This document shows, one piece after another, positions 1-64,000 of a DNA stretch of 64,000 bases. The stretch covers positions 105,895 to 169,894 of the forward strand of contig JASBVV010000046.1 of NCBI GenBank assembly GCA_029960885.1, written 5' to 3'. The notes beneath the pieces were generated by a model, which searched no databases, had not been told where the DNA came from, and saw only the letters and a list, made by a program, of their open reading frames with translations. The position numbers were made by a program, and so were the translations under genes. This stretch comes from Kyrpidia sp. GTDB taxonomy: Bacteria > Bacillota > Bacilli > Kyrpidiales > Kyrpidiaceae. Position 1 is the first letter of the stretch. Each line of letters opens with the position of its first letter.

Positions 1-1912
1 GGACCACGTCTTCCAGCGTCCGTCCATCTTCCGCCGGGGCCGGTTCGACAGAGGTCGCCCCCAGGTCGGACAACGGAAGATGAATCACATCAATCCACGT
101 GTCGGTGTATCCGATGCGGATCATCGCCCGGCCGATGACATTTTCCAGTTCCCGGACGTTTCCCGGCCACGGGTATTCCTCCAGCCGCCGGATGGCTTCG
201 GGGGTGAGTCCGACCACCTGGCGGCCGAATTCCTGGTTGAATTTGCGCACGAACTGCCGGGCCAACGGTTCGATATCTTCCGTCCTCGCCCGCAGGGGCG
301 GGAGGAGGATGGGCATGACGTTCAGGCGATAATACAGGTCTTCCCGAAAGCGCCCCTCATGGATCGCCCGTTCCAGATTCACATGGGTGGCGGCAATGAT
401 CCGTACATCCACCGGGATCGCCCGGGTGCCGCCGACCCGCACAATCTCTTTCTCTTGAAGGACCCGGAGGATTTTCACCTGGGTGCCGAGGGGCAGTTCG
501 CCGATCTCGTCGAGAAAAATCGTGCCTCCGCTCGCTTCCTCAAACAGGCCTTTTTTGCCTCCCCGCTTGGCCCCGGTAAAGGCGCCCTCCTCGTAGCCGA
601 ACAGTTCGCTCTCCAGCAGCGACCCGGACAGAGCGGCACAATTGACCCGGATGAATTGGTGGTAGCGCCGGGCACTTTCGTTGTGAATGGCGTGGGCGAA
701 CAACTCCTTTCCCGTTCCGGACTCCCCCCGCAAAAGGACCGTGGCCGGGGTTTGGGCCGCCGCCCGGGCCAGTTGAACGGCCGACGTAAAAGCCGGACTG
801 TGACCGACGATATCCTCAAAGCTGTATTTGGCTTCGAGTTTTCGGATCAACCGCTTGGCGCGATCCAGTTCCTCGGTGAGTTTTTGTATCTCCGAGATAT
901 CGTGGATCACTCCGACACTGCCCTTGAGTTCCCCGTCCACCACGATCGGGGCGCAATTCACGATCACCTCCCGGCGGGCCGGCCCCACCTTCATGGGTAC
1001 ACCTTTGACCGCCCGCCGGGTGCGGAGCACCTGGTAATGCATGCTCTCCCCCTCGGCGATATCCACAGTGGCCGGCTTGCCGATCACATCCTCGGGCCCG
1101 AGGCCGGTGAGCCGGGTGTAAGCCGGGTTGATGAGAATCCCCTTTCCCTCGCGGTCCACCACGGAAATCGCGTCCTGGGTGGCATTGATAATCGCTTCAA
1201 GGAGGGTCTGAATCTCCCGGAGATTGGTGACTTCCTCCGCCAGCCCGAGGAGCTCGGTGACATCCCGGAAGACGGCCACGGCTCCGACCACGCGGCCGTC
1301 GCGGTCGCGCACCGGCATCCGATTGGTGATAATTTTCACCCGTCCGAGCTCCTGCAACTGATTGAGCTCCGCCCGTCCGCTTTGCAACACCACATGCAGG
1401 CGGCTGTTCGGGATGGTGTCCCTGGCCTCGGTGCCCAGCACCTCCCCGGCGGACAGGCCGGTGAGCCGCTCCGCCGCCGCGTTGAACAAGGTGATCTTCC
1501 CGGCCTGATCCACCGCCATCATGGCATCGTGGGTGGAATTGAGGATGACGTCCAATTCGTGCCTTTTCCGGGAGAGCCGGTCAATGAGCTGCTCCTTCTC
1601 ATGCAGCAGCGCCATGAGCAGGGTGGCCACGGCCCCGGGTACCAGAGTGACCCCCGGCGGCTTGGCGCGTTCGATCGCATCGTAGACGTCCGGATCGCCG
1701 GTGGCCTCCATCACGACATCCACCCTGTCCAAGTGCCGCCGGTAATCTTGGCCCACTTCGATTCCCCATTCCCGGGCCAGACGCATGGCCGGCGCCTCGG
1801 GGTTGAGGTCCACCACGGCCACCACCCGCACGGCGGCCAAGGGGTAAAATGCCCGAAGCAACGCCGCCCCGCCCTTTCCGCCTCCGACCAACAACACCCT
1901 CACCATCGGCAT
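1..1912 (-). CDS. PAS-domain sigma54-dependent transcriptional activator (BkdR-like), 3' end outside the window
   Basis: Minus-strand frame read manually. N-terminus MPMVRVLLVGGGKGGAALL resembles BkdR, followed by PAS segments. The AAA+ region contains ESELFGYEEGAFTGA and FLDEIG. Divergent from a YqzF-like gene as in B. subtilis. Absent from the ORF track because it has no stop within the window. Confidence 0.85.
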   Translation of the reverse strand, partial: MPMVRVLLVGGGKGGAALLRAFYPLAAVRVVAVVDLNPEAPAMRLAREWGIEVGQDYRRHLDRVDVVMEATGDPDVYDAIERAKPPGVTLVPGAVATLLMALLHEKEQLIDRLSRKRHELDVILNSTHDAMMAVDQAGKITLFNAAAERLTGLSAGEVLGTEARDTIPNSRLHVVLQSGRAELNQLQELGRVKIITNRMPVRDRDGRVVGAVAVFRDVTELLGLAEEVTNLREIQTLLEAIINATQDAISVVDREGKGILINPAYTRLTGLGPEDVIGKPATVDIAEGESMHYQVLRTRRAVKGVPMKVGPARREVIVNCAPIVVDGELKGSVGVIHDISEIQKLTEELDRAKRLIRKLEAKYSFEDIVGHSPAFTSAVQLARAAAQTPATVLLRGESGTGKELFAHAIHNESARRYHQFIRVNCAALSGSLLESELFGYEEGAFTGAKRGGKKGLFEEASGGTIFLDEIGELPLGTQVKILRVLQEKEIVRVGGTRAIPVDVRIIAATHVNLERAIHEGRFREDLYYRLNVMPILLPPLRARTEDIEPLARQFVRKFNQEFGRQVVGLTPEAIRRLEEYPWPGNVRELENVIGRAMIRIGYTDTWIDVIHLPLSDLGATSVEPAPAEDGRTLEDVV

Positions 1913-2102
1913 CCCCCGCTTTCCGGCCCTTTACACCTTCTCAGTCCCATTATAACAGGGGCCGAACGGTCCGGCTGCTTGTCCCCCGGACAGGGCAGTG
2001 AACAGACGCGCCGACTCGTGAATTTCGGTATACTGGGGGCAGGACGGGTGATCCGATCGGATCGTCAGGTAGAAAGCGCCTCATCAGAATGGAGGTTCAC
2101 AC

Positions 2103-2393
2103 ATGGGAGTCCTGATCTCCTGGATCATTCTCATCGGCTTTTTCCTGCTCGGCGGCTACGGCGTGACCCTGATCCGGAATGCGGTCATGGGCCACCTCCT
2201 GGATGCCTCCCAACCCTGGCTGTGGCCCACCCTCGCCGGGCTCGTGCTCACAGCCGTCAGCGTCGGCTTCCTCGGCGGGTTTATCCACTATCGGGAGAAA
2301 AAGCGCGGCAAAGTGAAAGGGGCCCGGAGCGGGAACGGTCAGACGCCGCCGAGCCCGCCCCCCTGTTGCTTTACATCGGAGCGGCGGCCGTAA
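2103..2393 (+). CDS. Small 2-TM membrane protein, DUF2627/YqzF-like
   Basis: GGAGG RBS; two hydrophobic helices; C-terminal GFIHYREKKRGKV motif; synteny with the bkdR-like gene. Confidence 0.7.
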   Translation: MGVLISWIILIGFFLLGGYGVTLIRNAVMGHLLDASQPWLWPTLAGLVLTAVSVGFLGGFIHYREKKRGKVKGARSGNGQTPPSPPPCCFTSERRP

Positions 2394-2528
2394 CCGGGTC
2401 TCCGCCGACCACAAGGAACCGGGGCGGCATCGACAATCGGCGTCGACACCGCCCCGCACCGTCCTCCGCCGCGGCCCTCCTCATCCGCCGCGGGGCAAAT
2501 ACGTCTGTGTCGTCTCCGGCCCGGTCAA

Positions 2529-3131
2529 TCACGATGTGCGATCCGGCCCGTGTTGGCCATGCGCGCAGTTCGTGTCGCCGGGCGCACCCGGGTGTGGAGG
2601 CCGGGGCGAACCGTGGCCGTGCCCATGATCTTCGGCCCGGCCGTGATCCCGGATCCGGCCGGTGAGCACGGCCAGCGCATGGGGCAGCACATCTTCCACC
2701 GCCTCGAGACACTCCCGGACACCTTTGGGGTTCCCCGGCAAATTCAGAATCAACGTCCGTCCGCGTATCCCGGCCACCGCCCGGGAGAGCACGGCCGTGG
2801 GTGTCAGCGCCGACGTCGCCGCCCGCATCCGTTCGGGGAGGCCGGGCACCTGGCGATCCACCACCGCCAGGGTTGCCTCGGGAGTGACGTCCCGGGGCCC
2901 CAACCCGGTGCCTCCGGTGGTCAGGACGAGGTCCACTCGATCGACATCGCAAAAATGGATCAGTGCCGCTTCGATGACGGCGCGATCATCCGGCACCACC
3001 CGGTGGCCCTTCACCTCCGCGCCCCGGCTCGAAGCCCATCCCCGGATCCACTGTCCGCTGCTGTCGGTGCGTTCCCCCCGGGCTCCCTGATCGCTGCAGG
3101 TGAGAATGGCGGTTGACCACGTCCCGGTCAT
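2529..3131 (-). CDS. Molybdopterin adenylyltransferase MogA/MoaB family, with His-rich C-terminal tail
   Basis: TTGGTGLGPRDVTPEAT and SRAVAGIRGRTLILNLPGNPK motifs; ATGA overlap with moaC. Confidence 0.9.
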   Translation of the reverse strand: MTGTWSTAILTCSDQGARGERTDSSGQWIRGWASSRGAEVKGHRVVPDDRAVIEAALIHFCDVDRVDLVLTTGGTGLGPRDVTPEATLAVVDRQVPGLPERMRAATSALTPTAVLSRAVAGIRGRTLILNLPGNPKGVRECLEAVEDVLPHALAVLTGRIRDHGRAEDHGHGHGSPRPPHPGAPGDTNCAHGQHGPDRTS

Positions 3132-3643
3132 CGCCGCCCCTCCTTCCCAAGAAGCGTCCGTTCAAAATCCCCGCTTTTCCCTCCGGTCTTCCGGATCAGG
3201 CACACCGATGCCACCTCCATCGCCCGGTCCAGCCCTTTGCACATGTCGTACACGGTCAAGGCCGCCACCGACGCCGCGGTGAGCGCCTCCATCTCCACTC
3301 CGGTTGGCGCGACGGTGGACACTTCGCTCTCGATCTCCAGTTCCGCGGACTCCGCCCCCGGCGGGAACTCGCGAGGAAAAAAGCGCAAATCCACATGGGA
3401 CAATCCAATGGTATGACACATCGGGATCAAGTCCGGGGTTCGTTTGGCCGCCATGACCCCGGCCACCTGAGCCACCGCCAAAACATCCCCTTTATGCACC
3501 CGGCCGGCCTGGATGGCCGCCAAAGTCTCCGCCTTCATCCGAACCACCGCCCGGGCCACAGCGGTGCGCTTGGTGGGTTCCTTCCCGGAAATATCCGACA
3601 TTCTCGCTCTTCCCTGATCATTAAAATGGCTCCACTCCGCCAT
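3128..3643 (-). CDS. moaC: Cyclic pyranopterin monophosphate synthase MoaC
   Basis: SHFNDQGRARMSDIS, LIPMCH, TGVEMEALT, YDMCK and KTGGKSG motifs; ATG at 3643 with GGAGG RBS. Confidence 0.95.
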   Translation of the reverse strand: MAEWSHFNDQGRARMSDISGKEPTKRTAVARAVVRMKAETLAAIQAGRVHKGDVLAVAQVAGVMAAKRTPDLIPMCHTIGLSHVDLRFFPREFPPGAESAELEIESEVSTVAPTGVEMEALTAASVAALTVYDMCKGLDRAMEVASVCLIRKTGGKSGDFERTLLGKEGRR

Positions 3644-3779
3644 GTACGCGCCTCCTGTCGCCCCTTGCCAACTCGCCGGGGATTCGTTACTGTGATGGTG
3701 ACGTCCCGATCCTCCGAGAATCCCCGGATCCTCGGAGGATCGGCGGTCTATTCTCTGCCGGGGAAGTGAAGGGATCGCC

Positions 3780-4802
3780 ATGATATCCGATCAGGAACGG
3801 TATTCCCGCCAACTCCTCTTCGCCCCGATCGGAAAGTCCGGTCAAGAAAAACTTCGCACTTCCCGGGTGGGCGTCGTCGGCCTGGGTGCGCTGGGAAGTG
3901 TGTTGGCCAATCATATGGTCCGGGCCGGGGTGGGTTTTGTCCGGTTGATCGACCGGGATTTTGTCGAACCGAGCAACTTGCAGCGCCAAATGCTCTACGA
4001 TGAGCGGGACGCCGCGGAATCGCTGCCCAAGGCGGCGGCCGCCGCAGCACACCTCCGGGCATTCAACAGCCGGGTGGAGGTGGAACCGGTGGTGGCCGAT
4101 CTCACTTGGCGCAACGCCGAAGACCTCCTTCGCGATGTCGATCTGATCCTCGATGGCACCGACAATTTTGAAATCCGGTATCTTTTGAATGATGTCGCGG
4201 TGAAGCACGACATCCCCTGGATCTACGGCGGCGCCGTCTCGGCACGGGGAGTGGTCCTTCCCATCCTCCCCGGCGGCGGTCCATGCTTACGATGCCTGTT
4301 TCCGGAAACGCCCGCCCCGGGGGATGCCCCGACCTGCGACACCGTCGGGGTCATCGGACCGGTGGTGGACGTGGTGGCCTCCCTCCAGGCGGCGGAGGCC
4401 CTGAAATGGCTGGTGGGCGACCGGGATCACTTGCGCCGTCGCATGATTCACCTGGACCTGTGGACCAACCAATGGTCGGAAATCGACGTGTCCGGGGCGC
4501 GAAGGCGGGACTGCCCCACCTGCGGACTGCGGCAGTTTGACAGCCTCGCCCCCAGAGAACGGGAAACCGTCTCCCTCTGCGGCCGTCAGACCGTTCAGGT
4601 GACATTGAACGCCAAGCTGGATTTGGATGTTTTGGAGCGGCGGTTGACACCGCTCGGACGGGTCCGCCGCAACCCGTTTTTGCTTCGGGCCGAGATCGAA
4701 GGCAACCGGTTGACCCTTTTCCCGGACGGCCGGGTGCTCGTCCAAGGGACAGACGACGCCGCCGCGGCCCGGTCGATCTGTGCCCGTTTCATCGGCATCT
4801 GA
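3780..4802 (+). CDS. MoeB/ThiF family adenylyltransferase
   Basis: RYSRQ, GLGALG, DRDFVEPSNLQRQ, and CxxC pairs (CLRC, CPTC). Confidence 0.9.
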   Translation: MISDQERYSRQLLFAPIGKSGQEKLRTSRVGVVGLGALGSVLANHMVRAGVGFVRLIDRDFVEPSNLQRQMLYDERDAAESLPKAAAAAAHLRAFNSRVEVEPVVADLTWRNAEDLLRDVDLILDGTDNFEIRYLLNDVAVKHDIPWIYGGAVSARGVVLPILPGGGPCLRCLFPETPAPGDAPTCDTVGVIGPVVDVVASLQAAEALKWLVGDRDHLRRRMIHLDLWTNQWSEIDVSGARRRDCPTCGLRQFDSLAPRERETVSLCGRQTVQVTLNAKLDLDVLERRLTPLGRVRRNPFLLRAEIEGNRLTLFPDGRVLVQGTDDAAAARSICARFIGI

Positions 4803-4945
4803 CGACGGGGGCTCACTGCCCCGCCTCCCGACAACTTCGTCTTCCGCCCGCCCCGGCCTGTCATGGACTCGCCGGGCCGGGCCTTGCCCGCCGTTCGAGC
4901 TTTCGGCCCCCCTCCGCCGGCAACTGTCGGTGTCGTCTCTTCCCG

Positions 4946-5500
4946 CTAGGCACTCGATGCGAGCCTCCGGATTTCCGCCATGACCAACTGGGCAATATCG
5001 CTGTAACTGTCGGTGACCGGATGAATCGGCCGCCCAATCCGAATGCGAACCGGGGCGAACAACCCCGCCGGACCCTGGATGGCCACGGGCACGATGGGCG
5101 CCCCGCTTTTGACCGCCAACATGCCCACCCCGGGCTTCGGGGTCGGCCCGGCTTTGAACGTGCGCGAGCCTTCTATGAAAATGGCCAGCACCCGGCCGTC
5201 GCGCAACAGACGCAGGCTATGCCGAATGGCCCGGATGTCCGGCATCCCCCGGTGTACGGGAAATCCGCCGAGATAGCGGATGAGCGGATTGAACACCCGG
5301 TAGCGAAACACCTCCGCTTTGGCGATAAAATAGGGCTTTCTCGGCAGATAGGCGCCGAGGAGTATCGGGTCGAGCCAAGTCGGGTGATTGGCCGCAACGA
5401 TCACCGCCCCCCGCACGGGCATCTGCTCCATCCCCGACACCGAAACGCGAAAGATCGCCCGAAACACCAAGCGAACCAGCCATCGCAACACCCTGTACAC
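4946..5500 (-). CDS. 1-acyl-sn-glycerol-3-phosphate acyltransferase (PlsC family)
   Basis: NHPTWLD (HX4D) and FIEGSRT motifs; GTG start inferred from the RBS. Confidence 0.85.
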   Translation of the reverse strand: MYRVLRWLVRLVFRAIFRVSVSGMEQMPVRGAVIVAANHPTWLDPILLGAYLPRKPYFIAKAEVFRYRVFNPLIRYLGGFPVHRGMPDIRAIRHSLRLLRDGRVLAIFIEGSRTFKAGPTPKPGVGMLAVKSGAPIVPVAIQGPAGLFAPVRIRIGRPIHPVTDSYSDIAQLVMAEIRRLASSA

Positions 5501-5604
5501 GCGGTGTTCACCTCTCCATCCGAGGCCGGAATCCATAGCCGGTGGTCTGTGTTTTTATTTTACTCAGTCAACGGGATTTTGACCAGCAGCCCGCCCGGGT
5601 GCGG

Positions 5605-5666
5605 TTGACGGTGCTTCCCACTATGCATAAAATAGAAAGTGGCCATTGAATTTCGTAACACGAAAT
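5605..5666 (+). promoter_or_regulatory. sigmaA promoter for the MFS gene with a downstream palindromic operator
   Basis: TTGACG(5605)-17 nt-TAAAAT(5628); inverted repeat ATTTCGT-AAC-ACGAAAT at 5650-5666. Confidence 0.6.
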
Positions 5667-5706
5667 ATATACTGTCGACTTCAAAAAGAGAGGTGGTCAA
5701 CGGGCC

Positions 5707-6873
5707 ATGCGAACAATGGAGGAAGAAAGGCGAGCCACCCGGGCCATTTATGCCACCTGCCTGGCCGCGCTGTTCGGATTCATGGGCATCGGCGTTGTGG
5801 ATCCCCTGCTCCCGGTGATCGCCTCCCAAATCGGCGCCCAAAAGTGGCAAATCGAACTGTTGTTCACGACCTATATTTTTATGATGGCGATCGTGATGAT
5901 TCCCGCGGGCATTTTCGCGGCCAACCGGGGGAACAAACCCGTCATGGTGGTCGGGCTGGGACTGGTCACCCTCTTTGCCCTGTTGTGCGGTTTGTCGGGC
6001 GGCGTCTACTCCCTGGCCGGCCTTCGCGCGGGCTGGGGCATGGGAAACGCCATGTTTTTCGCCACTTCGATGTCCATCATCATCGGACTGTCGACCAATC
6101 TCGAACGGAGCATGGGCCTTTACGAGGCGGCCCTGGGAATGGGCATGTCCATCGGCCCGCTTCTGGGCGGCGTGCTCGGTGCCGTGAGCTGGCGCTGGCC
6201 CTTTTTTGCCACCAGCGTCCTCATGGCCGTGGCCTTCGTCCTCACCCTGGTGACCGTATATGAGCCGGCGGGCCAAAGACACCGGCGAGGCTTTCGGGAT
6301 TTTTTGGGCGCCATGGGACATCCGCCGTTTCTCGGGGTGGCGTTGGTGGCCATGTGCTATTATTTTGCATTCTTTACCATTCTGGCCTATTCGCCGATTT
6401 TCCTGCAAATCCCTTCGTTGGAATTGGGACTGATCTTTTTCGCCTGGGGATTGTGCTTGGCGTACGGATCGGTAGTGTTGGCCCACAAACTCCTCGATCG
6501 CCACGGGGGAGCCTGGGTGGTCAAATTCGGCCTTACCGCCATCGCCGTGGTGTTGATTCTGCTGATCGCGGTGCCGTCATTTTGGGGCCGGGTGGCCATC
6601 ATCATTTTGTCTGGACTGTTCTGCGGATTGAACAACACCACGTTCTCCACCCTGGCCATCGAGATGAGCAACGCCCAGCGAAGCATCGCGTCAGGGGCGT
6701 ACAATTTTGTGCGGTGGATGGGGGCGGCCATCGCTCCGGTGGTGGCCGGATTCGCGGCCGAGCACTGGTTCAACACGGCGCCCTACCTGATTTCCTGTGT
6801 CCTGGTGGCGATCGGCTTGGTCGGCGTGTGGTTGACGGTGCGCCAGAATAAGGTGATGACCACGCAACACTAG
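5707..6873 (+). CDS. MFS efflux-type transporter (YfmO-like)
   Basis: About 12 hydrophobic segments; GIGVVDPLLPVIA and GPLLGG motifs. Confidence 0.85.
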   Translation: MRTMEEERRATRAIYATCLAALFGFMGIGVVDPLLPVIASQIGAQKWQIELLFTTYIFMMAIVMIPAGIFAANRGNKPVMVVGLGLVTLFALLCGLSGGVYSLAGLRAGWGMGNAMFFATSMSIIIGLSTNLERSMGLYEAALGMGMSIGPLLGGVLGAVSWRWPFFATSVLMAVAFVLTLVTVYEPAGQRHRRGFRDFLGAMGHPPFLGVALVAMCYYFAFFTILAYSPIFLQIPSLELGLIFFAWGLCLAYGSVVLAHKLLDRHGGAWVVKFGLTAIAVVLILLIAVPSFWGRVAIIILSGLFCGLNNTTFSTLAIEMSNAQRSIASGAYNFVRWMGAAIAPVVAGFAAEHWFNTAPYLISCVLVAIGLVGVWLTVRQNKVMTTQH

Positions 6874-6995
6874 GCCGGAAGGGGCCGGACCGTTTCCCGC
6901 CCCGGCGGGGCGGCGAACCACCGGGCCGCCGGGTGGGGATGAGTGCGCAAGAAAGCCCTCTTCCCGGCAGGGAGGAGGGCATCGTGCGCCCGAAG

Positions 6996-7922
6996 TCAGG
7001 CTTCCTGGAACAGCGGAGTCGACAGATAGCGCTCTCCGGTGTCAGGGAGAATGGCCACGATGGTTTTGCCTTTGTTTTCGGGCCTGCGAGCCAACACCGA
7101 AGCCGCGTGGTATGCCGCCCCGGAGGAGATCCCCACGAGCAAGCCCTCTTCCTTGGCCAGGAGCCGGGCGTCGGCAAAGGCTTCTTCGTTCTTCACCCGA
7201 ATGACTTCGTCGATCATTGCCGTGTTCAGCACCTCAGGCACAAACCCGGCGCCGATGCCCTGGATCTTGTGCGGCCCCGGCTGGCCGCCGGACAACACCG
7301 GGGAATCGGCCGGCTCCACGGCCACCGCCTTGAATGAAGGCTTCCGCTGTTTAATCACCTCGGCCACGCCGGTGATGGTACCGCCGGTCCCGACACCGCT
7401 GACCAGAATATCCACCTTGCCGTCGGTGTCCCGCCAGATCTCCTCAGCCGTGGTTTTCCGGTGGATCTCCGGATTCGCCGGGTTCTTGAACTGTTGCAGG
7501 AGGATCGCTTTGGGGAACTGCTTGACCAGCTCCTCGGCCTTTTTTACGGCGCCCTTCATCCCCTCGGGGCCCGGGGTCAGGACCAACTCCGCGCCAAACG
7601 CTTTGAGCAGGCTTCGGCGCTCGACGCTCATCGTTTCGGGCATGACCAGAATGAGACGATATTGTTTTGCCGTGGCCACCATGGCCAGGGCGATTCCGGT
7701 GTTCCCGCTGGTTGGCTCCACGATCACCGTGTCCCTGTCCAACTTGCCCTCCCGCTCGGCCGCCTCGATCATCGACAGTCCAATACGGTCTTTGACACTG
7801 CCGCCGGGATTGAAAAACTCGATCTTGCCAAGCACTTCAACCCCGGTCTCGTCGCTGATGCGGTTCAACCGGAGCAGCGGAGTCCCGCCGATCAATTCCG
7901 CAACACTTTTTGCCACTGCCAC
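6996..7922 (-). CDS. cysK: Cysteine synthase A
   Basis: [11 protein letters not shown] (PLP lysine), [25 protein letters not shown] and DTGERYLST motifs. Confidence 0.95.
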
Positions 7923-8029
7923 CTGACATCTCTCCTTGTACAAATGTCGTCTCTCAGGTTTGCCCCGAAAGACCGGAGGATATGTGTGATCTCCCTGGAG
8001 AACCTACAATGCCGATGGAAAAACTTAAT

Positions 8030-8073
8030 TTAATGCCTGTGTTAAACATAGCACATCTTTTCCACGTTGTAAA
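8030..8073 (-). promoter_or_regulatory. cysK sigmaA promoter overlapped by a possible CymR/Rrf2-type box
   Basis: Minus strand TTTACA-17 nt-TATGTT preceded by TG-N; AT-rich imperfect dyad ATGTGCTATGTTTAACACAGGCATTAA covers the -10/+1 region and only partly resembles the CymR consensus. Confidence 0.4.
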
Positions 8074-8211
8074 GGACATCCGCGGAATTCTCTTCCTCCC
8101 CGCTCGCCCCCATATTCTTGCCTTCATGGTTCCTTCACGGTCAAACGGCCGACGCGGCGAGGAAGCGCCGAGGGTCCTTCGGCACCCAACATGCCCGAGG
8201 GGCAAGGCCAT

Positions 8212-8239
8212 AAAAAAACCCGGGAATCACCCGGGTCTT
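8212..8239 (-). terminator. Intrinsic terminator after the peroxiredoxin/redoxin operon
   Basis: ACCCGGG-TGATT-CCCGGGT followed by a T-run on the minus strand. Confidence 0.75.
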
Positions 8240-8263
8240 CGGAACGCCGCCGCCAAGGACCTG

Positions 8264-8722
8264 TCAGGACTGGGACGGCTCGGCAAACAACTCTTCCAGC
8301 TTTTTTTCGACATTCTGCAGGCCGCGATCCCCCGCAGCCCGAAATTTCAACTTCCCCTCGTTGTCAAAGAGGAAAAACGCCGGCACGTACTGGTTCTGGT
8401 ACGCATCGGCAATACGGTGCAGATTGTCCACCGCCACCGGATGGCGAATACCGTATTCCTCGATATCCTTTTTCACTTTCTCGATATCGGTATCCGCTTC
8501 TTGTCGGGGCATGTGGACCGAAACCAACTGCAGCCCTTTCGGTACGAACCGATCCCGATAGGCCAAAAGGTCCGGCAAGGTTTCATGGCAGATGTGGCAA
8601 GACACCGCCCAGAAGTGGATCAGGGCCGGCCGGCCCGTCTCCACCTTCGGCGGTCCATCGGCCACCAGCCACTCGGTTGCACCTTCCAGCCCCGGAAATG
8701 GGGTACCCAAGCGCATGGGCAT
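8264..8722 (-). CDS. Thiol-disulfide oxidoreductase (TlpA/YkuV-like redoxin)
   Basis: HFWAVSCHIC (CxxC) thioredoxin fold; paired with a peroxiredoxin as in ykuU-ykuV. Confidence 0.9.
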   Translation of the reverse strand: MPMRLGTPFPGLEGATEWLVADGPPKVETGRPALIHFWAVSCHICHETLPDLLAYRDRFVPKGLQLVSVHMPRQEADTDIEKVKKDIEEYGIRHPVAVDNLHRIADAYQNQYVPAFFLFDNEGKLKFRAAGDRGLQNVEKKLEELFAEPSQS

Positions 8723-8764
8723 AACGAGTCCCCCTCTGCTATCGTCGCCCCGGCCACACCCTGA

Positions 8765-9304
8765 TCAAACTTCGAGGAGCTTATCGCCGGGCTTCCAATC
8801 GGCCGGGCACAAACCGCCGGTCTGCAGCGCCTCCAACACCCGCAGCGTCTCGTCGACACTTCGCCCGATGTTCAGATCGTGAACGACCTGATACCGCAAA
8901 ATTCCCTCGGGATCAATAATGAAGAGCCCCCGCAACGCCACCCCCTGCTCCGGGATCAACACATCGTAAGCCCGGCTGACCGCTTTGGTGATGTCGCTGC
9001 CCAAGGGAAAGCGAATCTCCCCGATCCCGTTTTTGTCCCGGGGCGTATTGATCCACGCCTTGTGGACGTGAACGGAGTCGACGCTCACCCCGAGAATCTC
9101 CGCATCCAGATCGAAGAACTCTTGGGCACGGTCGCTCATCGCCGTGATTTCCGTCGGGCACACAAAGGTGAAGTCCATCGGGTAAAAGAACAGCACCAGC
9201 CACTTCCCGCGATAATCAGACAGGCGCACCTTCTCGTCCAACGTCTTCAGGTTCTTCGTGCTCAACATTTCAAAATCGGGTGCAGGTCTTCCTACCAATG
9301 GCAT
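8765..9304 (-). CDS. 2-Cys peroxiredoxin (AhpC/YkuU family)
   Basis: FYPMDFTFVCPTE, GRSVDETLR and LCPADW motifs. Confidence 0.95.
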   Translation of the reverse strand: MPLVGRPAPDFEMLSTKNLKTLDEKVRLSDYRGKWLVLFFYPMDFTFVCPTEITAMSDRAQEFFDLDAEILGVSVDSVHVHKAWINTPRDKNGIGEIRFPLGSDITKAVSRAYDVLIPEQGVALRGLFIIDPEGILRYQVVHDLNIGRSVDETLRVLEALQTGGLCPADWKPGDKLLEV

Positions 9305-9398
9305 GGGTCACAGCCTCCTTATGTAGAATTTCCTCCAAAAGACAGGTGCGGAGCCATGGCCCCCGCTCCTGGACTCGAGGACCATCCTTGACAAGGAC

Positions 9399-9427
9399 AT
9401 TATACAACAATAACGAGTATTAATCAA
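9399..9427 (-). promoter_or_regulatory. sigmaA promoter for the peroxiredoxin operon
   Basis: TTGATT-17 nt-TATAAT on the minus strand in an AT-rich patch. Confidence 0.65.
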
Positions 9428-9526
9428 TAATAAGTTTTCCTTTCCCACCCCCTTCGCTTCATCATTTTTCTCCCTTTGTCCGAAACGCCACGGTTTGCTA
9501 TGATGGACCCGAAGGAGATGATTCCC

Positions 9527-10273
9527 ATGAGCGAAGCCGTACAAACCCTCGAAGGATGGTTTGCCCTGCACGATTTTCGCCGCATCGATTGGCGGCACTG
9601 GATTCAAGCGTCCAGGGAAGAACGCCGGAACATGCGGGAGGCGTTCCACACCCTCGTCGCCCAGTGGGAGAACATCGAGGCCGAGAAACGGGGGAGCACC
9701 GCCCTGTACACCGTGGTCGGCCAAAAGGCGGACCTCGTGATGATTCATCTGCGCCCCACCCTCGAAGACCTGGAGGCCACCGAACGAGCCTTCGACCTAT
9801 CGGCCTTTGCCGCCGTGACCCAACCCGCCTACTCCTACGTCTCCGTGGTGGAGCTAAGTAATTATACCACGAAACCCGGGACGGACCCCAGCGACGACCC
9901 CGCGGTACAGAGCCGGCTGAAACCGATTTTGCCGAAAACGGCGCACGTTTGTTTCTATCCGATGAACAAACGGCGCGAGGGAGTGGACAACTGGTATATG
10001 CTCGACATGGAGCAACGGCGGACCATGATGCGCAGCCACGGGGAGATCGGGAGGCGGTACGCCGGAAAGGTGACCCAGATCATCACCGGATCCGTGGGTC
10101 TGGATGACTGGGAGTGGGGCGTGACCCTGTTTGCCGATGATCCCATCACCTTTAAAAAGCTGGTCTACGAAATGCGTTTCGACGAAGTCAGCGCCCGCTT
10201 CGGGGAATTCGGCCGTTTTTTCGTCGGCAACCGCCTGAGCCGGGACCGGATCGATGTCTGGTTGCCCGAGTGA
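9527..10273 (+). CDS. hemQ: Coproheme decarboxylase HemQ/ChdC
   Basis: [42 protein letters not shown] and [16 protein letters not shown] motifs. Confidence 0.93.
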
Positions 10274-10492
10274 GGTCCGTGGCACGGTGATTGTCCGAAG
10301 AACGCGAGTTCCCGCAAGGCCGGGCGACGGTCGTCCGGGCTCTGCCGTTCTCCTATCCGGGCGGGACTCCCGGGCCGAAGTCTCCTGTCGCATGCCCGAA
10401 GGGGCAATTCGAACTCCCGAAAGGAGGCGAATGCCTGGTCTGATCTGCTTGAATCCGAGATTCAAGTGGGTTTTGGAACCAGGAACCACACA

Positions 10493-11206
10493 ATGAAAGG
10501 ACGGATCGTTGCGATCCACGTGGGCAAACCCCGGTGGATCCCAGGATCAGGGGATGGTCCACAACGGCCGTGGAGAAGCGCCATTTTTAAGGCGGCCGTC
10601 GAAGGGCCGGTATGGTTGGGAACCACGAATCTCCAAGGGGATGAACAAGCGGATCTGAAGCATCACGGCGGTCCGGACAAAGCGGTCTTGGCCTACTGCA
10701 CCGCCCATTATCCCCTGTGGCGGGCGGAACTTGGCCTTCCCTTGCCGAGTACCGGGGGATTCGGCGAGAACTTCGCCCTCTCCGAACTGACCGAGGCGGA
10801 CGTGTGCATCGGCGACATCTTTCGCGTCGGTGAGGCACTGGTGCAGATCTCCCAGCCCCGCCAACCCTGCCATAAGCTCGGCCGGCGCTGGAACCTCCCG
10901 GAGTTGCCCGAACGGGTTCAGGCCACCGGACGCACCGGGTGGTATTTTCGCGTCCTGGAAGAGGGGATGGTGGCACCGGGCCAAGACGTCGCGCTGGTCG
11001 ATCGGCCGTTTCCCCAGTGGACCGTGGCCCGTTGCAACGACATCATGCACCATCGGCGGCGAGACCGGGAATTGGCGGCCGAGTTGGCCGCCTGTCCGGC
11101 GCTGTCCCAAAGTTGGGTGACCACCCTCAGCCGCCGAGCCCAGGGTCGTTCAACGCCGGATCCGCGCTCCCGTCTGTACCCCGAAACGGAGACCGAGGCC
11201 CCCTGA
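10493..11206 (+). CDS. MOSC domain protein (YiiM-like, with 3-alpha domain)
   Basis: GDEQADLKHHGGPDKA, FGEN, SQPRQPCHKL and GRTGWYFRVL motifs. Confidence 0.9.
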   Translation: MKGRIVAIHVGKPRWIPGSGDGPQRPWRSAIFKAAVEGPVWLGTTNLQGDEQADLKHHGGPDKAVLAYCTAHYPLWRAELGLPLPSTGGFGENFALSELTEADVCIGDIFRVGEALVQISQPRQPCHKLGRRWNLPELPERVQATGRTGWYFRVLEEGMVAPGQDVALVDRPFPQWTVARCNDIMHHRRRDRELAAELAACPALSQSWVTTLSRRAQGRSTPDPRSRLYPETETEAP

Positions 11207-11291
11207 GCCGGGGCCACCGGAAGTTCCCTGAACTGGTTTGACCTCCAGGACCGAGATCGGCGCCTGGTGTTTGTACGTCGTTCCGGCCGCC

Positions 11292-12476
11292 TCAACCCCT
11301 GGAGCGCACTTCGAATACGGCGAACTTCAGGTAGTTGCTCTCCTCGCTCCCGTGGATGACCGGATGATCCTTCGCCGCGCCCCGCAACTCGATGAGCCGA
11401 AGGATTTTCCGGGCGTCCACGGCCGCGTCGGTGATCGTATCCAAAAAGAGGTCCCGGTGCATGTGCCAAGAACAGGACGCCGTCACCAAAAAGCCGCCGT
11501 CCCGGACCAACTTCATCCCTCTCAGATTCATCTCTTTGTATCCCCGTATCGCCCCGGCCAGGGCCTGGCGGGATTTGGCAAACGCCGGCGGATCGAGGAT
11601 GACCACGTCGAAAAGCCGCCCCTGATCGACGAACGCCCTCAATTGATCAAAAGCGTTCGCTTCGTAAAATTCCGCCCGGCCCGCGAACCCGTTCCGGGCG
11701 ACATTCTCTCGCGCCAAGTCCAAGGCCTCCCCGGATTGGTCCACGCAGATCACCTTCGACGCACCGAATTTCAACGCGTGAACGGCGAAAGAACCGATAT
11801 GCGTAAACACGTCCAGGACCTCGGCTCCGGAGACCAACGGGGCAATGGCCGAGCGATTTTCCCGCTGATCGAAAAAATACCCGGTCTTCTGCCCCCGCCA
11901 CACGTCCACCCCGAAGATCAATCCGTTCTCCTCGATGTCCACCCGCTCGGGCACCCGGCCGTAATCCCGTTTCACCTCCAGGGGCAGCCCTTCCTTCTGG
12001 CGAACCGGGACATCGTTGCGAAGCAGGATGCCTCGCGGAGCCACCTGTTCCAGCAGGGCTTCCCGGACCAAGGGCCACAGTCGCTCCATGCCGAGGGCCA
12101 ACACCTGAACCACCAAAACATCTTCGAATCGATCCACAATGAGCCCGGGAAGAAAATCGGCCTCCCCGTAGATCAGCCGGCAACTACTCACTCCGGGCAA
12201 AAACCGCCGCCGCCAGTTCAAAGCCGCCTCCACCCGGAGCCGGGCCCACCGGGCGTCAATCGGTTCATCCTGTCGATAACTGAGCACCCTCACGAGGATC
12301 TGTGAAGCGGGATTGATATACCCCGTGGCGAGAAAATGTCCTTGGTGATTGACGACTTCAACCCGTTCCCCGGGCTCCGCCCGTCCCTCCACCCGGTCCA
12401 CCTCACTGCGAAAGATCCACGGGCTCCCCTGTTCGAGACGTTTTCTCCTGTCCCTGCGCAGCACCACTTTCGCCAC
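11292..12476 (-). CDS. RlmI/YwbD-family SAM-dependent rRNA methyltransferase
   Basis: PUA-like N-terminus; GQKTGYFFDQRENR, ILDPPAFAK and YLK motifs. Confidence 0.9.
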   Translation of the reverse strand: MAKVVLRRDRRKRLEQGSPWIFRSEVDRVEGRAEPGERVEVVNHQGHFLATGYINPASQILVRVLSYRQDEPIDARWARLRVEAALNWRRRFLPGVSSCRLIYGEADFLPGLIVDRFEDVLVVQVLALGMERLWPLVREALLEQVAPRGILLRNDVPVRQKEGLPLEVKRDYGRVPERVDIEENGLIFGVDVWRGQKTGYFFDQRENRSAIAPLVSGAEVLDVFTHIGSFAVHALKFGASKVICVDQSGEALDLARENVARNGFAGRAEFYEANAFDQLRAFVDQGRLFDVVILDPPAFAKSRQALAGAIRGYKEMNLRGMKLVRDGGFLVTASCSWHMHRDLFLDTITDAAVDARKILRLIELRGAAKDHPVIHGSEESNYLKFAVFEVRSRG

Positions 12477-12587
12477 ACATGCGACCTCCTCCACCGTATC
12501 GACACCGGATGTCTTCGGCTGCCGGTTCAGGCTTGGCCCCTCGCTGCATATAGATGTCCTATCATTCCATGTTCAGGGGGACGGGCG

Positions 12588-13523
12588 ATGTACGCATGGT
12601 TCGGACTCTTCGCAGGGCTGGCGGGGTTTCTCGGCGGCATGTGGACCCTCCGTCTGGGCTTGGAACCACTGGCCGCCGGGCACCTTCCGGCCCTGCTCAA
12701 TCGATTCGTCAAAACCCCGCTGCGCGGACTGATCACCGGCACGGTGGTGACGGCCGTTCTTCAGAGCTCAGGGGCGGTCACCGTGATCACCATCGGCCTG
12801 GTGGCGGCGGGCACCCTGTCTTTCCCTGACAGCGTGGGCATCGTCCTCGGCGCCAACATCGGCACCTGCGTCACGACTCAAATTATCGCTCTGCAGTTGG
12901 ACGCCCTGGTCCTGCCCTGCCTGGTGGCCGGCGTCTTTTTGACTCTGACTTCCCGAAAACTGTGGCACCACATCGGGATCACCCTGATCGGATTCGGCAT
13001 GATTTTTATGGCATTGAAATTAATGACCCTCTCCCTCCGGCCCATCGGCCAGGCGGAGTGGTTTCGCCGACTTCTTCTTGAATCGTCCGACGACCCTTGG
13101 CTCGCCGTGCTCAGCGGCACTGCCCTCACCGCCCTGGTCCAGAGCAGCAGCGCCACAACGGCCTTGACCATCGCCCTGGCCGCCCAGGGGCTCGTCGATC
13201 TGCCGGGGGCCGTGGGAATTGTGATCGGGAATAACGTCGGCTCCTGCGTCACATCGGTGTTGGCCGCCGTCGGCGCACCCACCCAAGCCAAACGAGTGGC
13301 GGCCGCCCACGTCCTGTTGAACGCCCTGGGAGCCGCCGCCTTCATCCCTGTTCTTCCCCATTATGTCGCCCTTGTCGAACATACCGCCGGAACGCTGCCC
13401 TTACAGGTGGCCAACGCGCACACCCTGTTCAATATCATTTGTTCCCTGGCGGTCCTGCCCGCGGCCCGCCCTTACGCCGCCCTGATCGAACGCCTCATCC
13501 CCGAAGGGAGAAGAGATCGGTGA
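12588..13523 (+). CDS. Na/Pi cotransporter family protein (YqeW-like)
   Basis: Repeated QSSG/QSSS and GANIGT/GNNVGS motifs. Confidence 0.88.
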   Translation: MYAWFGLFAGLAGFLGGMWTLRLGLEPLAAGHLPALLNRFVKTPLRGLITGTVVTAVLQSSGAVTVITIGLVAAGTLSFPDSVGIVLGANIGTCVTTQIIALQLDALVLPCLVAGVFLTLTSRKLWHHIGITLIGFGMIFMALKLMTLSLRPIGQAEWFRRLLLESSDDPWLAVLSGTALTALVQSSSATTALTIALAAQGLVDLPGAVGIVIGNNVGSCVTSVLAAVGAPTQAKRVAAAHVLLNALGAAAFIPVLPHYVALVEHTAGTLPLQVANAHTLFNIICSLAVLPAARPYAALIERLIPEGRRDR

Positions 13524-13538
13524 AGGCGACCCGTCCTC

Positions 13539-13961
13539 TCAGGCCCACTCATTCAGCGCCCGAAGGGCGGCCTCAAAAATCGCCGTGTTGTTGGGATAGC
13601 CTTTGGACAGTTGAAGCCGCAACGCCTCTTTTGCCGGCACCCAGCGGGCTCCGGCAATTTCCTCCTCTTGGTGCCGGATGGTGTCCGTCTGGGCTTCCAC
13701 CAAATAGTAATGCACCTCTTTTTCGCCGGGTTGACCGTCCGGCCGGGTATAGCCATACCTCACTGTTCCGATGGGACGGACAATCTTCCCTCGGATGCCC
13801 GTTTCCTCCTCGATCTCTCTCAGGGCCGTCTCGGAAATGGTCTCTCCGGGATCTTGATGACCTTTGGGTAATGAGACGTGCCCAAAACGATCATCGATCA
13901 CCAGAATTTCCCATACACCGTGACGTTGACGAACCACCACGCCCCCCGCCGCCGTCTCCAT
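13539..13961 (-). CDS. NUDIX hydrolase
   Basis: Nudix box GHQDPGETISETALREIEEETG. Confidence 0.9.
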   Translation of the reverse strand: METAAGGVVVRQRHGVWEILVIDDRFGHVSLPKGHQDPGETISETALREIEEETGIRGKIVRPIGTVRYGYTRPDGQPGEKEVHYYLVEAQTDTIRHQEEEIAGARWVPAKEALRLQLSKGYPNNTAIFEAALRALNEWA

Positions 13962-13988
13962 CGGAACGCCTCCTCTCACATGTGGGAT

Positions 13989-15428
13989 TTAGTCCGTTTT
14001 GCCGGCTGCGACCGCTCTCTCCTCACTCTCCGGAGCCATCTGGAATACCCCCGGACTGTCCCCCATTTCGGCCCGGTTTCCTTCCTCTTCCGGAGCAAAG
14101 GTCAACTGCCGGACCAAGGATCCGTACGACCGCTCGGCCCCCGGGTCCTCCAGGCGCACCTCCACCAACTGACCGATCATCGAGGGGTCCCCCGGGAAAA
14201 CCACCTCGAGGTAATTGTCCGCATGGCCGACGAACAGAGGAGCCCCTTCCTCCGCCGTCCGGCCGTCGAATGCGGATTCGACCACCACGGCCAAGGTCTT
14301 TCCGACAAACCGCGACGCATAAGCCCGGGTCAAATCTTTCGAGAGACGAACCAACTGGCGCACCCGCCGCTCTTTGACCTCGGCCGGCACTTGGTCCGGG
14401 TAACGGGCCGCCGCCGTCCCGCGCCGGGGTGAATAGGGAAAGATATGCAGTTGGCTGAACCTCAACTCCTCAATCAGGCGCCGGGTCGCTTCGAATTGCT
14501 GCTCGGTCTCCCCGGGGAACCCCACGATCACATCGGTGGTGAGGGACACCTCGGGAAGAACCTCTCGAATCCGGCGAACCGTCTCGGCATACTCCGCCAC
14601 GGTGTACCGCCGCCTCATCCGGCGCAGCACCTCATCGTGGCCGGACTGCAAAGGGATATGCAGATGGCGGCACACTTTCCCCGAACGATGCAAGACCTCC
14701 AGCATCCGCTCGTCGATCTGGCTCGCTTCGATCGAGCTGATCCGGATTCGCCCCAGACCTTCCACCTGGGTTTGCAGGTCCACCAAAAGATCCGCAAGGC
14801 TGTACCCGTCCAAATCGGTCCCGTATCCGCCGGTATGGATGCCGGTGAGCACGATCTCCCGGTAGCCCGCCTCCACCAATCGCCGGGCTTGACGGATCAC
14901 ATTCTCGGGCTTGCGGCTGCGGATGAACCCCCGGGAGAACGGGATAATGCAGAACGAGCAAAAATTGTTACAGCCGTCCTGGATTTTCAAGTTGGCCCGG
15001 GCCCGGTCGGTAAACGCTGGAACATCCAATTCCTCGAACTCCCTGACCCGGCGCAGATCCGGAACCACATGGAACGGCCGGCGCTCCTCGCGCACTTTTT
15101 CGACCCACTCAACGATCCGCCCCCGGCCGTCATTGCCCATCACCAGATCCACTCCGGGGATGGCGGCCACTTCGCCCGGCGCCACCTGGGCATAACACCC
15201 GGTCACCACAATGGCGGCCTCGGGGTTCCGGCGGATGGCTCTGCGGATGACCTGCCTGGATTTCCGATCTCCGACATTGGTCACCGAGCAGGTGTTGATC
15301 ACGTACACATCGGCTTCTTCGTCAAAAGGAACTTGAACATAACCGGCCTTCTGAAACAGATGCCAGATCGCCTCGGTGTCGTAGGCGTTGACTTTACAAC
15401 CCAACGTATGGAAGGCCACCCGGTTCAC
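13989..15428 (-). CDS. mtaB: tRNA t6A37 methylthiotransferase MtaB
   Basis: HTLGCKVN, INTCSVT and CNNFCSFC radical-SAM motifs, TRAM domain; GTG overlaps the rsmE stop. Confidence 0.92.
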   Translation of the reverse strand: MNRVAFHTLGCKVNAYDTEAIWHLFQKAGYVQVPFDEEADVYVINTCSVTNVGDRKSRQVIRRAIRRNPEAAIVVTGCYAQVAPGEVAAIPGVDLVMGNDGRGRIVEWVEKVREERRPFHVVPDLRRVREFEELDVPAFTDRARANLKIQDGCNNFCSFCIIPFSRGFIRSRKPENVIRQARRLVEAGYREIVLTGIHTGGYGTDLDGYSLADLLVDLQTQVEGLGRIRISSIEASQIDERMLEVLHRSGKVCRHLHIPLQSGHDEVLRRMRRRYTVAEYAETVRRIREVLPEVSLTTDVIVGFPGETEQQFEATRRLIEELRFSQLHIFPYSPRRGTAAARYPDQVPAEVKERRVRQLVRLSKDLTRAYASRFVGKTLAVVVESAFDGRTAEEGAPLFVGHADNYLEVVFPGDPSMIGQLVEVRLEDPGAERSYGSLVRQLTFAPEEEGNRAEMGDSPGVFQMAPESEERAVAAGKTD

Positions 15429-16177
15429 CGCTCGCGCTCCCCCCATTCTCCAAAATGATACATCACCGCGGAGAGGGCCGCCAAGCCCGCCGTCTCCGTG
15501 CGCAAAATCCGCGGACCCAGGTGAACCGGTTCCATCCCGCAGGTCACGGCCTCCTGGACCTCGGCGGGCTCCCACCCTCCTTCGGGCCCCACCGCCAAAA
15601 CGATTCGACCCGCTTCGCTCCCGTTCGCCAATGCGGCGGCCAGGGGCCGTCCTCTCCGGCACTCATCCAGAAGCAGGGCCACATCCGCCTTGCCCGCCCA
15701 ACCCCACGCCTCCGCAGGAGTCGCCGGCTCAAGGATCTCCGGGATTCGGGAGCGCTTTGCCTGTTCCGCCGCCTCCTTGGCGATCCGCCGCCAGCGCTGG
15801 ACTCGCCGCGCCTCCCGGTCGCCTTGGTAGCGGACGACGGACCGGCCCGCCATCACGGGCACCACCCTGGCCACTCCCAGCTCCGTCGCCTTCTGAACGA
15901 TGAAATCCATTTTATCATGTTTCGGAAGTCCCTGCAGGAGGGTCAATTCAATCCGCGGCTCCCCGTCGTCCTCCACCACATCCCCCAAACTGAGCCGGAC
16001 TTCAGAGGGACTGATCGATTCGATGACGGCCACCCGCACCGGCCCCTCTCCACGGCCGCACTCCACCATCTCACCCGGAGCCATGCGCATCACCCGGGCC
16101 ATATGATAGGCATCTTCTCCGCGCACGATCACCCGATCGCCAAAAAAACAAGAAGGCGGCACCAGATAACGTTGCAT
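15425..16177 (-). CDS. rsmE: 16S rRNA m3U1498 methyltransferase RsmE
   Basis: MQRY, QKATELGV, EAAEQ, GPEGG and LGPRILRTETA motifs. Confidence 0.95.
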   Translation of the reverse strand: MQRYLVPPSCFFGDRVIVRGEDAYHMARVMRMAPGEMVECGRGEGPVRVAVIESISPSEVRLSLGDVVEDDGEPRIELTLLQGLPKHDKMDFIVQKATELGVARVVPVMAGRSVVRYQGDREARRVQRWRRIAKEAAEQAKRSRIPEILEPATPAEAWGWAGKADVALLLDECRRGRPLAAALANGSEAGRIVLAVGPEGGWEPAEVQEAVTCGMEPVHLGPRILRTETAGLAALSAVMYHFGEWGERER

Positions 16178-16680
16178 CCGGCCCCCCCCCTTCACAGTTG
16201 TATCGTGATGACGCGTCTATGTGCCGTTGGAACAATCGCGCACACGCGGCGCCCGCCGCAGCACCGCGAGACGCGTGTCGGCGACAGGCCGCCGCAGATC
16301 CGTCGCCAACACATCGTCAAGCCCCTCCGGGGCTCTTCGATTCTTCATCGCAGGCCCGCGCACCAAATCCCGCGCTTCTCTGTCTCTGCAAAGCGTGAGA
16401 TAGACCCTCAGGAGATCGTGACGGACTTTACCGCAACGGACACAAACAACAGACAGGCCATCGGGCGAGAACTCCCTCTCCAGGGTTTACTCTACCACAG
16501 GCCGGTCTTCGAGCAAGCCTTGGAAGTCCGTGAACTGTCCCGCCGGTGAGCGCTTCGCGACCACAGACATCGCTACAGCCCATTTAACCGCCACATCCTC
16601 CAATTCTTCATTGTCCATGTCGCCGCCGCGGTCCCCTTGCCCATCACGCCGGTCCCCACCACACCGGAACAATCGTCCAA

Positions 16681-17547
16681 TCATCGGGCTTGCGGCATCT
16701 GCCGGATGGAACGCACGAATGCTCCAAGGTCCCGATTAAATCGTCCGGGATTCTCCCAAAACGGACTGTGGCCGGTTTGGGAGTAGAACACCGCCCGCGC
16801 ACCGGGAATCAAGCCGGCGTGCCGCCTTGCCGCTTCCGGGAGAACCACGCGGTCTTCACTGCCGTGCACGATCAATACGGGCTTTTGAATCGCCGGCAGC
16901 AGGTCGTCATTCGAGAGTCTTCTCTTCATCATGCCTTCCCGTACAAAAGGGGGAACGGTCCAGTTGAAACCGAGAAACAGATACAAGTCCTCTTGTGAGA
17001 GTTTTCCCGCCGTACTCAGTGCAATCAACCGTTCCAGAACAGGCTGACTCTCCGCGATCGAATCCGAGAACGAAGGCCGGACCAACGCCAAGAATTCCGA
17101 ACCGAGTTCGGCAAAAGATTCCTTGACGCCCGTTCGCGTCACCGCCCCGACCAAGACGAGCCCGGCAATCCCGTCCTGCCCATGATGACGCAGATAGTCG
17201 CACAGGACGAGCCCGCCGTACGACCAGCCGACAAGAACCGGCCGATCCAATGCCAACTCCGCGATAATGGCATGGATGTCGTCAGCCCACAACTTCGAAT
17301 CGGCATAAACGCCCGGCGGTTTTTCGGAACGCCCATGCCCTCGAAGATCGACCGTAACCAGCCGAAATTCGTCGGACAACGCAGATTCCGTTTGTTTCAA
17401 CCACACCAGATGATTCTGAGAAAACCCGTGAATGAACACGATCGGTTTTCCTCTTCGGGCCCCACTCTCTTCCACAAACAGTTTGACCCCGCCCCCGCCT
17501 TCCACCATGTGAGCAACAACCCGCCTGCGCAGCATCGATCCCAACAC
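16681..17547 (-). CDS. Alpha/beta hydrolase (non-heme haloperoxidase-like)
   Basis: FIHG, DLRGHGRS, GWSYGG nucleophile elbow, HGSED and GHSPF motifs; start uncertain (17547-17508). Confidence 0.88.
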   Translation of the reverse strand: MLGSMLRRRVVAHMVEGGGGVKLFVEESGARRGKPIVFIHGFSQNHLVWLKQTESALSDEFRLVTVDLRGHGRSEKPPGVYADSKLWADDIHAIIAELALDRPVLVGWSYGGLVLCDYLRHHGQDGIAGLVLVGAVTRTGVKESFAELGSEFLALVRPSFSDSIAESQPVLERLIALSTAGKLSQEDLYLFLGFNWTVPPFVREGMMKRRLSNDDLLPAIQKPVLIVHGSEDRVVLPEAARRHAGLIPGARAVFYSQTGHSPFWENPGRFNRDLGAFVRSIRQMPQAR

Positions 17548-17692
17548 CTCTGTCCCGGTTTCACTCGATCCAACACCCGCCCGACGAGCCGGGAACCCCC
17601 CTTCAACCAGGATTCATGGACCATCGACGTGACCCGCCAGGGTGAAGACAGCGTCCTCACCGGGGCCGGCGTCATGGTCGCCGAGCGGTTTT

Positions 17693-18708
17693 TCAGCCGG
17701 TAACGTTGCCGCCCGCCGCCGTGTCCGCCACCCGGGCCGCCAGTGCCGCCCACGCGCCCTCCCGCCTCACACCGTTCACCCGGAGACCCGCGCCCTCCAT
17801 CGCCAGGGCAATCCGCTTCTCCTGCTCGACAAGAATTCCGGATGCGACGAAAACGCCTCCGGGCAACAAATGCCCCCGCACGTCAGGGAGCAACCGTTCA
17901 ACCAGATCTGCCAACAGGTTGGCCACGAGAATGTCCGCCCTCTCGTCCGCTCCGGAAAGGAGATCCCCCCGGCGCACCTCCACCCGATCCGACACCCCGG
18001 CCACTTTCGCGTTGTGCCCGGCGGCATCAACGGCCAGCGGATCGAGATCGACAGCGAGGACCCGGACCGCGCCCAGCTTCGCCTGAAACGGTAGAGAATG
18101 CCCGACCCGCAACCGACATCGAGCACCCGACAGCCCGGGGTAACCCTGTCCACCAACCATTCCAGACACAGTCGGGTCGTCTCGTGGGTACCGGTCCCGA
18201 ACGCCATCCCGGGATCGATCCGGACGACCACCTCACCGGGGGCTGGGTCGTACGACTCCCACTCCGGACACACGGTGAGGGTGCGGCTCCTCCCCCGAAC
18301 GGTCACTGGACGGTAATACCGTTTCCACGCGTCCGCCCACTCGGCCTCCCGGATTGTCCGGATCGCAATCTCACCCCTTCCGGGATCGAGACCCCACCCG
18401 GAGAGCGCTCTTACCCACCGCTCCAAGTCGGCGACCAAGCTCCGCCACCGGGCCGGCTCGCCGGGCCAGTACCCGGACACCACGGCCTCCCCTCCCGTCC
18501 TGTCGGGACCGCCCGCCTGCCCGACCGGGTCCTCCGGCTCATTCAGTTCTCCGAATTTCGGCACGAATCCGGGACCCAGGGGATCCGCCTCGTCGATGGC
18601 CACCCCCCGGGCGCCCAGATCGCGCAATCTGGCGGCCACTGCCTCCACCGCCTCTATGGAGGTGTACACTTCCACCGCCGTCCAGAGATTCTTCCCCCCT
18701 TGGTCCAC
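17693..18708 (-). pseudogene. prmA: Ribosomal protein L11 methyltransferase PrmA, frameshifted near 18084-18094
   Basis: First frame has WADAWKRYY, DPGMAFGTGTHETT and VLDVGCGSGIL. The continuation AKLGAVRVLAVDLDPLAV...VANLLAD...SGIL is in another frame. Real lesion or sequencing error. Confidence 0.85.
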
Positions 18709-18859
18709 ATGCGCCCCCGTGACTCGTCACCCCCTCCCGTTTGGACATCCGTTCAAACCGCTCCCAACCCGTGGTGGACGGACCTGACCGCCGGACTCCT
18801 CCGGCACGACCCATGGCCATCGGCCGAGACTTCCTTCGGCAAGTCGGCGGGATCACCGC

Positions 18860-20020
18860 TCATCCGTTTCGGCCGCCATCCCGGGTGAATGCGTTTTTCA
18901 TCCGTTCAAAAAATGTCTGGTTCTGCTCATGGGTCTCTTCCCCGAGTTCATCGCCCAGATCCCGAAGGAGTTGCTTCGCCCGTTCGGAGAGCCGGGTTGG
19001 TGTCATCACCACCACCTGCACATGCTGGTCCCCCCGTCCGCCGCCCCGGAGCCGGGGAATTCCCTTGCCTTTCAGCCGGAAGGAGGTTCCGGTCTGGGTT
19101 CCGGGCGGCACCCGGAGTTGCATCCTCCCCTCCAGCGTCGGCACCTCGATTTCATCCCCCAGTGCCGCTTGGACAAAGGTAATGGGCACCCTGCAGTGCA
19201 CATCGAACCCGTCCCGCTCAAACACCGGGTCCGGCCGGACATGAACCACGATAAACAGATCGCCCGGCGGGCCGCCCCGGGAGCCGGGCTCCCCGTGACC
19301 GGCCAACCGAATCCGGTTTCCGGTATCCACGCCTGCGGGAACCTTCACGCTGACCGTTCGCGCCATCCGCACCTGGCCGCGACCCTGGCATTTCGGGCAA
19401 GGGTCCGGAATATACCGTCCATCCCCGTGACAGCGGGAACACATCCGCCGGGTGACCATTCGCCCGAGCGGCGTGTTCATCACCGTTTCCTGTTGCCCGG
19501 TGCCTCCGCACACCGGGCAGCGCTCCGGCCTCGTCCCGGGCCGGGCTCCGGTGCCCCCGCAACGGTCGCAGGTTTCCGTCCGGGGAATGCGGATCTCCTT
19601 TTCCGTGCCGAACGCCGCCTCCCGAAAATCGACACTCAGGTCGTACTCCAGATCGGCTCCCCGCTGGGGACCGGAGCGCTGCCGGCCGCCGCCGAAAAAC
19701 ATGTCGAACAAATCTCCAAAACCGCCAAAATCCCCGAAATCAAAGCCCGGACCACCCGCCCCGCCGGGACCGCCGCCTTGGAACCCCGGTCCCTGTCCGA
19801 CGCCGGCGTGGCCGAATTGATCGTATTGACGCCGCTTGTCGGAGTCGGACAACACCTCGTACGCCTCGTTGATCTCCTTGAACTTATCGGCCGCTCGGGG
19901 ATCATCCTTGTTCACGTCGGGATGGTACCGGCGCGCCAGCTTGCGGTACGCCTTTTTGATGTCCTCCGCGGACGCCCCCCGTTCCACCCCGAGCACTTCA
20001 TAGTAATCTCGCTTGCTCAC
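18860..20020 (-). CDS. dnaJ: Chaperone DnaJ
   Basis: J-domain HPD, G/F region, four CxxCxGxG repeats. Confidence 0.97.
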
Positions 20021-20065
20021 CGAAACACCCCCTCTCCCGGTCCTCCCAACGGCGGCGAGATACGG

Positions 20066-20105
20066 AAAAAGCCAAAGCCGCGCCGGCGTCCGGGTCGGCT
20101 TTGGC
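20066..20105 (-). terminator. Stem-loop/terminator between dnaK and dnaJ
   Basis: GCCAAAGCCG...CGGCTTTGGC followed by TTTTT on the minus strand. Confidence 0.7.
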
Positions 20106-20113
20106 CGAATCGA

Positions 20114-21955
20114 TCACTTCTTGTCGTCGTCCACCACCGTATAGTCGGCGTCCACGACCTTCTCGTCCTTTGCGCCTCCGGTTGAACCCCCGGCCCCCGA
20201 GGCGGTCTGTCCGGGGTTCTGCGATGCCTGCTGGTACAGCTTCACCGACAACTGCTGGACCACCAGTTGCAGTTCTTCCACGGCTTTCCTGATCGCCTCG
20301 ATATCGTTGCCCGCCAACGCATCCTTGACTTTCTGTTTGGCGGCCTCCGCCTTCTCCACATCGGCTTTGTCCACTTTTTCCCCGATGTCCTTCAGAGTTT
20401 TGTCGGTGGTATAAACCAAGGAGTCCGCCTGGTTGCGAATCTCGATCTCCTCCCGGCGCTTTCGGTCCTCTTCGGCGTGCATCTGGGCTTCCTTCACCAT
20501 CCGCTCCACTTCCTCCTTCGAGAGACCGCTGGAGGCGGTGATGGTGATCTTTTGGCTCTTTCCCGTGCCCAGATCTTTGGCCGAGACGTTCACGATCCCG
20601 TTGGCATCGATATCGAACGTCACTTCAATCTGCGGAACGCCCCGGGGTGCCGGAGGGATATCCGCCAGGGTGAAACGCCCAAGCGTCTTGTTGTCCCTCG
20701 CCATCTCCCGTTCGCCCTGAAGCACGTGAATTTCCACCGACGTCTGGTTGTCCGCCGCCGTGGTGAAAATCTGGCTCTTGGACGCGGGAATGGTGGTATT
20801 GCGCTCGATCAACTTGGTGAACACCCCGCCGAGGGTCTCGATTCCCAGCGAGAGCGGCGTCACGTCCAGCAACACAATGTCTTTCACCTCGCCGGTCAGC
20901 ACTCCGGCCTGGATCGCCGCCCCCACGGCCACCACTTCATCGGGATTGACCCCTTTCGAGGGCTCCTTGCCGATAAACTTTCGGATGGCCTCCTGAACTG
21001 CGGGAATCCGGGTGGACCCGCCGACGAGAATAACTTTGTCGATCTGGGCGGGGGTCAGTCCGGCATCTTCCAACGCCTGGCGGGTGGGCCCCAGGGTCAT
21101 CTCCACGAGATCCGCAGTCAACTCCTCGAACTTCGCCCGGGTCAGGTTCACCTCCAGGTGCTTCGGCCCAGTGGCATCGGCGGAGATAAACGGCAGCGAA
21201 ATCGTCGTGGTCAAGGCGCTCGACAACTCCTTTTTCGCCTTTTCCGCCGCGTCTTTCAGCCGCTGCAAGGCCATCCGATCCTGACTCAGATCGATCCCCG
21301 TGTCCTTTTTAAACTGATCGACCAGATAGTCCATGATCCGCTGGTCGAAGTCGTCTCCCCCCAACCGGTTGTTCCCGCTGGTGGCCTTGACTTCAAAGAC
21401 CCCGTCACCCAGTTCGAGGATCGAGACATCGAACGTCCCTCCGCCGAGGTCAAAGACGAGAATCGTTTGATCCTCCGATTTGTCCAGCCCGTAGGCCAGG
21501 GACGCCGCCGTCGGCTCATTGACGATGCGAAGAACCTCCAGACCGGCGATTTTGCCGGCGTCCACCGTCGCCTGGCGCTGACTGTCGTTAAAATACGCCG
21601 GGACGGTGATCACCGCCTGGGTGACCGGCTCTCCCAGATACGCCTCGGCGTCGGCCTTCAGTTTCTGCAGAATCATCGCCGAGATCTGTTGGGGCGTGTA
21701 CGATTTGTCGTCGATGGTCACCCGGTGGTCGCTGCCCATATGGCGCTTGATGGAAATAATCGTCCGGTCCGGATTGGTGATCGCTTGCCGCTTGGCCACA
21801 TCCCCGACCAATCGCTCCCCCGTCTTCGTGAACGCCACCACCGAGGGCGTGGTCCGTCCCCCTTCGGCATTGGGGATCACCACGGGTTCGCCGCCTTCCA
21901 TCACCGCCACACAAGAGTTGGTCGTGCCCAAGTCAATGCCGATGACTTTGCCCAT
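20114..21955 (-). CDS. dnaK: Chaperone DnaK
   Basis: [19 protein letters not shown] and LVGGSTRIP motifs. Confidence 0.98.
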
Positions 21956-21957
21956 GC

Positions 21958-22683
21958 TCAATTCCCTCCTGTGTCTCCGCTCACTTTGACCATCGCCGGA
22001 CGCAAGACTCGATCCTTATACCGGTATCCTTTCCGGAATTCTTCAACCACCGTGCCCGGCGGCTCTTCGGTGTCGGACACCTGGGCGATCGCTTCGTGGA
22101 GATTCGGGTCAAACGGCTTTCCCACCGTTTCAATGGCCGAGACCCCCTCCCGTTCCAATACGTCGCGAAATTGCCGCACCACCATGTCCACCCCCTGAAG
22201 GAGGGATCCGACATCGGTGGACTGCTGACCCGACTTTAACGCCAACTCCAAATGATCCAACACCGGCAGGAACTTCTCAATCACACCCGCCACCGCCGCC
22301 GACGCCCATTCCTCACGCTCTTGACGAGTCCGGCGGCGGAAGTTCTCAAAATCCGCCTGCATGCGCAGCGCGCGCTGTCGCCAGCTCTCCGCCTCCTCGC
22401 GCAACCGCCGGAGCTCCGCCTGAACCTCCTCGGCCGGCGGCTCCTTGAGCTCACCCGAACCGGCATCCTCGCCGTGATCCTCGAATCCGGCCGCCTCTCC
22501 GGACGCCCCCTTCTCGCCTGCCATGGCGGCCCCGGCCCCCTCCCTTTCTCTGTTGTTTCCGCCGCCCTCGGCCGCCGCCGTCTCTCCCGAATCCTGTCCC
22601 GGGCCTGCCCCCGTCCCGCCGGGACCTCCCCGAATCGCCTCATCCTGTGCATGGGATTGGTGCCCCTGCTTGTCTTCCACCAC
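21958..22683 (-). CDS. grpE: Nucleotide exchange factor GrpE
   Basis: [17 protein letters not shown] and GY...[10 protein letters not shown] motifs; GTG start inferred. Confidence 0.93.
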
Positions 22684-22766
22684 CGTCCACCCCTTCATAA
22701 AGCCAAAAATATGGGCGGCAGAGGCGATCAATGTCCTCCACCGCACCCCGCTGTGTCATCCGCCCC

Positions 22767-23792
22767 TCAGAGTCCCCCGCGATTAAACAGGTCGGTCAAA
22801 ACATGGGAAAGGTAATGGAGAACGCCGATCACCCTCCCGTACTCCATACGGGTCGGGCCCACGACGCCGATGATCCCCACCTGTCCTCCGTGGATCCGGT
22901 AAGTCGCCGTGGCCACGCTGCACTCCTGGGCAGCAGACAGTTCATTTTCGTACCCGATGCGGACCTGAACGCCCTGGCGCATCGGGGGACCCACCAACTG
23001 AGCCACCCCGTTCGCATCCTCCAACATCACCAGAAGGGGTTTGAGTTTCTCGAGATCTCGAAACTCGGGCTGCTCCAGAATCTTCGTGGTTCCTCCCACA
23101 TAGACCCATTCTTCAGTGGGAGCCGTCAGTTCATCAATCAAGTTCAACACGCGCTCGTACCGATCCACGTGGCGACGCAGTTCCAACCCGATCTGCTGTT
23201 CCAATTTCTCCTTCAGTTCGCTGATGGAAGCGCCCACCAGGCGGTCGTTCAGCAGATCCACCAGTTGCTGGATTTCCGCCAAATCGGCCGGATCCGGGAG
23301 GATCACCGTCTTTTTCTCCACGTGACCGCTGTCCGTCACCAGGATGGCGACCGCCGCCCACTCCCCGAGGGGCACCACCTGAATATGGCGCAGTTTGGCC
23401 TCTTCGCCCATGGGTCCCAGCACAAAGGCGGTATAATTGGTCAACGTCGACAGAATCCCCGCCGTCTGTTTCACCACGTGTTCCATGGCATCCAGCCGTT
23501 CCCGGAACAGCCGCCGTATCTGGGCAATCTCCCGGGGACTCAGAAACGACGGCTGCAACAGGTGATCCACGTAAAACCGGTATCCCTTTTGGGACGGAAT
23601 CCGCCCCGCCGATGTATGCGGTTGTTCGAGATATCCCATCTCTTCCAGATCGCTCATCTCATTGCGGATCGTGGCAGGGCTCAAGTGCGCTTCCATTCGC
23701 TTGGAAATCGTACGGGAACCGACGGGTTCGGCAGAACGGATATAATCATCGACAACCAACCGTAAAATCAGTTGTTGTCGCTCGGTGAGCAT
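22767..23792 (-). CDS. hrcA: Heat-inducible repressor HrcA
   Basis: EPVGSR, SPATIRNEM, QPHTSAGRIPS and GPTRM motifs. Confidence 0.96.
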   Translation of the reverse strand: MLTERQQLILRLVVDDYIRSAEPVGSRTISKRMEAHLSPATIRNEMSDLEEMGYLEQPHTSAGRIPSQKGYRFYVDHLLQPSFLSPREIAQIRRLFRERLDAMEHVVKQTAGILSTLTNYTAFVLGPMGEEAKLRHIQVVPLGEWAAVAILVTDSGHVEKKTVILPDPADLAEIQQLVDLLNDRLVGASISELKEKLEQQIGLELRRHVDRYERVLNLIDELTAPTEEWVYVGGTTKILEQPEFRDLEKLKPLLVMLEDANGVAQLVGPPMRQGVQVRIGYENELSAAQECSVATATYRIHGGQVGIIGVVGPTRMEYGRVIGVLHYLSHVLTDLFNRGGL

Positions 23793-23812
23793 GGTCCGTC
23801 ACCCCCCGCCTG

Positions 23813-23839
23813 TTAGCACTCGAACACACCGAGTGCTAA
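23813..23839. promoter_or_regulatory. CIRCE element
   Basis: Perfect TTAGCACTC-N9-GAGTGCTAA upstream of hrcA. Confidence 0.97.
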
Positions 23840-23853
23840 ACCTCCATACGTTG

Positions 23854-23883
23854 AAAATACCAAAGACCGTCAGACTTTGTCAA
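23854..23883 (-). promoter_or_regulatory. sigmaA promoter of the hrcA operon
   Basis: TTGACA-18 nt-TATTTT with TG-N extension, just upstream of CIRCE. Confidence 0.75.
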
Positions 23884-25099
23884 CGGATAGGTCGAGAAAC
23901 GATTGGAACACTTCGTTGCTGATCCACAGTGCATCCCGCGCCATCCGTATCCGCGACCCCTCCCGAACCAACAGACCCGCACCGAGATGCCGGGCCACTG
24001 GGCCGGCAAACACCTCAAAAAGCGAACGTCCGTGGCGTTGCCGAAACCGACCGTCTTCCACCCCATCCAACAGGCGAAGCCCAAGGATCATCGTGTCCTC
24101 CATCTCCTCCTGTTCAGACACCCTGTGTCGCTCGGCGATCGGCACCTCGCCGGACAACACCCGGTCCATGTACGCCGGCACATCTCGAACCACGGCGTAC
24201 CGCACCCCCTCCACATATCCGTGGGCGCCGGGACCGGCCGCCAGATAGGGTTCATTGTGCCAGTACACCAGATTGTGACGGCAACGATGCCCCGGCTTGG
24301 CAAAATTGCTGATCTCATACTGTTCATACCCGGCCCGGTCCATGGTCTCCATCAGTGTCCGATACATTTCCGCCTCAAGGTCTTCCGGCGGCAGGGTGAG
24401 AAGCCCTTGATCGTACCAACGCCCGAACGGGGTCCCGTCTTCCACCTTCAGGCCGTATGCCGAGATGTGATCCGGGGCCAACCCCACCGCTTCCGCCAGG
24501 GTGTTCCGCCACTGGTCCATGGTTTGACCCGGCAAACCGAACATCAGGTCCAGATTGAGGGAAAATCCGCCTTCCGCCCGGGCGAGCTCCACGCCGCGGC
24601 CGACCTCTTCCACCCCGTGGGAGCGTCCCAGCCGGTTCAACAATTCCGCTTGAAACGCTTGTACCCCGAAGCTCAGCCGGGTCACTCCCGCCGCGCGAAA
24701 AACGGCCAGCTTTTCCCCGTCCACCGTTCCCGGATTGGCCTCGACGGTGATCTCCGCCCCCGGCGCAAGATCGAAGGCATCCTGAAGCGCCTTCCACACC
24801 CGCTCCCACTGCGAAGCCGACAACAGGGTGGGGGTCCCTCCCCCAAAGTAGACCGTCTCCAGCGATATCCCGGGAAATTGTTCTCCAAGCCCGTGAAGCT
24901 CACTCGCCAAAGCCTGGACAAACCGGTCCCGCACCGGGTCCCCGGCCACATACGAATTAAAATCACAGTAATAACATTTGCTCGCACAAAACGGAATGTG
25001 CACATAAAGCGCTTTGACGGGAAGCCCTTTCATCCGCTTCGCCTTCTTTCCCGGACCGAGACTCAAACGGCGCCCGGCGACCCCGCCGCGCGCCGTCAT
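23870..25099 (-). CDS. hemW: Radical SAM heme chaperone HemW (HemN-like)
   Basis: [28 protein letters not shown] and HNLVYW motifs; position between lepA and hrcA; start 25099 or 25033. Confidence 0.9.
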
Positions 25100-26904
25100 T
25101 CCATTTTCAGAACCGCCATGAAAGCTTCCTGGGGGATCTCCACATTCCCCACCTGCTTCATCCGCTTTTTTCCCTCTTTTTGTTTCTCCAGCAGCTTCCG
25201 CTTGCGCGTGATGTCACCGCCGTAACACTTCGCCAGGACGTTCTTTCGCAGGGCCCGGACCGTCTCCCGGGCGATGACCCGGTTGCCGATCGACGCCTGG
25301 ATCGGCACTTCGAACAATTGACGTGGAATGAGTTCTTTCAGCCGCTCACACAAGGCCCGCCCCCGGTGGTACGCCCGGTCCCGATGGACGATGAACGACA
25401 GGGCATCCACCATTTCTCCGTTGATCAGGATGTCCATGCGCACCAGATCGGAAGGGCGATACCCGGCCAGTTCGTAGTCAAAGGACGCGTACCCTTTGGT
25501 GCTCGATTTGAGCCGATCAAAGAAATCGTAAACGATCTCCGTGAGGGGAAGGGCGTAAACCAAGGTCGCCCGATTTTCGTCCAGATATTGCATGTCCTTG
25601 AATTCTCCGCGTTTCTCCTGGCACAGTTCCATCACGGTCCCGACGTAATCCTCGGGCACGATAATCGATGCATGGACAAAAGGTTCTTCGATCCGTTCGA
25701 TTCGGGAGGCGTCGGGCATGCGGCTGGGATTGTCCACGGGAATCATCTCCCCGGCGGTGGTGTACACATGGTAAATCACGCTCGGCGCCGTGGTGATCAA
25801 TTGGAGACCGTATTCCCGCTCCAGCCGTTCCTGAATGATCTCCATGTGCAAAAGCCCCAGAAACCCGCAGCGAAAACCGAAGCCCAGGGCACCCGACGTC
25901 TCCGGTTCGTAGGTGAGAGCGGCATCGTTGAGTCCGAGTTTTTCCAGCGCTTCCCGGAGATCCTGATAGTCGTTCGAGTCCACCGGATACAATCCGCAGA
26001 AGACCATGGGATTGATCTTTCGGTAGCCCGGCAGCGGCCGGGCGGCGGGGCGGAATGCATCGGTGACCGTATCCCCCACCCGGGTGTCCCGGACATTTTT
26101 GATGGCGGCGGCCACAAACCCCACGTCGCCCACGGCCAACTCCTCCACCGGGGTCATCTTGGGTTTGAACGTCCCCACTTCCACCACATCGAACTCCGCA
26201 CCGGTGGCCATCATCCGAATGCGCATCCCGGGGCGCAGCACACCGTTGACCACCCGAACGTATACAATGACGCCTTTATACGGGTCATAATGGGAATCGA
26301 AGATCAGCGCTTGCAGCGGAGCGTCCGGATCCCCTTCCGGAGCGGGAATGGTCCGGACGATCGCCTCCAGAATCTCCTTGATACCGATCCCCTCTTTGGC
26401 GGAGGCGAGAATGGCCTGATCGGCATCCAGGCCGATCACTTCCTCGATTTCCCGTTTCACCCGTTCGGGTTCCGCACTCGGCAAATCGATCTTGTTCACC
26501 ACCGGGATGATCTCCAGGTCGTTGTCGAGGGCCAGATAGACATTGGCCAGGGTTTGGGCCTCAATGCCCTGGGCGGCGTCCACCACGAGCAGCGCCCCTT
26601 CACACGCCGCCAAGCTGCGGGATACCTCGTAGCTGAAATCCACATGGCCGGGGGTGTCAATCAGATGGAGAGTGTACGTCTCCCCGTCCGACGCTTTGTA
26701 CTCCAAACGAACCGCCTGGAGTTTAATCGTAATTCCGCGTTCCCGTTCCAAATCCATCTGATCAAGCACCTGGTCGTGCATTTCCCGGGCGGTGAGGGCA
26801 CCGGTATACTCCAAAATCCGATCCGCCAAGGTCGATTTGCCATGGTCGATGTGAGCGATAATACAAAAGTTTCGAATTCTCTTCTGTCTCTCCTGGGGAT
26901 CCAC
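25096..26904 (-). CDS. lepA: Elongation factor 4 LepA
   Basis: [22 protein letters not shown] and [18 protein letters not shown] motifs. Confidence 0.97.
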
Positions 26905-26999
26905 GCGCCCCCTCCTCCTGTCCGCCAGCATCTTTCCGAATTATACGCTGTACAGGCGGACTCGACAAGGGACCGTCGGGCACCGGCCGGCGACCTCGA

Positions 27000-27299
27000 T
27001 CAGTGGTCGGAGAACATTTTGACCAGGAGATCTCGGGTCTGGCCTTTGATCCAAGTTCCCGCGGCGATCCCCGCCTGCTCCACGGCCATGGACACGTCGC
27101 TGGTCGCCAACTCCACCCGCCGATTCAACCGTTCCCCCACGGGGGTCCAGGGCGGAGTGGGTGCCGGATCGCCGGCCAGGGCGCTGACTCCGCGCTGGGC
27201 CATGTCGATGCCGATGGCGATGATCCCTCCGCACATACACAGCAGGGCCGCATAGGTCAACAGACGTCCGAGGAAAGCCCGCACCGCGCATCCCTCCAC
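27000..27299 (-). CDS. Small membrane-anchored protein, YqxA-like by position
   Basis: N-terminal TM helix; lies between spoIIP and lepA like B. subtilis yqxA. Confidence 0.5.
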   Translation of the reverse strand: MEGCAVRAFLGRLLTYAALLCMCGGIIAIGIDMAQRGVSALAGDPAPTPPWTPVGERLNRRVELATSDVSMAVEQAGIAAGTWIKGQTRDLLVKMFSDH

Positions 27300-27311
27300 G
27301 ATCCAGTATGG

Positions 27312-28439
27312 TCAGGGCGTGGTGTGACCTAAACCGGCGGCCGCCCGGTCTTTGAGCAGGGCGGCGACGGCGTCCGCGAGACAGGAGGCCGTGCGATCCA
27401 ATTCCGCCTCGGTGTTTTCCGGGCCGCCGATTTCAATCAAGACCATGTTCGGGGACAGGTCCTGGTTGTACGTGGCGTCGTAGGTAGTGCTGCGTTTGGC
27501 CCAAATGTCCCGGACCAAGTGGGGATACAACTGGTCCAACTTGCTTTTCATCGCCTCGGCCAACTGTTCGTTCGCGGCGTGGTCGGGATTGTTTCCGCCG
27601 ATGATAAAACGGACCTTGGCATAGGTCTGATCGTTGATTGTGGTGGTGGTCAGGTCCCGAGGATCCGAATCCCGATGAACGTCAAAAATCATTTGAAGGC
27701 TCGGGTATTTGTGCAAGACGTCCTCCACCGTTTTCCTGGAAAAAGCGTACTCCTTGCTGTAATCCCCCATTGGATAATAGTCGACCGTGGTTTGCACAGC
27801 GGGAATGCCCCGCTGTTTCAAATCCTCCACCAGCCGGGCCCCGACCAAGGTGATGTTCTTCGTTTTGTCGTAGGCATCGTCAAAACGGGTGCGGCCGGGA
27901 AGCATCGGGAGAAAGGATTCGCGGTTATGGGTGTGATAGATGTATACCAACGGGTCGGAAGACGTCGAAGGCAGTCCGGATGTGTTCGGAGGAGCGGGCT
28001 GTTCGTGTCGAAAGAGTCCGGGGGACGGCGACCCGTCATCGGGAGGGCGAAGATCGACCGCCCGGCTGTCCAGAGCGATGGGGTAATCGCTGAAAGCCAT
28101 ACCCGGTACTGTCCATCCCAAAATACTGGAAGGGTGCGCCGGATCCACCTCGGTGAGACGGTCGAATAACGACGCCACCCAAGACGGGCGGTCACCGACC
28201 CCGCCTGGGTCTGTCGACCGGGCCATGAGCGGCATCCCCTCGTGGACCACGGCCGACCAGGTCTCGGGGTCCACCGCGCCCAGAATCCCGGCCCCTTCGG
28301 TGGGCTGGGGCCCCAAGATCACCAGGGCGGTCATGAGCAACACCGCCGATACGACAATCAGCCATGCGCTGACGGAGGCCCCGGGCCCGCGGCGAGGCGT
28401 GCGAAACGTAACAACGCGAAACGGTGACGGTTTTCGCAT
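27312..28439 (-). CDS. spoIIP: Stage II sporulation protein P
   Basis: VYIYHTHNRESF, FDVHRD, YNQDLS and LIEIGG motifs; downstream of gpr. Confidence 0.93.
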   Translation of the reverse strand: MRKPSPFRVVTFRTPRRGPGASVSAWLIVVSAVLLMTALVILGPQPTEGAGILGAVDPETWSAVVHEGMPLMARSTDPGGVGDRPSWVASLFDRLTEVDPAHPSSILGWTVPGMAFSDYPIALDSRAVDLRPPDDGSPSPGLFRHEQPAPPNTSGLPSTSSDPLVYIYHTHNRESFLPMLPGRTRFDDAYDKTKNITLVGARLVEDLKQRGIPAVQTTVDYYPMGDYSKEYAFSRKTVEDVLHKYPSLQMIFDVHRDSDPRDLTTTTINDQTYAKVRFIIGGNNPDHAANEQLAEAMKSKLDQLYPHLVRDIWAKRSTTYDATYNQDLSPNMVLIEIGGPENTEAELDRTASCLADAVAALLKDRAAAGLGHTTP

Positions 28440-28470
28440 GGCCCACACCTCCTGCCGTCCTCTTCGGTAC

Positions 28471-28499
28471 AAGCTATGCCGGCGGAGGGGCGGCTATGC
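28471..28499 (-). promoter_or_regulatory. sigmaE-type promoter for spoIIP
   Basis: GCATAGC-14 nt-CATAGCTT; spoIIP has a sigmaE promoter in B. subtilis. Confidence 0.65.
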
Positions 28500-28560
28500 C
28501 GCTCGGACACATTCACAGGTTTCGTGACCAGCCACTTTTCTTTTGCCCGTTTATTCGCTT

Positions 28561-29637
28561 TCAATGGGTAAATAAGGCGGCATCCTCCAGGGTAATCGCC
28601 GGGTGCAAGGCCACATTCAACCCCGTGGCCACAATGTGAGCGGCGTCTTCCACAAAAGCGTCGATTTCCTTCGGCGTCACCACGAGATTGTCGCCGAGAG
28701 GGTCCAGGATCTCTGTGATCCACCGGCGTTTCTCAGCCACGTCCACGGTGTTGAAGACATGGCGAACCTGTTCGGACACCCCCTTGGCCAATTGATGCAG
28801 CAAATAATCCAAGGCGTCCTGAATGATCGTCGTGGCCTCAACCACGGTGGGCACACCGATGGCCACCACGGGCACGCCCAGGGTTGCCCGGGTCAACCCC
28901 TTGCGCCGGTTGCCCACCCCGGATCCGGGATGAATCCCCGTGTCGGAAATCTGAATGGTGGTGTTGACCCGTTTCGTGGATCGGGAAGCCAATGCATCCA
29001 CCGCCACCAACAGCTTCGGTTTGACGTGTCCCACGATCCCGCGAACGATCTCCATGGTTTCAATGCCCGTAATGCCGAGCACCCCCGGGGCCACGGCACT
29101 GACGCTGCGGTAGCCGTCTCCCATGATGTCCGGAATATGGTGAAACAGATGGCGGGTGACAAACAGCTTGTCGACCACCAGCGGGCCCAACGAGTCGGCG
29201 GTGACATTCCAGTTCCCCAGGCCCACCACCAGGGCCGACTCGGTTTCCGGCAGTTCGAGAAACCTGGACAGTTCCTCGGCCATCCTCTGAGATACCCGCT
29301 CCTGAAGATCGGGATCCCGCTTGCGCAAACCCGGCACCTCAAGGGTGCTGTACCGCCCGGGTTCCTTCCCCATCCTGCGTGCCGCCTGTTCATCGTGCAC
29401 GTGCATCCGGGTGACCGTGATTCCCTCTTCCGTCCAGGTCTCCACGTCCACGCCCGGGATGTCGCCGCCCCCGGCCAGCTCATGGGCCTCCACCGCCAGG
29501 TCGGCCCGGGGATTCGACGAGCCGTCGTGCGCCGATTTCGGAGCAACACCGTCCGGCCATATTCCCTCATGTTCCCCTTTGCTCAATCGTTTCCAGGCAT
29601 GGGCGTTCGTCCTTTGCAAACGCGTCCCCTCCTCCAC
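28561..29637 (-). CDS. gpr: Germination protease GPR
   Basis: DLAVEA, GLGNWNVTADSLGP, VDALAS, GIHPGSGVGN and VTPKEID motifs. Confidence 0.95.
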   Translation of the reverse strand: MEEGTRLQRTNAHAWKRLSKGEHEGIWPDGVAPKSAHDGSSNPRADLAVEAHELAGGGDIPGVDVETWTEEGITVTRMHVHDEQAARRMGKEPGRYSTLEVPGLRKRDPDLQERVSQRMAEELSRFLELPETESALVVGLGNWNVTADSLGPLVVDKLFVTRHLFHHIPDIMGDGYRSVSAVAPGVLGITGIETMEIVRGIVGHVKPKLLVAVDALASRSTKRVNTTIQISDTGIHPGSGVGNRRKGLTRATLGVPVVAIGVPTVVEATTIIQDALDYLLHQLAKGVSEQVRHVFNTVDVAEKRRWITEILDPLGDNLVVTPKEIDAFVEDAAHIVATGLNVALHPAITLEDAALFTH

Positions 29638-29719
29638 CGTCTTGGCTCAGCACCGGTTTTAGTATGTCCCGCCGGCCGAAGGCGTTTTGTCATGCACAAC
29701 CTGAACCTGCGCGCATGGG

Positions 29720-29748
29720 TTGCACCCCGACCGGCGGCATGGTAGAAT
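29720..29748 (+). promoter_or_regulatory. sigmaA promoter for rpsT
   Basis: TTGCAC-17 nt-TAGAAT with TG-N extension. Confidence 0.7.
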
Positions 29749-29804
29749 ACCTTTTGTTTGCAGGTGGCTCTGCCACAAGCCGTCCGTCAAGGAGGTGAAC
29801 GTGT

Positions 29805-30095
29805 TTGCCGAACATCAAATCCGCCATAAAGCGGGTGCGCATCACCCGGAAGCGCACCTTGAGAAACGCGTCGTTAAAATCCATGTTGCGCACGGCCATT
29901 AAGAAATTTCACGTCGCCCTGCAGACCGGCGATCTGGACGCGGCCGAGCGTCAACTCCGAGAAGCCGTCCGCCGCATCGACAAATCGGTCACCAAAGGAA
30001 TTCTGCACCGAAATGCGGCGGCAAGGAAAAAATCCCGCCTGACCCGGAAGTTTCAGGCGGCCGTCAAAGCACGGAATGTTCAAGAGTCGGCCTAA
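29805..30095 (+). CDS. rpsT: 30S ribosomal protein S20
   Basis: PNIKSAIKR and KGILHRNAAARKKSRL motifs; TTG start with AAGGAGG RBS. Confidence 0.96.
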   Translation: MPNIKSAIKRVRITRKRTLRNASLKSMLRTAIKKFHVALQTGDLDAAERQLREAVRRIDKSVTKGILHRNAAARKKSRLTRKFQAAVKARNVQESA

Positions 30096-30131
30096 ATAAA
30101 AAAGCCTCGCGAGGAGGCTTTTTTATTTAGG
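30091..30131. terminator. Bidirectional terminator between rpsT and holA
   Basis: Perfect 18-bp inverted repeat CCTAAATAAAAAAGCCTC/GAGGCTTTTTTATTTAGG. Confidence 0.85.
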
Positions 30132-31250
30132 CGATGGCTTGTCCTTGTCGCTCGAGCCCGGCCCCAAGGAATCCCCCGCCGCGCTTCCGGTACCAAAATC
30201 CGCCGCCTTCGCGCCACTCGATGTCCCTCCTTTGAGGCGTATGGGAAGGGCGGCCACAAAGTCCGCCAACGCGTCGCGGTCTGTGCGGCGCCCGGTTTTG
30301 ATGTCGGCATCGAGATCCGCGAGCCACTGAAGAACACGACTGATTTGGTGCAGAGAGTACAGACGTCCTTGTTCCAAGGCGATCTTGAAGGCAAAGGGCC
30401 GGATCCCCAATTGCGCGGCGATATCCGTCCCCGCGTGTCCTCGTCGGGATTGCCCGACCGCGTGATATATCAATCGAAATTGCCTGGCCAAGAGCATCAA
30501 GAGTTTCACCGGACTCTCTTTTTGCCGCAACAGTCGGTCCAAGCCTGTCAACGCCCGGTCCGTCTTCAGGCGAACGACGTCATCCACCCAGCGAAACACA
30601 TCCTGCTCCGGAAAAGGAACCACCACCTGATCGACATCTTCCGTCCGGATCGATTCCCCTGGAACATACAGGGATAATTTATCCAATTCTCCGGCCAGCA
30701 ATTCAAGGTGTCCGCCCGACAACAGGATCAATCGCCGCACCGCATCGCTCTCGATCCGCTTGCCCCGGGCTTCCGCTTCCCGGCGAATCCATGCGGCCAA
30801 CTCGGATTCCCTCAAGGCCGCACATGTCCACCATCGCCCCTTCGCTTTGACGCCTCTCACCCACTTTTTCCGTTCATCCACTTTCTGATCGCCCACAAGG
30901 ACGACCACCACCGATTCGGCGGACGGCTGGTCCACATAGTCTTCCCACGCCGCCAGATCGTGGCCCACCTTCGCCCGGCCGCCCAACGCTTCGCCTCCCG
31001 AAGCGATGATCAGCCTCCGTTCGCTGAAAAACGGCACAGTACGCGCCTCGAGAACCACCTGTTGAACGGGGGTTTCCAACAGATCAAAGCGGGCCACATT
31101 CATTTCCGGAACGGCGATGGGACAGGCCTTTAGCAACTCCTCGACAATGAGGCGGGCAACATAGGTTTCGGGCCCATCCAGAACGTAGATCGGGGCCAGT
31201 CGCCCGCCGCGGATTTCCTCCACCCACCGGTCCCAGTACACGGCTCCCAC
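30123..31250 (-). CDS. holA: DNA polymerase III delta subunit
   Basis: PIYVLDGPETY, PFFSERR, ELDKL, RQFRL and DADIKTG motifs; adjacent to rpsT. Confidence 0.9.
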   Translation of the reverse strand: MGAVYWDRWVEEIRGGRLAPIYVLDGPETYVARLIVEELLKACPIAVPEMNVARFDLLETPVQQVVLEARTVPFFSERRLIIASGGEALGGRAKVGHDLAAWEDYVDQPSAESVVVVLVGDQKVDERKKWVRGVKAKGRWWTCAALRESELAAWIRREAEARGKRIESDAVRRLILLSGGHLELLAGELDKLSLYVPGESIRTEDVDQVVVPFPEQDVFRWVDDVVRLKTDRALTGLDRLLRQKESPVKLLMLLARQFRLIYHAVGQSRRGHAGTDIAAQLGIRPFAFKIALEQGRLYSLHQISRVLQWLADLDADIKTGRRTDRDALADFVAALPIRLKGGTSSGAKAADFGTGSAAGDSLGPGSSDKDKPSPK

Positions 31251-31284
31251 CTCAACCCCAGCATAGCACAGGCGGAACTTGCGA

Positions 31285-32460
31285 TCACGCCCACCGAATC
31301 TGGCCCCGTTTGCGAGAAAGTGCCTTCCATCCCCCGATGCTCCACAGGTACCGGGCCTTGTTCGCTTCTTTCAGGAAGCGGGCCGCCGCCCCGGTGAGTT
31401 TCCACGTGCCCAGTTCTCCGATGCCGTTTTCCGGCCCCAGAGAAGCTAAAGTCCCCCTCAGGCGAGGGCGGAAAGCCACCGGCGGACGGCCGTGAAGCAA
31501 ACGATCAATGATCTGTGCCGCATGCTCGCCCATCTGAGTGGCGAGCTGCGCCGTGGGCGGCAGCGGGCGACCGTCCGGACCGGGAAACGCGGCGCAATCG
31601 CCGATGACAAACACCCGGGTCATGCCGGCCGGACGAAACATTTGATCCACAGGGACCCGCCCCTTTCGGTCCACTGGAAAATCGCTCTCCGCCAACAAAT
31701 GGTTTCCCCGAACACCTCCGGTCCAGATCAACAGAGAATAATCGAGAGGTGCCCGGCCATCGATGAGGATCTGTTCGCTTCTCACCTCGACCACTTTGGT
31801 CCCGGTCCGAATCTGAACCCCTTTTTCCTGCAGAATGTGCATCGCCTGACGCTGCAAGTCCGAGTCGAGCATGGGCAGGATAGTGTTCATCGCCTCGATC
31901 AACATCAGCTTCACCGCATCCAGGGGAACACCGTTTTTTTCACAGAGCCGGGGAATCCAGTCGGCCAGTTCTCCGGTCAATTCCACCCCCGTCAGTCCTC
32001 CTCCCCCGATCACCAGCCGGGCCGGATGATCCCTCGTCGCTTCTTTCACGAGACGTTCCACCCGCTGGCGAATGGCGAGGGCGGACTCAAACCCCCACAA
32101 CTGCAGGCTGTGGTTTTGGAGTCCCGGAATCCCAAAAAACTCCGTTTCACTTCCGAGGGCCACCACCAACCAATCGTATTCCAAGAACATATCATCAACT
32201 CGAACGCGCCGCTCCTTCAGGTCGATCGCCGTAACCTTTCCCACATGCAGACGCCCAAGATCGGGATCAATGATCGCTTGCAGCTCCATGCGATAATCCT
32301 CGGTATGCGCCCGACCGCCGGCCACTTCGTGCATCAATGTCGTAAACTGGTGATACGGTTGCTCATTGACCAAAGTGAAAGGGATCTCTCTGCGCTGCAA
32401 CCCGCAGGCCGTCATCATCCCTCCGTAACCGGCCCCCAAAATCAAAATTTCCTGTCCCAC
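31285..32460 (-). CDS. NAD(P)/FAD-dependent oxidoreductase, type II NADH dehydrogenase family
   Basis: GAGYGG, GGGLTGVELTGE, WTGG, IGDCA and PPTAQLA motifs. Confidence 0.88.
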   Translation of the reverse strand: MGQEILILGAGYGGMMTACGLQRREIPFTLVNEQPYHQFTTLMHEVAGGRAHTEDYRMELQAIIDPDLGRLHVGKVTAIDLKERRVRVDDMFLEYDWLVVALGSETEFFGIPGLQNHSLQLWGFESALAIRQRVERLVKEATRDHPARLVIGGGGLTGVELTGELADWIPRLCEKNGVPLDAVKLMLIEAMNTILPMLDSDLQRQAMHILQEKGVQIRTGTKVVEVRSEQILIDGRAPLDYSLLIWTGGVRGNHLLAESDFPVDRKGRVPVDQMFRPAGMTRVFVIGDCAAFPGPDGRPLPPTAQLATQMGEHAAQIIDRLLHGRPPVAFRPRLRGTLASLGPENGIGELGTWKLTGAAARFLKEANKARYLWSIGGWKALSRKRGQIRWA

Positions 32461-32526
32461 ACATTTCACCCCTTTACCAACCGGCGGATCAACTCCCACA
32501 ATCGGTCACCCCCGGCAGGTCGCGGC

Positions 32527-32556
32527 TAGTATGGCACCCCGCCCGGGGTTTTATGC
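32527..32556 (-). promoter_or_regulatory. sigmaG-type promoter for the NDH-2 gene
   Basis: GCATA-18 nt-CATACTA, a match to the sigmaG consensus. Confidence 0.65.
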
Positions 32557-32564
32557 CTCCGAAC

Positions 32565-32593
32565 TCATAGCCCGAAAGGTCAAGCCATAGAGT
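32565..32593 (+). promoter_or_regulatory. sigmaE-type promoter for the 32627 gene (and possibly ku)
   Basis: TCATAGC-14 nt-CATAGAGT. Confidence 0.55.
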
Positions 32594-32626
32594 TACAAAC
32601 AGGAGTCCGGAAAGGAGCGAAACCTG

Positions 32627-33175
32627 TTGAACATCCATCGACGGCCACGGATGTCGCGAACGGTGGTCACTTTGGCGGTGATCCTCATCGTGCTCATCAT
32701 CGCGTACGCATCGGCCGCCCCCCGGGTTTCCATGCCGGTTCAACCCCCGATTCCAGACGTCTCGGATGCCGAAGCCGACCCGATTCTCGCACAACTTCAA
32801 ACGGTCGCCAATCTCGACGAGGTGTACATGGAAAAGGACGATCACCGCCGAGTCATCGTCTATACCACGGCTTTTGTGGACGCGGACGATCCCGCACCCG
32901 TCGCCACGGCGAAACAAACCGCGCAAAAGGTTATCGCCGCGGTCTACCGAAGCGGGGTCAACATCGGGAACGTCACCGTTTTGGTCACTCGGAACAGTCA
33001 TCCCCTCTTGGGGGCCTCCCTGGGGGCGGACACTCTCCGCCAAGCCTCCGCAGAGGTGTTGTCCGGCGACTCCGCGGATGCGTTCACATCGTTTCTGGCG
33101 TCGGTCAACCACAATGACCCCCAGCATTTGGAGCAAAGCACATGGTTGGAGACCGACCCCTCGGCGGCACAATAA
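32627..33175 (+). CDS. Hypothetical exported/membrane-anchored protein
   Basis: AAAGGAG RBS with TTG start; basic N-terminus plus hydrophobic helix, then an acidic soluble domain. Confidence 0.7.
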   Translation: MNIHRRPRMSRTVVTLAVILIVLIIAYASAAPRVSMPVQPPIPDVSDAEADPILAQLQTVANLDEVYMEKDDHRRVIVYTTAFVDADDPAPVATAKQTAQKVIAAVYRSGVNIGNVTVLVTRNSHPLLGASLGADTLRQASAEVLSGDSADAFTSFLASVNHNDPQHLEQSTWLETDPSAAQ

Positions 33176-33222
33176 AGCCGTTCAACCAAGCCCGACCGGC
33201 ATGAAGGATGGGGGTGTCACTT

Positions 33223-34023
33223 GTGCGCGCCATGTGGAAAGGGAGCATTTCGTTCGGGTTGGTCAATATCCCCGTCAAGCTTTTTTCGGCCGTGGAAGAC
33301 CGAGACATTCATTTTCGCCAACTGCACAGCCGCTGCAAAACACCGATCCAATACAAAAAATGGTGTCCGCACTGCAACCAAGCCGTGGGCATGCAGGACA
33401 TCGTCCGGGGCTACGAATGGCGGCCTGGAGAATTCGTCCTCCTCACCGATGAGGATCTCGCCCGTCTTCCCCTCCCGAGTCTGCACACTGTGGAAATCGC
33501 TCAGTTCGTCAAAACCGGGGACATTGATCCCATCTATTTCGCACGGACGTATTACCTTTCTCCCCAAGAATTCGGGGAGAAACCCTACAAACTGTTGTAC
33601 CAGGCCATGCGGGAAACGGGGCTCGCCGCGTTGGCAAAAATTGCGCTGCGCAACAAAGAGCATCTCTCCCTGCTTCGCTGTTACGAACACGTATTGGCCT
33701 TGTCCTTTTTACATTTTCCCAATGAACTCCGATCCCCGGCCGAACTGCCAGACCTCGGCGCCATCGAACTCAAGGCGGCGGAACTCGAGATGGCCAAGGA
33801 TCTGATCGGACGGCTGGAGACCCCTTTTCATCCCGATGCATTCCACAACGAATACGGGGAAGCCTTGCGACAATACATCTCGGCCAAAGTATCCGAAGAT
33901 CACGTGGTTCAGATCCGTCCCGCCCGGGGCAGCGTCGTCGATCTGATGGAAGCCTTGCGGGCGAGCCTGGAGGCCGCAAAGCGGCAAGAAAAGCCGGAGC
34001 CCGTAGGGGGGCGCGGACACTGA
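33223..34023 (+). CDS. ku: Non-homologous end-joining protein Ku
   Basis: MWKGSISFGLVNIPVKL, IDPIYF and VVDLMEALRASL motifs. Confidence 0.95.
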   Translation: MRAMWKGSISFGLVNIPVKLFSAVEDRDIHFRQLHSRCKTPIQYKKWCPHCNQAVGMQDIVRGYEWRPGEFVLLTDEDLARLPLPSLHTVEIAQFVKTGDIDPIYFARTYYLSPQEFGEKPYKLLYQAMRETGLAALAKIALRNKEHLSLLRCYEHVLALSFLHFPNELRSPAELPDLGAIELKAAELEMAKDLIGRLETPFHPDAFHNEYGEALRQYISAKVSEDHVVQIRPARGSVVDLMEALRASLEAAKRQEKPEPVGGRGH

Positions 34024-36090
34024 CCCGCCGGCTCCGTACACGGCCGGCTCACCTCGGCGAACATCCAGGAGAAGCCCGCCTTGCCCCCGGGTGGACCAGC
34101 GGCGCTCTCGCCCGGTGAACCCCGGCGGTGGGGCGTCTTTCCGCAAATCCACCGCCAGCCTGTCCGGGAGGAGAATCTGCAGAGGCCAATCTCCAACCCA
34201 CACCCATTGACGGCCCATGCGCAGATGCAGTAGCATGTCCGGAGTCCAGCGCTCAATCCTCCGGACGGCCATGCGCTGGGTGAGGACCGGTACAGCCGGT
34301 TCCGGCTCCTCTTTTGCCTTTTGCGCCGGTTGGTCCTGAACCGGAGCAATCCACACGCGATCCAGCGCATGCACCCCCATCCGCCGGAGGTACGGCAGGA
34401 CCAGCATCTTCACCTCATCGGCGCGATCCGGACAGATCAGTTCCCTCCTTCCCCCTGCTTCCACAAAGACCGCCGAGCGCCCGCCGAGAGAAAAGACCAC
34501 CATCTGCTCGCCCACAGTCTGCACCGACAGAATCACCACCGCACAAAATGCGGCGACACATACCACTCCCGTGCGCCGTCCCCGGCCCCAAAGCCCCACC
34601 GCGGCCAACAGCGTCGCCGCATACGCCCCCCACACCCACACCGGCAACGGCCCCAGCCGCAACAACCATCGGCGGTCCCCGTCCATCGCCGTCACGCCTC
34701 GGACCATCCAGAGGGCCAAATGATCCGCGCCCCTCATCAACACCGCCCCGAGGCCAGGGATGTCGCCCAACATCAGAGAAAGCAAGCCCCACCCGAGAAG
34801 CAGCCCCCCGGCGGGCGGAGCCCACAGGTTGGCCAACAGTGTCCACCCGTTCCACACATAAAAATTCGAAAAAGTGAATGGACAAATGGCGATTTCGGCG
34901 GCTCCGGCCGCGGCCAAGGGCCCCGTCAGCCAGCCCGGCCCCCGCCCCGGCGCGCTTCGCAAAGCCGGCTCCAACACGAAGATCCCCCAGGTGGCCGCGT
35001 ACGAGAGTTGAAAACCGAGGTCCAACACCCATGTCGGATGCCAAAGCGTTTCCACCGCCAGCGTTGCACCCCACGCGTTGAGGGGATGCGCCGGACGCCC
35101 GAGGACCGCGGCCGTCTCGACGTACCAAACCATCGCGGCCGCCCGGGCCGCGGACGGACTTCCTCCGGTGAGCGCCGCGTAACAGGCGGCCGCCCCGCCG
35201 ATCAGCCACAGCTTTTTTCTCGGCGCCATACGCCCTTCGAGCCAATGCCTCAGCGGCCACAGGACCACATGAAGGTGTGCGCCGGATACCGCCACCACAT
35301 GGGCGACCCCCGTGAGTGCAAACGCATCGGTGATCCGCGGGTCGAGATCGGCCGTGTCTCCCAGAACCATCGCCTTGAGAAGCGCCTCGGCCGTCGGGTC
35401 GGCCTTGTCCGTCCACTGCCGTTCCAACACGGCCCGGACCCTCCCCGGCAGGCTGCGCCAGGTGACCTGAACGATCACCGCTGAACCCAGTTCCGGCTCT
35501 GCCCGATAAAACAGGGAGGTCTGTTCCCAGGGATCTGCGACATGTGGGGGGAACGGGGCGGGCGGAGGCGGAGGGGCGCGCAACCGGACCCATGCCGCAA
35601 TTCGGTCCCCCTCCGCCACCGGGGAAGACACCCGCATCCGCACCCGCAACCCTTTTCCCCTGCCGTCCGGAGCCGCATCAGGCCCGGTCCTCAGCTCGGT
35701 CAGTTCCGCCACCACCACCCTCTCCATGTCGGCCTCCCGGGGCAACACCGAGACAATCCGGGCATCGACCCATACCGGTACCCCGATCCGTCCGTCCAAC
35801 GGCGGTTCCTCGGGTGCCGCGGCCGTCCCCCCGCGCAGACACGCGGCGGCGGCCAGAACCGCCGCAACCGTCGGTCCCCGAAGTGCAACCGAGCGGATCC
35901 AGGGCAAAACTCCCGGCGGGCGAATCCGGCGAGACCGTCGATCCATCCCGGCCCACACCGCCCAAAGGATCATGGCGACCGCCGCGGCTCCGAATGCATG
36001 AATCTTCGGAATCAACAGGCCGAGAGCCGCCCAGCCGACGGCCCAGACCCCCATCAAAGGCAGAAACCGCGAATTCGGCCTGCCGGTCAT
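33709..36090 (-). CDS. comEC: ComEC/Rec2 DNA uptake channel with a degenerate C-terminal domain; 3' end overlaps ku
   Basis: GVAHVVAVSGAH, SAARAA and DLGFQLSYAAT competence-domain motifs; ATGA-coupled to comEA. Confidence 0.85.
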   Translation of the reverse strand: MTGRPNSRFLPLMGVWAVGWAALGLLIPKIHAFGAAAVAMILWAVWAGMDRRSRRIRPPGVLPWIRSVALRGPTVAAVLAAAACLRGGTAAAPEEPPLDGRIGVPVWVDARIVSVLPREADMERVVVAELTELRTGPDAAPDGRGKGLRVRMRVSSPVAEGDRIAAWVRLRAPPPPPAPFPPHVADPWEQTSLFYRAEPELGSAVIVQVTWRSLPGRVRAVLERQWTDKADPTAEALLKAMVLGDTADLDPRITDAFALTGVAHVVAVSGAHLHVVLWPLRHWLEGRMAPRKKLWLIGGAAACYAALTGGSPSAARAAAMVWYVETAAVLGRPAHPLNAWGATLAVETLWHPTWVLDLGFQLSYAATWGIFVLEPALRSAPGRGPGWLTGPLAAAGAAEIAICPFTFSNFYVWNGWTLLANLWAPPAGGLLLGWGLLSLMLGDIPGLGAVLMRGADHLALWMVRGVTAMDGDRRWLLRLGPLPVWVWGAYAATLLAAVGLWGRGRRTGVVCVAAFCAVVILSVQTVGEQMVVFSLGGRSAVFVEAGGRRELICPDRADEVKMLVLPYLRRMGVHALDRVWIAPVQDQPAQKAKEEPEPAVPVLTQRMAVRRIERWTPDMLLHLRMGRQWVWVGDWPLQILLPDRLAVDLRKDAPPPGFTGRERRWSTRGQGGLLLDVRRGEPAVYGAGGSVSAPPYGLRLFLPLCGLQARPQGFHQIDDAAPGGTDLNHVIFGYFGRDVLSQGFPVFVVECIGMKRGLQPSDQILGHLEFRRLEFDGAEVWQFGRGSEFIGKM

Positions 36091-36770
36091 TGGAGGTCGA
36101 CCCGGCTGCGGATTCGCTCGAGAAGTTTCGGTCCGATGCCGGGAACGTCCCGGAGTCGGTCCACCGAAGGGAACGGTCCATGTTCCTGACGGTATCGTAC
36201 AATGGCTTCCGCTTTGCTCTTCCCGATCCCCGGGAGCCGGTCGATCTCCTCGACGCTCCCCGAATTCAAGTGGACGACGCCGCCCGACACCGGGGATCCG
36301 CCGTTTCCATCTCCAGCCGCTGGGGGAGAAGCGGCCACGGCGGCATGGGAACCGGACACAGGCGCATTCCCGCCCGCCGGGCCCCCGGGCACCACCACCA
36401 TGCCACCGTCCTCCAGTTTGGCCGCCAGGTTGATGCCGTCCAACCGGCCGGATTCAAGCACCCCGCCCGCCGCCTCCACGGCCTCTTTCACCCGGGACCC
36501 CGGGGCCAGTTGGTAGACTCCGGGGCTGCGCACCGCCCCTTTGACATCCACGGCGATCGTTCGCTGTCGGGCATCCGACGATTGGGGACCCTTGCCCGCG
36601 ATGACCGACACATCCACAGCCGCCGGGGCCACCTCCGCATCGGACCGGGGACCGCCACTCCCAAACAGCCACACGGCGGCCCCCGCCGCCGCCAGAAGAG
36701 GCAGCGCCCACCACCATCTGCGCACTTGCCGCCAAAGGTCCCCCTGCCCGCCGACCTCAGCCCGTTCCAC
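36087..36770 (-). CDS. comEA: Competence DNA receptor ComEA
   Basis: TM anchor, SLBB (VDVKGAVRSPGVY, INLAAKLEDG), two HhH motifs (LPGIGKSKA, VPGIGPK). Confidence 0.93.
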   Translation of the reverse strand: MERAEVGGQGDLWRQVRRWWWALPLLAAAGAAVWLFGSGGPRSDAEVAPAAVDVSVIAGKGPQSSDARQRTIAVDVKGAVRSPGVYQLAPGSRVKEAVEAAGGVLESGRLDGINLAAKLEDGGMVVVPGGPAGGNAPVSGSHAAVAASPPAAGDGNGGSPVSGGVVHLNSGSVEEIDRLPGIGKSKAEAIVRYRQEHGPFPSVDRLRDVPGIGPKLLERIRSRVDLQ

Positions 36771-36860
36771 CGGCCATCACCTCCGGTGACTGGAGTTCGA
36801 CAAAAAACCCCCGGGCCCTTTTCTTGAAACTGTCCAATTCCATTCAACAGATTCAGCCGT

Positions 36861-36890
36861 TTGCAACATCGGGGAATGGAATAGTACAAT
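36861..36890 (+). promoter_or_regulatory. sigmaA promoter for mntR
   Basis: TTGCAA-18 nt-TACAAT. Confidence 0.55.
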
Positions 36891-36925
36891 GAAACAGAAC
36901 CCTTTGGGAAAGCGGGGCCTGTCGC

Positions 36926-37375
36926 ATGCTCACACCCAGCATGGAAGATTACTTGGAGACCATTTATGAACTGATGAAGGAAAAAGGTTACGCGCGAGTA
37001 TCGGACATCGCGACAATCCTCGCTGTGCAACCTTCCTCCGTAACCAAGATGATCCAGAAGCTGGACGAAAAGAATTTTGTGACCTACGAAAAATACCGTG
37101 GATTGGTATTAACCCCGGAAGGCGAAGAACTGGGGCGAAACATGAAACAGCGTCACCGGATGCTCGAGGACTTTCTCCGGCTTTTGGGCGTCAGCGAAAC
37201 CACCATTCGCAAAGACGTCGAGGGCATCGAACATCACATCAGCCCCAGCACGATGCGCTCCCTTCACAGCCTGGTCCTCTTTTTCCAGGAACATCCGGAA
37301 TACCAAAAAGCTTTTGAGAGGTACCGCCTGCGCCAGTTGGAGCCGCTGGACAACCTGCAGGCGATCGACGAATAA
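36926..37375 (+). CDS. mntR: Manganese-responsive regulator MntR (DtxR family)
   Basis: TPSMEDYLE, KGYARVSDIA, YEKYRG and DVEGIEHH motifs. Confidence 0.9.
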   Translation: MLTPSMEDYLETIYELMKEKGYARVSDIATILAVQPSSVTKMIQKLDEKNFVTYEKYRGLVLTPEGEELGRNMKQRHRMLEDFLRLLGVSETTIRKDVEGIEHHISPSTMRSLHSLVLFFQEHPEYQKAFERYRLRQLEPLDNLQAIDE

Positions 37376-37517
37376 GCCCGGTCTAACGCTCCGTCCTGAG
37401 GAGTCGCGACTTTTTTGCGCGGCAAGCCCCTGGAGAGTCCCGGTATATATAACAAGGGCCGGACAACCGGTCCGGCCGGGTTCCATGTCGACACCCCGTC
37501 CACTTTCGGAGAATTCT

Positions 37518-39983
37518 TCAGCCTTTCACCACAATGTTCACCAGCTTTTGCGGCACGACGATCACTTTGACCACACGCTTGCCGCCTGTCCACTCTCGAA
37601 CCTTTTCGGCACCGAGGGCGGTCTCGCGGACTTCCTCTTCTCCCGCCTCCGCAGGCACCACAATGTGATCCCGGACCTTTCCGTTCACCTGCACGGCGTA
37701 CTCCACCTCTTCGACGGCCAATTCCGCCGGATCGTAAGTCGGCCAGCTCTGCTCATGGACGCTGCCGCTCTCGCCCATCTGTTCCCACAGTTCTTCACAA
37801 ATGTGCGGCGCCGCGGGAGCCAACAAGAGGACCGCCGTACGGATCGCCTCGGCCTTGGTGGCGGGATCCGCTTCCGGGGGATAGGCGTAGATCGCGTTGA
37901 CCAGCTCCATGATGGCGCTGATTCCGGTGTTAAAGGTGTATCGCTCGCCGAAATCCTCGGTGACCTTCTTGATCGTCCAATTCACCTTGCGGCGCAGCGC
38001 CCGGGCATCCGCCCCGTTCCTGTCCCCGGCGGGGGCCGCCAATCCATCGCGGTTTTGCATCACCAGGCGCCAGACCCGGTTGAGAAACCGGTGACACCCT
38101 TCGACGCCCTGGTCGCTCCATTCCAAATCCCGATCGGGAGGAGCGGCGAACAGGATGAACAACCGGGCCGTGTCCGCCCCGTACCGGTCGATGATGTCGT
38201 CCGGGGAGACCACATTTCCCTTGGATTTGGACATCTTCGCCCCTTCTTTGATCACCATTCCCTGTGTGAGCAGATGGCGGAACGGCTCGGGAAACGAAAC
38301 CCATCCGGCATCCTGGAGGACCTTGGTAAAAAATCGGGAATACAGCAGGTGCAGCACCGCATGCTCAATCCCCCCGATGTAATCGTCGACGGGCAGCCAT
38401 TTGCGGACCGCCTCGGGATCGAAAGGACGGGTGGTCTCCTTGGGACTCGTATACCGAAAATAGTACCAGGAAGAACACATGAACGTGTCCATGGTGTCCG
38501 TCTCCCGCCGGGCCGGTCCTCCGCACCGGGGACAGGCGGTGTTCACAAAAGCTTCATTGGTGGCCAGTGGCGACACCGTTCCGGGCTCAAAGGAAACGTC
38601 CTCGGGCAACAGCACCGGCAACTGCTCCTCGGGCACCGGGACGATCCCGCAGTGGTCGCAATACACGATCGGGATGGGTGCTCCCCAGTACCGCTGCCGG
38701 GAAATCAGCCAATCCCGGATCCGGTAGGACGTGGCGAAACGCCCCTTCCCCACCCGTTCCAGGTGGGCGGTGATGGATTGGATGGCTTCGCGGTTGTTCA
38801 TCCCATCCCATTGCCCCGAATTCGTCAATACCCCGTCTTCAACATAAGCATTGGGAAGAGGATCCGGAAGCGGGCGATCCTCGGGGCGAATCACGGCGCG
38901 AATCGGGAGTCCGTACTTGGCGGCAAAAGCAAAGTCCCGCTCGTCGTGGGCCGGCACGCCCATCACGGCGCCGGTTCCGTAATCCACAAGCACGTAGTTG
39001 GCCAGCCAGATCGGCACGCGCTCCCCGGTCAGCGGATGAAGGGCGTGGGCGCCGGTGAACACGCCCAGTTTTTCCGCATCGGCGGCCGTCCGCTCAACCT
39101 CGGAGGCCGACCGCATCATCGCCTGAAAAGCCTCCACCGTTTCCCGTTCCGGGGAATCTTGGATGAGGGCGGGCACCAGGGGGTGTTCCGGAGCCAGGAC
39201 CATATACGTGACCCCAAACAAGGTGTCCGGCCGGGTGGTGAACACCCGGATCGTCTCCGGCCGCCCTTCAATCGCAAACTCCACCTCGGCGCCGGTGCTC
39301 CGGCCGATCCAATTCCGTTGCATGACCTTGACCCGTTCCGGCCATCCGGTCAAGGTGTCCAAGTCTTCCAACAGTCGATCCGCATACTCTGTGATACGCA
39401 GGAACCATTGTTCCAGTTCCCGTTTCGTCACCTCGGAGCCGCAACGCCAACACCGTCCGTTCTCCACCTGCTCGTTGGCCAGGACGGTCACGCAGTGCGG
39501 GCACCAGTTCACCGCCGCTTTCTTCTTGTAGGCGAGCCCCCGGCGATAAAAGAGGAGAAACATCCACTGGGTGAACTTATAGTAGTCCGGGGCGCAGGTG
39601 GTCACTTCCCGGTCCCAGTCATAGCTGACCCCGAGCCGCTTTTGCTGTTGTCGCATGTGATCGATATTCTCGTATGTCCACTTGCGGGGATGGACGCCGT
39701 GCTGGATCGCCGCATTCTCCGCCGGCATGCCGAAGGCGTCCCATCCCATCGGATGCAGGACGTTGTACCCCTGCATCCGTTTCACCCGGGCCACCACGTC
39801 GCCGATGGTGTAAACCCGCACGTGGCCCATGTGCAATTTTCCCGACGGATAGGGAAACATTTCCAGACAGTAGTAGTGAGGCCGCCCCTCGTCGTCGGGA
39901 GTGCGGTACAAACCGTCCCGCTCCCATTTTTCCTGCCATTTTCGCTCAATGATTGCCGGCATGTACGGTTGTTGTTCGGTCAC
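37518..39983 (-). CDS. leuS: Leucyl-tRNA synthetase
   Basis: [13 protein letters not shown], editing domain FTTRPDT and KMSKS motifs; GTG start with AAGGAGG RBS. Confidence 0.97.
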
Positions 39984-40014
39984 GACCCAAGACCTCCTTG
40001 ACGCCACTCATCAC

Positions 40015-40221
40015 AAAAGCCTCTCCCCCCAGCTCGTGCCAGGGACGAGAGGCCCGTTGCCCACTGCGGTCATGCCTTGATCGGAGACATGCCCTTCGAG
40101 TTGTGTTCCCACGGACACCGGCTGGTGTCCTGAAGCATCAACCCGCGCCCGCCGCTGGTTTCCCTCCGGTAAAAGGGCGATTGTCCAAACAGCAACCCCG
40201 TGCGATCAACTGACAATTTTA
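40015..40221 (-). ncRNA. Structured leuS 5' leader with terminator/antiterminator, not a canonical T-box
   Basis: Several complementary helices, a GAAA-capped hairpin, and a terminator GCCTCTC...GAGAGGC-TTTT at 40053-40015; no GGTGGNACC. Confidence 0.55.
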
Positions 40222-40227
40222 CGGTAC

Positions 40228-40256
40228 ATTATACATGGCTCGACAGCCCGTGTCAA
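40228..40256 (-). promoter_or_regulatory. Consensus sigmaA promoter for the leuS leader
   Basis: Perfect TTGACA-17 nt-TATAAT. Confidence 0.9.
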
Positions 40257-40275
40257 TTGAGCTGTCGGGGAGGTG

Positions 40276-40626
40276 TCAAGAGGATTGGGACACCACCGGC
40301 GCGTCCCCCCAAAGGCGCTCCAGATGGTAAAATTCCCGTTCCTCTTCTCGAAACACATGCACCACCACATCGCCAAAATCCAAGAGGATCCAGCGAGCCT
40401 CGTCCCGTCCTTCCACCCCCCGGACCAAGGCCCCGTGCTCCTCCATCTTTTCGCGCACATGATCGGCGATGGCCTGCACCTGCGTCCTCGACTGGCCGCT
40501 GCATATGACAAAGTAATCCGCGATGATCGAGAGTTCCCGAATGTCGAGAATCACCACATTCCCGGCTTTCTTGTCCACTGCGGCATCGGCCGCGAGGTGC
40601 GCCAAACGGGCCATCTGTGCACTCAT
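40276..40626 (-). CDS. rsfS: Ribosome silencing factor RsfS
   Basis: DKKA, ADYFVICSG, WILLDFGDVVVHVF and YHLERLW motifs. Confidence 0.95.
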   Translation of the reverse strand: MSAQMARLAHLAADAAVDKKAGNVVILDIRELSIIADYFVICSGQSRTQVQAIADHVREKMEEHGALVRGVEGRDEARWILLDFGDVVVHVFREEEREFYHLERLWGDAPVVSQSS

Positions 40627-40659
40627 TCCCACGCCTCCCCTGTAGAATCCCGCGCTTCG

Positions 40660-41235
40660 CTACCGGGTGCGCCGGGAGCGAACGCGGGCCCAGCATTCAT
40701 TTCTCGCCAACACCGTCAACACGGCCACGGGCCGACCCCGGTCGAGCAGATCGCGCAACGCGGCATCGAACATCTCTGCCAGCGCCAGGTCGAGATTCTG
40801 GGCGGCCAGCCGGCGAAGCCGCTCGACCCCCGGATACGCTCGACCGGGCTCCACCGCGTCCGCAAGACAAACCACTTGCTCCAGCGGGCTCATCCCCGGG
40901 CGGCCGGTCGTGTGATAACGCACCGCATTGGCAATTTCGCCATCGTCCACCCCGAATTCCTGCACGAGAGACGCCGCGGCGATCGGTCCGTGCAGCACCG
41001 CCGGCGGCCCGAACACCTCCCGGTCGATTCCCAGTTCCGCCGCCGCCTGTTCGAGACGCTCCTCGGGCCATTCCCGGGCCCAGTCATGCACCCAAGCCGC
41101 CAACCTCGCTTTTTTTCCATCGACACCATACCGGTGCGCCAACCGCTCCGCGGTGCTCACCACGCCCTCCACATGGGTGAATCGGGCCGGGCTCAGGGCG
41201 ACCCTGATCTTTTCCCGGATCTCTTCCTCCGTCAT
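40660..41235 (-). CDS. yqeK: HD-domain Ap4A hydrolase YqeK
   Basis: RFTH, HDWA, LHGP, YHTTG and ADAVEPGR motifs; follows nadD. Confidence 0.9.
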   Translation of the reverse strand: MTEEEIREKIRVALSPARFTHVEGVVSTAERLAHRYGVDGKKARLAAWVHDWAREWPEERLEQAAAELGIDREVFGPPAVLHGPIAAASLVQEFGVDDGEIANAVRYHTTGRPGMSPLEQVVCLADAVEPGRAYPGVERLRRLAAQNLDLALAEMFDAALRDLLDRGRPVAVLTVLARNECWARVRSRRTR

Positions 41236-41843
41236 TTTGGCTGCCCCGTCCTTTCGTACAGGCCTCGATCCCGGATATACTCCTGAACGGCCCTGGGCAC
41301 CAACGCGCTCACCGTCCGCCCCGCCGCCAACCTCGCCCGGAGTTCCGAAGAGGACACGTCCAGCCGGGGCATCTCCACCATTTCCAAGGTCGCCTTGGGG
41401 AATCGATCGCGGACCGCGTCCATCCCCTTATGCTCGTTATACCCCGGTCGAACCACCACAATCAAGTCGGCGAAAGAAACAATCTCTTCGGGGGATTTCC
41501 ACATGGGGAACCCCAACAACTGATCGGCCCCGAGAATCCAGGCGAACCGGACGCCCGGACGCCGGGCGCTCAGGTGGCGAAGCGTGTCCACCGTGTAAGA
41601 CGGTCCTTGTCGATCGAGTTCCACCCGACTCACCGCAAGCCCCGGCCGGTCCGCCACCGCCAATTCGACCATGCGAAATCGGTCCTCGGCCGGAGTATCC
41701 GGCGCTTCTTTATGAGGAGGAACCCGGGTCGGCACGAACACGACCTGCTCCAATTCGCAAGCCTCCAAGACGAACTCCGCAGCCACCAGATGCCCGATGT
41801 GGATGGGATCAAATGTGCCTCCGAACAACCCGATGCGCCTCAC
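41232..41843 (-). CDS. nadD: Nicotinate-nucleotide adenylyltransferase
   Basis: GGTFDPIHIGH, PPHK, SYTVDTL and VSSSELR motifs. Confidence 0.95.
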   Translation of the reverse strand: MRRIGLFGGTFDPIHIGHLVAAEFVLEACELEQVVFVPTRVPPHKEAPDTPAEDRFRMVELAVADRPGLAVSRVELDRQGPSYTVDTLRHLSARRPGVRFAWILGADQLLGFPMWKSPEEIVSFADLIVVVRPGYNEHKGMDAVRDRFPKATLEMVEMPRLDVSSSELRARLAAGRTVSALVPRAVQEYIRDRGLYERTGQPK

Positions 41844-42712
41844 GCGTCGGGTCCCCCTTCGGCCGCCCTGAGATCGAGCAGCTCTTCCACCGTTTCGCGC
41901 ATCGCCGGCACCGGGGCGGCGAGTCCCGTCCAAATTCGAAATGCCGCCGCCCCCTGAAACACGAACATGCCCACACCGTCACAGGTGGCCCTCCCCAATT
42001 CCCTCGCCTTTCTCAACAACCGCGTTTCTCGCGGATTGTACACAATGTCGCTGATGACGCAGTCTTCACGGGTCCACCCTGGATCGAAGGGCATGGCGTC
42101 GCGATGGGGGGTCATCCCGATCGGGGTGGCATTGACGCAAAGATTCACGTCCCCGAGTCGTCTTCTTAACTGACCCCACTCCCGGGAATCGATCCGGCCG
42201 GGACCCACCCGCCGCAGCGCCGACGCCAACCGGTCGGCCTGTTCGGAACGCCGGGCGAACACCCAAACGTCCGCCCCCTCCCGGAGAAGCGCGTGGGCAA
42301 TGCCCCGGGCGGCGCCGCCCGCTCCAATCAAGGCGCAAATTTTCCCCTCGGGCGCCATCCCCGTCTCTTCCTTCAAAGACTGCACATAACCCCATCCATC
42401 GGTGTTATAGCCGACCAATCGCCCGTGCTGAACGCTCACGGTGTTCACCGCCCCGATCTCCGCCGCCTCGTCGGACAGCTCGTCCACCAAGCGACAAGCG
42501 GCTTCCTTGTGAGGAATCGTGACGTTCCAACCACGAAAGCCGAGTGCCAAAAGCCCCTCCATGGCCGCGGGCAAATCCTTTGGACGGACTTCATAGGCGC
42601 TGTACCGCCAGGCCAGCCCCAGTTTCTCAAACGCTCGGTTGTGCATCGCGGGGGAAAGAGAATGTCCCACCGGATGACCGATCAAGGCCACACGGCCTTC
42701 CACTTCCATCAT
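41840..42712 (-). CDS. aroE: Shikimate dehydrogenase
   Basis: HSLSPAMH, NVTIPHK, GAVNT, NTDG, GAGGAA and NATPIGM motifs. Confidence 0.95.
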   Translation of the reverse strand: MMEVEGRVALIGHPVGHSLSPAMHNRAFEKLGLAWRYSAYEVRPKDLPAAMEGLLALGFRGWNVTIPHKEAACRLVDELSDEAAEIGAVNTVSVQHGRLVGYNTDGWGYVQSLKEETGMAPEGKICALIGAGGAARGIAHALLREGADVWVFARRSEQADRLASALRRVGPGRIDSREWGQLRRRLGDVNLCVNATPIGMTPHRDAMPFDPGWTREDCVISDIVYNPRETRLLRKARELGRATCDGVGMFVFQGAAAFRIWTGLAAPVPAMRETVEELLDLRAAEGGPDA

Positions 42713-42778
42713 TCCCCACCCCCGCCTCTCCCGACCGGCTTCTTTCCTCCATCATACCACGCCAACGGACCGGCAACG

Positions 42779-42991
42779 CTACTTTCGAAAGTCCATTTTC
42801 AGCTTCACGTCGCTGCCTTCGAAGGCGATGTGAAGGTCGTGAAGATGATAATCCCGCAAATCCGGCTCGCTCTCCCGCGCCCGATGCACCTCCCGGTGCA
42901 ACCAATCGAGCCATCCGTCGACATCAAAGGTCAGCGGCTCCGACGGAAAGGATAACACCCGCACCACCTTGCGCCTTCGGGGTGTCTCCAC
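42779..42991 (-). CDS. Small hypothetical protein (~70 aa)
   Basis: Strong GGAGGAGG RBS before GTG at 42991; protein-like composition; fills the yqeH-aroE gap. Confidence 0.6.
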   Translation of the reverse strand: METPRRRKVVRVLSFPSEPLTFDVDGWLDWLHREVHRARESEPDLRDYHLHDLHIAFEGSDVKLKMDFRK

Positions 42992-43066
42992 GGGGCCAAC
43001 CTCCTCCACCGGCGATCTTAATCCAGCCATATGCGGAAGACGCCGCCCCTAGACTTTGAACGGGGC

Positions 43067-44158
43067 TCAAATCAGCGCCGGACGCAGCTCCACATCGACT
43101 CCTTCGGGCGCCGAAATGGCCACCCGGGCGGCCCGCCCCCGGGCGGAAATCCAACCGAAACCGGCGACCGCCAGATCCGCCGCCGCCCCGGGTGAAAGCG
43201 ACCACTCCTTCGTCGCCGGCGGGGTCACCGCCGGCAAGCACGCCTCACAGGGCGGAACCAAGTCACGCCCGGCGTGCCTCTCAAAAAAAGCCTTTGCCCG
43301 GCGGACTTGGGTTCGGTGAATCCGAAGCCGATTTGAGACGTAGCAGACGAAGGGTTGCCGGACGCCCTCGAGCACATCCAGACGCACCAATCCGCCCAAC
43401 CAGAGGCTTTGACCCGACTCCAATTGATAGATGCGAGGATGAAGGGGCCCATCCGGCACCACCGCCCGAAGGCACCCCGGACAGAGGCGGTCCACCACCC
43501 GATAGGCCGCCGTGATGCCCGGCGTATCCACCCAGACGTTCCCATTCCCCGTTTCGATGGTCACCGTGTTCAGCGTGGTCCCGGGAACCCGGGAGGTGGT
43601 CAACAGCCCGTCCGCCGGGCGGCCCGCCGCTTGCAGCAGCGCATTGACTAAACTGGACTTGCCCACATTCGCCGCCCCGATAAAATACACGTGGTTCTCC
43701 ACCCGGGACAGGTCGTCGAGCAGCTCCGAGATCCCGATTCCCTTGTGCGCGCTGACCAAATCAACCCGTTCCGCCCGGATACCCTCCTTGTTCAGTTGCA
43801 TCTCAACCCAACGGAGCACACGATCGTATCGGGTTTCCCTGGGCAAAAGATCGATTTTGTTTATCACAAGCCACAATCGACCTTCCGCCACCGTGGAGAG
43901 ATCCGGAATGCGGCTTCCCGTCCAGTCGGTGACGTCCACCACATGGACCACCGTGGCCCGCTCGGCGGCCAACAGCCCCATGATGCCCCGCAGGCGTTCC
44001 GCCGGCACCGACGCCGGCGCAACCTCTTGGTAATGCATGATGCGATAGCAGCGCCGGCACACGACCCCGGGCTCCTCCAGGCGGTGGGGCGGCACATACC
44101 CGGCCCTTCCCGGGTCTTCGCTCTGCAACGGTTCCCCGCACCCGCGGCAGACCTTCAT
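43067..44158 (-). CDS. yqeH: Ribosome biogenesis GTPase YqeH
   Basis: CRGCG and CRRC zinc finger; circularly permuted NKID, GAANVGKSS and DTPG motifs. Confidence 0.92.
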   Translation of the reverse strand: MKVCRGCGEPLQSEDPGRAGYVPPHRLEEPGVVCRRCYRIMHYQEVAPASVPAERLRGIMGLLAAERATVVHVVDVTDWTGSRIPDLSTVAEGRLWLVINKIDLLPRETRYDRVLRWVEMQLNKEGIRAERVDLVSAHKGIGISELLDDLSRVENHVYFIGAANVGKSSLVNALLQAAGRPADGLLTTSRVPGTTLNTVTIETGNGNVWVDTPGITAAYRVVDRLCPGCLRAVVPDGPLHPRIYQLESGQSLWLGGLVRLDVLEGVRQPFVCYVSNRLRIHRTQVRRAKAFFERHAGRDLVPPCEACLPAVTPPATKEWSLSPGAAADLAVAGFGWISARGRAARVAISAPEGVDVELRPALI

Positions 44159-44679
44159 CGTCCATCCCCCTCCGGAGCCCGGGTGAGCGGCGGCGCCACC
44201 CGGCGAAGCAACTGCCGTTCCAGGAGTCGCATCATCCGGGTGCCCACCCATTCTTTATCCGAAATCGGAACCACCAAAATCGTATACATCCCCATGCGGT
44301 TTCCGCCGGCAATGTCGGTGAACAACTGGTCACCGATCATCGCCGTCTCTCCCGGATGCGTGCGCATGATCTCCAGCGCCCGCATAAACGCCCGGATCCG
44401 CGGCTTCCCGGCTTCGTACACCGCCGGGATCGCCAGTCGTTCGGCAAACGGACGCACCCGGACCTCTTTGTTGTTCGAGACGATGCAGACCCGAAGCCCC
44501 TGTTCGCGTAGACCGTCCAGCCAATGCACCAACTTATCCGGCGCCTCGGGCTCATTCCATGCCACCAGAGTGTTGTCCAGATCCGTGACAATCCCGCGAA
44601 TTCCCTTTTCAACCAGTGTCTCCGCATTCACGGCGTAGATAGACGGTACATACAGATCCGGCACCAATATGCGCAACAC
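44155..44679 (-). CDS. yqeG: HAD IIIA phosphatase YqeG
   Basis: DLDNTL, VSNN, KP and IGDQLFTDI motifs. Confidence 0.93.
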   Translation of the reverse strand: MLRILVPDLYVPSIYAVNAETLVEKGIRGIVTDLDNTLVAWNEPEAPDKLVHWLDGLREQGLRVCIVSNNKEVRVRPFAERLAIPAVYEAGKPRIRAFMRALEIMRTHPGETAMIGDQLFTDIAGGNRMGMYTILVVPISDKEWVGTRMMRLLERQLLRRVAPPLTRAPEGDGR

Positions 44680-44835
44680 AGCTTCCACTCCCCGCCCCGA
44701 ATCGGGGTCCTGTTAAATTTGAATGGTACCACATTCCAACCGCCGGGCCAAGTCGAGCCCCGACCTGGGATGCGACCCGCGCAACAATGTTTCCTTCCCG
44801 ACCACACCGGCGATACTGGGAACGGAGGGATTGCG

Positions 44836-46605
44836 GTGAAACATGCGGGACGCACCCGTCGCCTGTTCGTTTGGATCAGCGCATGGACATGCTTGGCGGC
44901 CGTCCTGGGGGGGCGGCTCTTTTTCATCCAGGTGGCCGATGCCCACCATTATGAAGGCCATGACCTGGTCACGCTGTCGGTCGAACAACGAAGGGAGCAA
45001 TTCGTCGTCGACTCCGGCCGGGGCAACATTCTGGATCGAAACGGCCAATCCCTGACCGGACACACCTTTCTGGGCCTGGTGGTTTTACCCCCGTGGCACC
45101 CGGATCCCCGGGACCCTCGCCTGCAGCAATTGGCATCGGCTCTCGGACAGCCGGCGGACCGAACGGAGGCCGCACTGGCGTCCATGAAACGACCGGGGCT
45201 GCTCAGCCTGCCCGGACAAAACGGCATCCCCGCTCCGATCGAGTTGACCGACGCCCAGGCGGCGGCAGTGCTGGCTCTTGGTCTGGAAGGCATTCTCCCG
45301 CGCCAGGTCACCGTCCGTTACAACAATCAATCTCTGGCGCGCCACGTCATCGGCTTCATCGGCGAAGACCCGGATTTGGTCACCCAGGTCTACGACGGAC
45401 GTTACCCTCTGGATGAACCGGTGGGGAAAATGGGCCTGGAACGGGTGTTTCAGGAGGATCTACGGGGAAACGGCCCCGCCCGAACCCTGCATTTCTATGT
45501 GGACGGCGAGGGCCGGCCTCTGCCCGGTCTCGGAATTCGGGAGACCGCCGAACCGGGCACCGGGTTGAACGTACAGACGACGCTGGACACCCGTCTTCAA
45601 CAAATCGTCGAGGACGCCATGGACAAGGTGGGATTGAAAAAAGGCAGCGCCGTGGTCCTGGATGTGCACACCGGGGACATTCTGGCCATGGCATCCCGGC
45701 CCAACTTCGATCAGAATCACATTCCGTCCGGCGCGGCCGCCTACCCGAAAAATCTGGCGGTGGAAGCCGATTTTCCCGGTTCCGTGTTCAAAATCGTCGA
45801 CGCCGCGGCAGCGCTGGACAAAGGCCTATTGTCCGCCGCTACCCCTTTTGAATGTAAGGGCTCCATTCAAATCGGGGATGGCGTACTGAACTGCTGGAAA
45901 GTGCATGGTGGAGAAACGGCGGAAGAGGCCTTCACCCAGTCCTGCAACGTCGCCTTTGCCCAGATGGCGATGAACCTGGGGCGGAACGCCATTGACCAGT
46001 ACGCCAAAGCTCTGGGTCTTGACCAGCGGGAAGGCCAAGTCGTAAACGGGAGGGATGTCCTCGACGGAGAAGATCCCGGTTCGGTGTTTGTCGGGCCGGG
46101 CGACGCGTTGCGCCTACTGGCGAATACCGGCATTGGGCAGGAAAACGTCCGGATCAGCCCTCTGCAGGCCGCCGTGATGGCAGCCACCATTGCGGCGGAC
46201 GGCAAGCGTCCCGTCCCCCGCTTGGTCATGGGCTTGACCACAGTTCAAGGGGACCCCTACCGCACGTGTTCCACCCAATCTCCGGTACAGGCCCTGAACC
46301 CGGAGACCGCCCGGGAGGTGGGACGGTGGATGCGCCAAGTCGTCGCCTCACCCCAGGGCACCGGCCACCTCCTCGCCCAGGCTGCCCAGGAGGTGGCGGG
46401 AAAAACCGGAACCGCCCAAACCGGCAACCTCCGCCTGGTGAACCAGTGGTTTGTCGGGTATTTTCCCTATGACCATCCTCAGTACGCCGTCGCGGTGGAC
46501 GCCCTGGACGTGCCGGACAACTCCGGCCTGCGCTACCCGGAACCCGTGGCCCTCGACATTGTCAACGCCTTGGCGCAGGCGCGGGGGGCCTCGGAGGGAA
46601 GGTGA
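44836..46605 (+). CDS. Class B penicillin-binding transpeptidase (PbpI/SpoVD-like)
   Basis: TM anchor, RGNILDRNG, SVFK (SxxK), SCN and KTG motifs. Confidence 0.9.
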   Translation: MKHAGRTRRLFVWISAWTCLAAVLGGRLFFIQVADAHHYEGHDLVTLSVEQRREQFVVDSGRGNILDRNGQSLTGHTFLGLVVLPPWHPDPRDPRLQQLASALGQPADRTEAALASMKRPGLLSLPGQNGIPAPIELTDAQAAAVLALGLEGILPRQVTVRYNNQSLARHVIGFIGEDPDLVTQVYDGRYPLDEPVGKMGLERVFQEDLRGNGPARTLHFYVDGEGRPLPGLGIRETAEPGTGLNVQTTLDTRLQQIVEDAMDKVGLKKGSAVVLDVHTGDILAMASRPNFDQNHIPSGAAAYPKNLAVEADFPGSVFKIVDAAAALDKGLLSAATPFECKGSIQIGDGVLNCWKVHGGETAEEAFTQSCNVAFAQMAMNLGRNAIDQYAKALGLDQREGQVVNGRDVLDGEDPGSVFVGPGDALRLLANTGIGQENVRISPLQAAVMAATIAADGKRPVPRLVMGLTTVQGDPYRTCSTQSPVQALNPETAREVGRWMRQVVASPQGTGHLLAQAAQEVAGKTGTAQTGNLRLVNQWFVGYFPYDHPQYAVAVDALDVPDNSGLRYPEPVALDIVNALAQARGASEGR

Positions 46606-46798
46606 GAGGATCAGGCGTTCATTTCATACGCCTGTCACCTTTGCCGGTGCCATGCGCAGTCGTTCTACATTACTTCAAAAGAATTCCACGCATTCGCGAA
46701 AAGTCCTGCCGGCTTGAACATCATTCTTGGCGGAACCGAGCGCCTCTCTCGTGCATATGGATATCCCGAGCCATCTTTTGCCCGGAGGGGGAATTCCC

Positions 46799-47710
46799 GT
46801 GATCCCCGACGTCAGTGTGATCCTGCCCGCCCGAAACGAGCAGGACCACATCGAACCGACGATACGCTCCATATGGGCCGCCAAAAACCGCCTGTCCTTC
46901 GAACTGATCGTTATCGACGACGGCTCCGCCGACGGCACTCCGGAAATTGTGGACCGCCTGGCCCGGGAGGCGACGGAACATGGGGCGGACGCGGGCGGCA
47001 CGCCCACGCTCACGGTGCTGCACACCGGCGGTCTCGGAGCGGCCGGGGCTCGCAACGCCGGAGCCGGGAAGGCCAGGGGGCGAGTCTTGATCTTTTGCGA
47101 CGCCCACGTCTTCGTCGACGACGGCTGGCTGGATGAATTGGTTCGCTTGGTGGACAGCGGGGATTGGGATGCGGTGTGTCCCGGCATCGCCGCCCACGAT
47201 GAACCGGATCGGGCGGGATTCGGGCAATCCCTCACCGACACCGTCGAAATCCGCTGGCTGCCCAAACCCGATCGCCCGACGGCCGTCCCCATCGTTCCCG
47301 GCGCCTGTCTCGCCGTTCCCGCCGGCACCTTTCACCGGGTCGGCGGGTTTGACAGCGGTCTTCGAACGTGGGGTTTCGAAGACGTGGAATGGTCGGTACG
47401 CATGTGGCTCGCCGGCTATCGATTGGGTACCACGCCACATACGGTGGTGCGCCACGTGTTCCGGAAAATCCATCCGTACACGGTCCCATCCCATGAGTTC
47501 TACTACAATCTCACCCGAACCGCCCTCAGCCATTTCACGGGCCCCCGGCTGGCCCACCTTCTTCGCATGCTGTCAGGGCACCCGATGCGGTTCGATCTTC
47601 TCACCACCGCCCTGTGCGACGGTACGTTGGAGCGCCGCCAACGACTGTTCAGTACCCGGGTACAGGAAGACGCCTGGTTTGTCCACAGATTTGAGTTGCC
47701 GCTGGAATGA
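46799..47710 (+). CDS. GT2-family glycosyltransferase
   Basis: SVILPARNE, IDDGSADGT, ARNAG, FCDAH, WGFEDVE and VRHVFRK motifs. Confidence 0.9.
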   Translation: MIPDVSVILPARNEQDHIEPTIRSIWAAKNRLSFELIVIDDGSADGTPEIVDRLAREATEHGADAGGTPTLTVLHTGGLGAAGARNAGAGKARGRVLIFCDAHVFVDDGWLDELVRLVDSGDWDAVCPGIAAHDEPDRAGFGQSLTDTVEIRWLPKPDRPTAVPIVPGACLAVPAGTFHRVGGFDSGLRTWGFEDVEWSVRMWLAGYRLGTTPHTVVRHVFRKIHPYTVPSHEFYYNLTRTALSHFTGPRLAHLLRMLSGHPMRFDLLTTALCDGTLERRQRLFSTRVQEDAWFVHRFELPLE

Positions 47711-47873
47711 CCGCGCCGGCCCGCCGGAGTCGCCCAAATGCATCCCGGCGGCACCCCGGGCAATACCTCGGTCGGTGGCCGGCCGAACCCCTATGTCGCC
47801 CGACGCCGATTCCCGGAGCCCCCTCCGGGGGGCGCGCACAAGTTTCCCGCGCCCCCCGAAAACCGCGGACCGC

Positions 47874-48686
47874 TCAAACGGTCGGCGGCAGTGTCGGCAG
47901 GGGAGGCAGAGTCGGCGTGGGCGTCGGTGTCGGTGTGGGGGTCGGGCCCACGGCGGGAGCCGGATTGAGCACCAGTTGACGCTGCAGAACCTGAATCGTC
48001 AAAAGCACCATCATCTGTTCCCGGAACGTCCGGAACGTGCGTTCCTCAAGCGGCGGATCCCCGTCCTCCCCGAACCGGCGAGGCACATCGGCCTGCAGAA
48101 CGGCGGCGCTCACCAATTCACAGTACGGTTTGACATCATAATTGACGACGGTGAAGGAATCGTACTCCCGAAGCGGCCGGCCAAACCGTCCCACCAACTG
48201 ATACTCCTCGTACACGTCGGGGGTCGGCTCCACCGGCGGCGTCAAGAAGGTGACCGCCGTCACACTTTCAAAAGGCACATCGACGATGGTGTGGCGAACA
48301 TCCCCGCTGATGCTCCTGCGCGTCACCCGGGAAGCGGTCCCATACTGGATGTCTTCCCTGACGTATCCCCGGAGGAACAGTCGATTGGTCGGCAGGAGCA
48401 GATCGCACCGTTCCAGAAACACCGTTTTGTCAATGCGATGAATGTCCGAGGCCGGATCGGGCAGCCGAATCAGGGCGTCCAAATCGATCTGGACCGTAAA
48501 CTGAGCCAACAGGACGGGGGTCTTGATGGTGACCGGACCCACGGTGGGAACCGGAGTGACCGGGGTACTCGGCACTTCCGGAGGCGTTTTCGCCTCCACC
48601 ACCTCAGCTTCGCGGCACTCCGAATGGATGCGGAGGACATCGACATCCGAAGTCCGTTGGCTGAGTCGGCTTCGCGTTCTGCTCAT
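47874..48686 (-). CDS. CsxC-like spore coat/exosporium protein with Pro-Thr-rich ends
   Basis: Core PVLLAQFTVQID...TNRLFLRGYVREDIQY...KPYCELV resembles the CsxC family (recalled, not searched); C-terminal (PT)6 tail. Confidence 0.65.
   Translation of the reverse strand: MSRTRSRLSQRTSDVDVLRIHSECREAEVVEAKTPPEVPSTPVTPVPTVGPVTIKTPVLLAQFTVQIDLDALIRLPDPASDIHRIDKTVFLERCDLLLPTNRLFLRGYVREDIQYGTASRVTRRSISGDVRHTIVDVPFESVTAVTFLTPPVEPTPDVYEEYQLVGRFGRPLREYDSFTVVNYDVKPYCELVSAAVLQADVPRRFGEDGDPPLEERTFRTFREQMMVLLTIQVLQRQLVLNPAPAVGPTPTPTPTPTPTLPPLPTLPPTV
47910..47945 (-). repeat. (Pro-Thr)6 coding repeat
   Basis: Translation GPTPTPTPTPTPTLPPLPTLPPTV. Confidence 0.85.
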
Positions 48687-48876
48687 CTCCGTCTCCTCTC
48701 CCTTCTTCAGAATTGGGTTTCACCTCAATGGTATGGCCGTCCTGCGCCAAACGCACCGGCCCGTGTCCGAGGCCGCCGCCCTCATTCCCCGTTTTCAGCG
48801 GACGTCCACACGGCATTCTCCCGTTCACACATACACTGGGGCAAAGGCACCTCAATCATCCGGAGGTGATGCTCCC

Positions 48877-49923
48877 GTGAATATGTGCGTGGTCGGTGCC
48901 GGCCACATCGGGCAACACGTGCTGACCCACCTGCACCGAACCCGGCCGGCCGACTCCGTCACCGCGGTGGACATCGATCCCAAAAAAGTGACCGCCCTGC
49001 GAGAGCGGGGTTTTTCTGCAGACACGACCTGCCCGGAGGGCATTGATGTCGACGTCTGGATCATCTGTGTCTCCACAGGGCCGAACTTAGCCTGGTTATT
49101 CCAGGCACTCGACCGCCTTTCGCCAAAACCCGGCTCGCTGGTGAGCATTGAATCCACCCTTCCCGTGGGGACCACACGCGCGGCCGCGGCACGATTTCGC
49201 TCCCGCGGATACGCACCGGGAACGGGTTTTCACCTGATTCATGTGCCCCATCGGGTCCTGTTCGGCGTCGATGAGGATCCCGAAGCCTCCACCAGGATCA
49301 TTGCCGGCCTGACCGACGCTTGCCTGCGGGCGGGAATCGATTTTTACAGCGGCTGCGGAATCACCCTTCACCCGGTGAGCTGCCCGGAACTCGCGGAACT
49401 CGCCAAACTCGTGGAGAATTCCGCACGGTACCTTGAAATCGCCTTTGCCGAGGCGCTGAAACAAGCGTGCGACGAGCACGGACTCGATTTTGATCAACTC
49501 CGCCAAGCGGTGAACACCAAGAGCAATGTGCATCTGGCCGACGTGGATTACGGAATCGGCGGAGAATGCCTGCCCAAAGACCTGGATTTTCTGCAGGACT
49601 GGCTCCGCAGCCCCCTGCTCGGTGCCGCCGAAAAAACCGATCGGCGATACCGGCGGCATCTCGTCGATATCGCCTCCACCGCCAAGACCGCGCTATTGGT
49701 CGGCCTCACGTACAAACCCGGCGTTCCGGTTGTGCAGGGGAGCCGTGCCATCGAACTCGGCCGCCAACTGAAGTCCAGGGGCCTGAAGGTCTATGCCCGG
49801 GACCCGCTCCTGAAGGACGATCAGGTCGCGGAGCTGGGATTTACTCCCTATCGGGGAGCTGCGGATATCGACGTGATATATTGGCGCGGCAAATGGGAAA
49901 CGAAAAGGAGGCTTGCGCCGTGA
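48877..49923 (+). CDS. UDP-glucose/GDP-mannose dehydrogenase family protein (short, divergent)
   Basis: GAGHIG, IESTLPVGTT, AKLVENS, IGGECLPKD and GLTYKP motifs; GGAGG RBS with GTG start. Confidence 0.85.
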   Translation: MNMCVVGAGHIGQHVLTHLHRTRPADSVTAVDIDPKKVTALRERGFSADTTCPEGIDVDVWIICVSTGPNLAWLFQALDRLSPKPGSLVSIESTLPVGTTRAAAARFRSRGYAPGTGFHLIHVPHRVLFGVDEDPEASTRIIAGLTDACLRAGIDFYSGCGITLHPVSCPELAELAKLVENSARYLEIAFAEALKQACDEHGLDFDQLRQAVNTKSNVHLADVDYGIGGECLPKDLDFLQDWLRSPLLGAAEKTDRRYRRHLVDIASTAKTALLVGLTYKPGVPVVQGSRAIELGRQLKSRGLKVYARDPLLKDDQVAELGFTPYRGAADIDVIYWRGKWETKRRLAP

Positions 49924-50909
49924 ACTGGTCCGGAGTACAGGTTTTTGTCACCGGCGCCGCGGGATTTATCGGCAGCCATGTCACCGAATCGCTGGTTCGC
50001 CGGGGGGCTCGGGTGCGGCCGTTCATCCGCTACAACTCCACGCGCCACCTCGGATGGCTGGCCCACTTGGCCCCCGATGTGCAGAAGGAACTGGATGTGG
50101 TCGCGGGCGATCTGTGCGACTCCGAAGCGGTGTATCGGGCGATGCGCGGAACGGACATGGTTTTTCACCTCGGTGCGCTCATTTCGATTCCGTATTCGTA
50201 CGCCCATCCCCGGGAAGTGGTGGAAACGAACGTCATCGGCACCCTGAATGTGTTGACGGCGGCCAGAAACGCGGGGGTCCGCCGGGTGATCCACACGTCG
50301 ACCAGCGAGGTGTACGGAACCGCCCAGTACGTGCCCATCGACGAACACCATCCCCTCCAGGGACAATCGCCCTATTCCGCCAGCAAAATCGCCGCAGACA
50401 AGCTGGCGGAGAGCTTTTTTTGTTCCTATGAGCTCCCGGTGGTCACTGTGCGCCCCTTTAACGCGTATGGCCCCCGTCAATCCCTGCGCGCCGTCATCCC
50501 CACCATACTTGTTCAAGCGCTGACCCGGGACCGGATTCAGTTGGGCGACCTTTCGACCAAACGGGATTTCACCTTTGTGGAGGACACCGCCGCCGGTTTT
50601 GTCCGCGCCGCGGAAGTGGACCACGCCGTCGGGGAAGTCTTCAATATCGGCAGCGGCCGCGAGATCCGCATCGGCGACCTCGTCCGGGAGGTGCTCTCGA
50701 TCACCGGGCGCCCGCTGCCCGTGGAACAGGACACAAGACGGCTGCGCCCGACCCGGAGCGAAGTGCGGCGGCTCCGGGCGGATGCCTCCAAGGCCGAACG
50801 GATTCTCGGATGGCGGCCCCAGGTGGAGCTCCGGGAGGGGCTGGCGCGCACCCTGGCATGGATCGAAGCGCACCTGGATCGCTTTCCCGGCGACGACTAC
50901 GCGGTGTGA
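49920..50909 (+). CDS. NAD-dependent nucleotide-sugar 4,6-dehydratase (LegB-like extended SDR)
   Basis: TGAAGFIGSH, HLGALISIPYSY, TSTSEVYG, YSASK and RPFNAYGPRQS motifs. Confidence 0.88.
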   Translation: MNWSGVQVFVTGAAGFIGSHVTESLVRRGARVRPFIRYNSTRHLGWLAHLAPDVQKELDVVAGDLCDSEAVYRAMRGTDMVFHLGALISIPYSYAHPREVVETNVIGTLNVLTAARNAGVRRVIHTSTSEVYGTAQYVPIDEHHPLQGQSPYSASKIAADKLAESFFCSYELPVVTVRPFNAYGPRQSLRAVIPTILVQALTRDRIQLGDLSTKRDFTFVEDTAAGFVRAAEVDHAVGEVFNIGSGREIRIGDLVREVLSITGRPLPVEQDTRRLRPTRSEVRRLRADASKAERILGWRPQVELREGLARTLAWIEAHLDRFPGDDYAV

Positions 50910-50916
50910 GGAGGGG

Positions 50917-51636
50917 ATGCCCGTGAAGGCGGTGATTATGGCGGGCGGCCGGGGTCTTCGCCTGCGACCTCTCACCGACGTCCTGCCCAAACCCCTTCTA
51001 CCTCTGGACGGAGTCCCGATGGTGGAAATCCTGATCCGGCAGTTGGCGGCCGAGGGATTTGACGACATCGTGCTGACCGTCGGGTACCGGGCGGATCTTT
51101 TGCGGACCTATCTCGGCAACGGCGAACGGTTCGGAGCCCGCATCGGCTACATCCATGAAATCGAACCCCAGGGGACGGCGGGAAGCCTGCGCCAATTGAC
51201 CTGTCGCGAGCCTCTGTTGGTGGTCAACGGGGACATTCTGACCACCGCCCGGTTTCGGGAGATCGTCGCGAAGCATCGAGAATACGGGGCGGAACTCACC
51301 CTCGTCTCCTACCGGTCGGACATCGCCGTGGATTTTGGCGTGCTGCGGACAAAAGGCCGGCGGGTGGTCCGGGTGGATGAAAAGCCGACGCTCCCGGCCT
51401 TGGTCAACACCGGCATCTACGTGCTTTCCCCGTCCGCAGCGGCGTGCATTTCGAACGGTCCTTGCGATATGACCGACGTGATCGGCCGGCTGCTGGCCGA
51501 GCAGCGGCAGGTCTGCCACTTCCCTTTTGACGGGGTGTGGATCGACATCGGACGGATGGACGATTTTTACCGGGCACAAAGGCTGTTTGCGGCCGATCGA
51601 GGCCGCTTTCTGCCACCTCCGGAAAAAGGAGCGTGA
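50917..51636 (+). CDS. Sugar-1-phosphate nucleotidyltransferase
   Basis: MAGGRGLRLRPLT...PKPL, GTAGSL, NGD, EKP and WIDIG motifs. Confidence 0.9.
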   Translation: MPVKAVIMAGGRGLRLRPLTDVLPKPLLPLDGVPMVEILIRQLAAEGFDDIVLTVGYRADLLRTYLGNGERFGARIGYIHEIEPQGTAGSLRQLTCREPLLVVNGDILTTARFREIVAKHREYGAELTLVSYRSDIAVDFGVLRTKGRRVVRVDEKPTLPALVNTGIYVLSPSAAACISNGPCDMTDVIGRLLAEQRQVCHFPFDGVWIDIGRMDDFYRAQRLFAADRGRFLPPPEKGA

Positions 51637-52556
51637 ACGAAGTGAGCACCGTGTTGGTCACCGGAAGCCGGGGGACCCTCGGCAATCGGTTGGTTTCCGC
51701 TCTTCGGCAGGCGGGGCACGACGTGTGGCAGTGCGATCTGCTGCACACCGGAGAACCGCAGTATTTTCGCGCCGATGTCGGAAACCACCGGCAGTTGGAG
51801 AGGGTGTTCGAACCGGACTACGACTATGTGTACCATTTGGCGGCGGAATTCGGCCGGATCAACGGCGAGGAATATTACGACACCTTGTGGCAGACCAACG
51901 TGGTGGGAACCCGAAACATTCTGGAGTTTCAACGAAAGAAGGGATTTAAACTTATCTTCGCCAGCTCGTCGGAGATCTACGGACAAACCCGGGAGCTTCT
52001 CCTTGACGAAGACCTCCCCCTGCGGCGGCCGGTCATTCCGCACAACGACTACGCCATGACCAAATGGGTCAATGAAGTGCAAATCATGAACTTTGAGCGG
52101 CGGTACGGACTCCCGGTGATGCGCCTGCGGCTGTTCAACGCCTATGGCCCGGGCGAATATTACCATCCGTACCGCAGCGTGGTCTGCCTGTTTCTCTACC
52201 GCGCCCTGCACCGGCTTCCCTACACCGTGTACGAAGGATATCACCGGGTTTTCATGTACGTCGACGATCTCATCCTCACCTTGGTCCGGTGCGTCGATCG
52301 GTTTCGGCCCGGAGAAGTGTACAACATCGGGGGGCGGGAGTACCGCAGCGTTCACGAACTGAGCGACAAAATCCTGGCGTTGACCGGGGCTCCGCAGAGT
52401 CTGGTCACCTATCTGCCCGAGGACGTGCACAACACGGTGAACAAGCGTCCGGACATCGCCAAAGCCGTCCGGGATCTCGGCCACGACCCGAAGGTCACCC
52501 TGGACGAGGGCCTGCCCCTCACCCTGGCGTGGATGCGCGAGGTGTACCGGGTGTGA
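51633..52556 (+). CDS. NAD-dependent epimerase/dehydratase
   Basis: TGSRGTLG, HLAAE, SSSEIYG, YAMTK and FNAYGPGE motifs. Confidence 0.88.
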   Translation: MNEVSTVLVTGSRGTLGNRLVSALRQAGHDVWQCDLLHTGEPQYFRADVGNHRQLERVFEPDYDYVYHLAAEFGRINGEEYYDTLWQTNVVGTRNILEFQRKKGFKLIFASSSEIYGQTRELLLDEDLPLRRPVIPHNDYAMTKWVNEVQIMNFERRYGLPVMRLRLFNAYGPGEYYHPYRSVVCLFLYRALHRLPYTVYEGYHRVFMYVDDLILTLVRCVDRFRPGEVYNIGGREYRSVHELSDKILALTGAPQSLVTYLPEDVHNTVNKRPDIAKAVRDLGHDPKVTLDEGLPLTLAWMREVYRV

Positions 52557-53287
52557 CCGAGAGCGGAAACCCTGCGATCAGTGTGGTGGTTCCGGTCCAC
52601 AACCACGAGCGGTACATCTATGAATGTGTGGACAGCGTTCTTGCCCAGGACGGGATCCCTTCCCTGGAGGTGGTGGTGGTCGATGACGGGTCCACCGACC
52701 GAACCCCCAGGATCCTTCGGGCATTCGGCCGACGCATCCGGGTAATCCGGCAGTCCCGGGCGGGGACGGCGGCCGCCTTAAACCGGGGTTTTCAGACCGC
52801 CAGGGCGCCCTATGTATGCTGGCTGTCCTCGGACGACCGGTTTGAACCGGGGAAACTCTCCGCCCAATGGCAGTACATGACCGCCCATCCCCATCTCGCC
52901 ATGTGTTATACGTCATTTCACGTGATCGATCGACATGGTGTGCGGTCGTATACGGTGCAGTCACCCTACGATCCGGACCGGAATCGATTGTATACCCTGC
53001 TTTTGGGAGGGTGTTTCATCAACGGTTCCACGGTCATGATGCGAAAAGACGCCTTTCTTGAAATTGGAGGATTGGACCCCGCGCTGGTGCAGGGGCACGA
53101 CTACGACCTGTGGCTGCGTCTCCTGGAACAGTACGACATCGGTTTTCTTCCCGAACCCCTTCTCTCCTATCGGTGGCACGGGGCCAACATGAGCGCTGAT
53201 CCCGTCGCAAACCAGTATTACAGCGGACTGGTCATACAACGGGCCGCGCGGCGAAGACAAAGCCGGGCAGGAGGTGATCGATCGTGA
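52553..53287 (+). CDS. GT2-family glycosyltransferase
   Basis: SVVVPVHN, VDDGSTDRT, WLSSDD and DYDLWLR motifs. Confidence 0.9.
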   Translation: MTESGNPAISVVVPVHNHERYIYECVDSVLAQDGIPSLEVVVVDDGSTDRTPRILRAFGRRIRVIRQSRAGTAAALNRGFQTARAPYVCWLSSDDRFEPGKLSAQWQYMTAHPHLAMCYTSFHVIDRHGVRSYTVQSPYDPDRNRLYTLLLGGCFINGSTVMMRKDAFLEIGGLDPALVQGHDYDLWLRLLEQYDIGFLPEPLLSYRWHGANMSADPVANQYYSGLVIQRAARRRQSRAGGDRS

Positions 53288-54279
53288 ACATCGTCATTCC
53301 GGTGATGAGTCTACACCGGGGCGGAGGATGCCGGGTGATCACGGAGATGGCGAACGGCCTGCAGGCTTACGGGCATCAGGTGTCCATCGTGATGGTGGAA
53401 CATGGCCGGCTCGAGTATGACGTCCGTGTGCCGGTGATCCGGGTGCCGGACCTGACCCCGGAATCCCTTCCCCAAGCCGACGTGTTCATCCCCAATTTCT
53501 ACACCACGGTGATGCCCGCCTATCAGTCGCGCAAGGGCCGGGTGGTACGGCTGTCCAACGGATATGAGCCACTTTGGGTTCCCGACAAACAGGAGGCGGA
53601 ACAGACGTATCGGCTGCCGGTGCCCATTCTGGCGATTTCCCGGATCCTGCAGCGGCAAATCCGTCAGGCGACGGGCCGCCCCAGTTATCTGGTGCAGCCC
53701 GGAGTCGACTCTTCGGTCTTTCGTCGATATCCCGAGGTGCCCCGACGGCGGAACCGGATTTTCTTTATTTATCGGGCGGAGAGCCATGGATATTTTTACA
53801 AGGGATCCGCGGATTTCTTCCGGGCCATGGAGCGGGTGCACCAGGTCGTCCCTGACGTGGAATTGGTCATGGTCTCCACCGACCGGGTGGATATTCAAAC
53901 GGATCTGCCGTTTCAACTCGCGAAAGCGGACACCGACCGGGAGATGGCTCTGTTGTACGCCTCCAGCGATCTCTTCGTCTCCGCCTCTTGGTTTGAAGCG
54001 CTGTGTCTCCCCGCCCTGGAGGCGATGGCCTGCGGCACGCCGGTGGTGACCACCGACTCCGGAGGAGTTCGGGATTTTGCGGTGCCCGGCGAGAACTGCC
54101 TGATGGTTCCGCCCCGCTCTCCAGAACTCATGGCCCGGGCCATCCTCCGGGTTCTCGGCAATGATATTCTCCGCGAGCGTCTCCGGAGCGCAGGGCTTCG
54201 AACGGCCGCCCGCTGGACGTGGCAGCGATTCTACCGCCAGGTGGACGCCGCCTTGGCCAGTGCCCTGGCCGCTTCCTGA
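53284..54279 (+). CDS. GT4-family glycosyltransferase
   Basis: GGGCRV, YKG and EALCLPALEAMACG (EX7E) motifs. Confidence 0.9.
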   Translation: MNIVIPVMSLHRGGGCRVITEMANGLQAYGHQVSIVMVEHGRLEYDVRVPVIRVPDLTPESLPQADVFIPNFYTTVMPAYQSRKGRVVRLSNGYEPLWVPDKQEAEQTYRLPVPILAISRILQRQIRQATGRPSYLVQPGVDSSVFRRYPEVPRRRNRIFFIYRAESHGYFYKGSADFFRAMERVHQVVPDVELVMVSTDRVDIQTDLPFQLAKADTDREMALLYASSDLFVSASWFEALCLPALEAMACGTPVVTTDSGGVRDFAVPGENCLMVPPRSPELMARAILRVLGNDILRERLRSAGLRTAARWTWQRFYRQVDAALASALAAS

Positions 54280-55232
54280 TACAGCCGGCTCCAGTGAGCA
54301 TTGCGGACGGTCTCGAGGCCCCCGGCGATCAGGTGTTGGCGCAGGGTGTAATCGCTCAGCACCCGGACGATCAGCCTGGACAGCCGCTCGGGATCGCCGG
54401 GCGGCGCCAGGAGGGCGTTGTGGCCGGAGACGGCGATTTCGTCGACCCCGTCCCCGTAAACGCAGACCACCGGGGTGCCGCAGGCCATGGCTTCCAAGAC
54501 AGAGATCGGCGTTCGTTCCCCGCCGGCCGGATGCACGAACACGTCGGAGGTATTGTACAGGCCGGCCAACTGTTCATCGGTCAGCCTCCCGTGCAGCACC
54601 CACCCGTCTCCGGGCGGGCGGACGCCGCCCCGACATACGCCGTGGCATTGCAGCCCGGGCAGAATCCGCCTCGCCAGGTCCAGGGCGGCATACGCGGTCG
54701 CCAGTCCCCGAATCGGAAGGCCGGGGCCTTCCGGAGCAATGAACATGAGGACCTTTTGTGCGGGCCTCCGCTGCTGGAACTCAGGGCGGGGACGAAACAC
54801 CGACGGATCGATCCCCGGATGCAGCACCGAGGACATTTTGCCAAAATGGGCTTGAATGAGGGTTTTCAGCGATTCCGACACCGTCCAGACTACGGCGGCA
54901 TCCTGTAGAGCCCTCCTCGCCCGCTCCACATCGGCGGCGTAGGCCGGGTCGAATCGCCCGGCCAAGCGGATGACGCGGCCGCGCCCTGAAGAGAAGGCCG
55001 CATCAAAGGATTCGGCATCGGCCGCCACCGCCGCATCGGCGGGGGGCAGAGAGTCCGGCGACCCTCCCGCCATTCGGACCAGATGGCATCGAATCGGCCA
55101 ATCCACCGGCACATCCCCCGGCACCGCCACGGTGACCCGGTGGCCTGCGCTCTGAAGACCGTGAGCCAGCTCCACCACCGTCCGGGAATGGCCCCCGTGG
55201 GCCAGATCCCGAGCAAAGATCACAACCCTCAC
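54231..55232 (-). CDS. GT4-family glycosyltransferase (divergent paralogue)
   Basis: HGGHSR, HPGID and ERTPISVLEAMACG (EX7E) motifs; GTG start inferred from the RBS. Confidence 0.85.
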   Translation of the reverse strand: MRVVIFARDLAHGGHSRTVVELAHGLQSAGHRVTVAVPGDVPVDWPIRCHLVRMAGGSPDSLPPADAAVAADAESFDAAFSSGRGRVIRLAGRFDPAYAADVERARRALQDAAVVWTVSESLKTLIQAHFGKMSSVLHPGIDPSVFRPRPEFQQRRPAQKVLMFIAPEGPGLPIRGLATAYAALDLARRILPGLQCHGVCRGGVRPPGDGWVLHGRLTDEQLAGLYNTSDVFVHPAGGERTPISVLEAMACGTPVVCVYGDGVDEIAVSGHNALLAPPGDPERLSRLIVRVLSDYTLRQHLIAGGLETVRNAHWSRLYQEAARALAKAASTWR

Positions 55233-55447
55233 CGAGATCCCCCCCATCGGTTCTCGATCAACGTCCCCCCATCCAACCCCGGGACCGGCCGTCCTCCGCT
55301 CGGGCGACCCGCCACGGCGGAAGACGTTTCGTCGCTGTATGTGTACGCCGGATTCCGGGCTCCTGTGCAGGTTTCGGGCCCGGGAAGCTTGGCCAGACTG
55401 AACGGAGAGAACCATTCGGGGCCATGGGACGGAAGGTGAAAGATGAC

Positions 55448-56035
55448 ATGTCTTGGATCTGGTGGATCGTGGGCACGGTGGCCGCACCGGTGGTCCTGAC
55501 CGGGCTGGGGGTGGGCGGATTTGTCCTCTGGCGGTGGTGGCGCGGCTATATGTCCAGCTACAAATTCAAGTTTCACGACCCGAATGTCCCCTTGGACAAA
55601 AACGAAATCCGTCACAATTTCGAATTCATGATCGGTCTGGAAGTCGGGCAGGTAAAAATGTTTCGGTACCAGGCGGCCAAGCTTCGCCGGGCCAAGGCCG
55701 GCGATTACCTGGTCGCTTTCGTGGATGCGGCCGCCCGGATTGAGCACGTTCACGTGAGGCGCCTGCGGTCGCTCTATCGTGAACTGTTCGGTCGCGCGGC
55801 GCCCAGCCGGCTCGGTCATGCAGCGGGGTGGGTGACCATTCTCATGAGTGCGATGTTGCCCGAACGATGGATGGCCAAATGGGATGCCTGGTCAGAACAG
55901 TTGGCCATCGCGCATTACGAGCGCGTCGTCGCCCAGGCCCGGGAACCGGCGGTGCGCCGGATGTTTCTCGAACACGCCGCCGATGAACGGTCCCACCTGG
56001 AATTATTCAAAAAATGGGAGCTGCACGCCCAATGA
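55448..56035 (+). CDS. Membrane-anchored ferritin-like di-iron protein
   Basis: N-terminal TM; ligand pattern LEVGQ...IEHVH...SEQLAIAHY...DERSH. Confidence 0.7.
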   Translation: MSWIWWIVGTVAAPVVLTGLGVGGFVLWRWWRGYMSSYKFKFHDPNVPLDKNEIRHNFEFMIGLEVGQVKMFRYQAAKLRRAKAGDYLVAFVDAAARIEHVHVRRLRSLYRELFGRAAPSRLGHAAGWVTILMSAMLPERWMAKWDAWSEQLAIAHYERVVAQAREPAVRRMFLEHAADERSHLELFKKWELHAQ

Positions 56036-57507
56036 ACGGGTGGCCGGCTTTCCTGACCGCATCCTTGGCCGGCAGCGCCCTCAGCCTCCTGCTCGCCACC
56101 CTGATCCTGTGGCGGGGGGGCAGGCTTTTGCTCAACTTCCTCGCCGACCGCACGATGAACATCCTTTTAACCGATCCTTATCGCCATAATCTGTGGGAAT
56201 TCATCAGTGCCTCCCGCCGCTCCGGTCCCCAACTCCTCATTGAAAATTCCATGCGGGCCGCCACCGGCGAGGTGATCAAGCGGCCCATGGGATCTCCGAA
56301 ACCCTCGCCCCAGTTCGAGGCCATCTCCTTCACCCCCGCCCAGGTCAACCGGGCGGCGGCTCCGGGCATCACCGACCTCTCGGTGGTCATCGGTCCGAAA
56401 GCCGGACGTCCCTTGACCCTTCCCATCCCGATTGTGATCGGCGGCATGGGCTACGGTGTGGGCATCACCCGGGAAGTGTGGAGCGCACTTTTGGGCGGAG
56501 CGACGGCCATGGGCACGGTGGTGAACACCGGGGAAGGCACGGTGTCCCTCGAGGATGTCCGGGCGGCGGGAGGAAGATTTATCCTCCAATGGGGCCGGAC
56601 GCATTGGGCGAAACAACCGGACCTGTTACTGGCCTGCTCGGGAGTGGAAATCCATTTCGGGCAGGGGTCGTCGGCGGGCATGGGGATTCACATCCCTCCG
56701 GAAGAGTTGAAAGACGCCCGCACCCACATGAAACTGGGACCCCGGGAGTGGGGGCGCATCGGGGAGCGGTTTCCCGGCGTTCGTGGCATCGCCGATCTCG
56801 GGCGCATGGTCTCCCAACTTCGGGAAGCATCCGGCGGCGCCCCTATCGGCGGAAAAATTTCTCCCGGCGACGATATCGAAGCTTGTCTGGATACCCTGCT
56901 TCAGTGCGGCGCGGATTTCATCACCATCGACGGGGCCCAAGCCGGCACCAAGGGGAGCGAACCCATCATTGAGGACGATTTCGGCCTGCCGACCTTTTTC
57001 GCCCTGTGCCGGGCCCGGCACTATTTTGAGACCCGTCGGGTGAACGGCGTCAGTCTCATCGTTTCCGGCGGCCTGGCCACCCCGGGGCATTTTTTGAAAG
57101 CCATCGCCCTGGGGGCCACGGCCGTGGCCATTGGCACACCGGCGTTGTACGCCGTCACCCACGGCCAACTGCAAAGAGCGCTGCCGTTCGAACCGCCGAC
57201 CGAACTGGTGCTCATGACGGGCCGTCGAACCGGGGCCTTCGACCCTGTTGAGGGAGCCCGAGCCCTGGCGATGTACCTCAAATCCTGCGTGGATGAGATG
57301 GCAATGGGAATCCGGGCGATGGGCAAAGCCTCGCTCAAGGAGGTTTCCTCCGCCGACCTGTTCGCCCTGGACCCCGAAGTGGCCCGGGTGGCGGGCATTC
57401 GCTATGCCGGGGATGTCCGGGCGGATCTGTACCGGAGAAACCGATCCCGGGGACGGCGGCCCGGGACGGGTCCGCAACGGGGGGCGCGTTGGAGGGAGCG
57501 TTCATGA
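56032..57507 (+). CDS. FMN-binding glutamate-synthase-family protein (stand-alone, membrane-anchored)
   Basis: GGMGYG, NTGEG, EIHFGQG, ITIDGAQAGT, DDFGLP, SGGL and KAIALGA motifs; N-terminal hydrophobic helix. Confidence 0.85.
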   Translation: MNGWPAFLTASLAGSALSLLLATLILWRGGRLLLNFLADRTMNILLTDPYRHNLWEFISASRRSGPQLLIENSMRAATGEVIKRPMGSPKPSPQFEAISFTPAQVNRAAAPGITDLSVVIGPKAGRPLTLPIPIVIGGMGYGVGITREVWSALLGGATAMGTVVNTGEGTVSLEDVRAAGGRFILQWGRTHWAKQPDLLLACSGVEIHFGQGSSAGMGIHIPPEELKDARTHMKLGPREWGRIGERFPGVRGIADLGRMVSQLREASGGAPIGGKISPGDDIEACLDTLLQCGADFITIDGAQAGTKGSEPIIEDDFGLPTFFALCRARHYFETRRVNGVSLIVSGGLATPGHFLKAIALGATAVAIGTPALYAVTHGQLQRALPFEPPTELVLMTGRRTGAFDPVEGARALAMYLKSCVDEMAMGIRAMGKASLKEVSSADLFALDPEVARVAGIRYAGDVRADLYRRNRSRGRRPGTGPQRGARWRERS

Positions 57508-58022
57508 AAAAGAATCTGTGGCGAAACACCGTAAGACTCCGAAAGATGAGCACCCCGCAACCCGGCGGACCGCCCCTGATCACCCTGGATCAGGTGGCCA
57601 AGATCCGGCGCCGGCTGCCCCTGACCCCGGAGGAAACCCTGTACGCGCTGGCCCTGTCCGCCGATCTGCTGGAGCGCCTCATTCGGCGGCTCGACCGGCC
57701 GTTGAGCCGGGCTCGCAACAACGAGACCCGGCTCGGCTGGAACCGGATGAAGCAGCGCCTGGAAGCCCACCGGCGGCGGCTTCGCCGGCAGATGCGCCGC
57801 ATGGGCGAACCGAAGGTTCAGGTCCGCCCAACCCAAGCGCAGGTGTCCGAAACGTCTTGGAGCCATCTGTTCGCGTTGTATGAACGGCTGATCGACGGCA
57901 CCAAGGATGTCCGCCTCCGGGCGGTGCTGCTAGAAATCTGGGGCGAGACGGCGATCGGACACGGGTGGCTGGCCTCCTGGGCGGTGGACGTCGGGGATCT
58001 TGATCCGGATCTGGTTCGCTAA
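57504..58022 (+). CDS. Hypothetical basic helical protein (possible degenerate ferritin-like fold)
   Basis: ATGA overlap with the upstream gene and GGAGG RBS; LYERLIDGTKDVRLRAVLLEIWGETAIGH recalls ferritin-like helices. Confidence 0.6.
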   Translation: MKKNLWRNTVRLRKMSTPQPGGPPLITLDQVAKIRRRLPLTPEETLYALALSADLLERLIRRLDRPLSRARNNETRLGWNRMKQRLEAHRRRLRRQMRRMGEPKVQVRPTQAQVSETSWSHLFALYERLIDGTKDVRLRAVLLEIWGETAIGHGWLASWAVDVGDLDPDLVR

Positions 58023-58043
58023 AAGAGTTCATCCACACTTCCC

Positions 58044-58352
58044 TTATTGACCATTGAACACAATGATGACTGTGGTGGGGCGTCCGGGGATCGCCGAGCG
58101 AAACACAATCCGGGCATAACGAAGAAACAATCGCGGCACCAGAGCCACGGCGGCCTGGGGGGAGACGTCGGTGAACAGGCTGTCTTCAAGAAACGTCCCC
58201 TGGTCCGGGCTCACCTGCAAGCCCACCGTGGCCGGGTTGGTGCCGGAGTTGATCACGACAAAGGTATAGATTTCCAGACCGGCCAACTCGATAAAATTTG
58301 ATCCCTGCAGGTTATCCGTGGTGGTGTAGGTCTCGATCGATTGCCGAAACAT
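58044..58352 (-). CDS. Stand-alone DUF6385-like beta-domain protein
   Basis: YTFVVINSGTNPATVGLQVSPD...LVPRLFLRYARI is visibly homologous to the C-terminus of the 58650 protein. Confidence 0.7.
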   Translation of the reverse strand: MFRQSIETYTTTDNLQGSNFIELAGLEIYTFVVINSGTNPATVGLQVSPDQGTFLEDSLFTDVSPQAAVALVPRLFLRYARIVFRSAIPGRPTTVIIVFNGQ

Positions 58353-58649
58353 GGCAGGACCTCGTTTTCTTGACGGGAATCTGCTTCCCACTGTATGCGT
58401 CAAGGCGTGTCGGTGACCGGGCACTGCGGAATGTCGCCGTTCGCCGGCGAACTCGATGACGACTTCCGGGTGACTGCCCCATCCGTCGACCGGGTCAGCC
58501 ACATATTTTCACGCCCTTGGATTCCTGTCCAAGCCGTCGTGAATGCGCATCCGTATCCTTTCTAACAGTGGCGGCGAGAAAAGCCGGCCCACCTTCAGAG
58601 CGGCAGCCGAGCAAAAGAGCCGGCCCACACTCAGAAAGGATGATCAGAC

Positions 58650-59300
58650 TTGCCGAACTTTGCTGTTTTCAATCCCAATCCCGACGACCTGCGAGCGCTC
58701 ATTTTCGGTCAGGACAACACCAGCACCAGCCGGATTCTGGCCACCGACAGTTCCGGTAACCTGACCACCATCGCCCTGGGTGGGACCATTTCCAGCGTCC
58801 TGGGGACGACAGTCACCGCCGGCACCTTGACCAATCTGCTCGACGGCACCATCTCCGGCGTCCTGGGAGCCACCGTCACGGCGGGCACCCTGACCAATCT
58901 GCTGAACGGTACCATCTCCAGCGTCCTCGGTGCGACCGTCACCGCCGGTACCCTGAGCAGCGTCACCTCGGTTTCCCAGAAAAGTTTTGTCGAAGTGTCG
59001 TACCCGGGCACCCAAACCGCGGACACCTTCACGCCCCTCCCTCAGGTGACCACGGCCAACCTCGGCACCTATTCGTTTTTTGTGTATAACGCCGGCCCCA
59101 ACTCCGCCAACCTTCACGTGGAAATCAGCGCGGACAGCTCCCACTGGTATGTGGACCAACTGAGCACCGGTCTGGCCGCAGGGTCTGTGGATGTGCTGGT
59201 TCCAAGCCGTTTCCTGAAATACACCCGATTGTCCTACGCTTCGGCCACTGCCGGAGCACCGACCACCATCGACGTCTATTTCAACGCCCAGGGGACCTGA
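58650..59300 (+). CDS. Thr/Ser-rich repeat protein with a C-terminal DUF6385-like domain (candidate spore glycoprotein)
   Basis: TTG start after AAAGGA; MPNFAVFN N-terminus; 21-aa repeats; C-terminal YSFFVYNAGPNSANLHVEISAD...LVPSRFLKYTRLSY. Confidence 0.75.
   Translation: MPNFAVFNPNPDDLRALIFGQDNTSTSRILATDSSGNLTTIALGGTISSVLGTTVTAGTLTNLLDGTISGVLGATVTAGTLTNLLNGTISSVLGATVTAGTLSSVTSVSQKSFVEVSYPGTQTADTFTPLPQVTTANLGTYSFFVYNAGPNSANLHVEISADSSHWYVDQLSTGLAAGSVDVLVPSRFLKYTRLSYASATAGAPTTIDVYFNAQGT
58782..58955 (+). repeat. 63-bp (21-aa) tandem repeat, about 2.8 copies
   Basis: GTISSVLGTTVTAGTLTNLLD / GTISGVLGATVTAGTLTNLLN / GTISSVLGATVTAGTL. Confidence 0.92.
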
Positions 59301-59325
59301 TCCCCTGGGGCCCACACAAGGAGGG

Positions 59326-61380
59326 ATGTCCATGGGCAAGCCCTTCCTCGGCGTGCAGATCCTGGCCCGGGATGTGGAAGCGACCCTCCTCCGCTGTCTG
59401 GAAAGCACCCGCCGGGTGGCGGACGAGTGGATCGTGGTGGACACCGGGTCCCGGGACCGGACGGTGGAACTCGCCCGGGCTTTCGGTGCCGAGGTCGTTC
59501 AAGTCCCGTGGGAGGACGATTTCTCCAAAGCCCGCAACGCCGGTCTTGCCCGCGCAAGGGCCGAATGGGTGCTGTGCATCGACGCCGACGAAGAGCTGAC
59601 CGACGCCGATCCGGCCTGGTTGGACGTCCTGCGCAACACCGATGCGGACAGCTTTTGGATGGTCATTGAAAATGTCCTTGGACCGGAATCCACGGACCGG
59701 TTGTTTCATCGGGCCCTGCGCCTCTTCCGCCGAAGGCCGGGAGTGGCCTTCCGCGGGCGGATCCACGAAGAGGTGGCGCCTTCCACTCCCCGCTCACCGG
59801 AGAACCGGGGACTGCAGACGTGTCCGTGGCGGATCGTGCACTGCGGGTACCGCCCCGAAGTCCTGCTTCACCGAGACAAAGCGCGCCGCAACCTTCATCT
59901 TCTCCGCCTCGCCCTTCGGGATCGTCCCCAGGACCCCTTTTATCTCTATCAGATCGGAGTCACCTGGTGTCAGTTGGGACGTCTCGACAAAGCGGCCCGG
60001 TGGATGACCCGGGCGGTGACCCTCACACCCCCAGGGGCCCCCTACCGGCCCACCCTATTCCGAGACCTGGGAATGGTTTGGCTGGCCCTGGGAAGGTTCC
60101 GGGAGATCGAGTTGACCCTGCGGCCGGAGTTGGAACGGTACCCGGATTACGCCGACCTGCACGTGATCTTCGCCGACGCCCTCCGGGCCCAGGGGTTTTG
60201 GGAGGAGGCGGTGGACGCATACCTTCGGGCCGCCTCATGTCCTCCATCCGATCAATACGTCCACAGTATCGGGACCAACAGCTTCCGCCCCCTCCACGCG
60301 GCGGCAGAACTGTACCTGGAGATGGAGCGATGGGAGGAAGCCGAGCGGCTGGCGCGCCGGGCTGTGGCTGCGTCTCCGGGCTGGGAACCGGCCTTGTTGA
60401 CCCTGGCCGAGATCCTGGTGGCCCGGGGTTTGGCAGACAGCGACATCGTCATCGAACTGGCGCCTTTCGCGGGAAAACCGCCCGATCGGCGGCTTCTGGT
60501 CCGGACTCTTGCATACATCGGGGCCGACCAAGCAGCCCTGGACCTGCTTGAGAGGAACGGCGGACAACCGGGGGAGGAGGAAGAGCGGACTCTCCGCATT
60601 CGCTGCCTGATGGGCACTGGACGATATGGGGAGGCCTGTCGGGAAATGGAAGTGCGGTTTCACCAGGACAACCCGGGATCTTCTCGCCCAACCGAGGAGG
60701 TGATGGATTTTGCCCTAGCCCGGTGGGCTGAGGACCTGCCGCTTCCGCACCGTTTTTACTCTCATCTCGACGACCGCCTCCGGCCCGTCTACGATGGTTT
60801 GGATCGATGGATGGCCGGCGACATTCGGGCGATCTCGAAAATGGCCAACGTCATCGGCCCGGGCCGGGACGTCGTCTGTGCCCTGATCGAGCGGGCGGTG
60901 CACCTTCATCTTCTCCCCACGGCCGAGCGTTTGACCACCCTGCCCTGGGGACCCTTCGGTCTTACCCTGGCCAAGGCCCTGTACCGGGAGGGGTTCGTCT
61001 ACCCCGCCGCCGACCGGATGCTCGATCTGCTGGCCCGCCGGGAATTGGATGCCGAAGGAATCTATCTGCTTGGGGAACTCCTCTACGACAAAGGCCACTG
61101 GGATCGGGCGGCGGAGCTGTTTGAACAGAGCCTGGCCCTGGGCTTCCCTCATGCCCGGGCCGCGGCCGCGGCGGCCGCCATCCAATCGGCCCGCGAGATG
61201 CTGGAAGAAGCGGCGGCGCAACATCCCGAGCCCGGGAGGTTTGCGGAAGAGCGAGATGCCCTTGAGAAGGCGGTCCGGCTTTTGAACGGTTTGGGGTGGC
61301 ATACCCGGTGGCGCGGCCGAGGAAGGAGGAACCGGCGTGAATCGACCGCGGATCTCCCTCTGTATGATCGTCAAAAATGA
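59326..61380 (+). CDS. GT2 + TPR glycosyltransferase
   Basis: VDTGSRDRT, WEDDFSKARN, IDADE, FRGRIHE and HCGY motifs, then TPR-like helices. Confidence 0.9.
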   Translation: MSMGKPFLGVQILARDVEATLLRCLESTRRVADEWIVVDTGSRDRTVELARAFGAEVVQVPWEDDFSKARNAGLARARAEWVLCIDADEELTDADPAWLDVLRNTDADSFWMVIENVLGPESTDRLFHRALRLFRRRPGVAFRGRIHEEVAPSTPRSPENRGLQTCPWRIVHCGYRPEVLLHRDKARRNLHLLRLALRDRPQDPFYLYQIGVTWCQLGRLDKAARWMTRAVTLTPPGAPYRPTLFRDLGMVWLALGRFREIELTLRPELERYPDYADLHVIFADALRAQGFWEEAVDAYLRAASCPPSDQYVHSIGTNSFRPLHAAAELYLEMERWEEAERLARRAVAASPGWEPALLTLAEILVARGLADSDIVIELAPFAGKPPDRRLLVRTLAYIGADQAALDLLERNGGQPGEEEERTLRIRCLMGTGRYGEACREMEVRFHQDNPGSSRPTEEVMDFALARWAEDLPLPHRFYSHLDDRLRPVYDGLDRWMAGDIRAISKMANVIGPGRDVVCALIERAVHLHLLPTAERLTTLPWGPFGLTLAKALYREGFVYPAADRMLDLLARRELDAEGIYLLGELLYDKGHWDRAAELFEQSLALGFPHARAAAAAAAIQSAREMLEEAAAQHPEPGRFAEERDALEKAVRLLNGLGWHTRWRGRGRRNRRESTADLPLYDRQK

Positions 61381-62767
61381 GGCGGCCAACCTCGAAGCCT
61401 GTCTCCGGAGCGCCCGGGAAGCCGTGGACGAAATGATCGTGGTGGACACCGGCTCGGATGACGGCACCGGGGACCTGGCCCGCCGGCTCGGCGCCACTGT
61501 CATCGACGAACCGTGGTGCGATGATTTCGCCCGGGCGCGCAACGCCGGGCTGGACCGGGCCCGGGGAGAATGGATTCTGGTGTTGGACGCTGACGAGATC
61601 TTGGAACACGGCGGTTCGGAACGGCTGAGAACCGTCGTGCGGAGTGAAGATGGAGAGGCGGTGTTGCTGCAAATCTGCCACGAGCCGGGTCCCGGACAGG
61701 GGATTGCCGTGATCAATCCGGTGGTGCGCCTGTTTCGCAATCGGCCGGAATACCGCTTTGAGGGCCGGATTCACGAACAGATCGCGCCGTCGATCTGCCG
61801 GGCCCGGCCCGATGCCGGCTTTGTCGTCAGCGACATCCGCATTCGCCATCTCGGCTATCATCCCGACGTCGTGACGACCCGGAACAAAATCGCCCGCAAC
61901 CTCCGGCTGTTGCAGCAGGAGCTCCGAGACAATCCCGAGCAGCCCTTTCACTGGTACAACCTGGGCGTCGAGTACGTGCGCGCGGGCGACCTCCCCAGGG
62001 CCCTCCCCTGCTTCCGCAAAGCCCGGCACGGAATGAGCCCGGAGGTGACGCCGTGGGCGCATCTGTTGTACAAAGTCGAAGCTCGGTGCCTGTACGCCGC
62101 CGGACGCCGGGACGAAGCCCTGGCCCTTTTCCGGGAAGGGCTGCGCCTGTTTTCCGGATACACCGATTTGTACTATTGGTATGGGTTGTTCCTCCTGGAT
62201 GCGGGCCGGTGGGAAGCCGGCACGCGACTTCTTCGAAAGGCGGTGGAGTTGGGCCCGGCTTCTCCGGCGTTCCATCGGGAGGAAGGGACCGGGACATACC
62301 TTCCCTGCTTCGCCCTGGGGATCGCCGCCGAGCGGCTGCGGGTGTTCGACGCCGCCCTGACCTGGTACGAAGCCGCCTTGGCGCACGAACCGAGGCTGTG
62401 GCCCGCCCTGGCCCGGATCGCCGCCATTCTCTATGTGACCGAAGGAAAGGCTGCGGTGGCCCGGTTCTTGGAAAGCCGGGTGGCCCCCGCCGATCCGGAA
62501 TCCGCCCGGACGCTGACCGTTCTTCTGCACCGGAGGGACGGCCGCCGGACGGCGCAGCTGCCGGGCCCGACGCCCTCGGCTGAAACGGCCTCGAAAGGGA
62601 AACTCTCCACAACTGCCGAAGCCGACCTGGCGGCCCCGCGCCTGGCCGACGCGGACGAACATCTCATGGGCCTGATGGGCACCGCACCCTTCGATCCGTT
62701 GATCACGGCGGTGCGCTTGGAGATATCCCGGCTGCGAATCGGGGAGGTGTGCCGACATGTCCTTTAA
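61337..62767 (+). CDS. GT2 + TPR glycosyltransferase
   Basis: ISLCMIVKNE, VDTGSDDGT, DDFARARN, LDADE, FEGRIHEQ and HLGY motifs, then TPRs. Confidence 0.92.
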   Translation: MNRPRISLCMIVKNEAANLEACLRSAREAVDEMIVVDTGSDDGTGDLARRLGATVIDEPWCDDFARARNAGLDRARGEWILVLDADEILEHGGSERLRTVVRSEDGEAVLLQICHEPGPGQGIAVINPVVRLFRNRPEYRFEGRIHEQIAPSICRARPDAGFVVSDIRIRHLGYHPDVVTTRNKIARNLRLLQQELRDNPEQPFHWYNLGVEYVRAGDLPRALPCFRKARHGMSPEVTPWAHLLYKVEARCLYAAGRRDEALALFREGLRLFSGYTDLYYWYGLFLLDAGRWEAGTRLLRKAVELGPASPAFHREEGTGTYLPCFALGIAAERLRVFDAALTWYEAALAHEPRLWPALARIAAILYVTEGKAAVARFLESRVAPADPESARTLTVLLHRRDGRRTAQLPGPTPSAETASKGKLSTTAEADLAAPRLADADEHLMGLMGTAPFDPLITAVRLEISRLRIGEVCRHVL

Positions 62768-64000
62768 CATTTCCCTGTGCATGGTGATCCGGGATGAAGA
62801 GCGCTTCCTGAGCCGTTGTCTGGCATCCGCCGCCCCATACGTATCGGAGATCGTCGTGGTGGATACCGGATCTGCGGATCGGAGCCGGGAGATCGCCGCC
62901 TCTTTCGGAGCCCGGATCCTGACCATCCCATGGGAGGACGATTTTTCCCAGGCGCGCAACGCCGGCCTGGAAGCGGCCCGGATGCCCTGGATCCTGGTCT
63001 TGGACGCGGACGAGGTGCTCGTTCCCCCGGATCCGCACCACCTGGAAACTCTCCTGGCCGACCCCGGGGTTCAGGGCTATTTTGTCCAGATCCGCCATCG
63101 GATCGGGGATGGGTCCTCAGGCGAGTATGTGGTCGACGCCGCCTGCCGGCTGTTTCGGAATGACCCGGCCATCCGGTTTCAGGGAACGATCCACGAAGAA
63201 GTGGTTTCCGCCATCCGCGCCCATCACGGGGACCTGGTCAAATTCTCCGAGCTGGTCCTCTGGCACGACGGGTACCTGGATGCGGTGATCGCCGAAAAAA
63301 AGAAAGGCGAACGGAACAAGGCCATTTTGCGAAAGGCGTTGGAATCGCGCCCGGATGACCCGGTGCTGCTCTACGCCTGGGGAACGGAACATTTCCAACA
63401 GGGCGCCTATCCCGAGGCCTTGGCCGCTTTCGAGCGGGCACTGACCCTGGCGCCGGTTTTCTCGGGGTACACCTCGGACCTGGCGCTGAAAACCGCGTAC
63501 TGTCTGCGGGAACTCGGGCGGCGGCAGGAGGCGGCCGGGCTGCTCCAGCAGGCAGCCACGTTGTACCCCGACTTTGTCGATCTTCTGGAATGGCGGGCGG
63601 TCCTGCACCTGGACGACGACCGGGCGGACCGGGCTCTGCCCCTCCTCCGGCAATGCTTGCAGATGGGGCCCTGCGATGGCCGGTACAGTTCCGCCTCCGG
63701 GGCGGGCACGTACCGAAGTCACTATCTGGCCGGCGTCTGCTGCGAGCGGCTGTGGCTGTGGGAGGAGGCTGTGGAACATTACCGGGCCGCTCTGCGGATC
63801 CGACCCGGTTACGCACCCGCCTGGCTCCGCCTGGCCGAATTGGCCCTGCTGCTCGATCGCCGGGAGATGTGGAGCGAGCTTGTCCCTCTGACGGCCGGTT
63901 CGGAAAAGCCGCCCCGGTGGTTGAACACCTCTGTCCGGAGGCGCTGGCCGAAGGAGTGGCAGATCGCATGGGACCGGCGGCTCGGCCTCTCCCGACCCGG
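62757..64000 (+). CDS. GT2 + TPR glycosyltransferase, 3' end outside the window
   Basis: Read manually: MSFNISLCMVIRDEE, VDTGSADRS, WEDDFSQARN, LDADE, FQGTIHE and HDGY motifs; frame appears open to the window end. Confidence 0.88.
   Translation, partial: MSFNISLCMVIRDEERFLSRCLASAAPYVSEIVVVDTGSADRSREIAASFGARILTIPWEDDFSQARNAGLEAARMPWILVLDADEVLVPPDPHHLETLLADPGVQGYFVQIRHRIGDGSSGEYVVDAACRLFRNDPAIRFQGTIHEEVVSAIRAHHGDLVKFSELVLWHDGYLDAVIAEKKKGERNKAILRKALESRPDDPVLLYAWGTEHFQQGAYPEALAAFERALTLAPVFSGYTSDLALKTAYCLRELGRRQEAAGLLQQAATLYPDFVDLLEWRAVLHLDDDRADRALPLLRQCLQMGPCDGRYSSASGAGTYRSHYLAGVCCERLWLWEEAVEHYRAALRIRPGYAPAWLRLAELALLLDRREMWSELVPLTAGSEKPPRWLNTSVRRRWPKEWQIAWDRRLGLSRP

Follow-up and report, generated by a model that had tools for sequence, protein, structure and literature searches.

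A candidate spore-envelope glycosylation island built around a DUF6385 repeat protein and three GT2-TPR enzymes in a Kyrpidia-like spore former

Some soluble bacterial glycosyltransferases (GTs) modify polypeptides: Listeria GmaR acts on flagellin, and Bacillus SunS on a small bacteriocin, in which it S-glycosylates a Cys. Several related or analogous systems belong to spores. In C. difficile, SgtA (CD3350), a soluble enzyme with a GT-A domain and four TPRs, transfers O-GlcNAc onto Thr of BclA3; sgtA adjoins the gene for BclA3, a repeat-bearing spore-surface protein without a signal peptide, and it is Thr in the repeats that is modified (PMC7157674). BclA of the B. anthracis/cereus exosporium nap combines an N-terminus that is conserved, a Thr-rich repeat stalk of variable length, and a trimerizing C-terminal beta jelly-roll, and sugar-synthesis and GT genes lie near its gene (PMC12357932). 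In the endospore appendages S/L-ENA (DUF3992) and F-ENA (DUF4183), the subunits are small, have a jelly-roll or beta-sandwich fold, and lack signal peptides; F-ENA trimers stack via an N-terminal MP-type hook, and O-glycosylation is possible (PMC12357932). C. sporogenes CsxC, described as cysteine rich and disulfide cross-linked, builds parasporal layers between the coat and the exosporium (bioRxiv 10.64898/2026.09.03.749163). Finally, the accessible portions of two reports on the B. subtilis crust (sps, cge, yfn, and ytc; CgeA) describe a collagen-free surface, soluble mother-cell GTs, and a dedicated nucleotide-sugar pathway with a LegB-type step (PMC7439481, PMC13577073), so that, as far as those portions go, the idea of glycosylating a collagen-free spore surface has a precedent.

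We describe here an island of ~21 kb in a Kyrpidia-like spore former that encodes GTs, sugar genes, and three structural proteins (Table 1). In the literature, we found no paper mentioning Kyrpidia or B. methanolicus proteins of the DUF6385/GT2-TPR system. Gene content was assigned by Pfam and NCBIfam scans of the open reading frames (ORFs) of the window, that is, the whole 64-kb stretch of DNA that was analyzed. These scans recovered every gene class named in a preliminary description of this DNA, including its seven GTs and its four-gene nucleotide-sugar pathway, and flanking sequence bore out the statement that the locus continues past the window edge. The additional 3.5 kb carries, downstream of GT2-TPR3, genes for a GT4, a GT2, and an ~430-aa alpha/beta+TPR protein, followed by an unrelated HisKA_3 kinase gene; the contig ends at window-equivalent 70466. 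With two GTs beyond the edge, the island encodes nine in all. Inspection of this flank, which the preliminary description had proposed, revealed no flagellin, collagen, or Wzx/Wzy gene, and the locus as a whole contains no gene for flagellin, collagen, a flippase, a polymerase, or lipid-carrier enzymes. A rubrerythrin/FMN-barrel trio that had not been listed before sits inside the locus, in a position kept in Kyrpidiaceae only.

Table 1 Features of the island (window positions)
Feature	Coordinates	Strand	Evidence or remarks
GT2a, GT2 glycosyltransferase	46727..47710	+	Pfam Glycos_transf_2, 7.7e-27; likely start ATG 46757
CsxC-family protein, Pro/Thr-rich C-terminal tail	47874..48686	-	NCBIfam NF045794 (CsxC_fam), 170 bits vs cutoff 135
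CATACCATT box, candidate mother-cell -10, near match	48727..48735	-	40 nt upstream of CsxC ATG; ends TT, not TG
CATACACTG box, candidate sigma-K/E -10	48830..48838	+	38 nt upstream of sugar operon; ACAC 18 nt upstream; kept in three genomes
NDP-sugar dehydrogenase (UDP-Glc/ManNAc dehydrogenase family)	48877..49923	+	Pfam UDPG_MGDP_dh N, central, and C domains; TIGR03026, 2.2e-46
LegB-like NDP-hexose 4,6-dehydratase	~49920..50909	+	TIGR04180, 430 bits, below cutoff 475; GDP_Man_Dehyd, 9.6e-74
Sugar-1-phosphate nucleotidyltransferase	~50917..51636	+	Pfam NTP_transferase, 2.4e-40
SDR epimerase/reductase	~51642..52556	+	Pfam Epimerase, 6.4e-42
GT2b, GT2 glycosyltransferase	~52544..53287	+	Glycos_transf_2, 9.8e-34
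GT4a, GT4 glycosyltransferase	53284..54279	+	Glyco_trans_1_4 + Glycos_transf_1
GT4b, GT4 glycosyltransferase	54231..55232	-	Glycos_transf_1, 1.6e-20; 333 aa, as in Kyrpidia
Rubrerythrin-like (membrane-anchored) protein, Glu_synthase-type FMN protein, ~172-aa protein without assigned family	55448..58022	+	Pfam; three overlapping genes
Domain-only DUF6385 protein, 102 aa	58044..58352	-	PF19912, 2e-23; ATG 58352 with GAGG RBS
CATACAGTG box, candidate sigma-K/E -10	58389..58397	-	36 nt upstream of short DUF6385 gene
DUF6385 repeat protein	58650..59300	+	PF19912, 2.7e-30; alignment; TRF; predicted fold
GT2-TPR protein glycosyltransferase 1, 684 aa	59326..61380	+	Pfam GT2 + TPR; NCBIfam SunS family, 8.7e-24
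GT2-TPR protein glycosyltransferase 2, 476 aa	61337..62767	+	Pfam; PDB sequence matches GmaR 1.7e-30, SunS 1.1e-19
GT2-TPR protein glycosyltransferase 3, 580 aa	62757..64000, end at window-equivalent 64499	+	Pfam
Beyond window: end of GT2-TPR3, GT4, GT2, alpha/beta+TPR protein		last three -	Pfam, ORFs; TPR protein also by fold

All locus proteins were examined for transmembrane-like or signal-like hydrophobic segments. None was detected in the nine GTs or the three structural proteins, in keeping with the earlier statement that the CsxC-like and DUF6385 repeat proteins have no signal peptide. An N-terminal anchor is limited to the rubrerythrin and the FMN protein (one transmembrane-like segment each), and no multi-pass membrane protein is encoded in the locus; the reported lack of a flippase and Wzy thus extends to any membrane or export component among the glycosylation genes. 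The DTGS.D and DADE motifs are invariant in all three GT2-TPR paralogues across four genomes, and the DxD is intact. Sequence comparison supports assignment of these enzymes to the protein/peptide-glycosylating GmaR/SunS group. With a GT domain homologous to those of GmaR and SunS and the GT-A plus TPR build of SgtA, they appear, as had been suggested, to be of the type that glycosylates proteins directly.

We propose that the DUF6385 repeat protein is both the glycosylation substrate and the subunit of a fiber. It consists of a conserved 45-aa N-terminus with a conserved MPNF, 2.7 copies of a Thr/Ser-rich 63-nt (21-aa) unit as delimited by TRF, and a conserved C-terminal jelly-roll, and it contains no Cys. 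The 21-aa repeats are 37% Ser+Thr and vary in number among relatives; across 258 representative clusters, the DUF6385 domain almost always lies at the C-terminus, after a variable N-terminal part. Structural matches of the predicted jelly-roll include XepA (Z 11.4), PirA (10.9), Ena1B (10.9; rmsd, 4.8 A), and the BclA C-terminal domain (8.1), as well as TNF-like lectins and carbohydrate-binding modules (Z about 8 to 9), and they are best read as generic. The repeat region was poorly modeled (pLDDT below 50). A three-copy model scored 0.68, versus 0.00 for the best control; when the score was calibrated, with two copies rather than three, 20 of 30 solved one-chain pairs and 1 of 23 single chains attained it. 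The oligomer runs agreed with one another in at least 71% of contacts, with a partner pLDDT of 67 or higher. The modeling points to a homo-oligomer, probably a trimer. In 51 of 75 loci, the repeat gene has a short, domain-only DUF6385 paralogue as its neighbor; in the window, this paralogue had been left out of the preliminary account of the locus, though it had been recorded separately.

A conserved core with lineage-specific additions describes the locus better than a single unit does. The core comprises the short DUF6385 protein, the DUF6385 repeat protein, the three GT2-TPR enzymes, a GT4, a GT2, and the TPR protein. In all 84 fetched loci, three GT2-TPR genes come directly after the DUF6385 repeat gene, and the order of the paralogues does not change; the GT4 (59 loci), the GT2 (74 loci), and the TPR protein (50 loci) are present as well. 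The neighborhood survey across Bacillota recommended earlier showed this linkage to be kept; in all, a relative is present in 181 spore-forming species. In a phylum-wide set of 20 DUF6385 loci (GC, 34 to 62%), a GT2-TPR gene was adjacent in 13 and absent within 9 kb in 7. Three further GT genes, the four genes of the sugar-nucleotide pathway, and the CsxC-like gene accompany the core in the window's own family only, outside of which the module flanks contained no sugar genes, redox trio, or CsxC, and no co-occurrence of CsxC with DUF6385 was found among the relatives searched. K. tusciae and an Alicyclobacillaceae metagenome-assembled genome (MAG), Bu37, keep the identical 21-kb gene order, so the clustering is not due to chance; protein identities among the window, K. 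tusciae, and Bu37, which is more distant, are 54 to 90% over this retained order, and GT2a adjoins the CsxC gene in both of the other genomes. The CsxC-like protein (270 aa, 3 Cys) ends in 31 residues that are 68% Pro+Thr, a tail that varies in length among orthologues. Both this protein and the DUF6385 repeat protein had been put forward as targets; the repeat protein is the better backed of the two, and support for the CsxC-like protein as a substrate, linked as it is to the core only in its own family, is much less.

Several observations connect the island with sporulation. The genome, an 86%-complete MAG, encodes spoIVA, cotE, spoIIID, dpaA, spoIIP, and gpr. Of 401 genomes sampled across the phylum, 44 encode DUF6385; 41 of these have SpoIVA, and the other 3 are only 75 to 90% complete. 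DUF6385 was found in none of the sampled genomes that lack SpoIVA and exceed 90% completeness, a weak test because 81% of the genomes sampled have SpoIVA in any case. Promoter-like boxes were sought as CATAnnnTG, a 9-nt sigma-K/E-type -10 on which the sigma factor assignment depends. The 64 kb contains only two CATACANTG matches, each 36 to 38 nt ahead of a locus gene, and their placement before the sugar operon and the short DUF6385 gene suggests co-regulation. Both are of the same type as the boxes before dpaA (AC-N17-CATAAGATG) and spoIIID (CATAGAATG) in this genome, in which cotE has CATAGAATT. The near match CATACCATT lies in a block invariant across three Kyrpidiaceae genomes. No clean CATA box precedes the DUF6385 repeat gene in Kyrpidiaceae, where the aligned position reads CCGTATCCT. 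Among related loci, GCCGTnnC-N17-CATAnnnTR is kept in 52 of 75 with a varying spacer sequence, as expected of a two-box promoter. The full GCCGTnnC/CATAnnnTR motif occurs one to two times per Paenibacillus genome, which is the control level; since it is not general in these genomes, its -35 part looks operon specific.

The best reading of these data, to which we assign a probability of roughly 55%, is mother-cell glycosylation of a collagen-free, BclA-like trimeric fiber on the spore. The DUF6385 repeat protein would oligomerize, probably as a trimer, via its C-terminal jelly-roll, with the 21-aa Thr/Ser-rich repeats forming a stalk of variable length. The three soluble and anciently diverged GT2-TPR enzymes would grip it by their TPR arms and attach the first sugars directly to Ser/Thr, and the adjacent core GT4 and GT2 would lengthen the glycans; anchoring, capping, or help in assembly may fall to the domain-only DUF6385 paralogue and the alpha/beta+TPR protein. 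Onto this broad core of a two-layered spore-envelope glycoprotein island, Kyrpidiaceae would have added a four-gene pathway whose probable products are an NDP-6-deoxy-hexose (or N-acetylhexosamine) and a uronic acid, with the SDR enzyme probably acting on a 4-keto-6-deoxy intermediate, together with three GTs and a Pro/Thr-tailed lattice protein of the CsxC family. These steps would take place late in sporulation, inside the mother cell and under the control of sigma-E or sigma-K, and assembly in that cytoplasm would account for the system needing no signal peptide, flippase, or lipid carrier. The proposal of mother-cell O-glycosylation of noncollagen spore proteins made in the preliminary description agrees with the enzyme family, the solubility of the proteins, the boxes, the sporulation genes, and the conserved DUF6385/GT2-TPR linkage; its timing and O-linkage, like the identity of the acceptor, the sugars, and the location on the spore, are inferred.

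Spore-surface GTs of this kind might instead act on an acceptor other than DUF6385, either a crust-like polysaccharide or other coat proteins, for which the Pro/Thr tail of the CsxC-like protein is a plausible site, while DUF6385 serves as a lectin-like or scaffold glycan binder. The lectin and carbohydrate-binding-module matches of the jelly-roll fit such a role, as do the seven DUF6385 loci without an adjacent GT2-TPR gene and a complement of nine GTs, which exceeds the needs of a short O-glycan. However, the nearest relatives of the GT2-TPR catalytic domains are enzymes acting directly on proteins or peptides, lipid-carrier enzymes are absent from the locus, and the sole length-variable and most Ser/Thr-rich feature is the repeat stalk, encoded directly 5' of the GT2-TPR trio at every locus fetched. 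We consider this alternative unlikely, although it comes foremost among those weighed here. Ranked behind it, and improbable in its turn, is the view that the 21 kb represents three independent clusters (CsxC with GT2a, a sugar-nucleotide/GT2/GT4 operon for another glycan, and DUF6385/GT2-TPR) that adjoin by lineage-specific accident. The gene order retained in three genomes at the protein identities given above and the two shared boxes argue against it, whereas the family-restricted linkage of the sugar genes, redox trio, and CsxC and the disjoint distributions of CsxC and DUF6385 among the relatives searched argue for it.

Least probable of all, in our estimate, is a module that is not specific to sporulation and has a vegetative or stationary-phase target, for example, a distant flagellin, as with Listeria GmaR, or an intracellular or nonclassically released protein. 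The partner retained over the 84 loci is DUF6385 rather than flagellin, dpaA and spoIIID of this genome have matching -10 boxes, and the sampled SpoIVA-lacking genomes above 90% completeness are without DUF6385. GmaR is nonetheless the best PDB sequence match, and the sigma assignment depends on a 9-nt box only. Neither flagellin nor collagen had a match in the 86%-complete MAG, but flagellin is encoded by K. tusciae, at a distance of 1.85 Mb from the locus, and by two other relatives; it is therefore distance, not absence, that weakens a flagellin target.

Under the preferred reading, glycosylation of a DUF6385 fiber, the island shares features with each of the systems introduced above. As in the B. 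subtilis crust, so far as the accessible text on it allows comparison, the surface would be collagen free, the GTs soluble, and nucleotide-sugar genes, including a LegB-like step, part of the system; the B. subtilis control genome yielded no DUF6385 match, and we know of no GT2-TPR triplet in crust glycosylation. Unlike legionaminic acid synthesis, the island pathway has no aminotransferase and synthase steps. The 270-aa CsxC-like protein clears the NCBIfam CsxC_fam cutoff but, unlike C. sporogenes CsxC, has only three Cys, plus a Pro/Thr tail. The Ena1B match and the conserved MPNF N-terminus recall the ENA subunits; however, the DUF6385 protein has no Cys for disulfide links, the Ena1B rmsd is high, no island protein has a Pfam match to DUF3992 or DUF4183, and the fiber here is a predicted structure. 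The GT2-TPR catalytic domains have their best sequence matches (Table 1) and a preserved DxD in common with the solved GT-A enzymes GmaR and SunS, but there is no flagellin near the island, and the candidate acceptor lacks Cys, a leader peptide, and a transporter. Like BclA, the DUF6385 repeat protein has a three-part plan with sugar-synthesis and GT genes close by; unlike BclA, it lacks collagen triplets and has a different Pfam C-terminal domain, which resembles that of BclA only at Z 8.1. Finally, as judged from the published description of SgtA, the island resembles the SgtA/BclA3 pair in placing a GT-A plus TPR build beside a Thr-rich repeat protein. It differs in that its candidate acceptor has 21-aa repeats and a DUF6385 jelly-roll instead of collagen GXX, in its lineage, which is Bacilli (Kyrpidiaceae and Paenibacillaceae), and in having not one enzyme but three fixed GT2-TPR paralogues together with a GT4 and a GT2.

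The island lies in a 2.04-Mb, 86%-complete assembly of 61.6% GC, and the genes upstream of it in the window are lepA, spoIIP, gpr, comEC, leuS, aroE, yqeH, yqeG, and a gene for a class-B PBP. The genome also carries spoIVA, cotE, spoIIID, and dpaA and thus has a sporulation toolkit. Shadow ORFs are numerous at 62% GC, and GC3, tried as a gene-calling criterion, did not separate them from true ORFs; genes were called from Pfam and NCBIfam matches and from synteny with Kyrpidia. By these calls, the full gene content listed in the preliminary description was present (two GT2, two GT4, and three GT2-TPR genes, four sugar genes, a CsxC-like gene, and a DUF6385 repeat gene). The locus also continues past the window, as had been proposed: the contig extends 6.4 kb beyond the edge, GT2-TPR3 ends at window-equivalent position 64499, and minus-strand genes for a GT4, a GT2, and an ~430-amino-acid (aa) protein follow, before an unrelated histidine kinase gene. 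In total, the island spans ~21 kb and encodes nine glycosyltransferases. No island gene product has more than two hydrophobic segments, and none of the glycosyltransferases or of the three structural proteins has any, in keeping with the earlier statement that the two structural proteins then listed lack a signal peptide.

Features of the island (window positions unless a locus is named)
Feature	Position	Strand	Remarks
Stand-alone GT2	46727-47710		profile match
CsxC-family protein	47874-48686	-	170 bits (cut-off, 135)
NDP-sugar dehydrogenase	48877-49923		
LegB-like 4,6-dehydratase	ends 50909		
Nucleotidyltransferase	ends 51636		
SDR epimerase/reductase	ends 52556		
Stand-alone GT2	~52544-53287		profile match
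GT4	53284-54279	+	
GT4	54231-55232	-	
Rubrerythrin, FMN-barrel, and unknown (~172 aa) trio	55448-58022		three overlapping genes
Domain-only DUF6385 gene	58044-58352	opposite to repeat gene	102 aa
DUF6385 repeat protein	58650-59300		Pfam
GT2-TPR 1	59326-61380		in tandem
GT2-TPR 2	61337-62767		in tandem
GT2-TPR 3	62757 onward		in tandem
~430-aa protein, last module gene	L002:3197-4483	-	on the contig just past the window

Relatives of the repeat protein were found in Kyrpidia (the K. tusciae protein is 69% identical to that of the window), Alicyclobacillaceae, Effusibacillus, Paenibacillus, Cohnella, Bacillus methanolicus, Peribacillus, and Neobacillus. A relative was present in 181 species of a species-level genome collection, and we inspected 84 loci, namely, those of the best 80 of the 181 species' relatives and four others. 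The repeat gene was followed directly by three GT2-TPR genes in every locus (84/84). Across these loci, window paralogues 1, 2, and 3 had their best matches at the first, second, and third positions, respectively, which points to an old triplication with each copy retained. Downstream, on the opposite strand and within the fetched flank, there was a GT4 gene in 59, a GT2 gene in 74, and the TPR protein gene in 50 of the 84 loci; gene calls for K. tusciae, P. albus, and B. methanolicus agreed with this core layout. In 51 of 75 loci, the repeat gene had a second DUF6385 gene immediately before it, oriented alike in 47 and divergently in 4. Neighborhood co-occurrence, which the preliminary description had named as a check, also held phylum-wide: 13 of 20 DUF6385 loci, from different families and with GC contents of 34 to 62%, had one to three adjoining GT2-TPR genes and often a stand-alone GT2 gene as well. 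Judged from gene neighborhoods, the functional link between DUF6385 proteins and GT2-TPR enzymes is robust.

The remainder of the island is lineage specific. The sugar genes, the GT2 and two GT4 genes that follow them, the redox trio, and the CsxC gene stand beside the core only in the window, in K. tusciae, and in Bu37, an Alicyclobacillaceae metagenome-assembled genome (MAG), and these three keep the full island order at 54 to 90% protein identity. Within the trio, the rubrerythrin-like protein has an N-terminal transmembrane anchor and the Glu_synthase-type FMN barrel has an N-terminal anchor; the trio is kept in place in K. tusciae and Bu37 and is not beside the module in Paenibacillus. 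The FMN protein was also sought around the module of other genera, and none of five genomes gave a match at an E value of ≤1e-20, a result that is uninformative at so strict a threshold and with no positive-control genome. Separately, P. albus has a Glu_synthase-family gene just beyond its module (L005, ~20878), which may be a coincidence, and Bu37 has ~4.4 kb extra between the rubrerythrin gene and the second GT4 gene (L093:3700-8130) compared to the window and K. tusciae.

The preliminary description had also counted the CsxC-like protein as part of the system. The protein itself passes the curated NF045794 cut-off, and its C-terminal tail, described earlier as a PT tail, is 68% Pro plus Thr. 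The tail (window positions 47874 to 47970) ends in PTLPPLPTLPP, which we take to resemble the GPTLPPIPP-type exosporium-targeting motif of BclA N termini, and differs in length among orthologues. CsxC and DUF6385 co-occurred only within the window's own family (20 relatives searched); on this comparison, the CsxC link to the module is a local, lineage-specific add-on. With 3 Cys in 270 residues, the window's copy is not cysteine rich, in contrast with C. sporogenes CsxC, which forms parasporal crystalline layers and is described as a cysteine-rich, disulphide-stabilised lattice protein (bioRxiv 10.64898/2026.09.03.749163). The CsxC-like gene of a second same-genus genome was matched as two overlapping pieces (G402:C1:2001937-2002770), which suggests a frameshift or a split gene.

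All three GT2-TPR proteins have a Glycos_transf_2 domain (Pfam) and, on the same chain, a C-terminal TPR region (TPR_1/2/14/16 matches), and they have no transmembrane-like segment. The DTGS.D and DADE motifs were invariant in 12 sequences (three paralogues from each of four genomes), so all three paralogues look active. In comparisons with the PDB, the catalytic domain of GT2-TPR2 matched Listeria GmaR (1.7e-30) and SunS (1.1e-19) over residues 3 to 212, and GT2-TPR1 matched the SunS family (NCBIfam); GmaR and SunS add sugar straight onto a protein or peptide. We infer that the GT2-TPR enzymes would transfer sugar to Ser/Thr residues of a protein acceptor. By their GT-A-plus-TPR build and their homology to GmaR and SunS, they belong to the SgtA/GmaR type, the likeness to SgtA being one of domain description and not of alignment. 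C. difficile SgtA consists of a 358-aa GT-A domain and four TPRs and adds beta-O-GlcNAc onto Thr of the BclA3 repeats in vitro (PMC7157674). The ~430-aa partner, encoded in at least 50 of the 84 loci, is predicted to fold into a small alpha/beta domain and a TPR superhelix (pLDDT, 86); Foldseek returned generic TPR proteins only, none of them at an E value of ≤0.001, and no recognizable relative or family.

The DUF6385 proteins are the candidate acceptors. The genome encodes only two copies of the domain (PF19912; scores, 104.7 and 82.7 bits; cut-off, 26.8). As described from the start, one of them carries 21-aa repeats; there are 2.7 copies of the unit, and the Ser-plus-Thr content of the repeat region is 37%. 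Alignment of 24 homologues revealed a conserved 45-residue N terminus (MPNFxxFNxNPDxLRTLIFG...), a variable copy number of the unit GTITSVLGATITAGTLTNLLN, and a conserved C-terminal DUF6385 domain. Among 258 representative clusters from a domain-only search, the domain was almost always at the extreme C terminus, and the N-terminal parts differed widely in length. Monomer prediction gave a confident fold for the C-terminal domain only, a jelly-roll, with structure matches that are generic for the fold: XepA (Z, 11.4), PirA (10.9), YomS (10.4), the endospore appendage subunits Ena1B (7a02; 10.9; rmsd, 4.8), Ena2A (9.8), Ena1C (8.8), and Ena3A (8.7), and the TNF/C1q-like trimeric C-terminal domain of BclA (1wck; 8.1; rmsd, 3.1; 100 residues aligned), among many other jelly-rolls. 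A three-copy model scored 0.68, against 0.00 for the best control; in a calibration made with two copies, not three, 20 of 30 solved one-chain pairs scored that high, as did 1 of 23 single chains. Contact agreement between runs was at least 71%, partner pLDDT was at least 67, and the confident contacts involved the jelly-roll and N-terminal strands 17 to 42. The model supports self-association of the repeat protein but is no proof of it.

Promoter boxes bear on timing. CATACANTG occurs twice in the 64-kb window (0.5 occurrences expected), 36 nt before the short DUF6385 gene and 38 nt before the sugar operon. All three Kyrpidiaceae genomes keep the sugar-operon box, with an ACAC 18 nt upstream of it. 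They also keep CATACCATT, which precedes the CsxC gene by 40 nt and is a near-match that ends in TT instead of TG. At the position before the short DUF6385 gene, K. tusciae has CATAGCATA and Bu37 has CATAAGGTG. CATA-N3-TA is a -10 element of the sigma-K/sigma-E type, a consensus that comes from B. subtilis. For calibration in the same genome, AC-N17-CATAAGATG for dpaA, CATAGAATG for spoIIID, and CATAGAATT for cotE were found no more than 120 nt from the gene starts; spoIVA has TCATATT followed by CATAGATA. CATANNNTR occurs only 11 times in the whole window on both strands, equivalent to an ~1% chance per 150-nt upstream region. The box given in the preliminary description, CATACAGT, was the lead behind these searches; as to timing, the boxes favor mother-cell expression without settling it.

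Ahead of the first DUF6385 gene, 52 of 75 related loci carry GCCGTnnC, an unconserved spacer of 17 nt (rarely 18 nt), and CATAnnnT(A/G), an arrangement that, as sequence, marks a two-box promoter. Taken as a general sigma-K promoter, GCCGTnnC-N17-CATAnnnTR was rejected: two Paenibacillus genomes and K. tusciae had 0 to 2 occurrences each, on a par with the reversed control, so the -35 part is probably operon specific. The -35 region overlaps a palindrome, ACGGCAnnTGCCGT, with core GGCAnnTGCC (loci L013 to L055 and others, ~220 to 260 nt upstream of the first DUF6385 gene), which is a likely candidate binding site for a dedicated, operon-specific regulator; in these loci, the -10 box is followed by a conserved (A/T)AGCA block. 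Upstream of the repeat gene itself in Kyrpidiaceae (window positions 58500 to 58560, aligned with L091 and with L093 of Bu37), there are conserved blocks of CACAT(A)TTTTC and CCGTATCCT (CATATGTTG in Bu37), and these fit no nameable promoter consensus.

We weighed several other system types. A Wzx/Wzy- or ABC-dependent polysaccharide locus would contain a phosphoglycosyltransferase, a flippase, and a polymerase. The preliminary description had seen no such genes, nor flagellin or collagen genes, and had pointed to the next stretch as the place to look for the latter two; Pfam matched none of these families among the locus genes, including those past the window edge, and no multi-pass membrane protein is encoded there. 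A flagellin glycosylation island has a flagellin gene adjoining it or in the same locus. K. tusciae, the second same-genus genome, and the Bu37 MAG have one or two flagellin genes; in K. tusciae, 1.85 Mb separates flagellin from the locus. The 86%-complete genome of the window itself had no Flagellin_N match. A glycocin (SunA/SunS-type) RiPP cluster has a small, Cys-bearing precursor peptide with a leader, and a transporter. These features are absent: the candidate acceptors contain no Cys and are 102 to 216 aa long, and the locus has no transporter. Phage origin was rejected, as neither the two DUF6385 proteins nor the CsxC-like or TPR protein had a PHROGs match and no phage genes lie nearby.

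Among spore-surface systems, a BclA-type exosporium glycoprotein has a GXX collagen region, whereas no ORF of the 86%-complete genome had a run of at least eight GXX or a Pfam Collagen match. Endospore appendage subunits, which are DUF3992 or DUF4183 proteins, may share their fold with the DUF6385 domain, given the generic jelly-roll matches above, but are of other families; Pfam at an E value of ≤0.01 gave DUF6385 only. F-ENA was rejected as the same family because its subunits are DUF4183 proteins, which probably carry O-glycans in F-ENA-3a and dock to the next trimer via an N-terminal hook starting with MP (PMC12357932). The MPNF start of the repeat protein (window positions 58650 to 58700) is a possible analogy with that hook only, and ENA-like disulphide chaining is out, since the DUF6385 proteins have no Cys. 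Of 401 genomes sampled across the phylum, 44 had DUF6385, and 41 of these also had SpoIVA (the other three are 75 to 90% complete); as SpoIVA occurs in 81% of the sampled genomes, this co-occurrence counts as weak support. We found no paper treating DUF6385 or the Kyrpidia or B. methanolicus proteins ("DUF6385" itself appeared only in an unrelated context), and a search for Kyrpidia with spore and glycosyltransferase returned a taxonomy review only.

The preliminary description had proposed cytoplasmic mother-cell O-glycosylation of non-collagen outer-spore proteins, a reading that was supported in part. By comparison across loci, a soluble, direct protein-glycosylation system tied to the DUF6385 repeat protein is well supported, and mother-cell timing is favored by the promoter boxes and context; that the DUF6385 proteins are glycosylated and placed on the spore is what we infer. 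The system would then be of the type in which a spore-surface glycoprotein has its own GT-A-plus-TPR transferases. We further hypothesize, tentatively (probability, 0.3), that DUF6385 repeat proteins may build a glycosylated, trimeric fiber on the spore surface, free of collagen and of a class not yet described. Such a fiber would be functionally analogous to the BclA nap or would be another type of endospore appendage. The domain-only paralogue would serve as nucleator or cap, and the conserved MPNF N terminus would attach the fiber to the spore or one trimer to the next. Each of the three GT2-TPR enzymes, which separated anciently, would add a sugar of its own or have its own site on the 21-aa repeat.

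Spore surfaces govern adhesion, dispersal, hydrophobicity, and recognition by immune systems or phages, and Paenibacillus and Alicyclobacillus spores are a food-spoilage problem, which lends practical interest to their surface chemistry. The module reaches ~180 species of Paenibacillaceae, Kyrpidiaceae, Alicyclobacillaceae, and some Bacillaceae, and relatives of it occur in further classes of spore formers. Cultured hosts include Kyrpidia tusciae DSM 2912, many Paenibacillus species, and Bacillus methanolicus PB1, and the predicted acceptor, short and repeat bearing, is suited to peptide assays. Only a few model species account for the known spore glycoprotein systems: BclA of the B. cereus group, with its rhamnose and glycosyltransferase genes, BclA3/SgtA of C. 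difficile, and the crust of B. subtilis. Together with ENA fibers, these are the functional relatives of the module, which would contribute another acceptor family and a glycosylation set fixed at three enzymes. The plan of the BclA-type nap comprises an N-terminal module, a variable Thr-rich stalk, a C-terminal trimerizing jelly-roll, and glycosyltransferase and sugar genes beside it; the plan here would be the same, minus the collagen.

Follow-up and report, generated by a model that had tools for sequence, protein, structure and literature searches.

Analysis of a window of 64,000 nucleotides from a contig of Kyrpidia sp. showed three consecutive, overlapping genes predicted to encode a membrane-anchored di-iron protein (gene 1), a membrane-anchored FMN barrel (gene 2) and a ferritin-like paralogue of the first protein with most of the metal ligands lost (gene 3). 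The reading that we prefer, and to which we assign a probability of about 40%, is that the three products make up a membrane-bound complex of flavin and di-iron proteins that is specific to this lineage, includes a ferritin-like partner without activity and acts in a sporulation setting.

Stand-alone FMN barrels of the glutamate synthase type are very common in genomes and, to our knowledge, no member of the membrane-anchored subfamily found in the Bacillota has a known substrate. The trio ties such a barrel, by overlapping genes, to a putative di-iron protein and its presumably inactive paralogue, which gives a concrete hypothesis for the destination of the electrons and a set of three proteins that is amenable to biochemical work.

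Organization of the locus

The positions of the genes and of the features around them are given in Table 1. The initial annotation had described three genes joined by ATGA overlaps, and its coordinates were exact, as were both overlaps.

Table 1. Features of the trio locus, with positions in the window.
Feature	Position	Strand	Remark
Conserved non-coding block upstream of gene 1	55338..55403	+	Alignment of the upstream regions of 4 genomes
Shine-Dalgarno-like GGAAGGTGA	55431..55439	+	8 nt before the ATG of gene 1; read in the sequence
Gene 1 (P0001, 195 aa)	55448..56035	+	Frame open
ATGA, stop of gene 1 and start of gene 2	56032..56035	+	GTGA in G002, ATGA in G003
Gene 2 (P0002, 491 aa)	56032..57507	+	Frame open
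ATGA, stop of gene 2 and start of gene 3	57504..57507	+	ATGA in G002, GTGA in G003
Gene 3 (P0003, 172 aa)	57504..58022	+	Frame open
Short DUF6385 gene, convergent to the trio	58044-58502	minus	Pfam
Long DUF6385 repeat protein	58650-59300	+	Pfam

The start of gene 1 at position 55448 was backed by the alignment of its orthologs and by the GGAAGGTGA element upstream of it. The alignment of the upstream regions showed that GG(C/A)GGTGA is kept at this Shine-Dalgarno position in four genomes. The conserved non-coding block is located within the divergent intergenic region that is common to gene 1 and a GT4 gene, and it may contain a promoter or an operator. A search of positions 55000-58700 found no sigma-70-type promoter, and the consensus sequences of sigma-E, sigma-K, sigma-F and sigma-G gave no convincing fit to the conserved block upstream of gene 1.

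The trio locus is a glycosylation cluster that includes DUF6385 proteins and GT2-TPR enzymes. The DUF6385 pair is followed by three GT2-TPR glycosyltransferase genes, an arrangement that adjoins the trio in 4/4 genomes, and the other flank is occupied by GT4 genes in each of them. In the RNA-library contigs of one Kyrpidia strain, genes 1 and 2 were covered at a low level and patchily and gene 3 had a coverage of zero, values that allow no ranking of the genes and prove nothing either way, DNA carry-over being possible.

The ferritin-like proteins encoded by genes 1 and 3

The N-terminal TM anchor of the gene 1 protein (approximately residues 3-29) is followed by the sequence WRWWRGY and by a ferritin-like di-iron domain predicted to form a four-helix bundle (residues 47-195). 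Comparison with Pfam showed a match to the rubrerythrin family (PF02915) with an E value of 2.9e-9 and a score of 37.9 bits (cut-off 22.8). The six candidate ligands, E65, E99, H102, E150, E180 and H183, were invariant in 13 sequences that are 18-27% identical to gene 1, as was Y157, and residues 125-136 form a hydrophobic crossover helix. The AF2 model of the protein (pLDDT 77) matched the Dps-like protein PA4880 with a Z score of 18.2 and bacterioferritin with a Z score of 16.6. The family is very rare, with 20 representatives among 1.84 billion. On its sequence and model, gene 1 is predicted to encode a di-iron carboxylate protein with the canonical, conserved ligand set on a ferritin-like fold; the initial annotation had noted the TM anchor and a di-iron pattern.

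The E/ExxH/E/ExxH set and the fold (Z 16-18) are shared with rubrerythrin, erythrin, bacterioferritin and Dps-like proteins (PA4880, PDB 8w1d; Desulfovibrio desulfuricans Bfr, 1nf4), but the gene 1 protein adds a TM anchor and the hydrophobic crossover helix and is without a rubredoxin domain, neither a Cys4 motif nor a rubredoxin match being found in its 195 residues. A ferritin-like di-iron site at the membrane surface, as proposed for gene 1, exists in alternative oxidase (PDB 3vv9) and COQ7 (7ssp). These two, however, were weak leads only, trypanosome alternative oxidase being matched by Foldseek at an E value of 0.03-0.1 and COQ7 (PF03232) scoring 17.5 bits, below the Pfam cut-off of 23.5, with Atlas leads of merely 0.80-0.81; both are monotopic, whereas gene 1 is TM-anchored. 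Gene 1 had no match to Mn_catalase/CotJC (PF05067) at E <= 1, its best match in the sequence search of the PDB was an encapsulated ferritin (E 0.06), and neither the model of gene 1 nor that of gene 3 had a Foldseek match at E <= 0.001.

No Pfam family was matched by gene 3 and no TM segment was found in its product, which has a basic and disordered N-terminus followed by a ferritin-like bundle at approximately residues 40-165. Comparison of the gene 3 profile with the profile of the gene 1 family by hhalign gave an alignment of 118 columns with a probability of 87% and an E value of 3.9e-6; this significance was reached only with the broader gene 1 family profile, the shallow profiles of genes 1 and 3 giving a non-significant 3%. 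Five of the six ligand positions were substituted (E65 to S, E99 to L, E150 to H, E180 to T and H183 to G), and only H102 was retained, as H89. The best 50 structural matches of the modest gene 3 model (pLDDT 64) were all ferritin-like, with Z scores of 9-11.8 that are within the range reachable by any helical bundle. Gene 3 is an orphan under clear constraint, with a mean column identity of 77%. The profile alignment and the substitutions indicate that it is a diverged homologue of gene 1 from which five of the six di-iron ligands were lost, and the ferritin-like bundle that had been suggested for it is supported, as a ligand-poor one.

Gene 2, a stand-alone FMN barrel

The protein encoded by gene 2 carries an N-terminal TM anchor (approximately residues 5-27), and its only Pfam match was the FMN TIM barrel PF01645, with an E value of 2.8e-37 and a score of 129 bits (cut-off 20.4). 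Comparison of its profile with those of the glutamate synthases 2vdc and 1ea0 gave an E value of 2.6e-18. The FMN-binding region GG..PG..LKA.ALGA, common to GltS, is kept and includes the sequence KAIALGA.

Gene 2 had earlier been held not to be a glutamate synthase, and the domains, the cysteines and an active-site residue of GltS were all missing from it. The search for an Ntn glutamine amidotransferase domain in gene 2 gave only matches of the PF01645 type, and no Pfam match to the GXGXG beta-helix domain was obtained, the protein ending about 110 residues past the barrel. The GltS segment GCIMVRQCHSNTCP, which holds the 3Fe-4S cysteines, aligned to the Cys-free HTQ..LPFEPPT of gene 2, and no cysteine was invariant across the alignment of the barrel subfamily. 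The sequence QGAKPGEGG of GltS, which we take to be the active-site motif, its lysine included, corresponded to GQGSSAGMG in P0002 and, in the alignment of the subfamily, to GQGA.AG.G, the lysine being absent from both. Since the amidotransferase, the 3Fe-4S cysteines and the lysine are all missing, the assignment of gene 2 as a glutamate synthase was rejected; a full-length GltB is encoded elsewhere in the same genome. Compared with GltB/GltS (PDB 1ea0, 2vdc and 1ofd), gene 2 has the same TIM-barrel fold for FMN and the same motifs that bind the FMN phosphate, but it is membrane-anchored and is also without the central domain.

The relatives of gene 2 in the barrel subfamily (211 matches) were 40-47% identical to it over 85-96% of the query, and all of the 64 columns that were invariant in the subfamily alignment including P0002 were kept. 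From these alignments, gene 2 is a member of a subfamily of stand-alone, TM-anchored PF01645 proteins of the Bacillota. These proteins, about 470 aa long and with PF01645 as their only domain, are known as "FMN-binding glutamate synthase family proteins", and gene 2 shares with them the anchor, the invariant residues and the lack of Fe-S cysteines. In the tree, P0002 was placed inside the subfamily, with the trio clade on a long branch, and it was not sister to the barrel of the second Kyrpidia paralogue, in a tree whose deep branches were unresolved and in which both clades were long-branched. The trio clade differs from the other stand-alone barrels by its long branch, by an Arg-rich C-terminal tail that is specific to it (approximately residues 455-491) and by its ferritin-like flanking genes, which no other clade has; furthermore, many of the other barrels adjoin GerA or DUF2071 genes, whereas the barrel of the trio does not.

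Conservation and distribution of the trio

The trio was kept, with its gene order and its spacing, in all 4 genomes of the Kyrpidia family, which represent two genera. Each of its genes was 60-77% identical to the counterparts in the 3 other genomes, the four orthologue sets being closely related. Overlaps of 4 nt (ATGA or GTGA) were present at both junctions in G002 and G003 and are conserved in the two genera. In G003, 4.5 kb is inserted on the other side of the trio, the trio itself and its adjacency to the DUF6385 genes being intact.

All ORFs of 80 loci of barrel homologues from other Bacillota (40-47% identity) were then compared with genes 1 and 3, by phmmer and by HMMs built from four sequences; nothing significant was found, and relatives of gene 1 or gene 3 were present in the operon in 0/80. 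A scan of the same loci for the ligand pattern gave four unrelated ferritin-like neighbours and one ORF without a Pfam match, none of them in the barrel operon. The barrel was present without genes 1 and 3 in eight other families of the class, and the barrel subfamily was found in 68 of the 200 genomes sampled in the phylum. The lack of genes 1 and 3 in the other barrel loci and families indicates that the barrel works elsewhere without a di-iron partner. Around the distant relatives of gene 1, no barrel was present in the metagenome loci (0/7); the relatives were solitary, in unrelated contexts, and none of them was in a glycosylation locus.

Within each genome of the family the three genes behave as a unit, but the combination is confined to this one family. 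The initial annotation had proposed a module, to be checked by the conservation of the trio across genomes; the unit that it described stood in the two genera, but its generality did not, as shown by the 80 outside loci. The limitation of the trio to one small family makes its general importance modest, unless the mechanism extends to the wider subfamily.

The carriers being only four genomes of one family, the juxtaposition of the three genes could be an accident of one lineage, without shared function, that persists only through the close kinship of these genomes. We consider this very unlikely, because the order, the overlaps and the reading frames are intact despite the rearrangement next door in G003, in proteins only 60-77% identical between genomes, a divergence that left time enough for rearrangement. 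The clear constraint on the orphan gene 3 also stands against an accident, and two paralogous ferritin-like genes that flank a barrel are hard to ascribe to chance.

Association of the barrel subfamily with spores

Barrel genes were located at 5 kb or less from GerA/GerB/GerC genes (germinant receptors of the GerA type) in 39 of the 80 loci, in several arrangements and in at least five families. GerA was present in 66 of the 68 genomes that carry a barrel, compared with 162 of the 200 genomes overall, and hardly any barrel of the subfamily occurs outside genomes with GerA. This link of the subfamily with spores is circumstantial but real. A literature search on yerD in spores, on proteins of the glutamate synthase family in germination, on germinant receptors in connection with glutamate synthase and on DUF6385 found nothing relevant. 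The position of barrels beside germinant-receptor operons and their near-restriction to GerA genomes suggest that the chemistry of the subfamily could expose an undescribed redox step, which could concern spore dormancy, germination or surface maturation.

Four ferritin-like genes were located at 5 kb or less from barrels, with no shared operon. These encode a rubrerythrin (L039), a COQ7/ferritin-like protein (L014), a CotJC-like Mn catalase (L062) and a LysM-ferritin-like protein (L078); the last two matched Mn_catalase PF05067, unlike P0001. Such neighbours suggest a shared spore neighbourhood and not a shared mechanism, and they are compatible with a tentative alternative to a complex, in which the genes of the trio are co-transcribed but functionally separate. 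The barrel would then do a stand-alone job in the spore membrane, and genes 1 and 3 would encode protective or structural ferritin-like proteins of the spore that deal with metal or peroxide, in a role comparable to that of CotJC, YhjR or Dps, with no exchange of electrons. It speaks for this alternative that the barrel subfamily functions with no partners of this kind in all of the other lineages examined, and that the model of gene 1 is structurally closest to Dps-like proteins and bacterioferritins. We nevertheless regard it as rather improbable: the 4-nt overlaps conserved at either end of the barrel gene point to a synthesis that is coupled and stoichiometric, this gene lies between two ferritin-like paralogues, gene 1 has no CotJC match, and an anchor of the same type on genes 1 and 2 is unusual for ferritin-like proteins of iron storage or of the spore coat.

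Proposed function of the trio

In the flavin/di-iron complex that we prefer, the three proteins would act together as a small redox assembly on the cytoplasmic face of the membrane, expressed during sporulation. The spore link of the barrel subfamily, the glycosylation cluster around the trio and the lack of a sigma-70-type promoter at positions 55000-58700 speak for this reading, whereas the restriction of the partnership to one family and the solitary distant relatives of gene 1 speak against it. Gene 2 would provide the FMN oxidoreductase, drawn from the widespread, spore-linked subfamily of anchored barrels of the Bacillota. With no iron-sulfur cluster in this protein, its flavin would have to be reduced or oxidized directly by a small substrate, which, to judge from the parent fold, may be similar to an amino acid or a 2-oxo acid. 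The gene 1 protein would be anchored in the same membrane and in the same orientation: the products of genes 1 and 2 both have a hydrophobic N-terminus followed by Arg/Lys, and these basic residues after both anchors suggest that the catalytic domains face inward. That a single operon encodes both an active paralogue and an inactive one speaks for a heteromer, and gene 3, the inactive paralogue, would probably be the structural half of a heterodimer with gene 1, as in other ferritin-like enzymes. The electrons would pass from FMN to the di-iron site, directly or via menaquinone, and would be used there for the reduction of O2 or H2O2, or for the hydroxylation of a lipophilic substrate at the surface of the membrane.

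A narrower version of this proposal, which we find doubtful, is that a GltS-type FMN barrel feeds an anchored ferritin-like di-iron centre stabilized by a dead paralogue, for the reduction of O2 or peroxide or the oxidation of menaquinol in the spore membrane, and that the trio represents a kind of flavo-di-iron enzyme not seen before. If true, the trio would be a non-homologous analogue of the flavodiiron proteins or of alternative oxidase, and it would offer the first biochemical handle on the large barrel subfamily that is associated with germinant receptors.

The location of the trio between the GT4 genes and the DUF6385/GT2-TPR genes in 4/4 genomes would agree with another function, that of a three-component di-iron oxygenase of the glycosylation locus, with gene 1 as the catalytic component, gene 3 as a structural one and gene 2 as a reductase only, which hydroxylates or cross-links a sugar, a lipid carrier or a surface protein produced by the adjoining glycosyltransferases. 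A hydroxylase or a cross-linking enzyme had been among the suggestions of the initial annotation. The pair of an active and a ligand-less protein recalls PaaA/PaaC and the alpha and beta subunits of multicomponent monooxygenases, and the metal site of gene 1 is brought near the membrane by the anchor and by the hydrophobic crossover helix 125-136. However, the core of gene 1 has only about 145 residues and is without the extra helices that form the substrate channel of known oxygenases, its closest folds are of the bacterioferritin, Dps-like and rubrerythrin types, and its distant relatives lie outside glycosylation loci. Gene 2 is also ill suited to the role of a reductase, since known reductases combine FAD or FMN with domains for NAD(P)H binding and for 2Fe-2S, domains that are missing from it, and since its parent fold converts a substrate and is not an electron shuttle. 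We consider an oxygenase of this kind unlikely.

Comparison with known systems

Heteromers of active and inactive ferritin-like subunits include PaaA/PaaC, the alpha/beta subunits of bacterial multicomponent monooxygenases (BMM) and Y2/Y4 of yeast ribonucleotide reductase, and flavin-to-dimetal pairs include NrdI-NrdF and the flavodiiron proteins. By analogy, the trio would share with these systems a logic in which a subunit with ligands, a paralogue without them and a flavoprotein are encoded together, but there is no sequence kinship beyond the ferritin-like fold, and gene 2 is a TIM barrel of the GltS type and not a flavodoxin or an FNR-type reductase. No PaaA, PaaC or BMM subunit was among the sequence matches listed. 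Comparison with PaaABCE and the multicomponent monooxygenases showed that the active/inactive ferritin-like pair is present in the trio, whereas the FAD/2Fe-2S NAD(P)H reductase is absent. The flavodiiron proteins combine a di-iron domain of the metallo-beta-lactamase fold with a flavodoxin, whereas the trio combines ferritin-like proteins with a TIM barrel, and the likeness between them is a functional analogy only.

The cotJA-cotJB-cotJC operon of Bacillus subtilis is a coupled three-gene operon of the spore coat whose products include a dimetal protein of the ferritin-like type and, as its partner, a small helical protein. CotJ proteins are unanchored and include no flavoprotein, and PF05067 is not matched by gene 1, but the trio likewise consists of three coupled genes, is small, and includes a ferritin-like dimetal protein in a spore context.

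Layout of the trio and its conservation in the Kyrpidia family

The window lies on contig C45 of a genome of 2.04 Mb (86% complete), the closest named relatives of which are Kyrpidia spormannii and MAGs named 'Alicyclobacillaceae bacterium'. The initial annotation had described the trio accurately: the ATGA overlaps linking its three ORFs lie exactly where it had placed them, and the predicted start of gene 1 at 55448 is supported by the alignment of orthologues and by GGAAGGTGA at 55431-55439.

Coordinates of the trio (window positions) and of ferritin-like genes near barrel homologues in other Bacillota (locus positions)
Feature	Position	Strand	Remark
Gene 1	55448-56035	+	ORF
Gene 2	56032-57507	+	ORF
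Gene 3	57504-58022	+	ORF
CotJC-like Mn catalase	L062:2446-3129	-	within 5 kb of barrel
LysM-ferritin-like fusion	L078:8284-8994	+	within 5 kb of barrel
Rubrerythrin	L039:6390-6869	-	within 5 kb of barrel
COQ7/ferritin-like gene	L014:10696-11148	-	within 5 kb of barrel

Each of the three further family genomes (two from the same genus, one from a second) carried genes 1 and 3. Both genes were absent from all 27 genomes of 25 other families in the class, and the subfamily of the gene 2 FMN barrel was present in eight of these families. Gene order and spacing were identical in the four family genomes, protein identities were 60-77%, and a 4-nt start/stop overlap was kept at both junctions (GTGA and ATGA in genome G002, ATGA and GTGA in G003, the second genus). 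The trio always adjoined a convergent short DUF6385 gene, a gene for a long DUF6385 repeat protein and three GT2-TPR glycosyltransferase genes, and in Kyrpidia its other flank was a divergent GT4 gene. An insert of about 4.5 kb in G003 (L089:10700-15100), with additional epimerase-like and GT2-like sugar-modifying genes, separated the trio from this GT4 gene and left the DUF6385 side unchanged. Since order, spacing, overlaps and neighbours are kept there, the trio behaves as a unit, and it does so only within this family.

No sigma-70-type promoter was matched anywhere between positions 55000 and 58700 of the window. Gene 1 and the divergent GT4 gene are separated by an intergenic region in which a 65-nt block (55338-55403) is conserved between the genera; comparison of this block with sporulation sigma factors gave no assignment. 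RNA-library contigs of a Kyrpidia strain gave a low and patchy cover of genes 1 and 2, which carries no verdict on their expression. The long DUF6385 repeat gene (L087:11394-12300, the K. spormannii orthologue of 58650-59300) had a word depth of about 30 and its neighbours 7 or less, which is only a hint that it is well expressed, the contigs being from two RNA libraries of one study and their depth one that cannot rank genes.

Structural predictions for the three proteins

Gene 1 (P0001) encodes a protein of 195 amino acids in which WRWWRGY follows a hydrophobic segment at the N-terminus. It matched the Pfam family Rubrerythrin (PF02915) above the cut-off (E 2.9e-9) and COQ7 under the cut-off. 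For gene 1, a search by words among 5.8 billion protein clusters returned only four, all from Kyrpidia or Alicyclobacillaceae; at E <= 0.001, just 20 of 1.84 billion representatives matched its profile, mostly proteins of 150-205 amino acids. Alignment of gene 1 with twelve of these relatives (18-27% identity) showed that E65, Q68, E99, H102, G127, E150, A153, Y157, D179, E180 and H183 are invariant, a set in which all di-iron ligands of the E / ExxH / E / ExxH pattern are included; the hydrophobic segment (membrane anchor) was also found in many of the twelve. In the AF2 model (pLDDT 77) a long N-terminal helix is accompanied by a four-helix bundle, in which residues 125-136 form a short hydrophobic crossover helix. 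Residues 47-195 of the model matched the Dps-like protein PA4880 (Z 18.2; 141 residues at an rmsd of 1.8 Å) and, at Z 16.6, bacterioferritin. The predicted di-iron site is well supported because the ligand pattern is invariant and the fold matches. The distant relatives of gene 1 (P0129-P0147; L090-L096) constitute a very rare ferritin-like family scattered over unrelated contexts, in which the motifs EQKAIDHY and VDEE.HAAW and an acidic C-terminal E.D(S/T)F are kept.

Gene 2 (P0002, 491 amino acids) consists of an N-terminal hydrophobic segment, basic residues and a PF01645 barrel (E 2.8e-37), and a Pfam/NCBIfam profile search of the whole protein found no amidotransferase or GXGXG domain. 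Its alignment with the glutamate synthase large subunit (GltS) of A. brasilense showed that the FMN phosphate-binding region is conserved, that the lysine of the GltS motif QGAKPGEGG is replaced in gene 2, which reads GQGSSAGMG, and that a Cys-free, subfamily-invariant H..Q..P.EPP segment stands in place of the GltS loop with the three 3Fe-4S cysteines. A full-length GltB is encoded elsewhere in the genome (a 1553-aa frame on contig C1), as are further PF01645 genes. Without the GltS domains, lysine and cysteines, and with GltB elsewhere, gene 2 is therefore not a glutamate synthase. In the barrel family tree, the barrels of the trio group as a clade with good support and a long branch, for the deeper placement of which the tree lacks resolution. 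Barrels of this clade are extended at the C-terminus by an Arg-rich stretch of some 30 residues (P0002 ~455-491; window 57394-57507) that is missing from all other aligned subfamily members.

Gene 3 (P0003, 172 amino acids) matched no Pfam or NCBIfam family and had only four clusters in the large protein collection, all of the Kyrpidia/Alicyclobacillaceae lineage. It has no membrane anchor, and its N-terminus is basic and disordered. Its shallow profile did not match the shallow profile of gene 1; with the broader profile of the gene 1 family, the match covered 118 columns (Prob 87%, E 3.9e-6). Of the gene 1 ligands, H102 is kept as H89, while E65, E99, E150, E180 and H183 are substituted by S52, L86, H121, T149 and G152, respectively; the Y157-E-R motif is retained as Y126-E-R. 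The AF2 model was modest (pLDDT 64), the top 50 structural matches were all ferritin-like (Z 9-11.8), and weak leads from a language-model search (0.86-0.88) pointed to clusters with Rubrerythrin in about half of their members. Because of the family-profile match with its ligand substitutions and the ferritin-like structural matches, gene 3 is a divergent paralogue of gene 1 with almost none of the ligands left. The initial annotation had proposed a TM anchor with a di-iron pattern for gene 1, an enzyme other than glutamate synthase for gene 2 and a ligand-less ferritin-like bundle for gene 3; all three proposals were confirmed, and the third was strengthened.

Partnership outside the family

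The 5-kb flanks of barrel homologues (40-47% identity) were searched in 80 loci of other Bacillota (L007-L086), where phmmer and the HMMs of genes 1 and 3 gave no significant neighbour. A scan for the ligand-spacing pattern in these loci found only the four unrelated ferritin-like genes of the table, none of which shares an operon with the barrel, and one ORF without a Pfam family. None of the seven metagenome loci with distant gene 1 relatives contained a barrel, and the neighbours in those with usable flanks were selenocysteine, rhodanese, cytochrome and other unrelated genes. The second barrel paralogue of the Kyrpidia-family genomes (G000:C21:20067-21359, locus L098; L097:7445-9067; L099) has no ferritin-like partner beside it and lies in a housekeeping-like context of glutamate dehydrogenase, an acyl-CoA synthetase/GNAT fusion, DUF423 and a thioredoxin-like gene. 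Conservation of the trio across genomes, a check proposed in the initial annotation, thus held in the four family genomes, where the trio is intact, and failed in the loci searched elsewhere, where no relative of gene 1 or 3 was found beside a barrel. The main rival explanation, that the three proteins are merely co-expressed components of the spore membrane with separate roles, draws support from the barrel functioning without such partners everywhere else; we consider it somewhat less probable than the complex proposed below.

Possible mechanism

The trio combines a coupled operon, a flavin barrel without an iron-sulfur relay, an intact set of di-iron ligands and a dead di-iron paralogue. 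Our main reading, a tentative one with a probability of about 0.4, is that the three proteins would assemble into a flavin/di-iron complex in which gene 3 would pair with gene 1 as an inactive ferritin-like subunit and electrons would pass between FMN and the di-iron centre, directly or through menaquinone. Precedents for an inactive ferritin-like subunit in such a pair are PaaA/PaaC, the alpha/beta subunits of multicomponent monooxygenases and yeast RNR Y2/Y4. Genes 1 and 2 have the same kind of N-terminal anchor and, because basic residues follow each anchor, their catalytic domains should face the cytoplasm according to the positive-inside rule.

The small bundle, with bacterioferritin, Dps-like and rubrerythrin folds as the nearest, leads us to prefer, as the reaction at the predicted di-iron site, the reduction of O2 or peroxide or the oxidation of quinol, and speaks against a large-substrate oxygenase role. 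Gene 1, with its membrane anchor and hydrophobic crossover helix, would be compatible with a lipophilic substrate, by analogy with alternative oxidase and COQ7; the evidence for these two families is sub-threshold. As a functional claim, a flavin-to-di-iron module restricted to a single small family is plausible, and the trio lies within known kinds, namely stand-alone GltS-type flavoenzymes and ferritin-like di-iron proteins.

The barrel subfamily and germinant receptors

The more general lead from this analysis concerns spore germination receptors, to which the barrel subfamily is linked. The subfamily is large and well conserved (59% mean column identity) and comprises anchored proteins of about 470 amino acids, found in Peribacillus, Neobacillus, Cytobacillus, Priestia, Brevibacillus, Paenibacillus, Thermoactinomycetaceae, Desulfallaceae and Peptococcaceae, among others; its sole annotation is 'FMN-binding glutamate synthase family protein'. 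Clustering of the flanking ORFs showed that the germinant-receptor genes GerAA, GerAB or GerAC lie within 5 kb of the barrel in 39 of the 80 loci, and that a DUF2071 gene is adjacent to it in 30. The arrangement is variable: the barrel may follow the receptor genes in fourth place, lie upstream of them or diverge from them. The association extends over at least five families (Bacillaceae, Paenibacillaceae, Peptococcaceae, Thermoactinomycetaceae and Guptibacillaceae).

The barrel subfamily was present (E <= 1e-60) in 68 genomes of an even sample of 200 from the phylum. A strong GerA match was found in 66 of these 68 carriers compared with 162 of the 200 genomes overall, and just 2 of the 38 genomes lacking GerA had a barrel; these counts are descriptive only, related genomes not being independent. 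No GerA gene was found near either Kyrpidia barrel copy, and our literature search returned no paper on a link between this subfamily and germinant receptors. Two barrel copies stand side by side in tandem in L015, L018, L036, L046, L047, L050, L054, L057, L059, L069 and L081, and divergently in L042, which suggests repeated local duplication of the subfamily.
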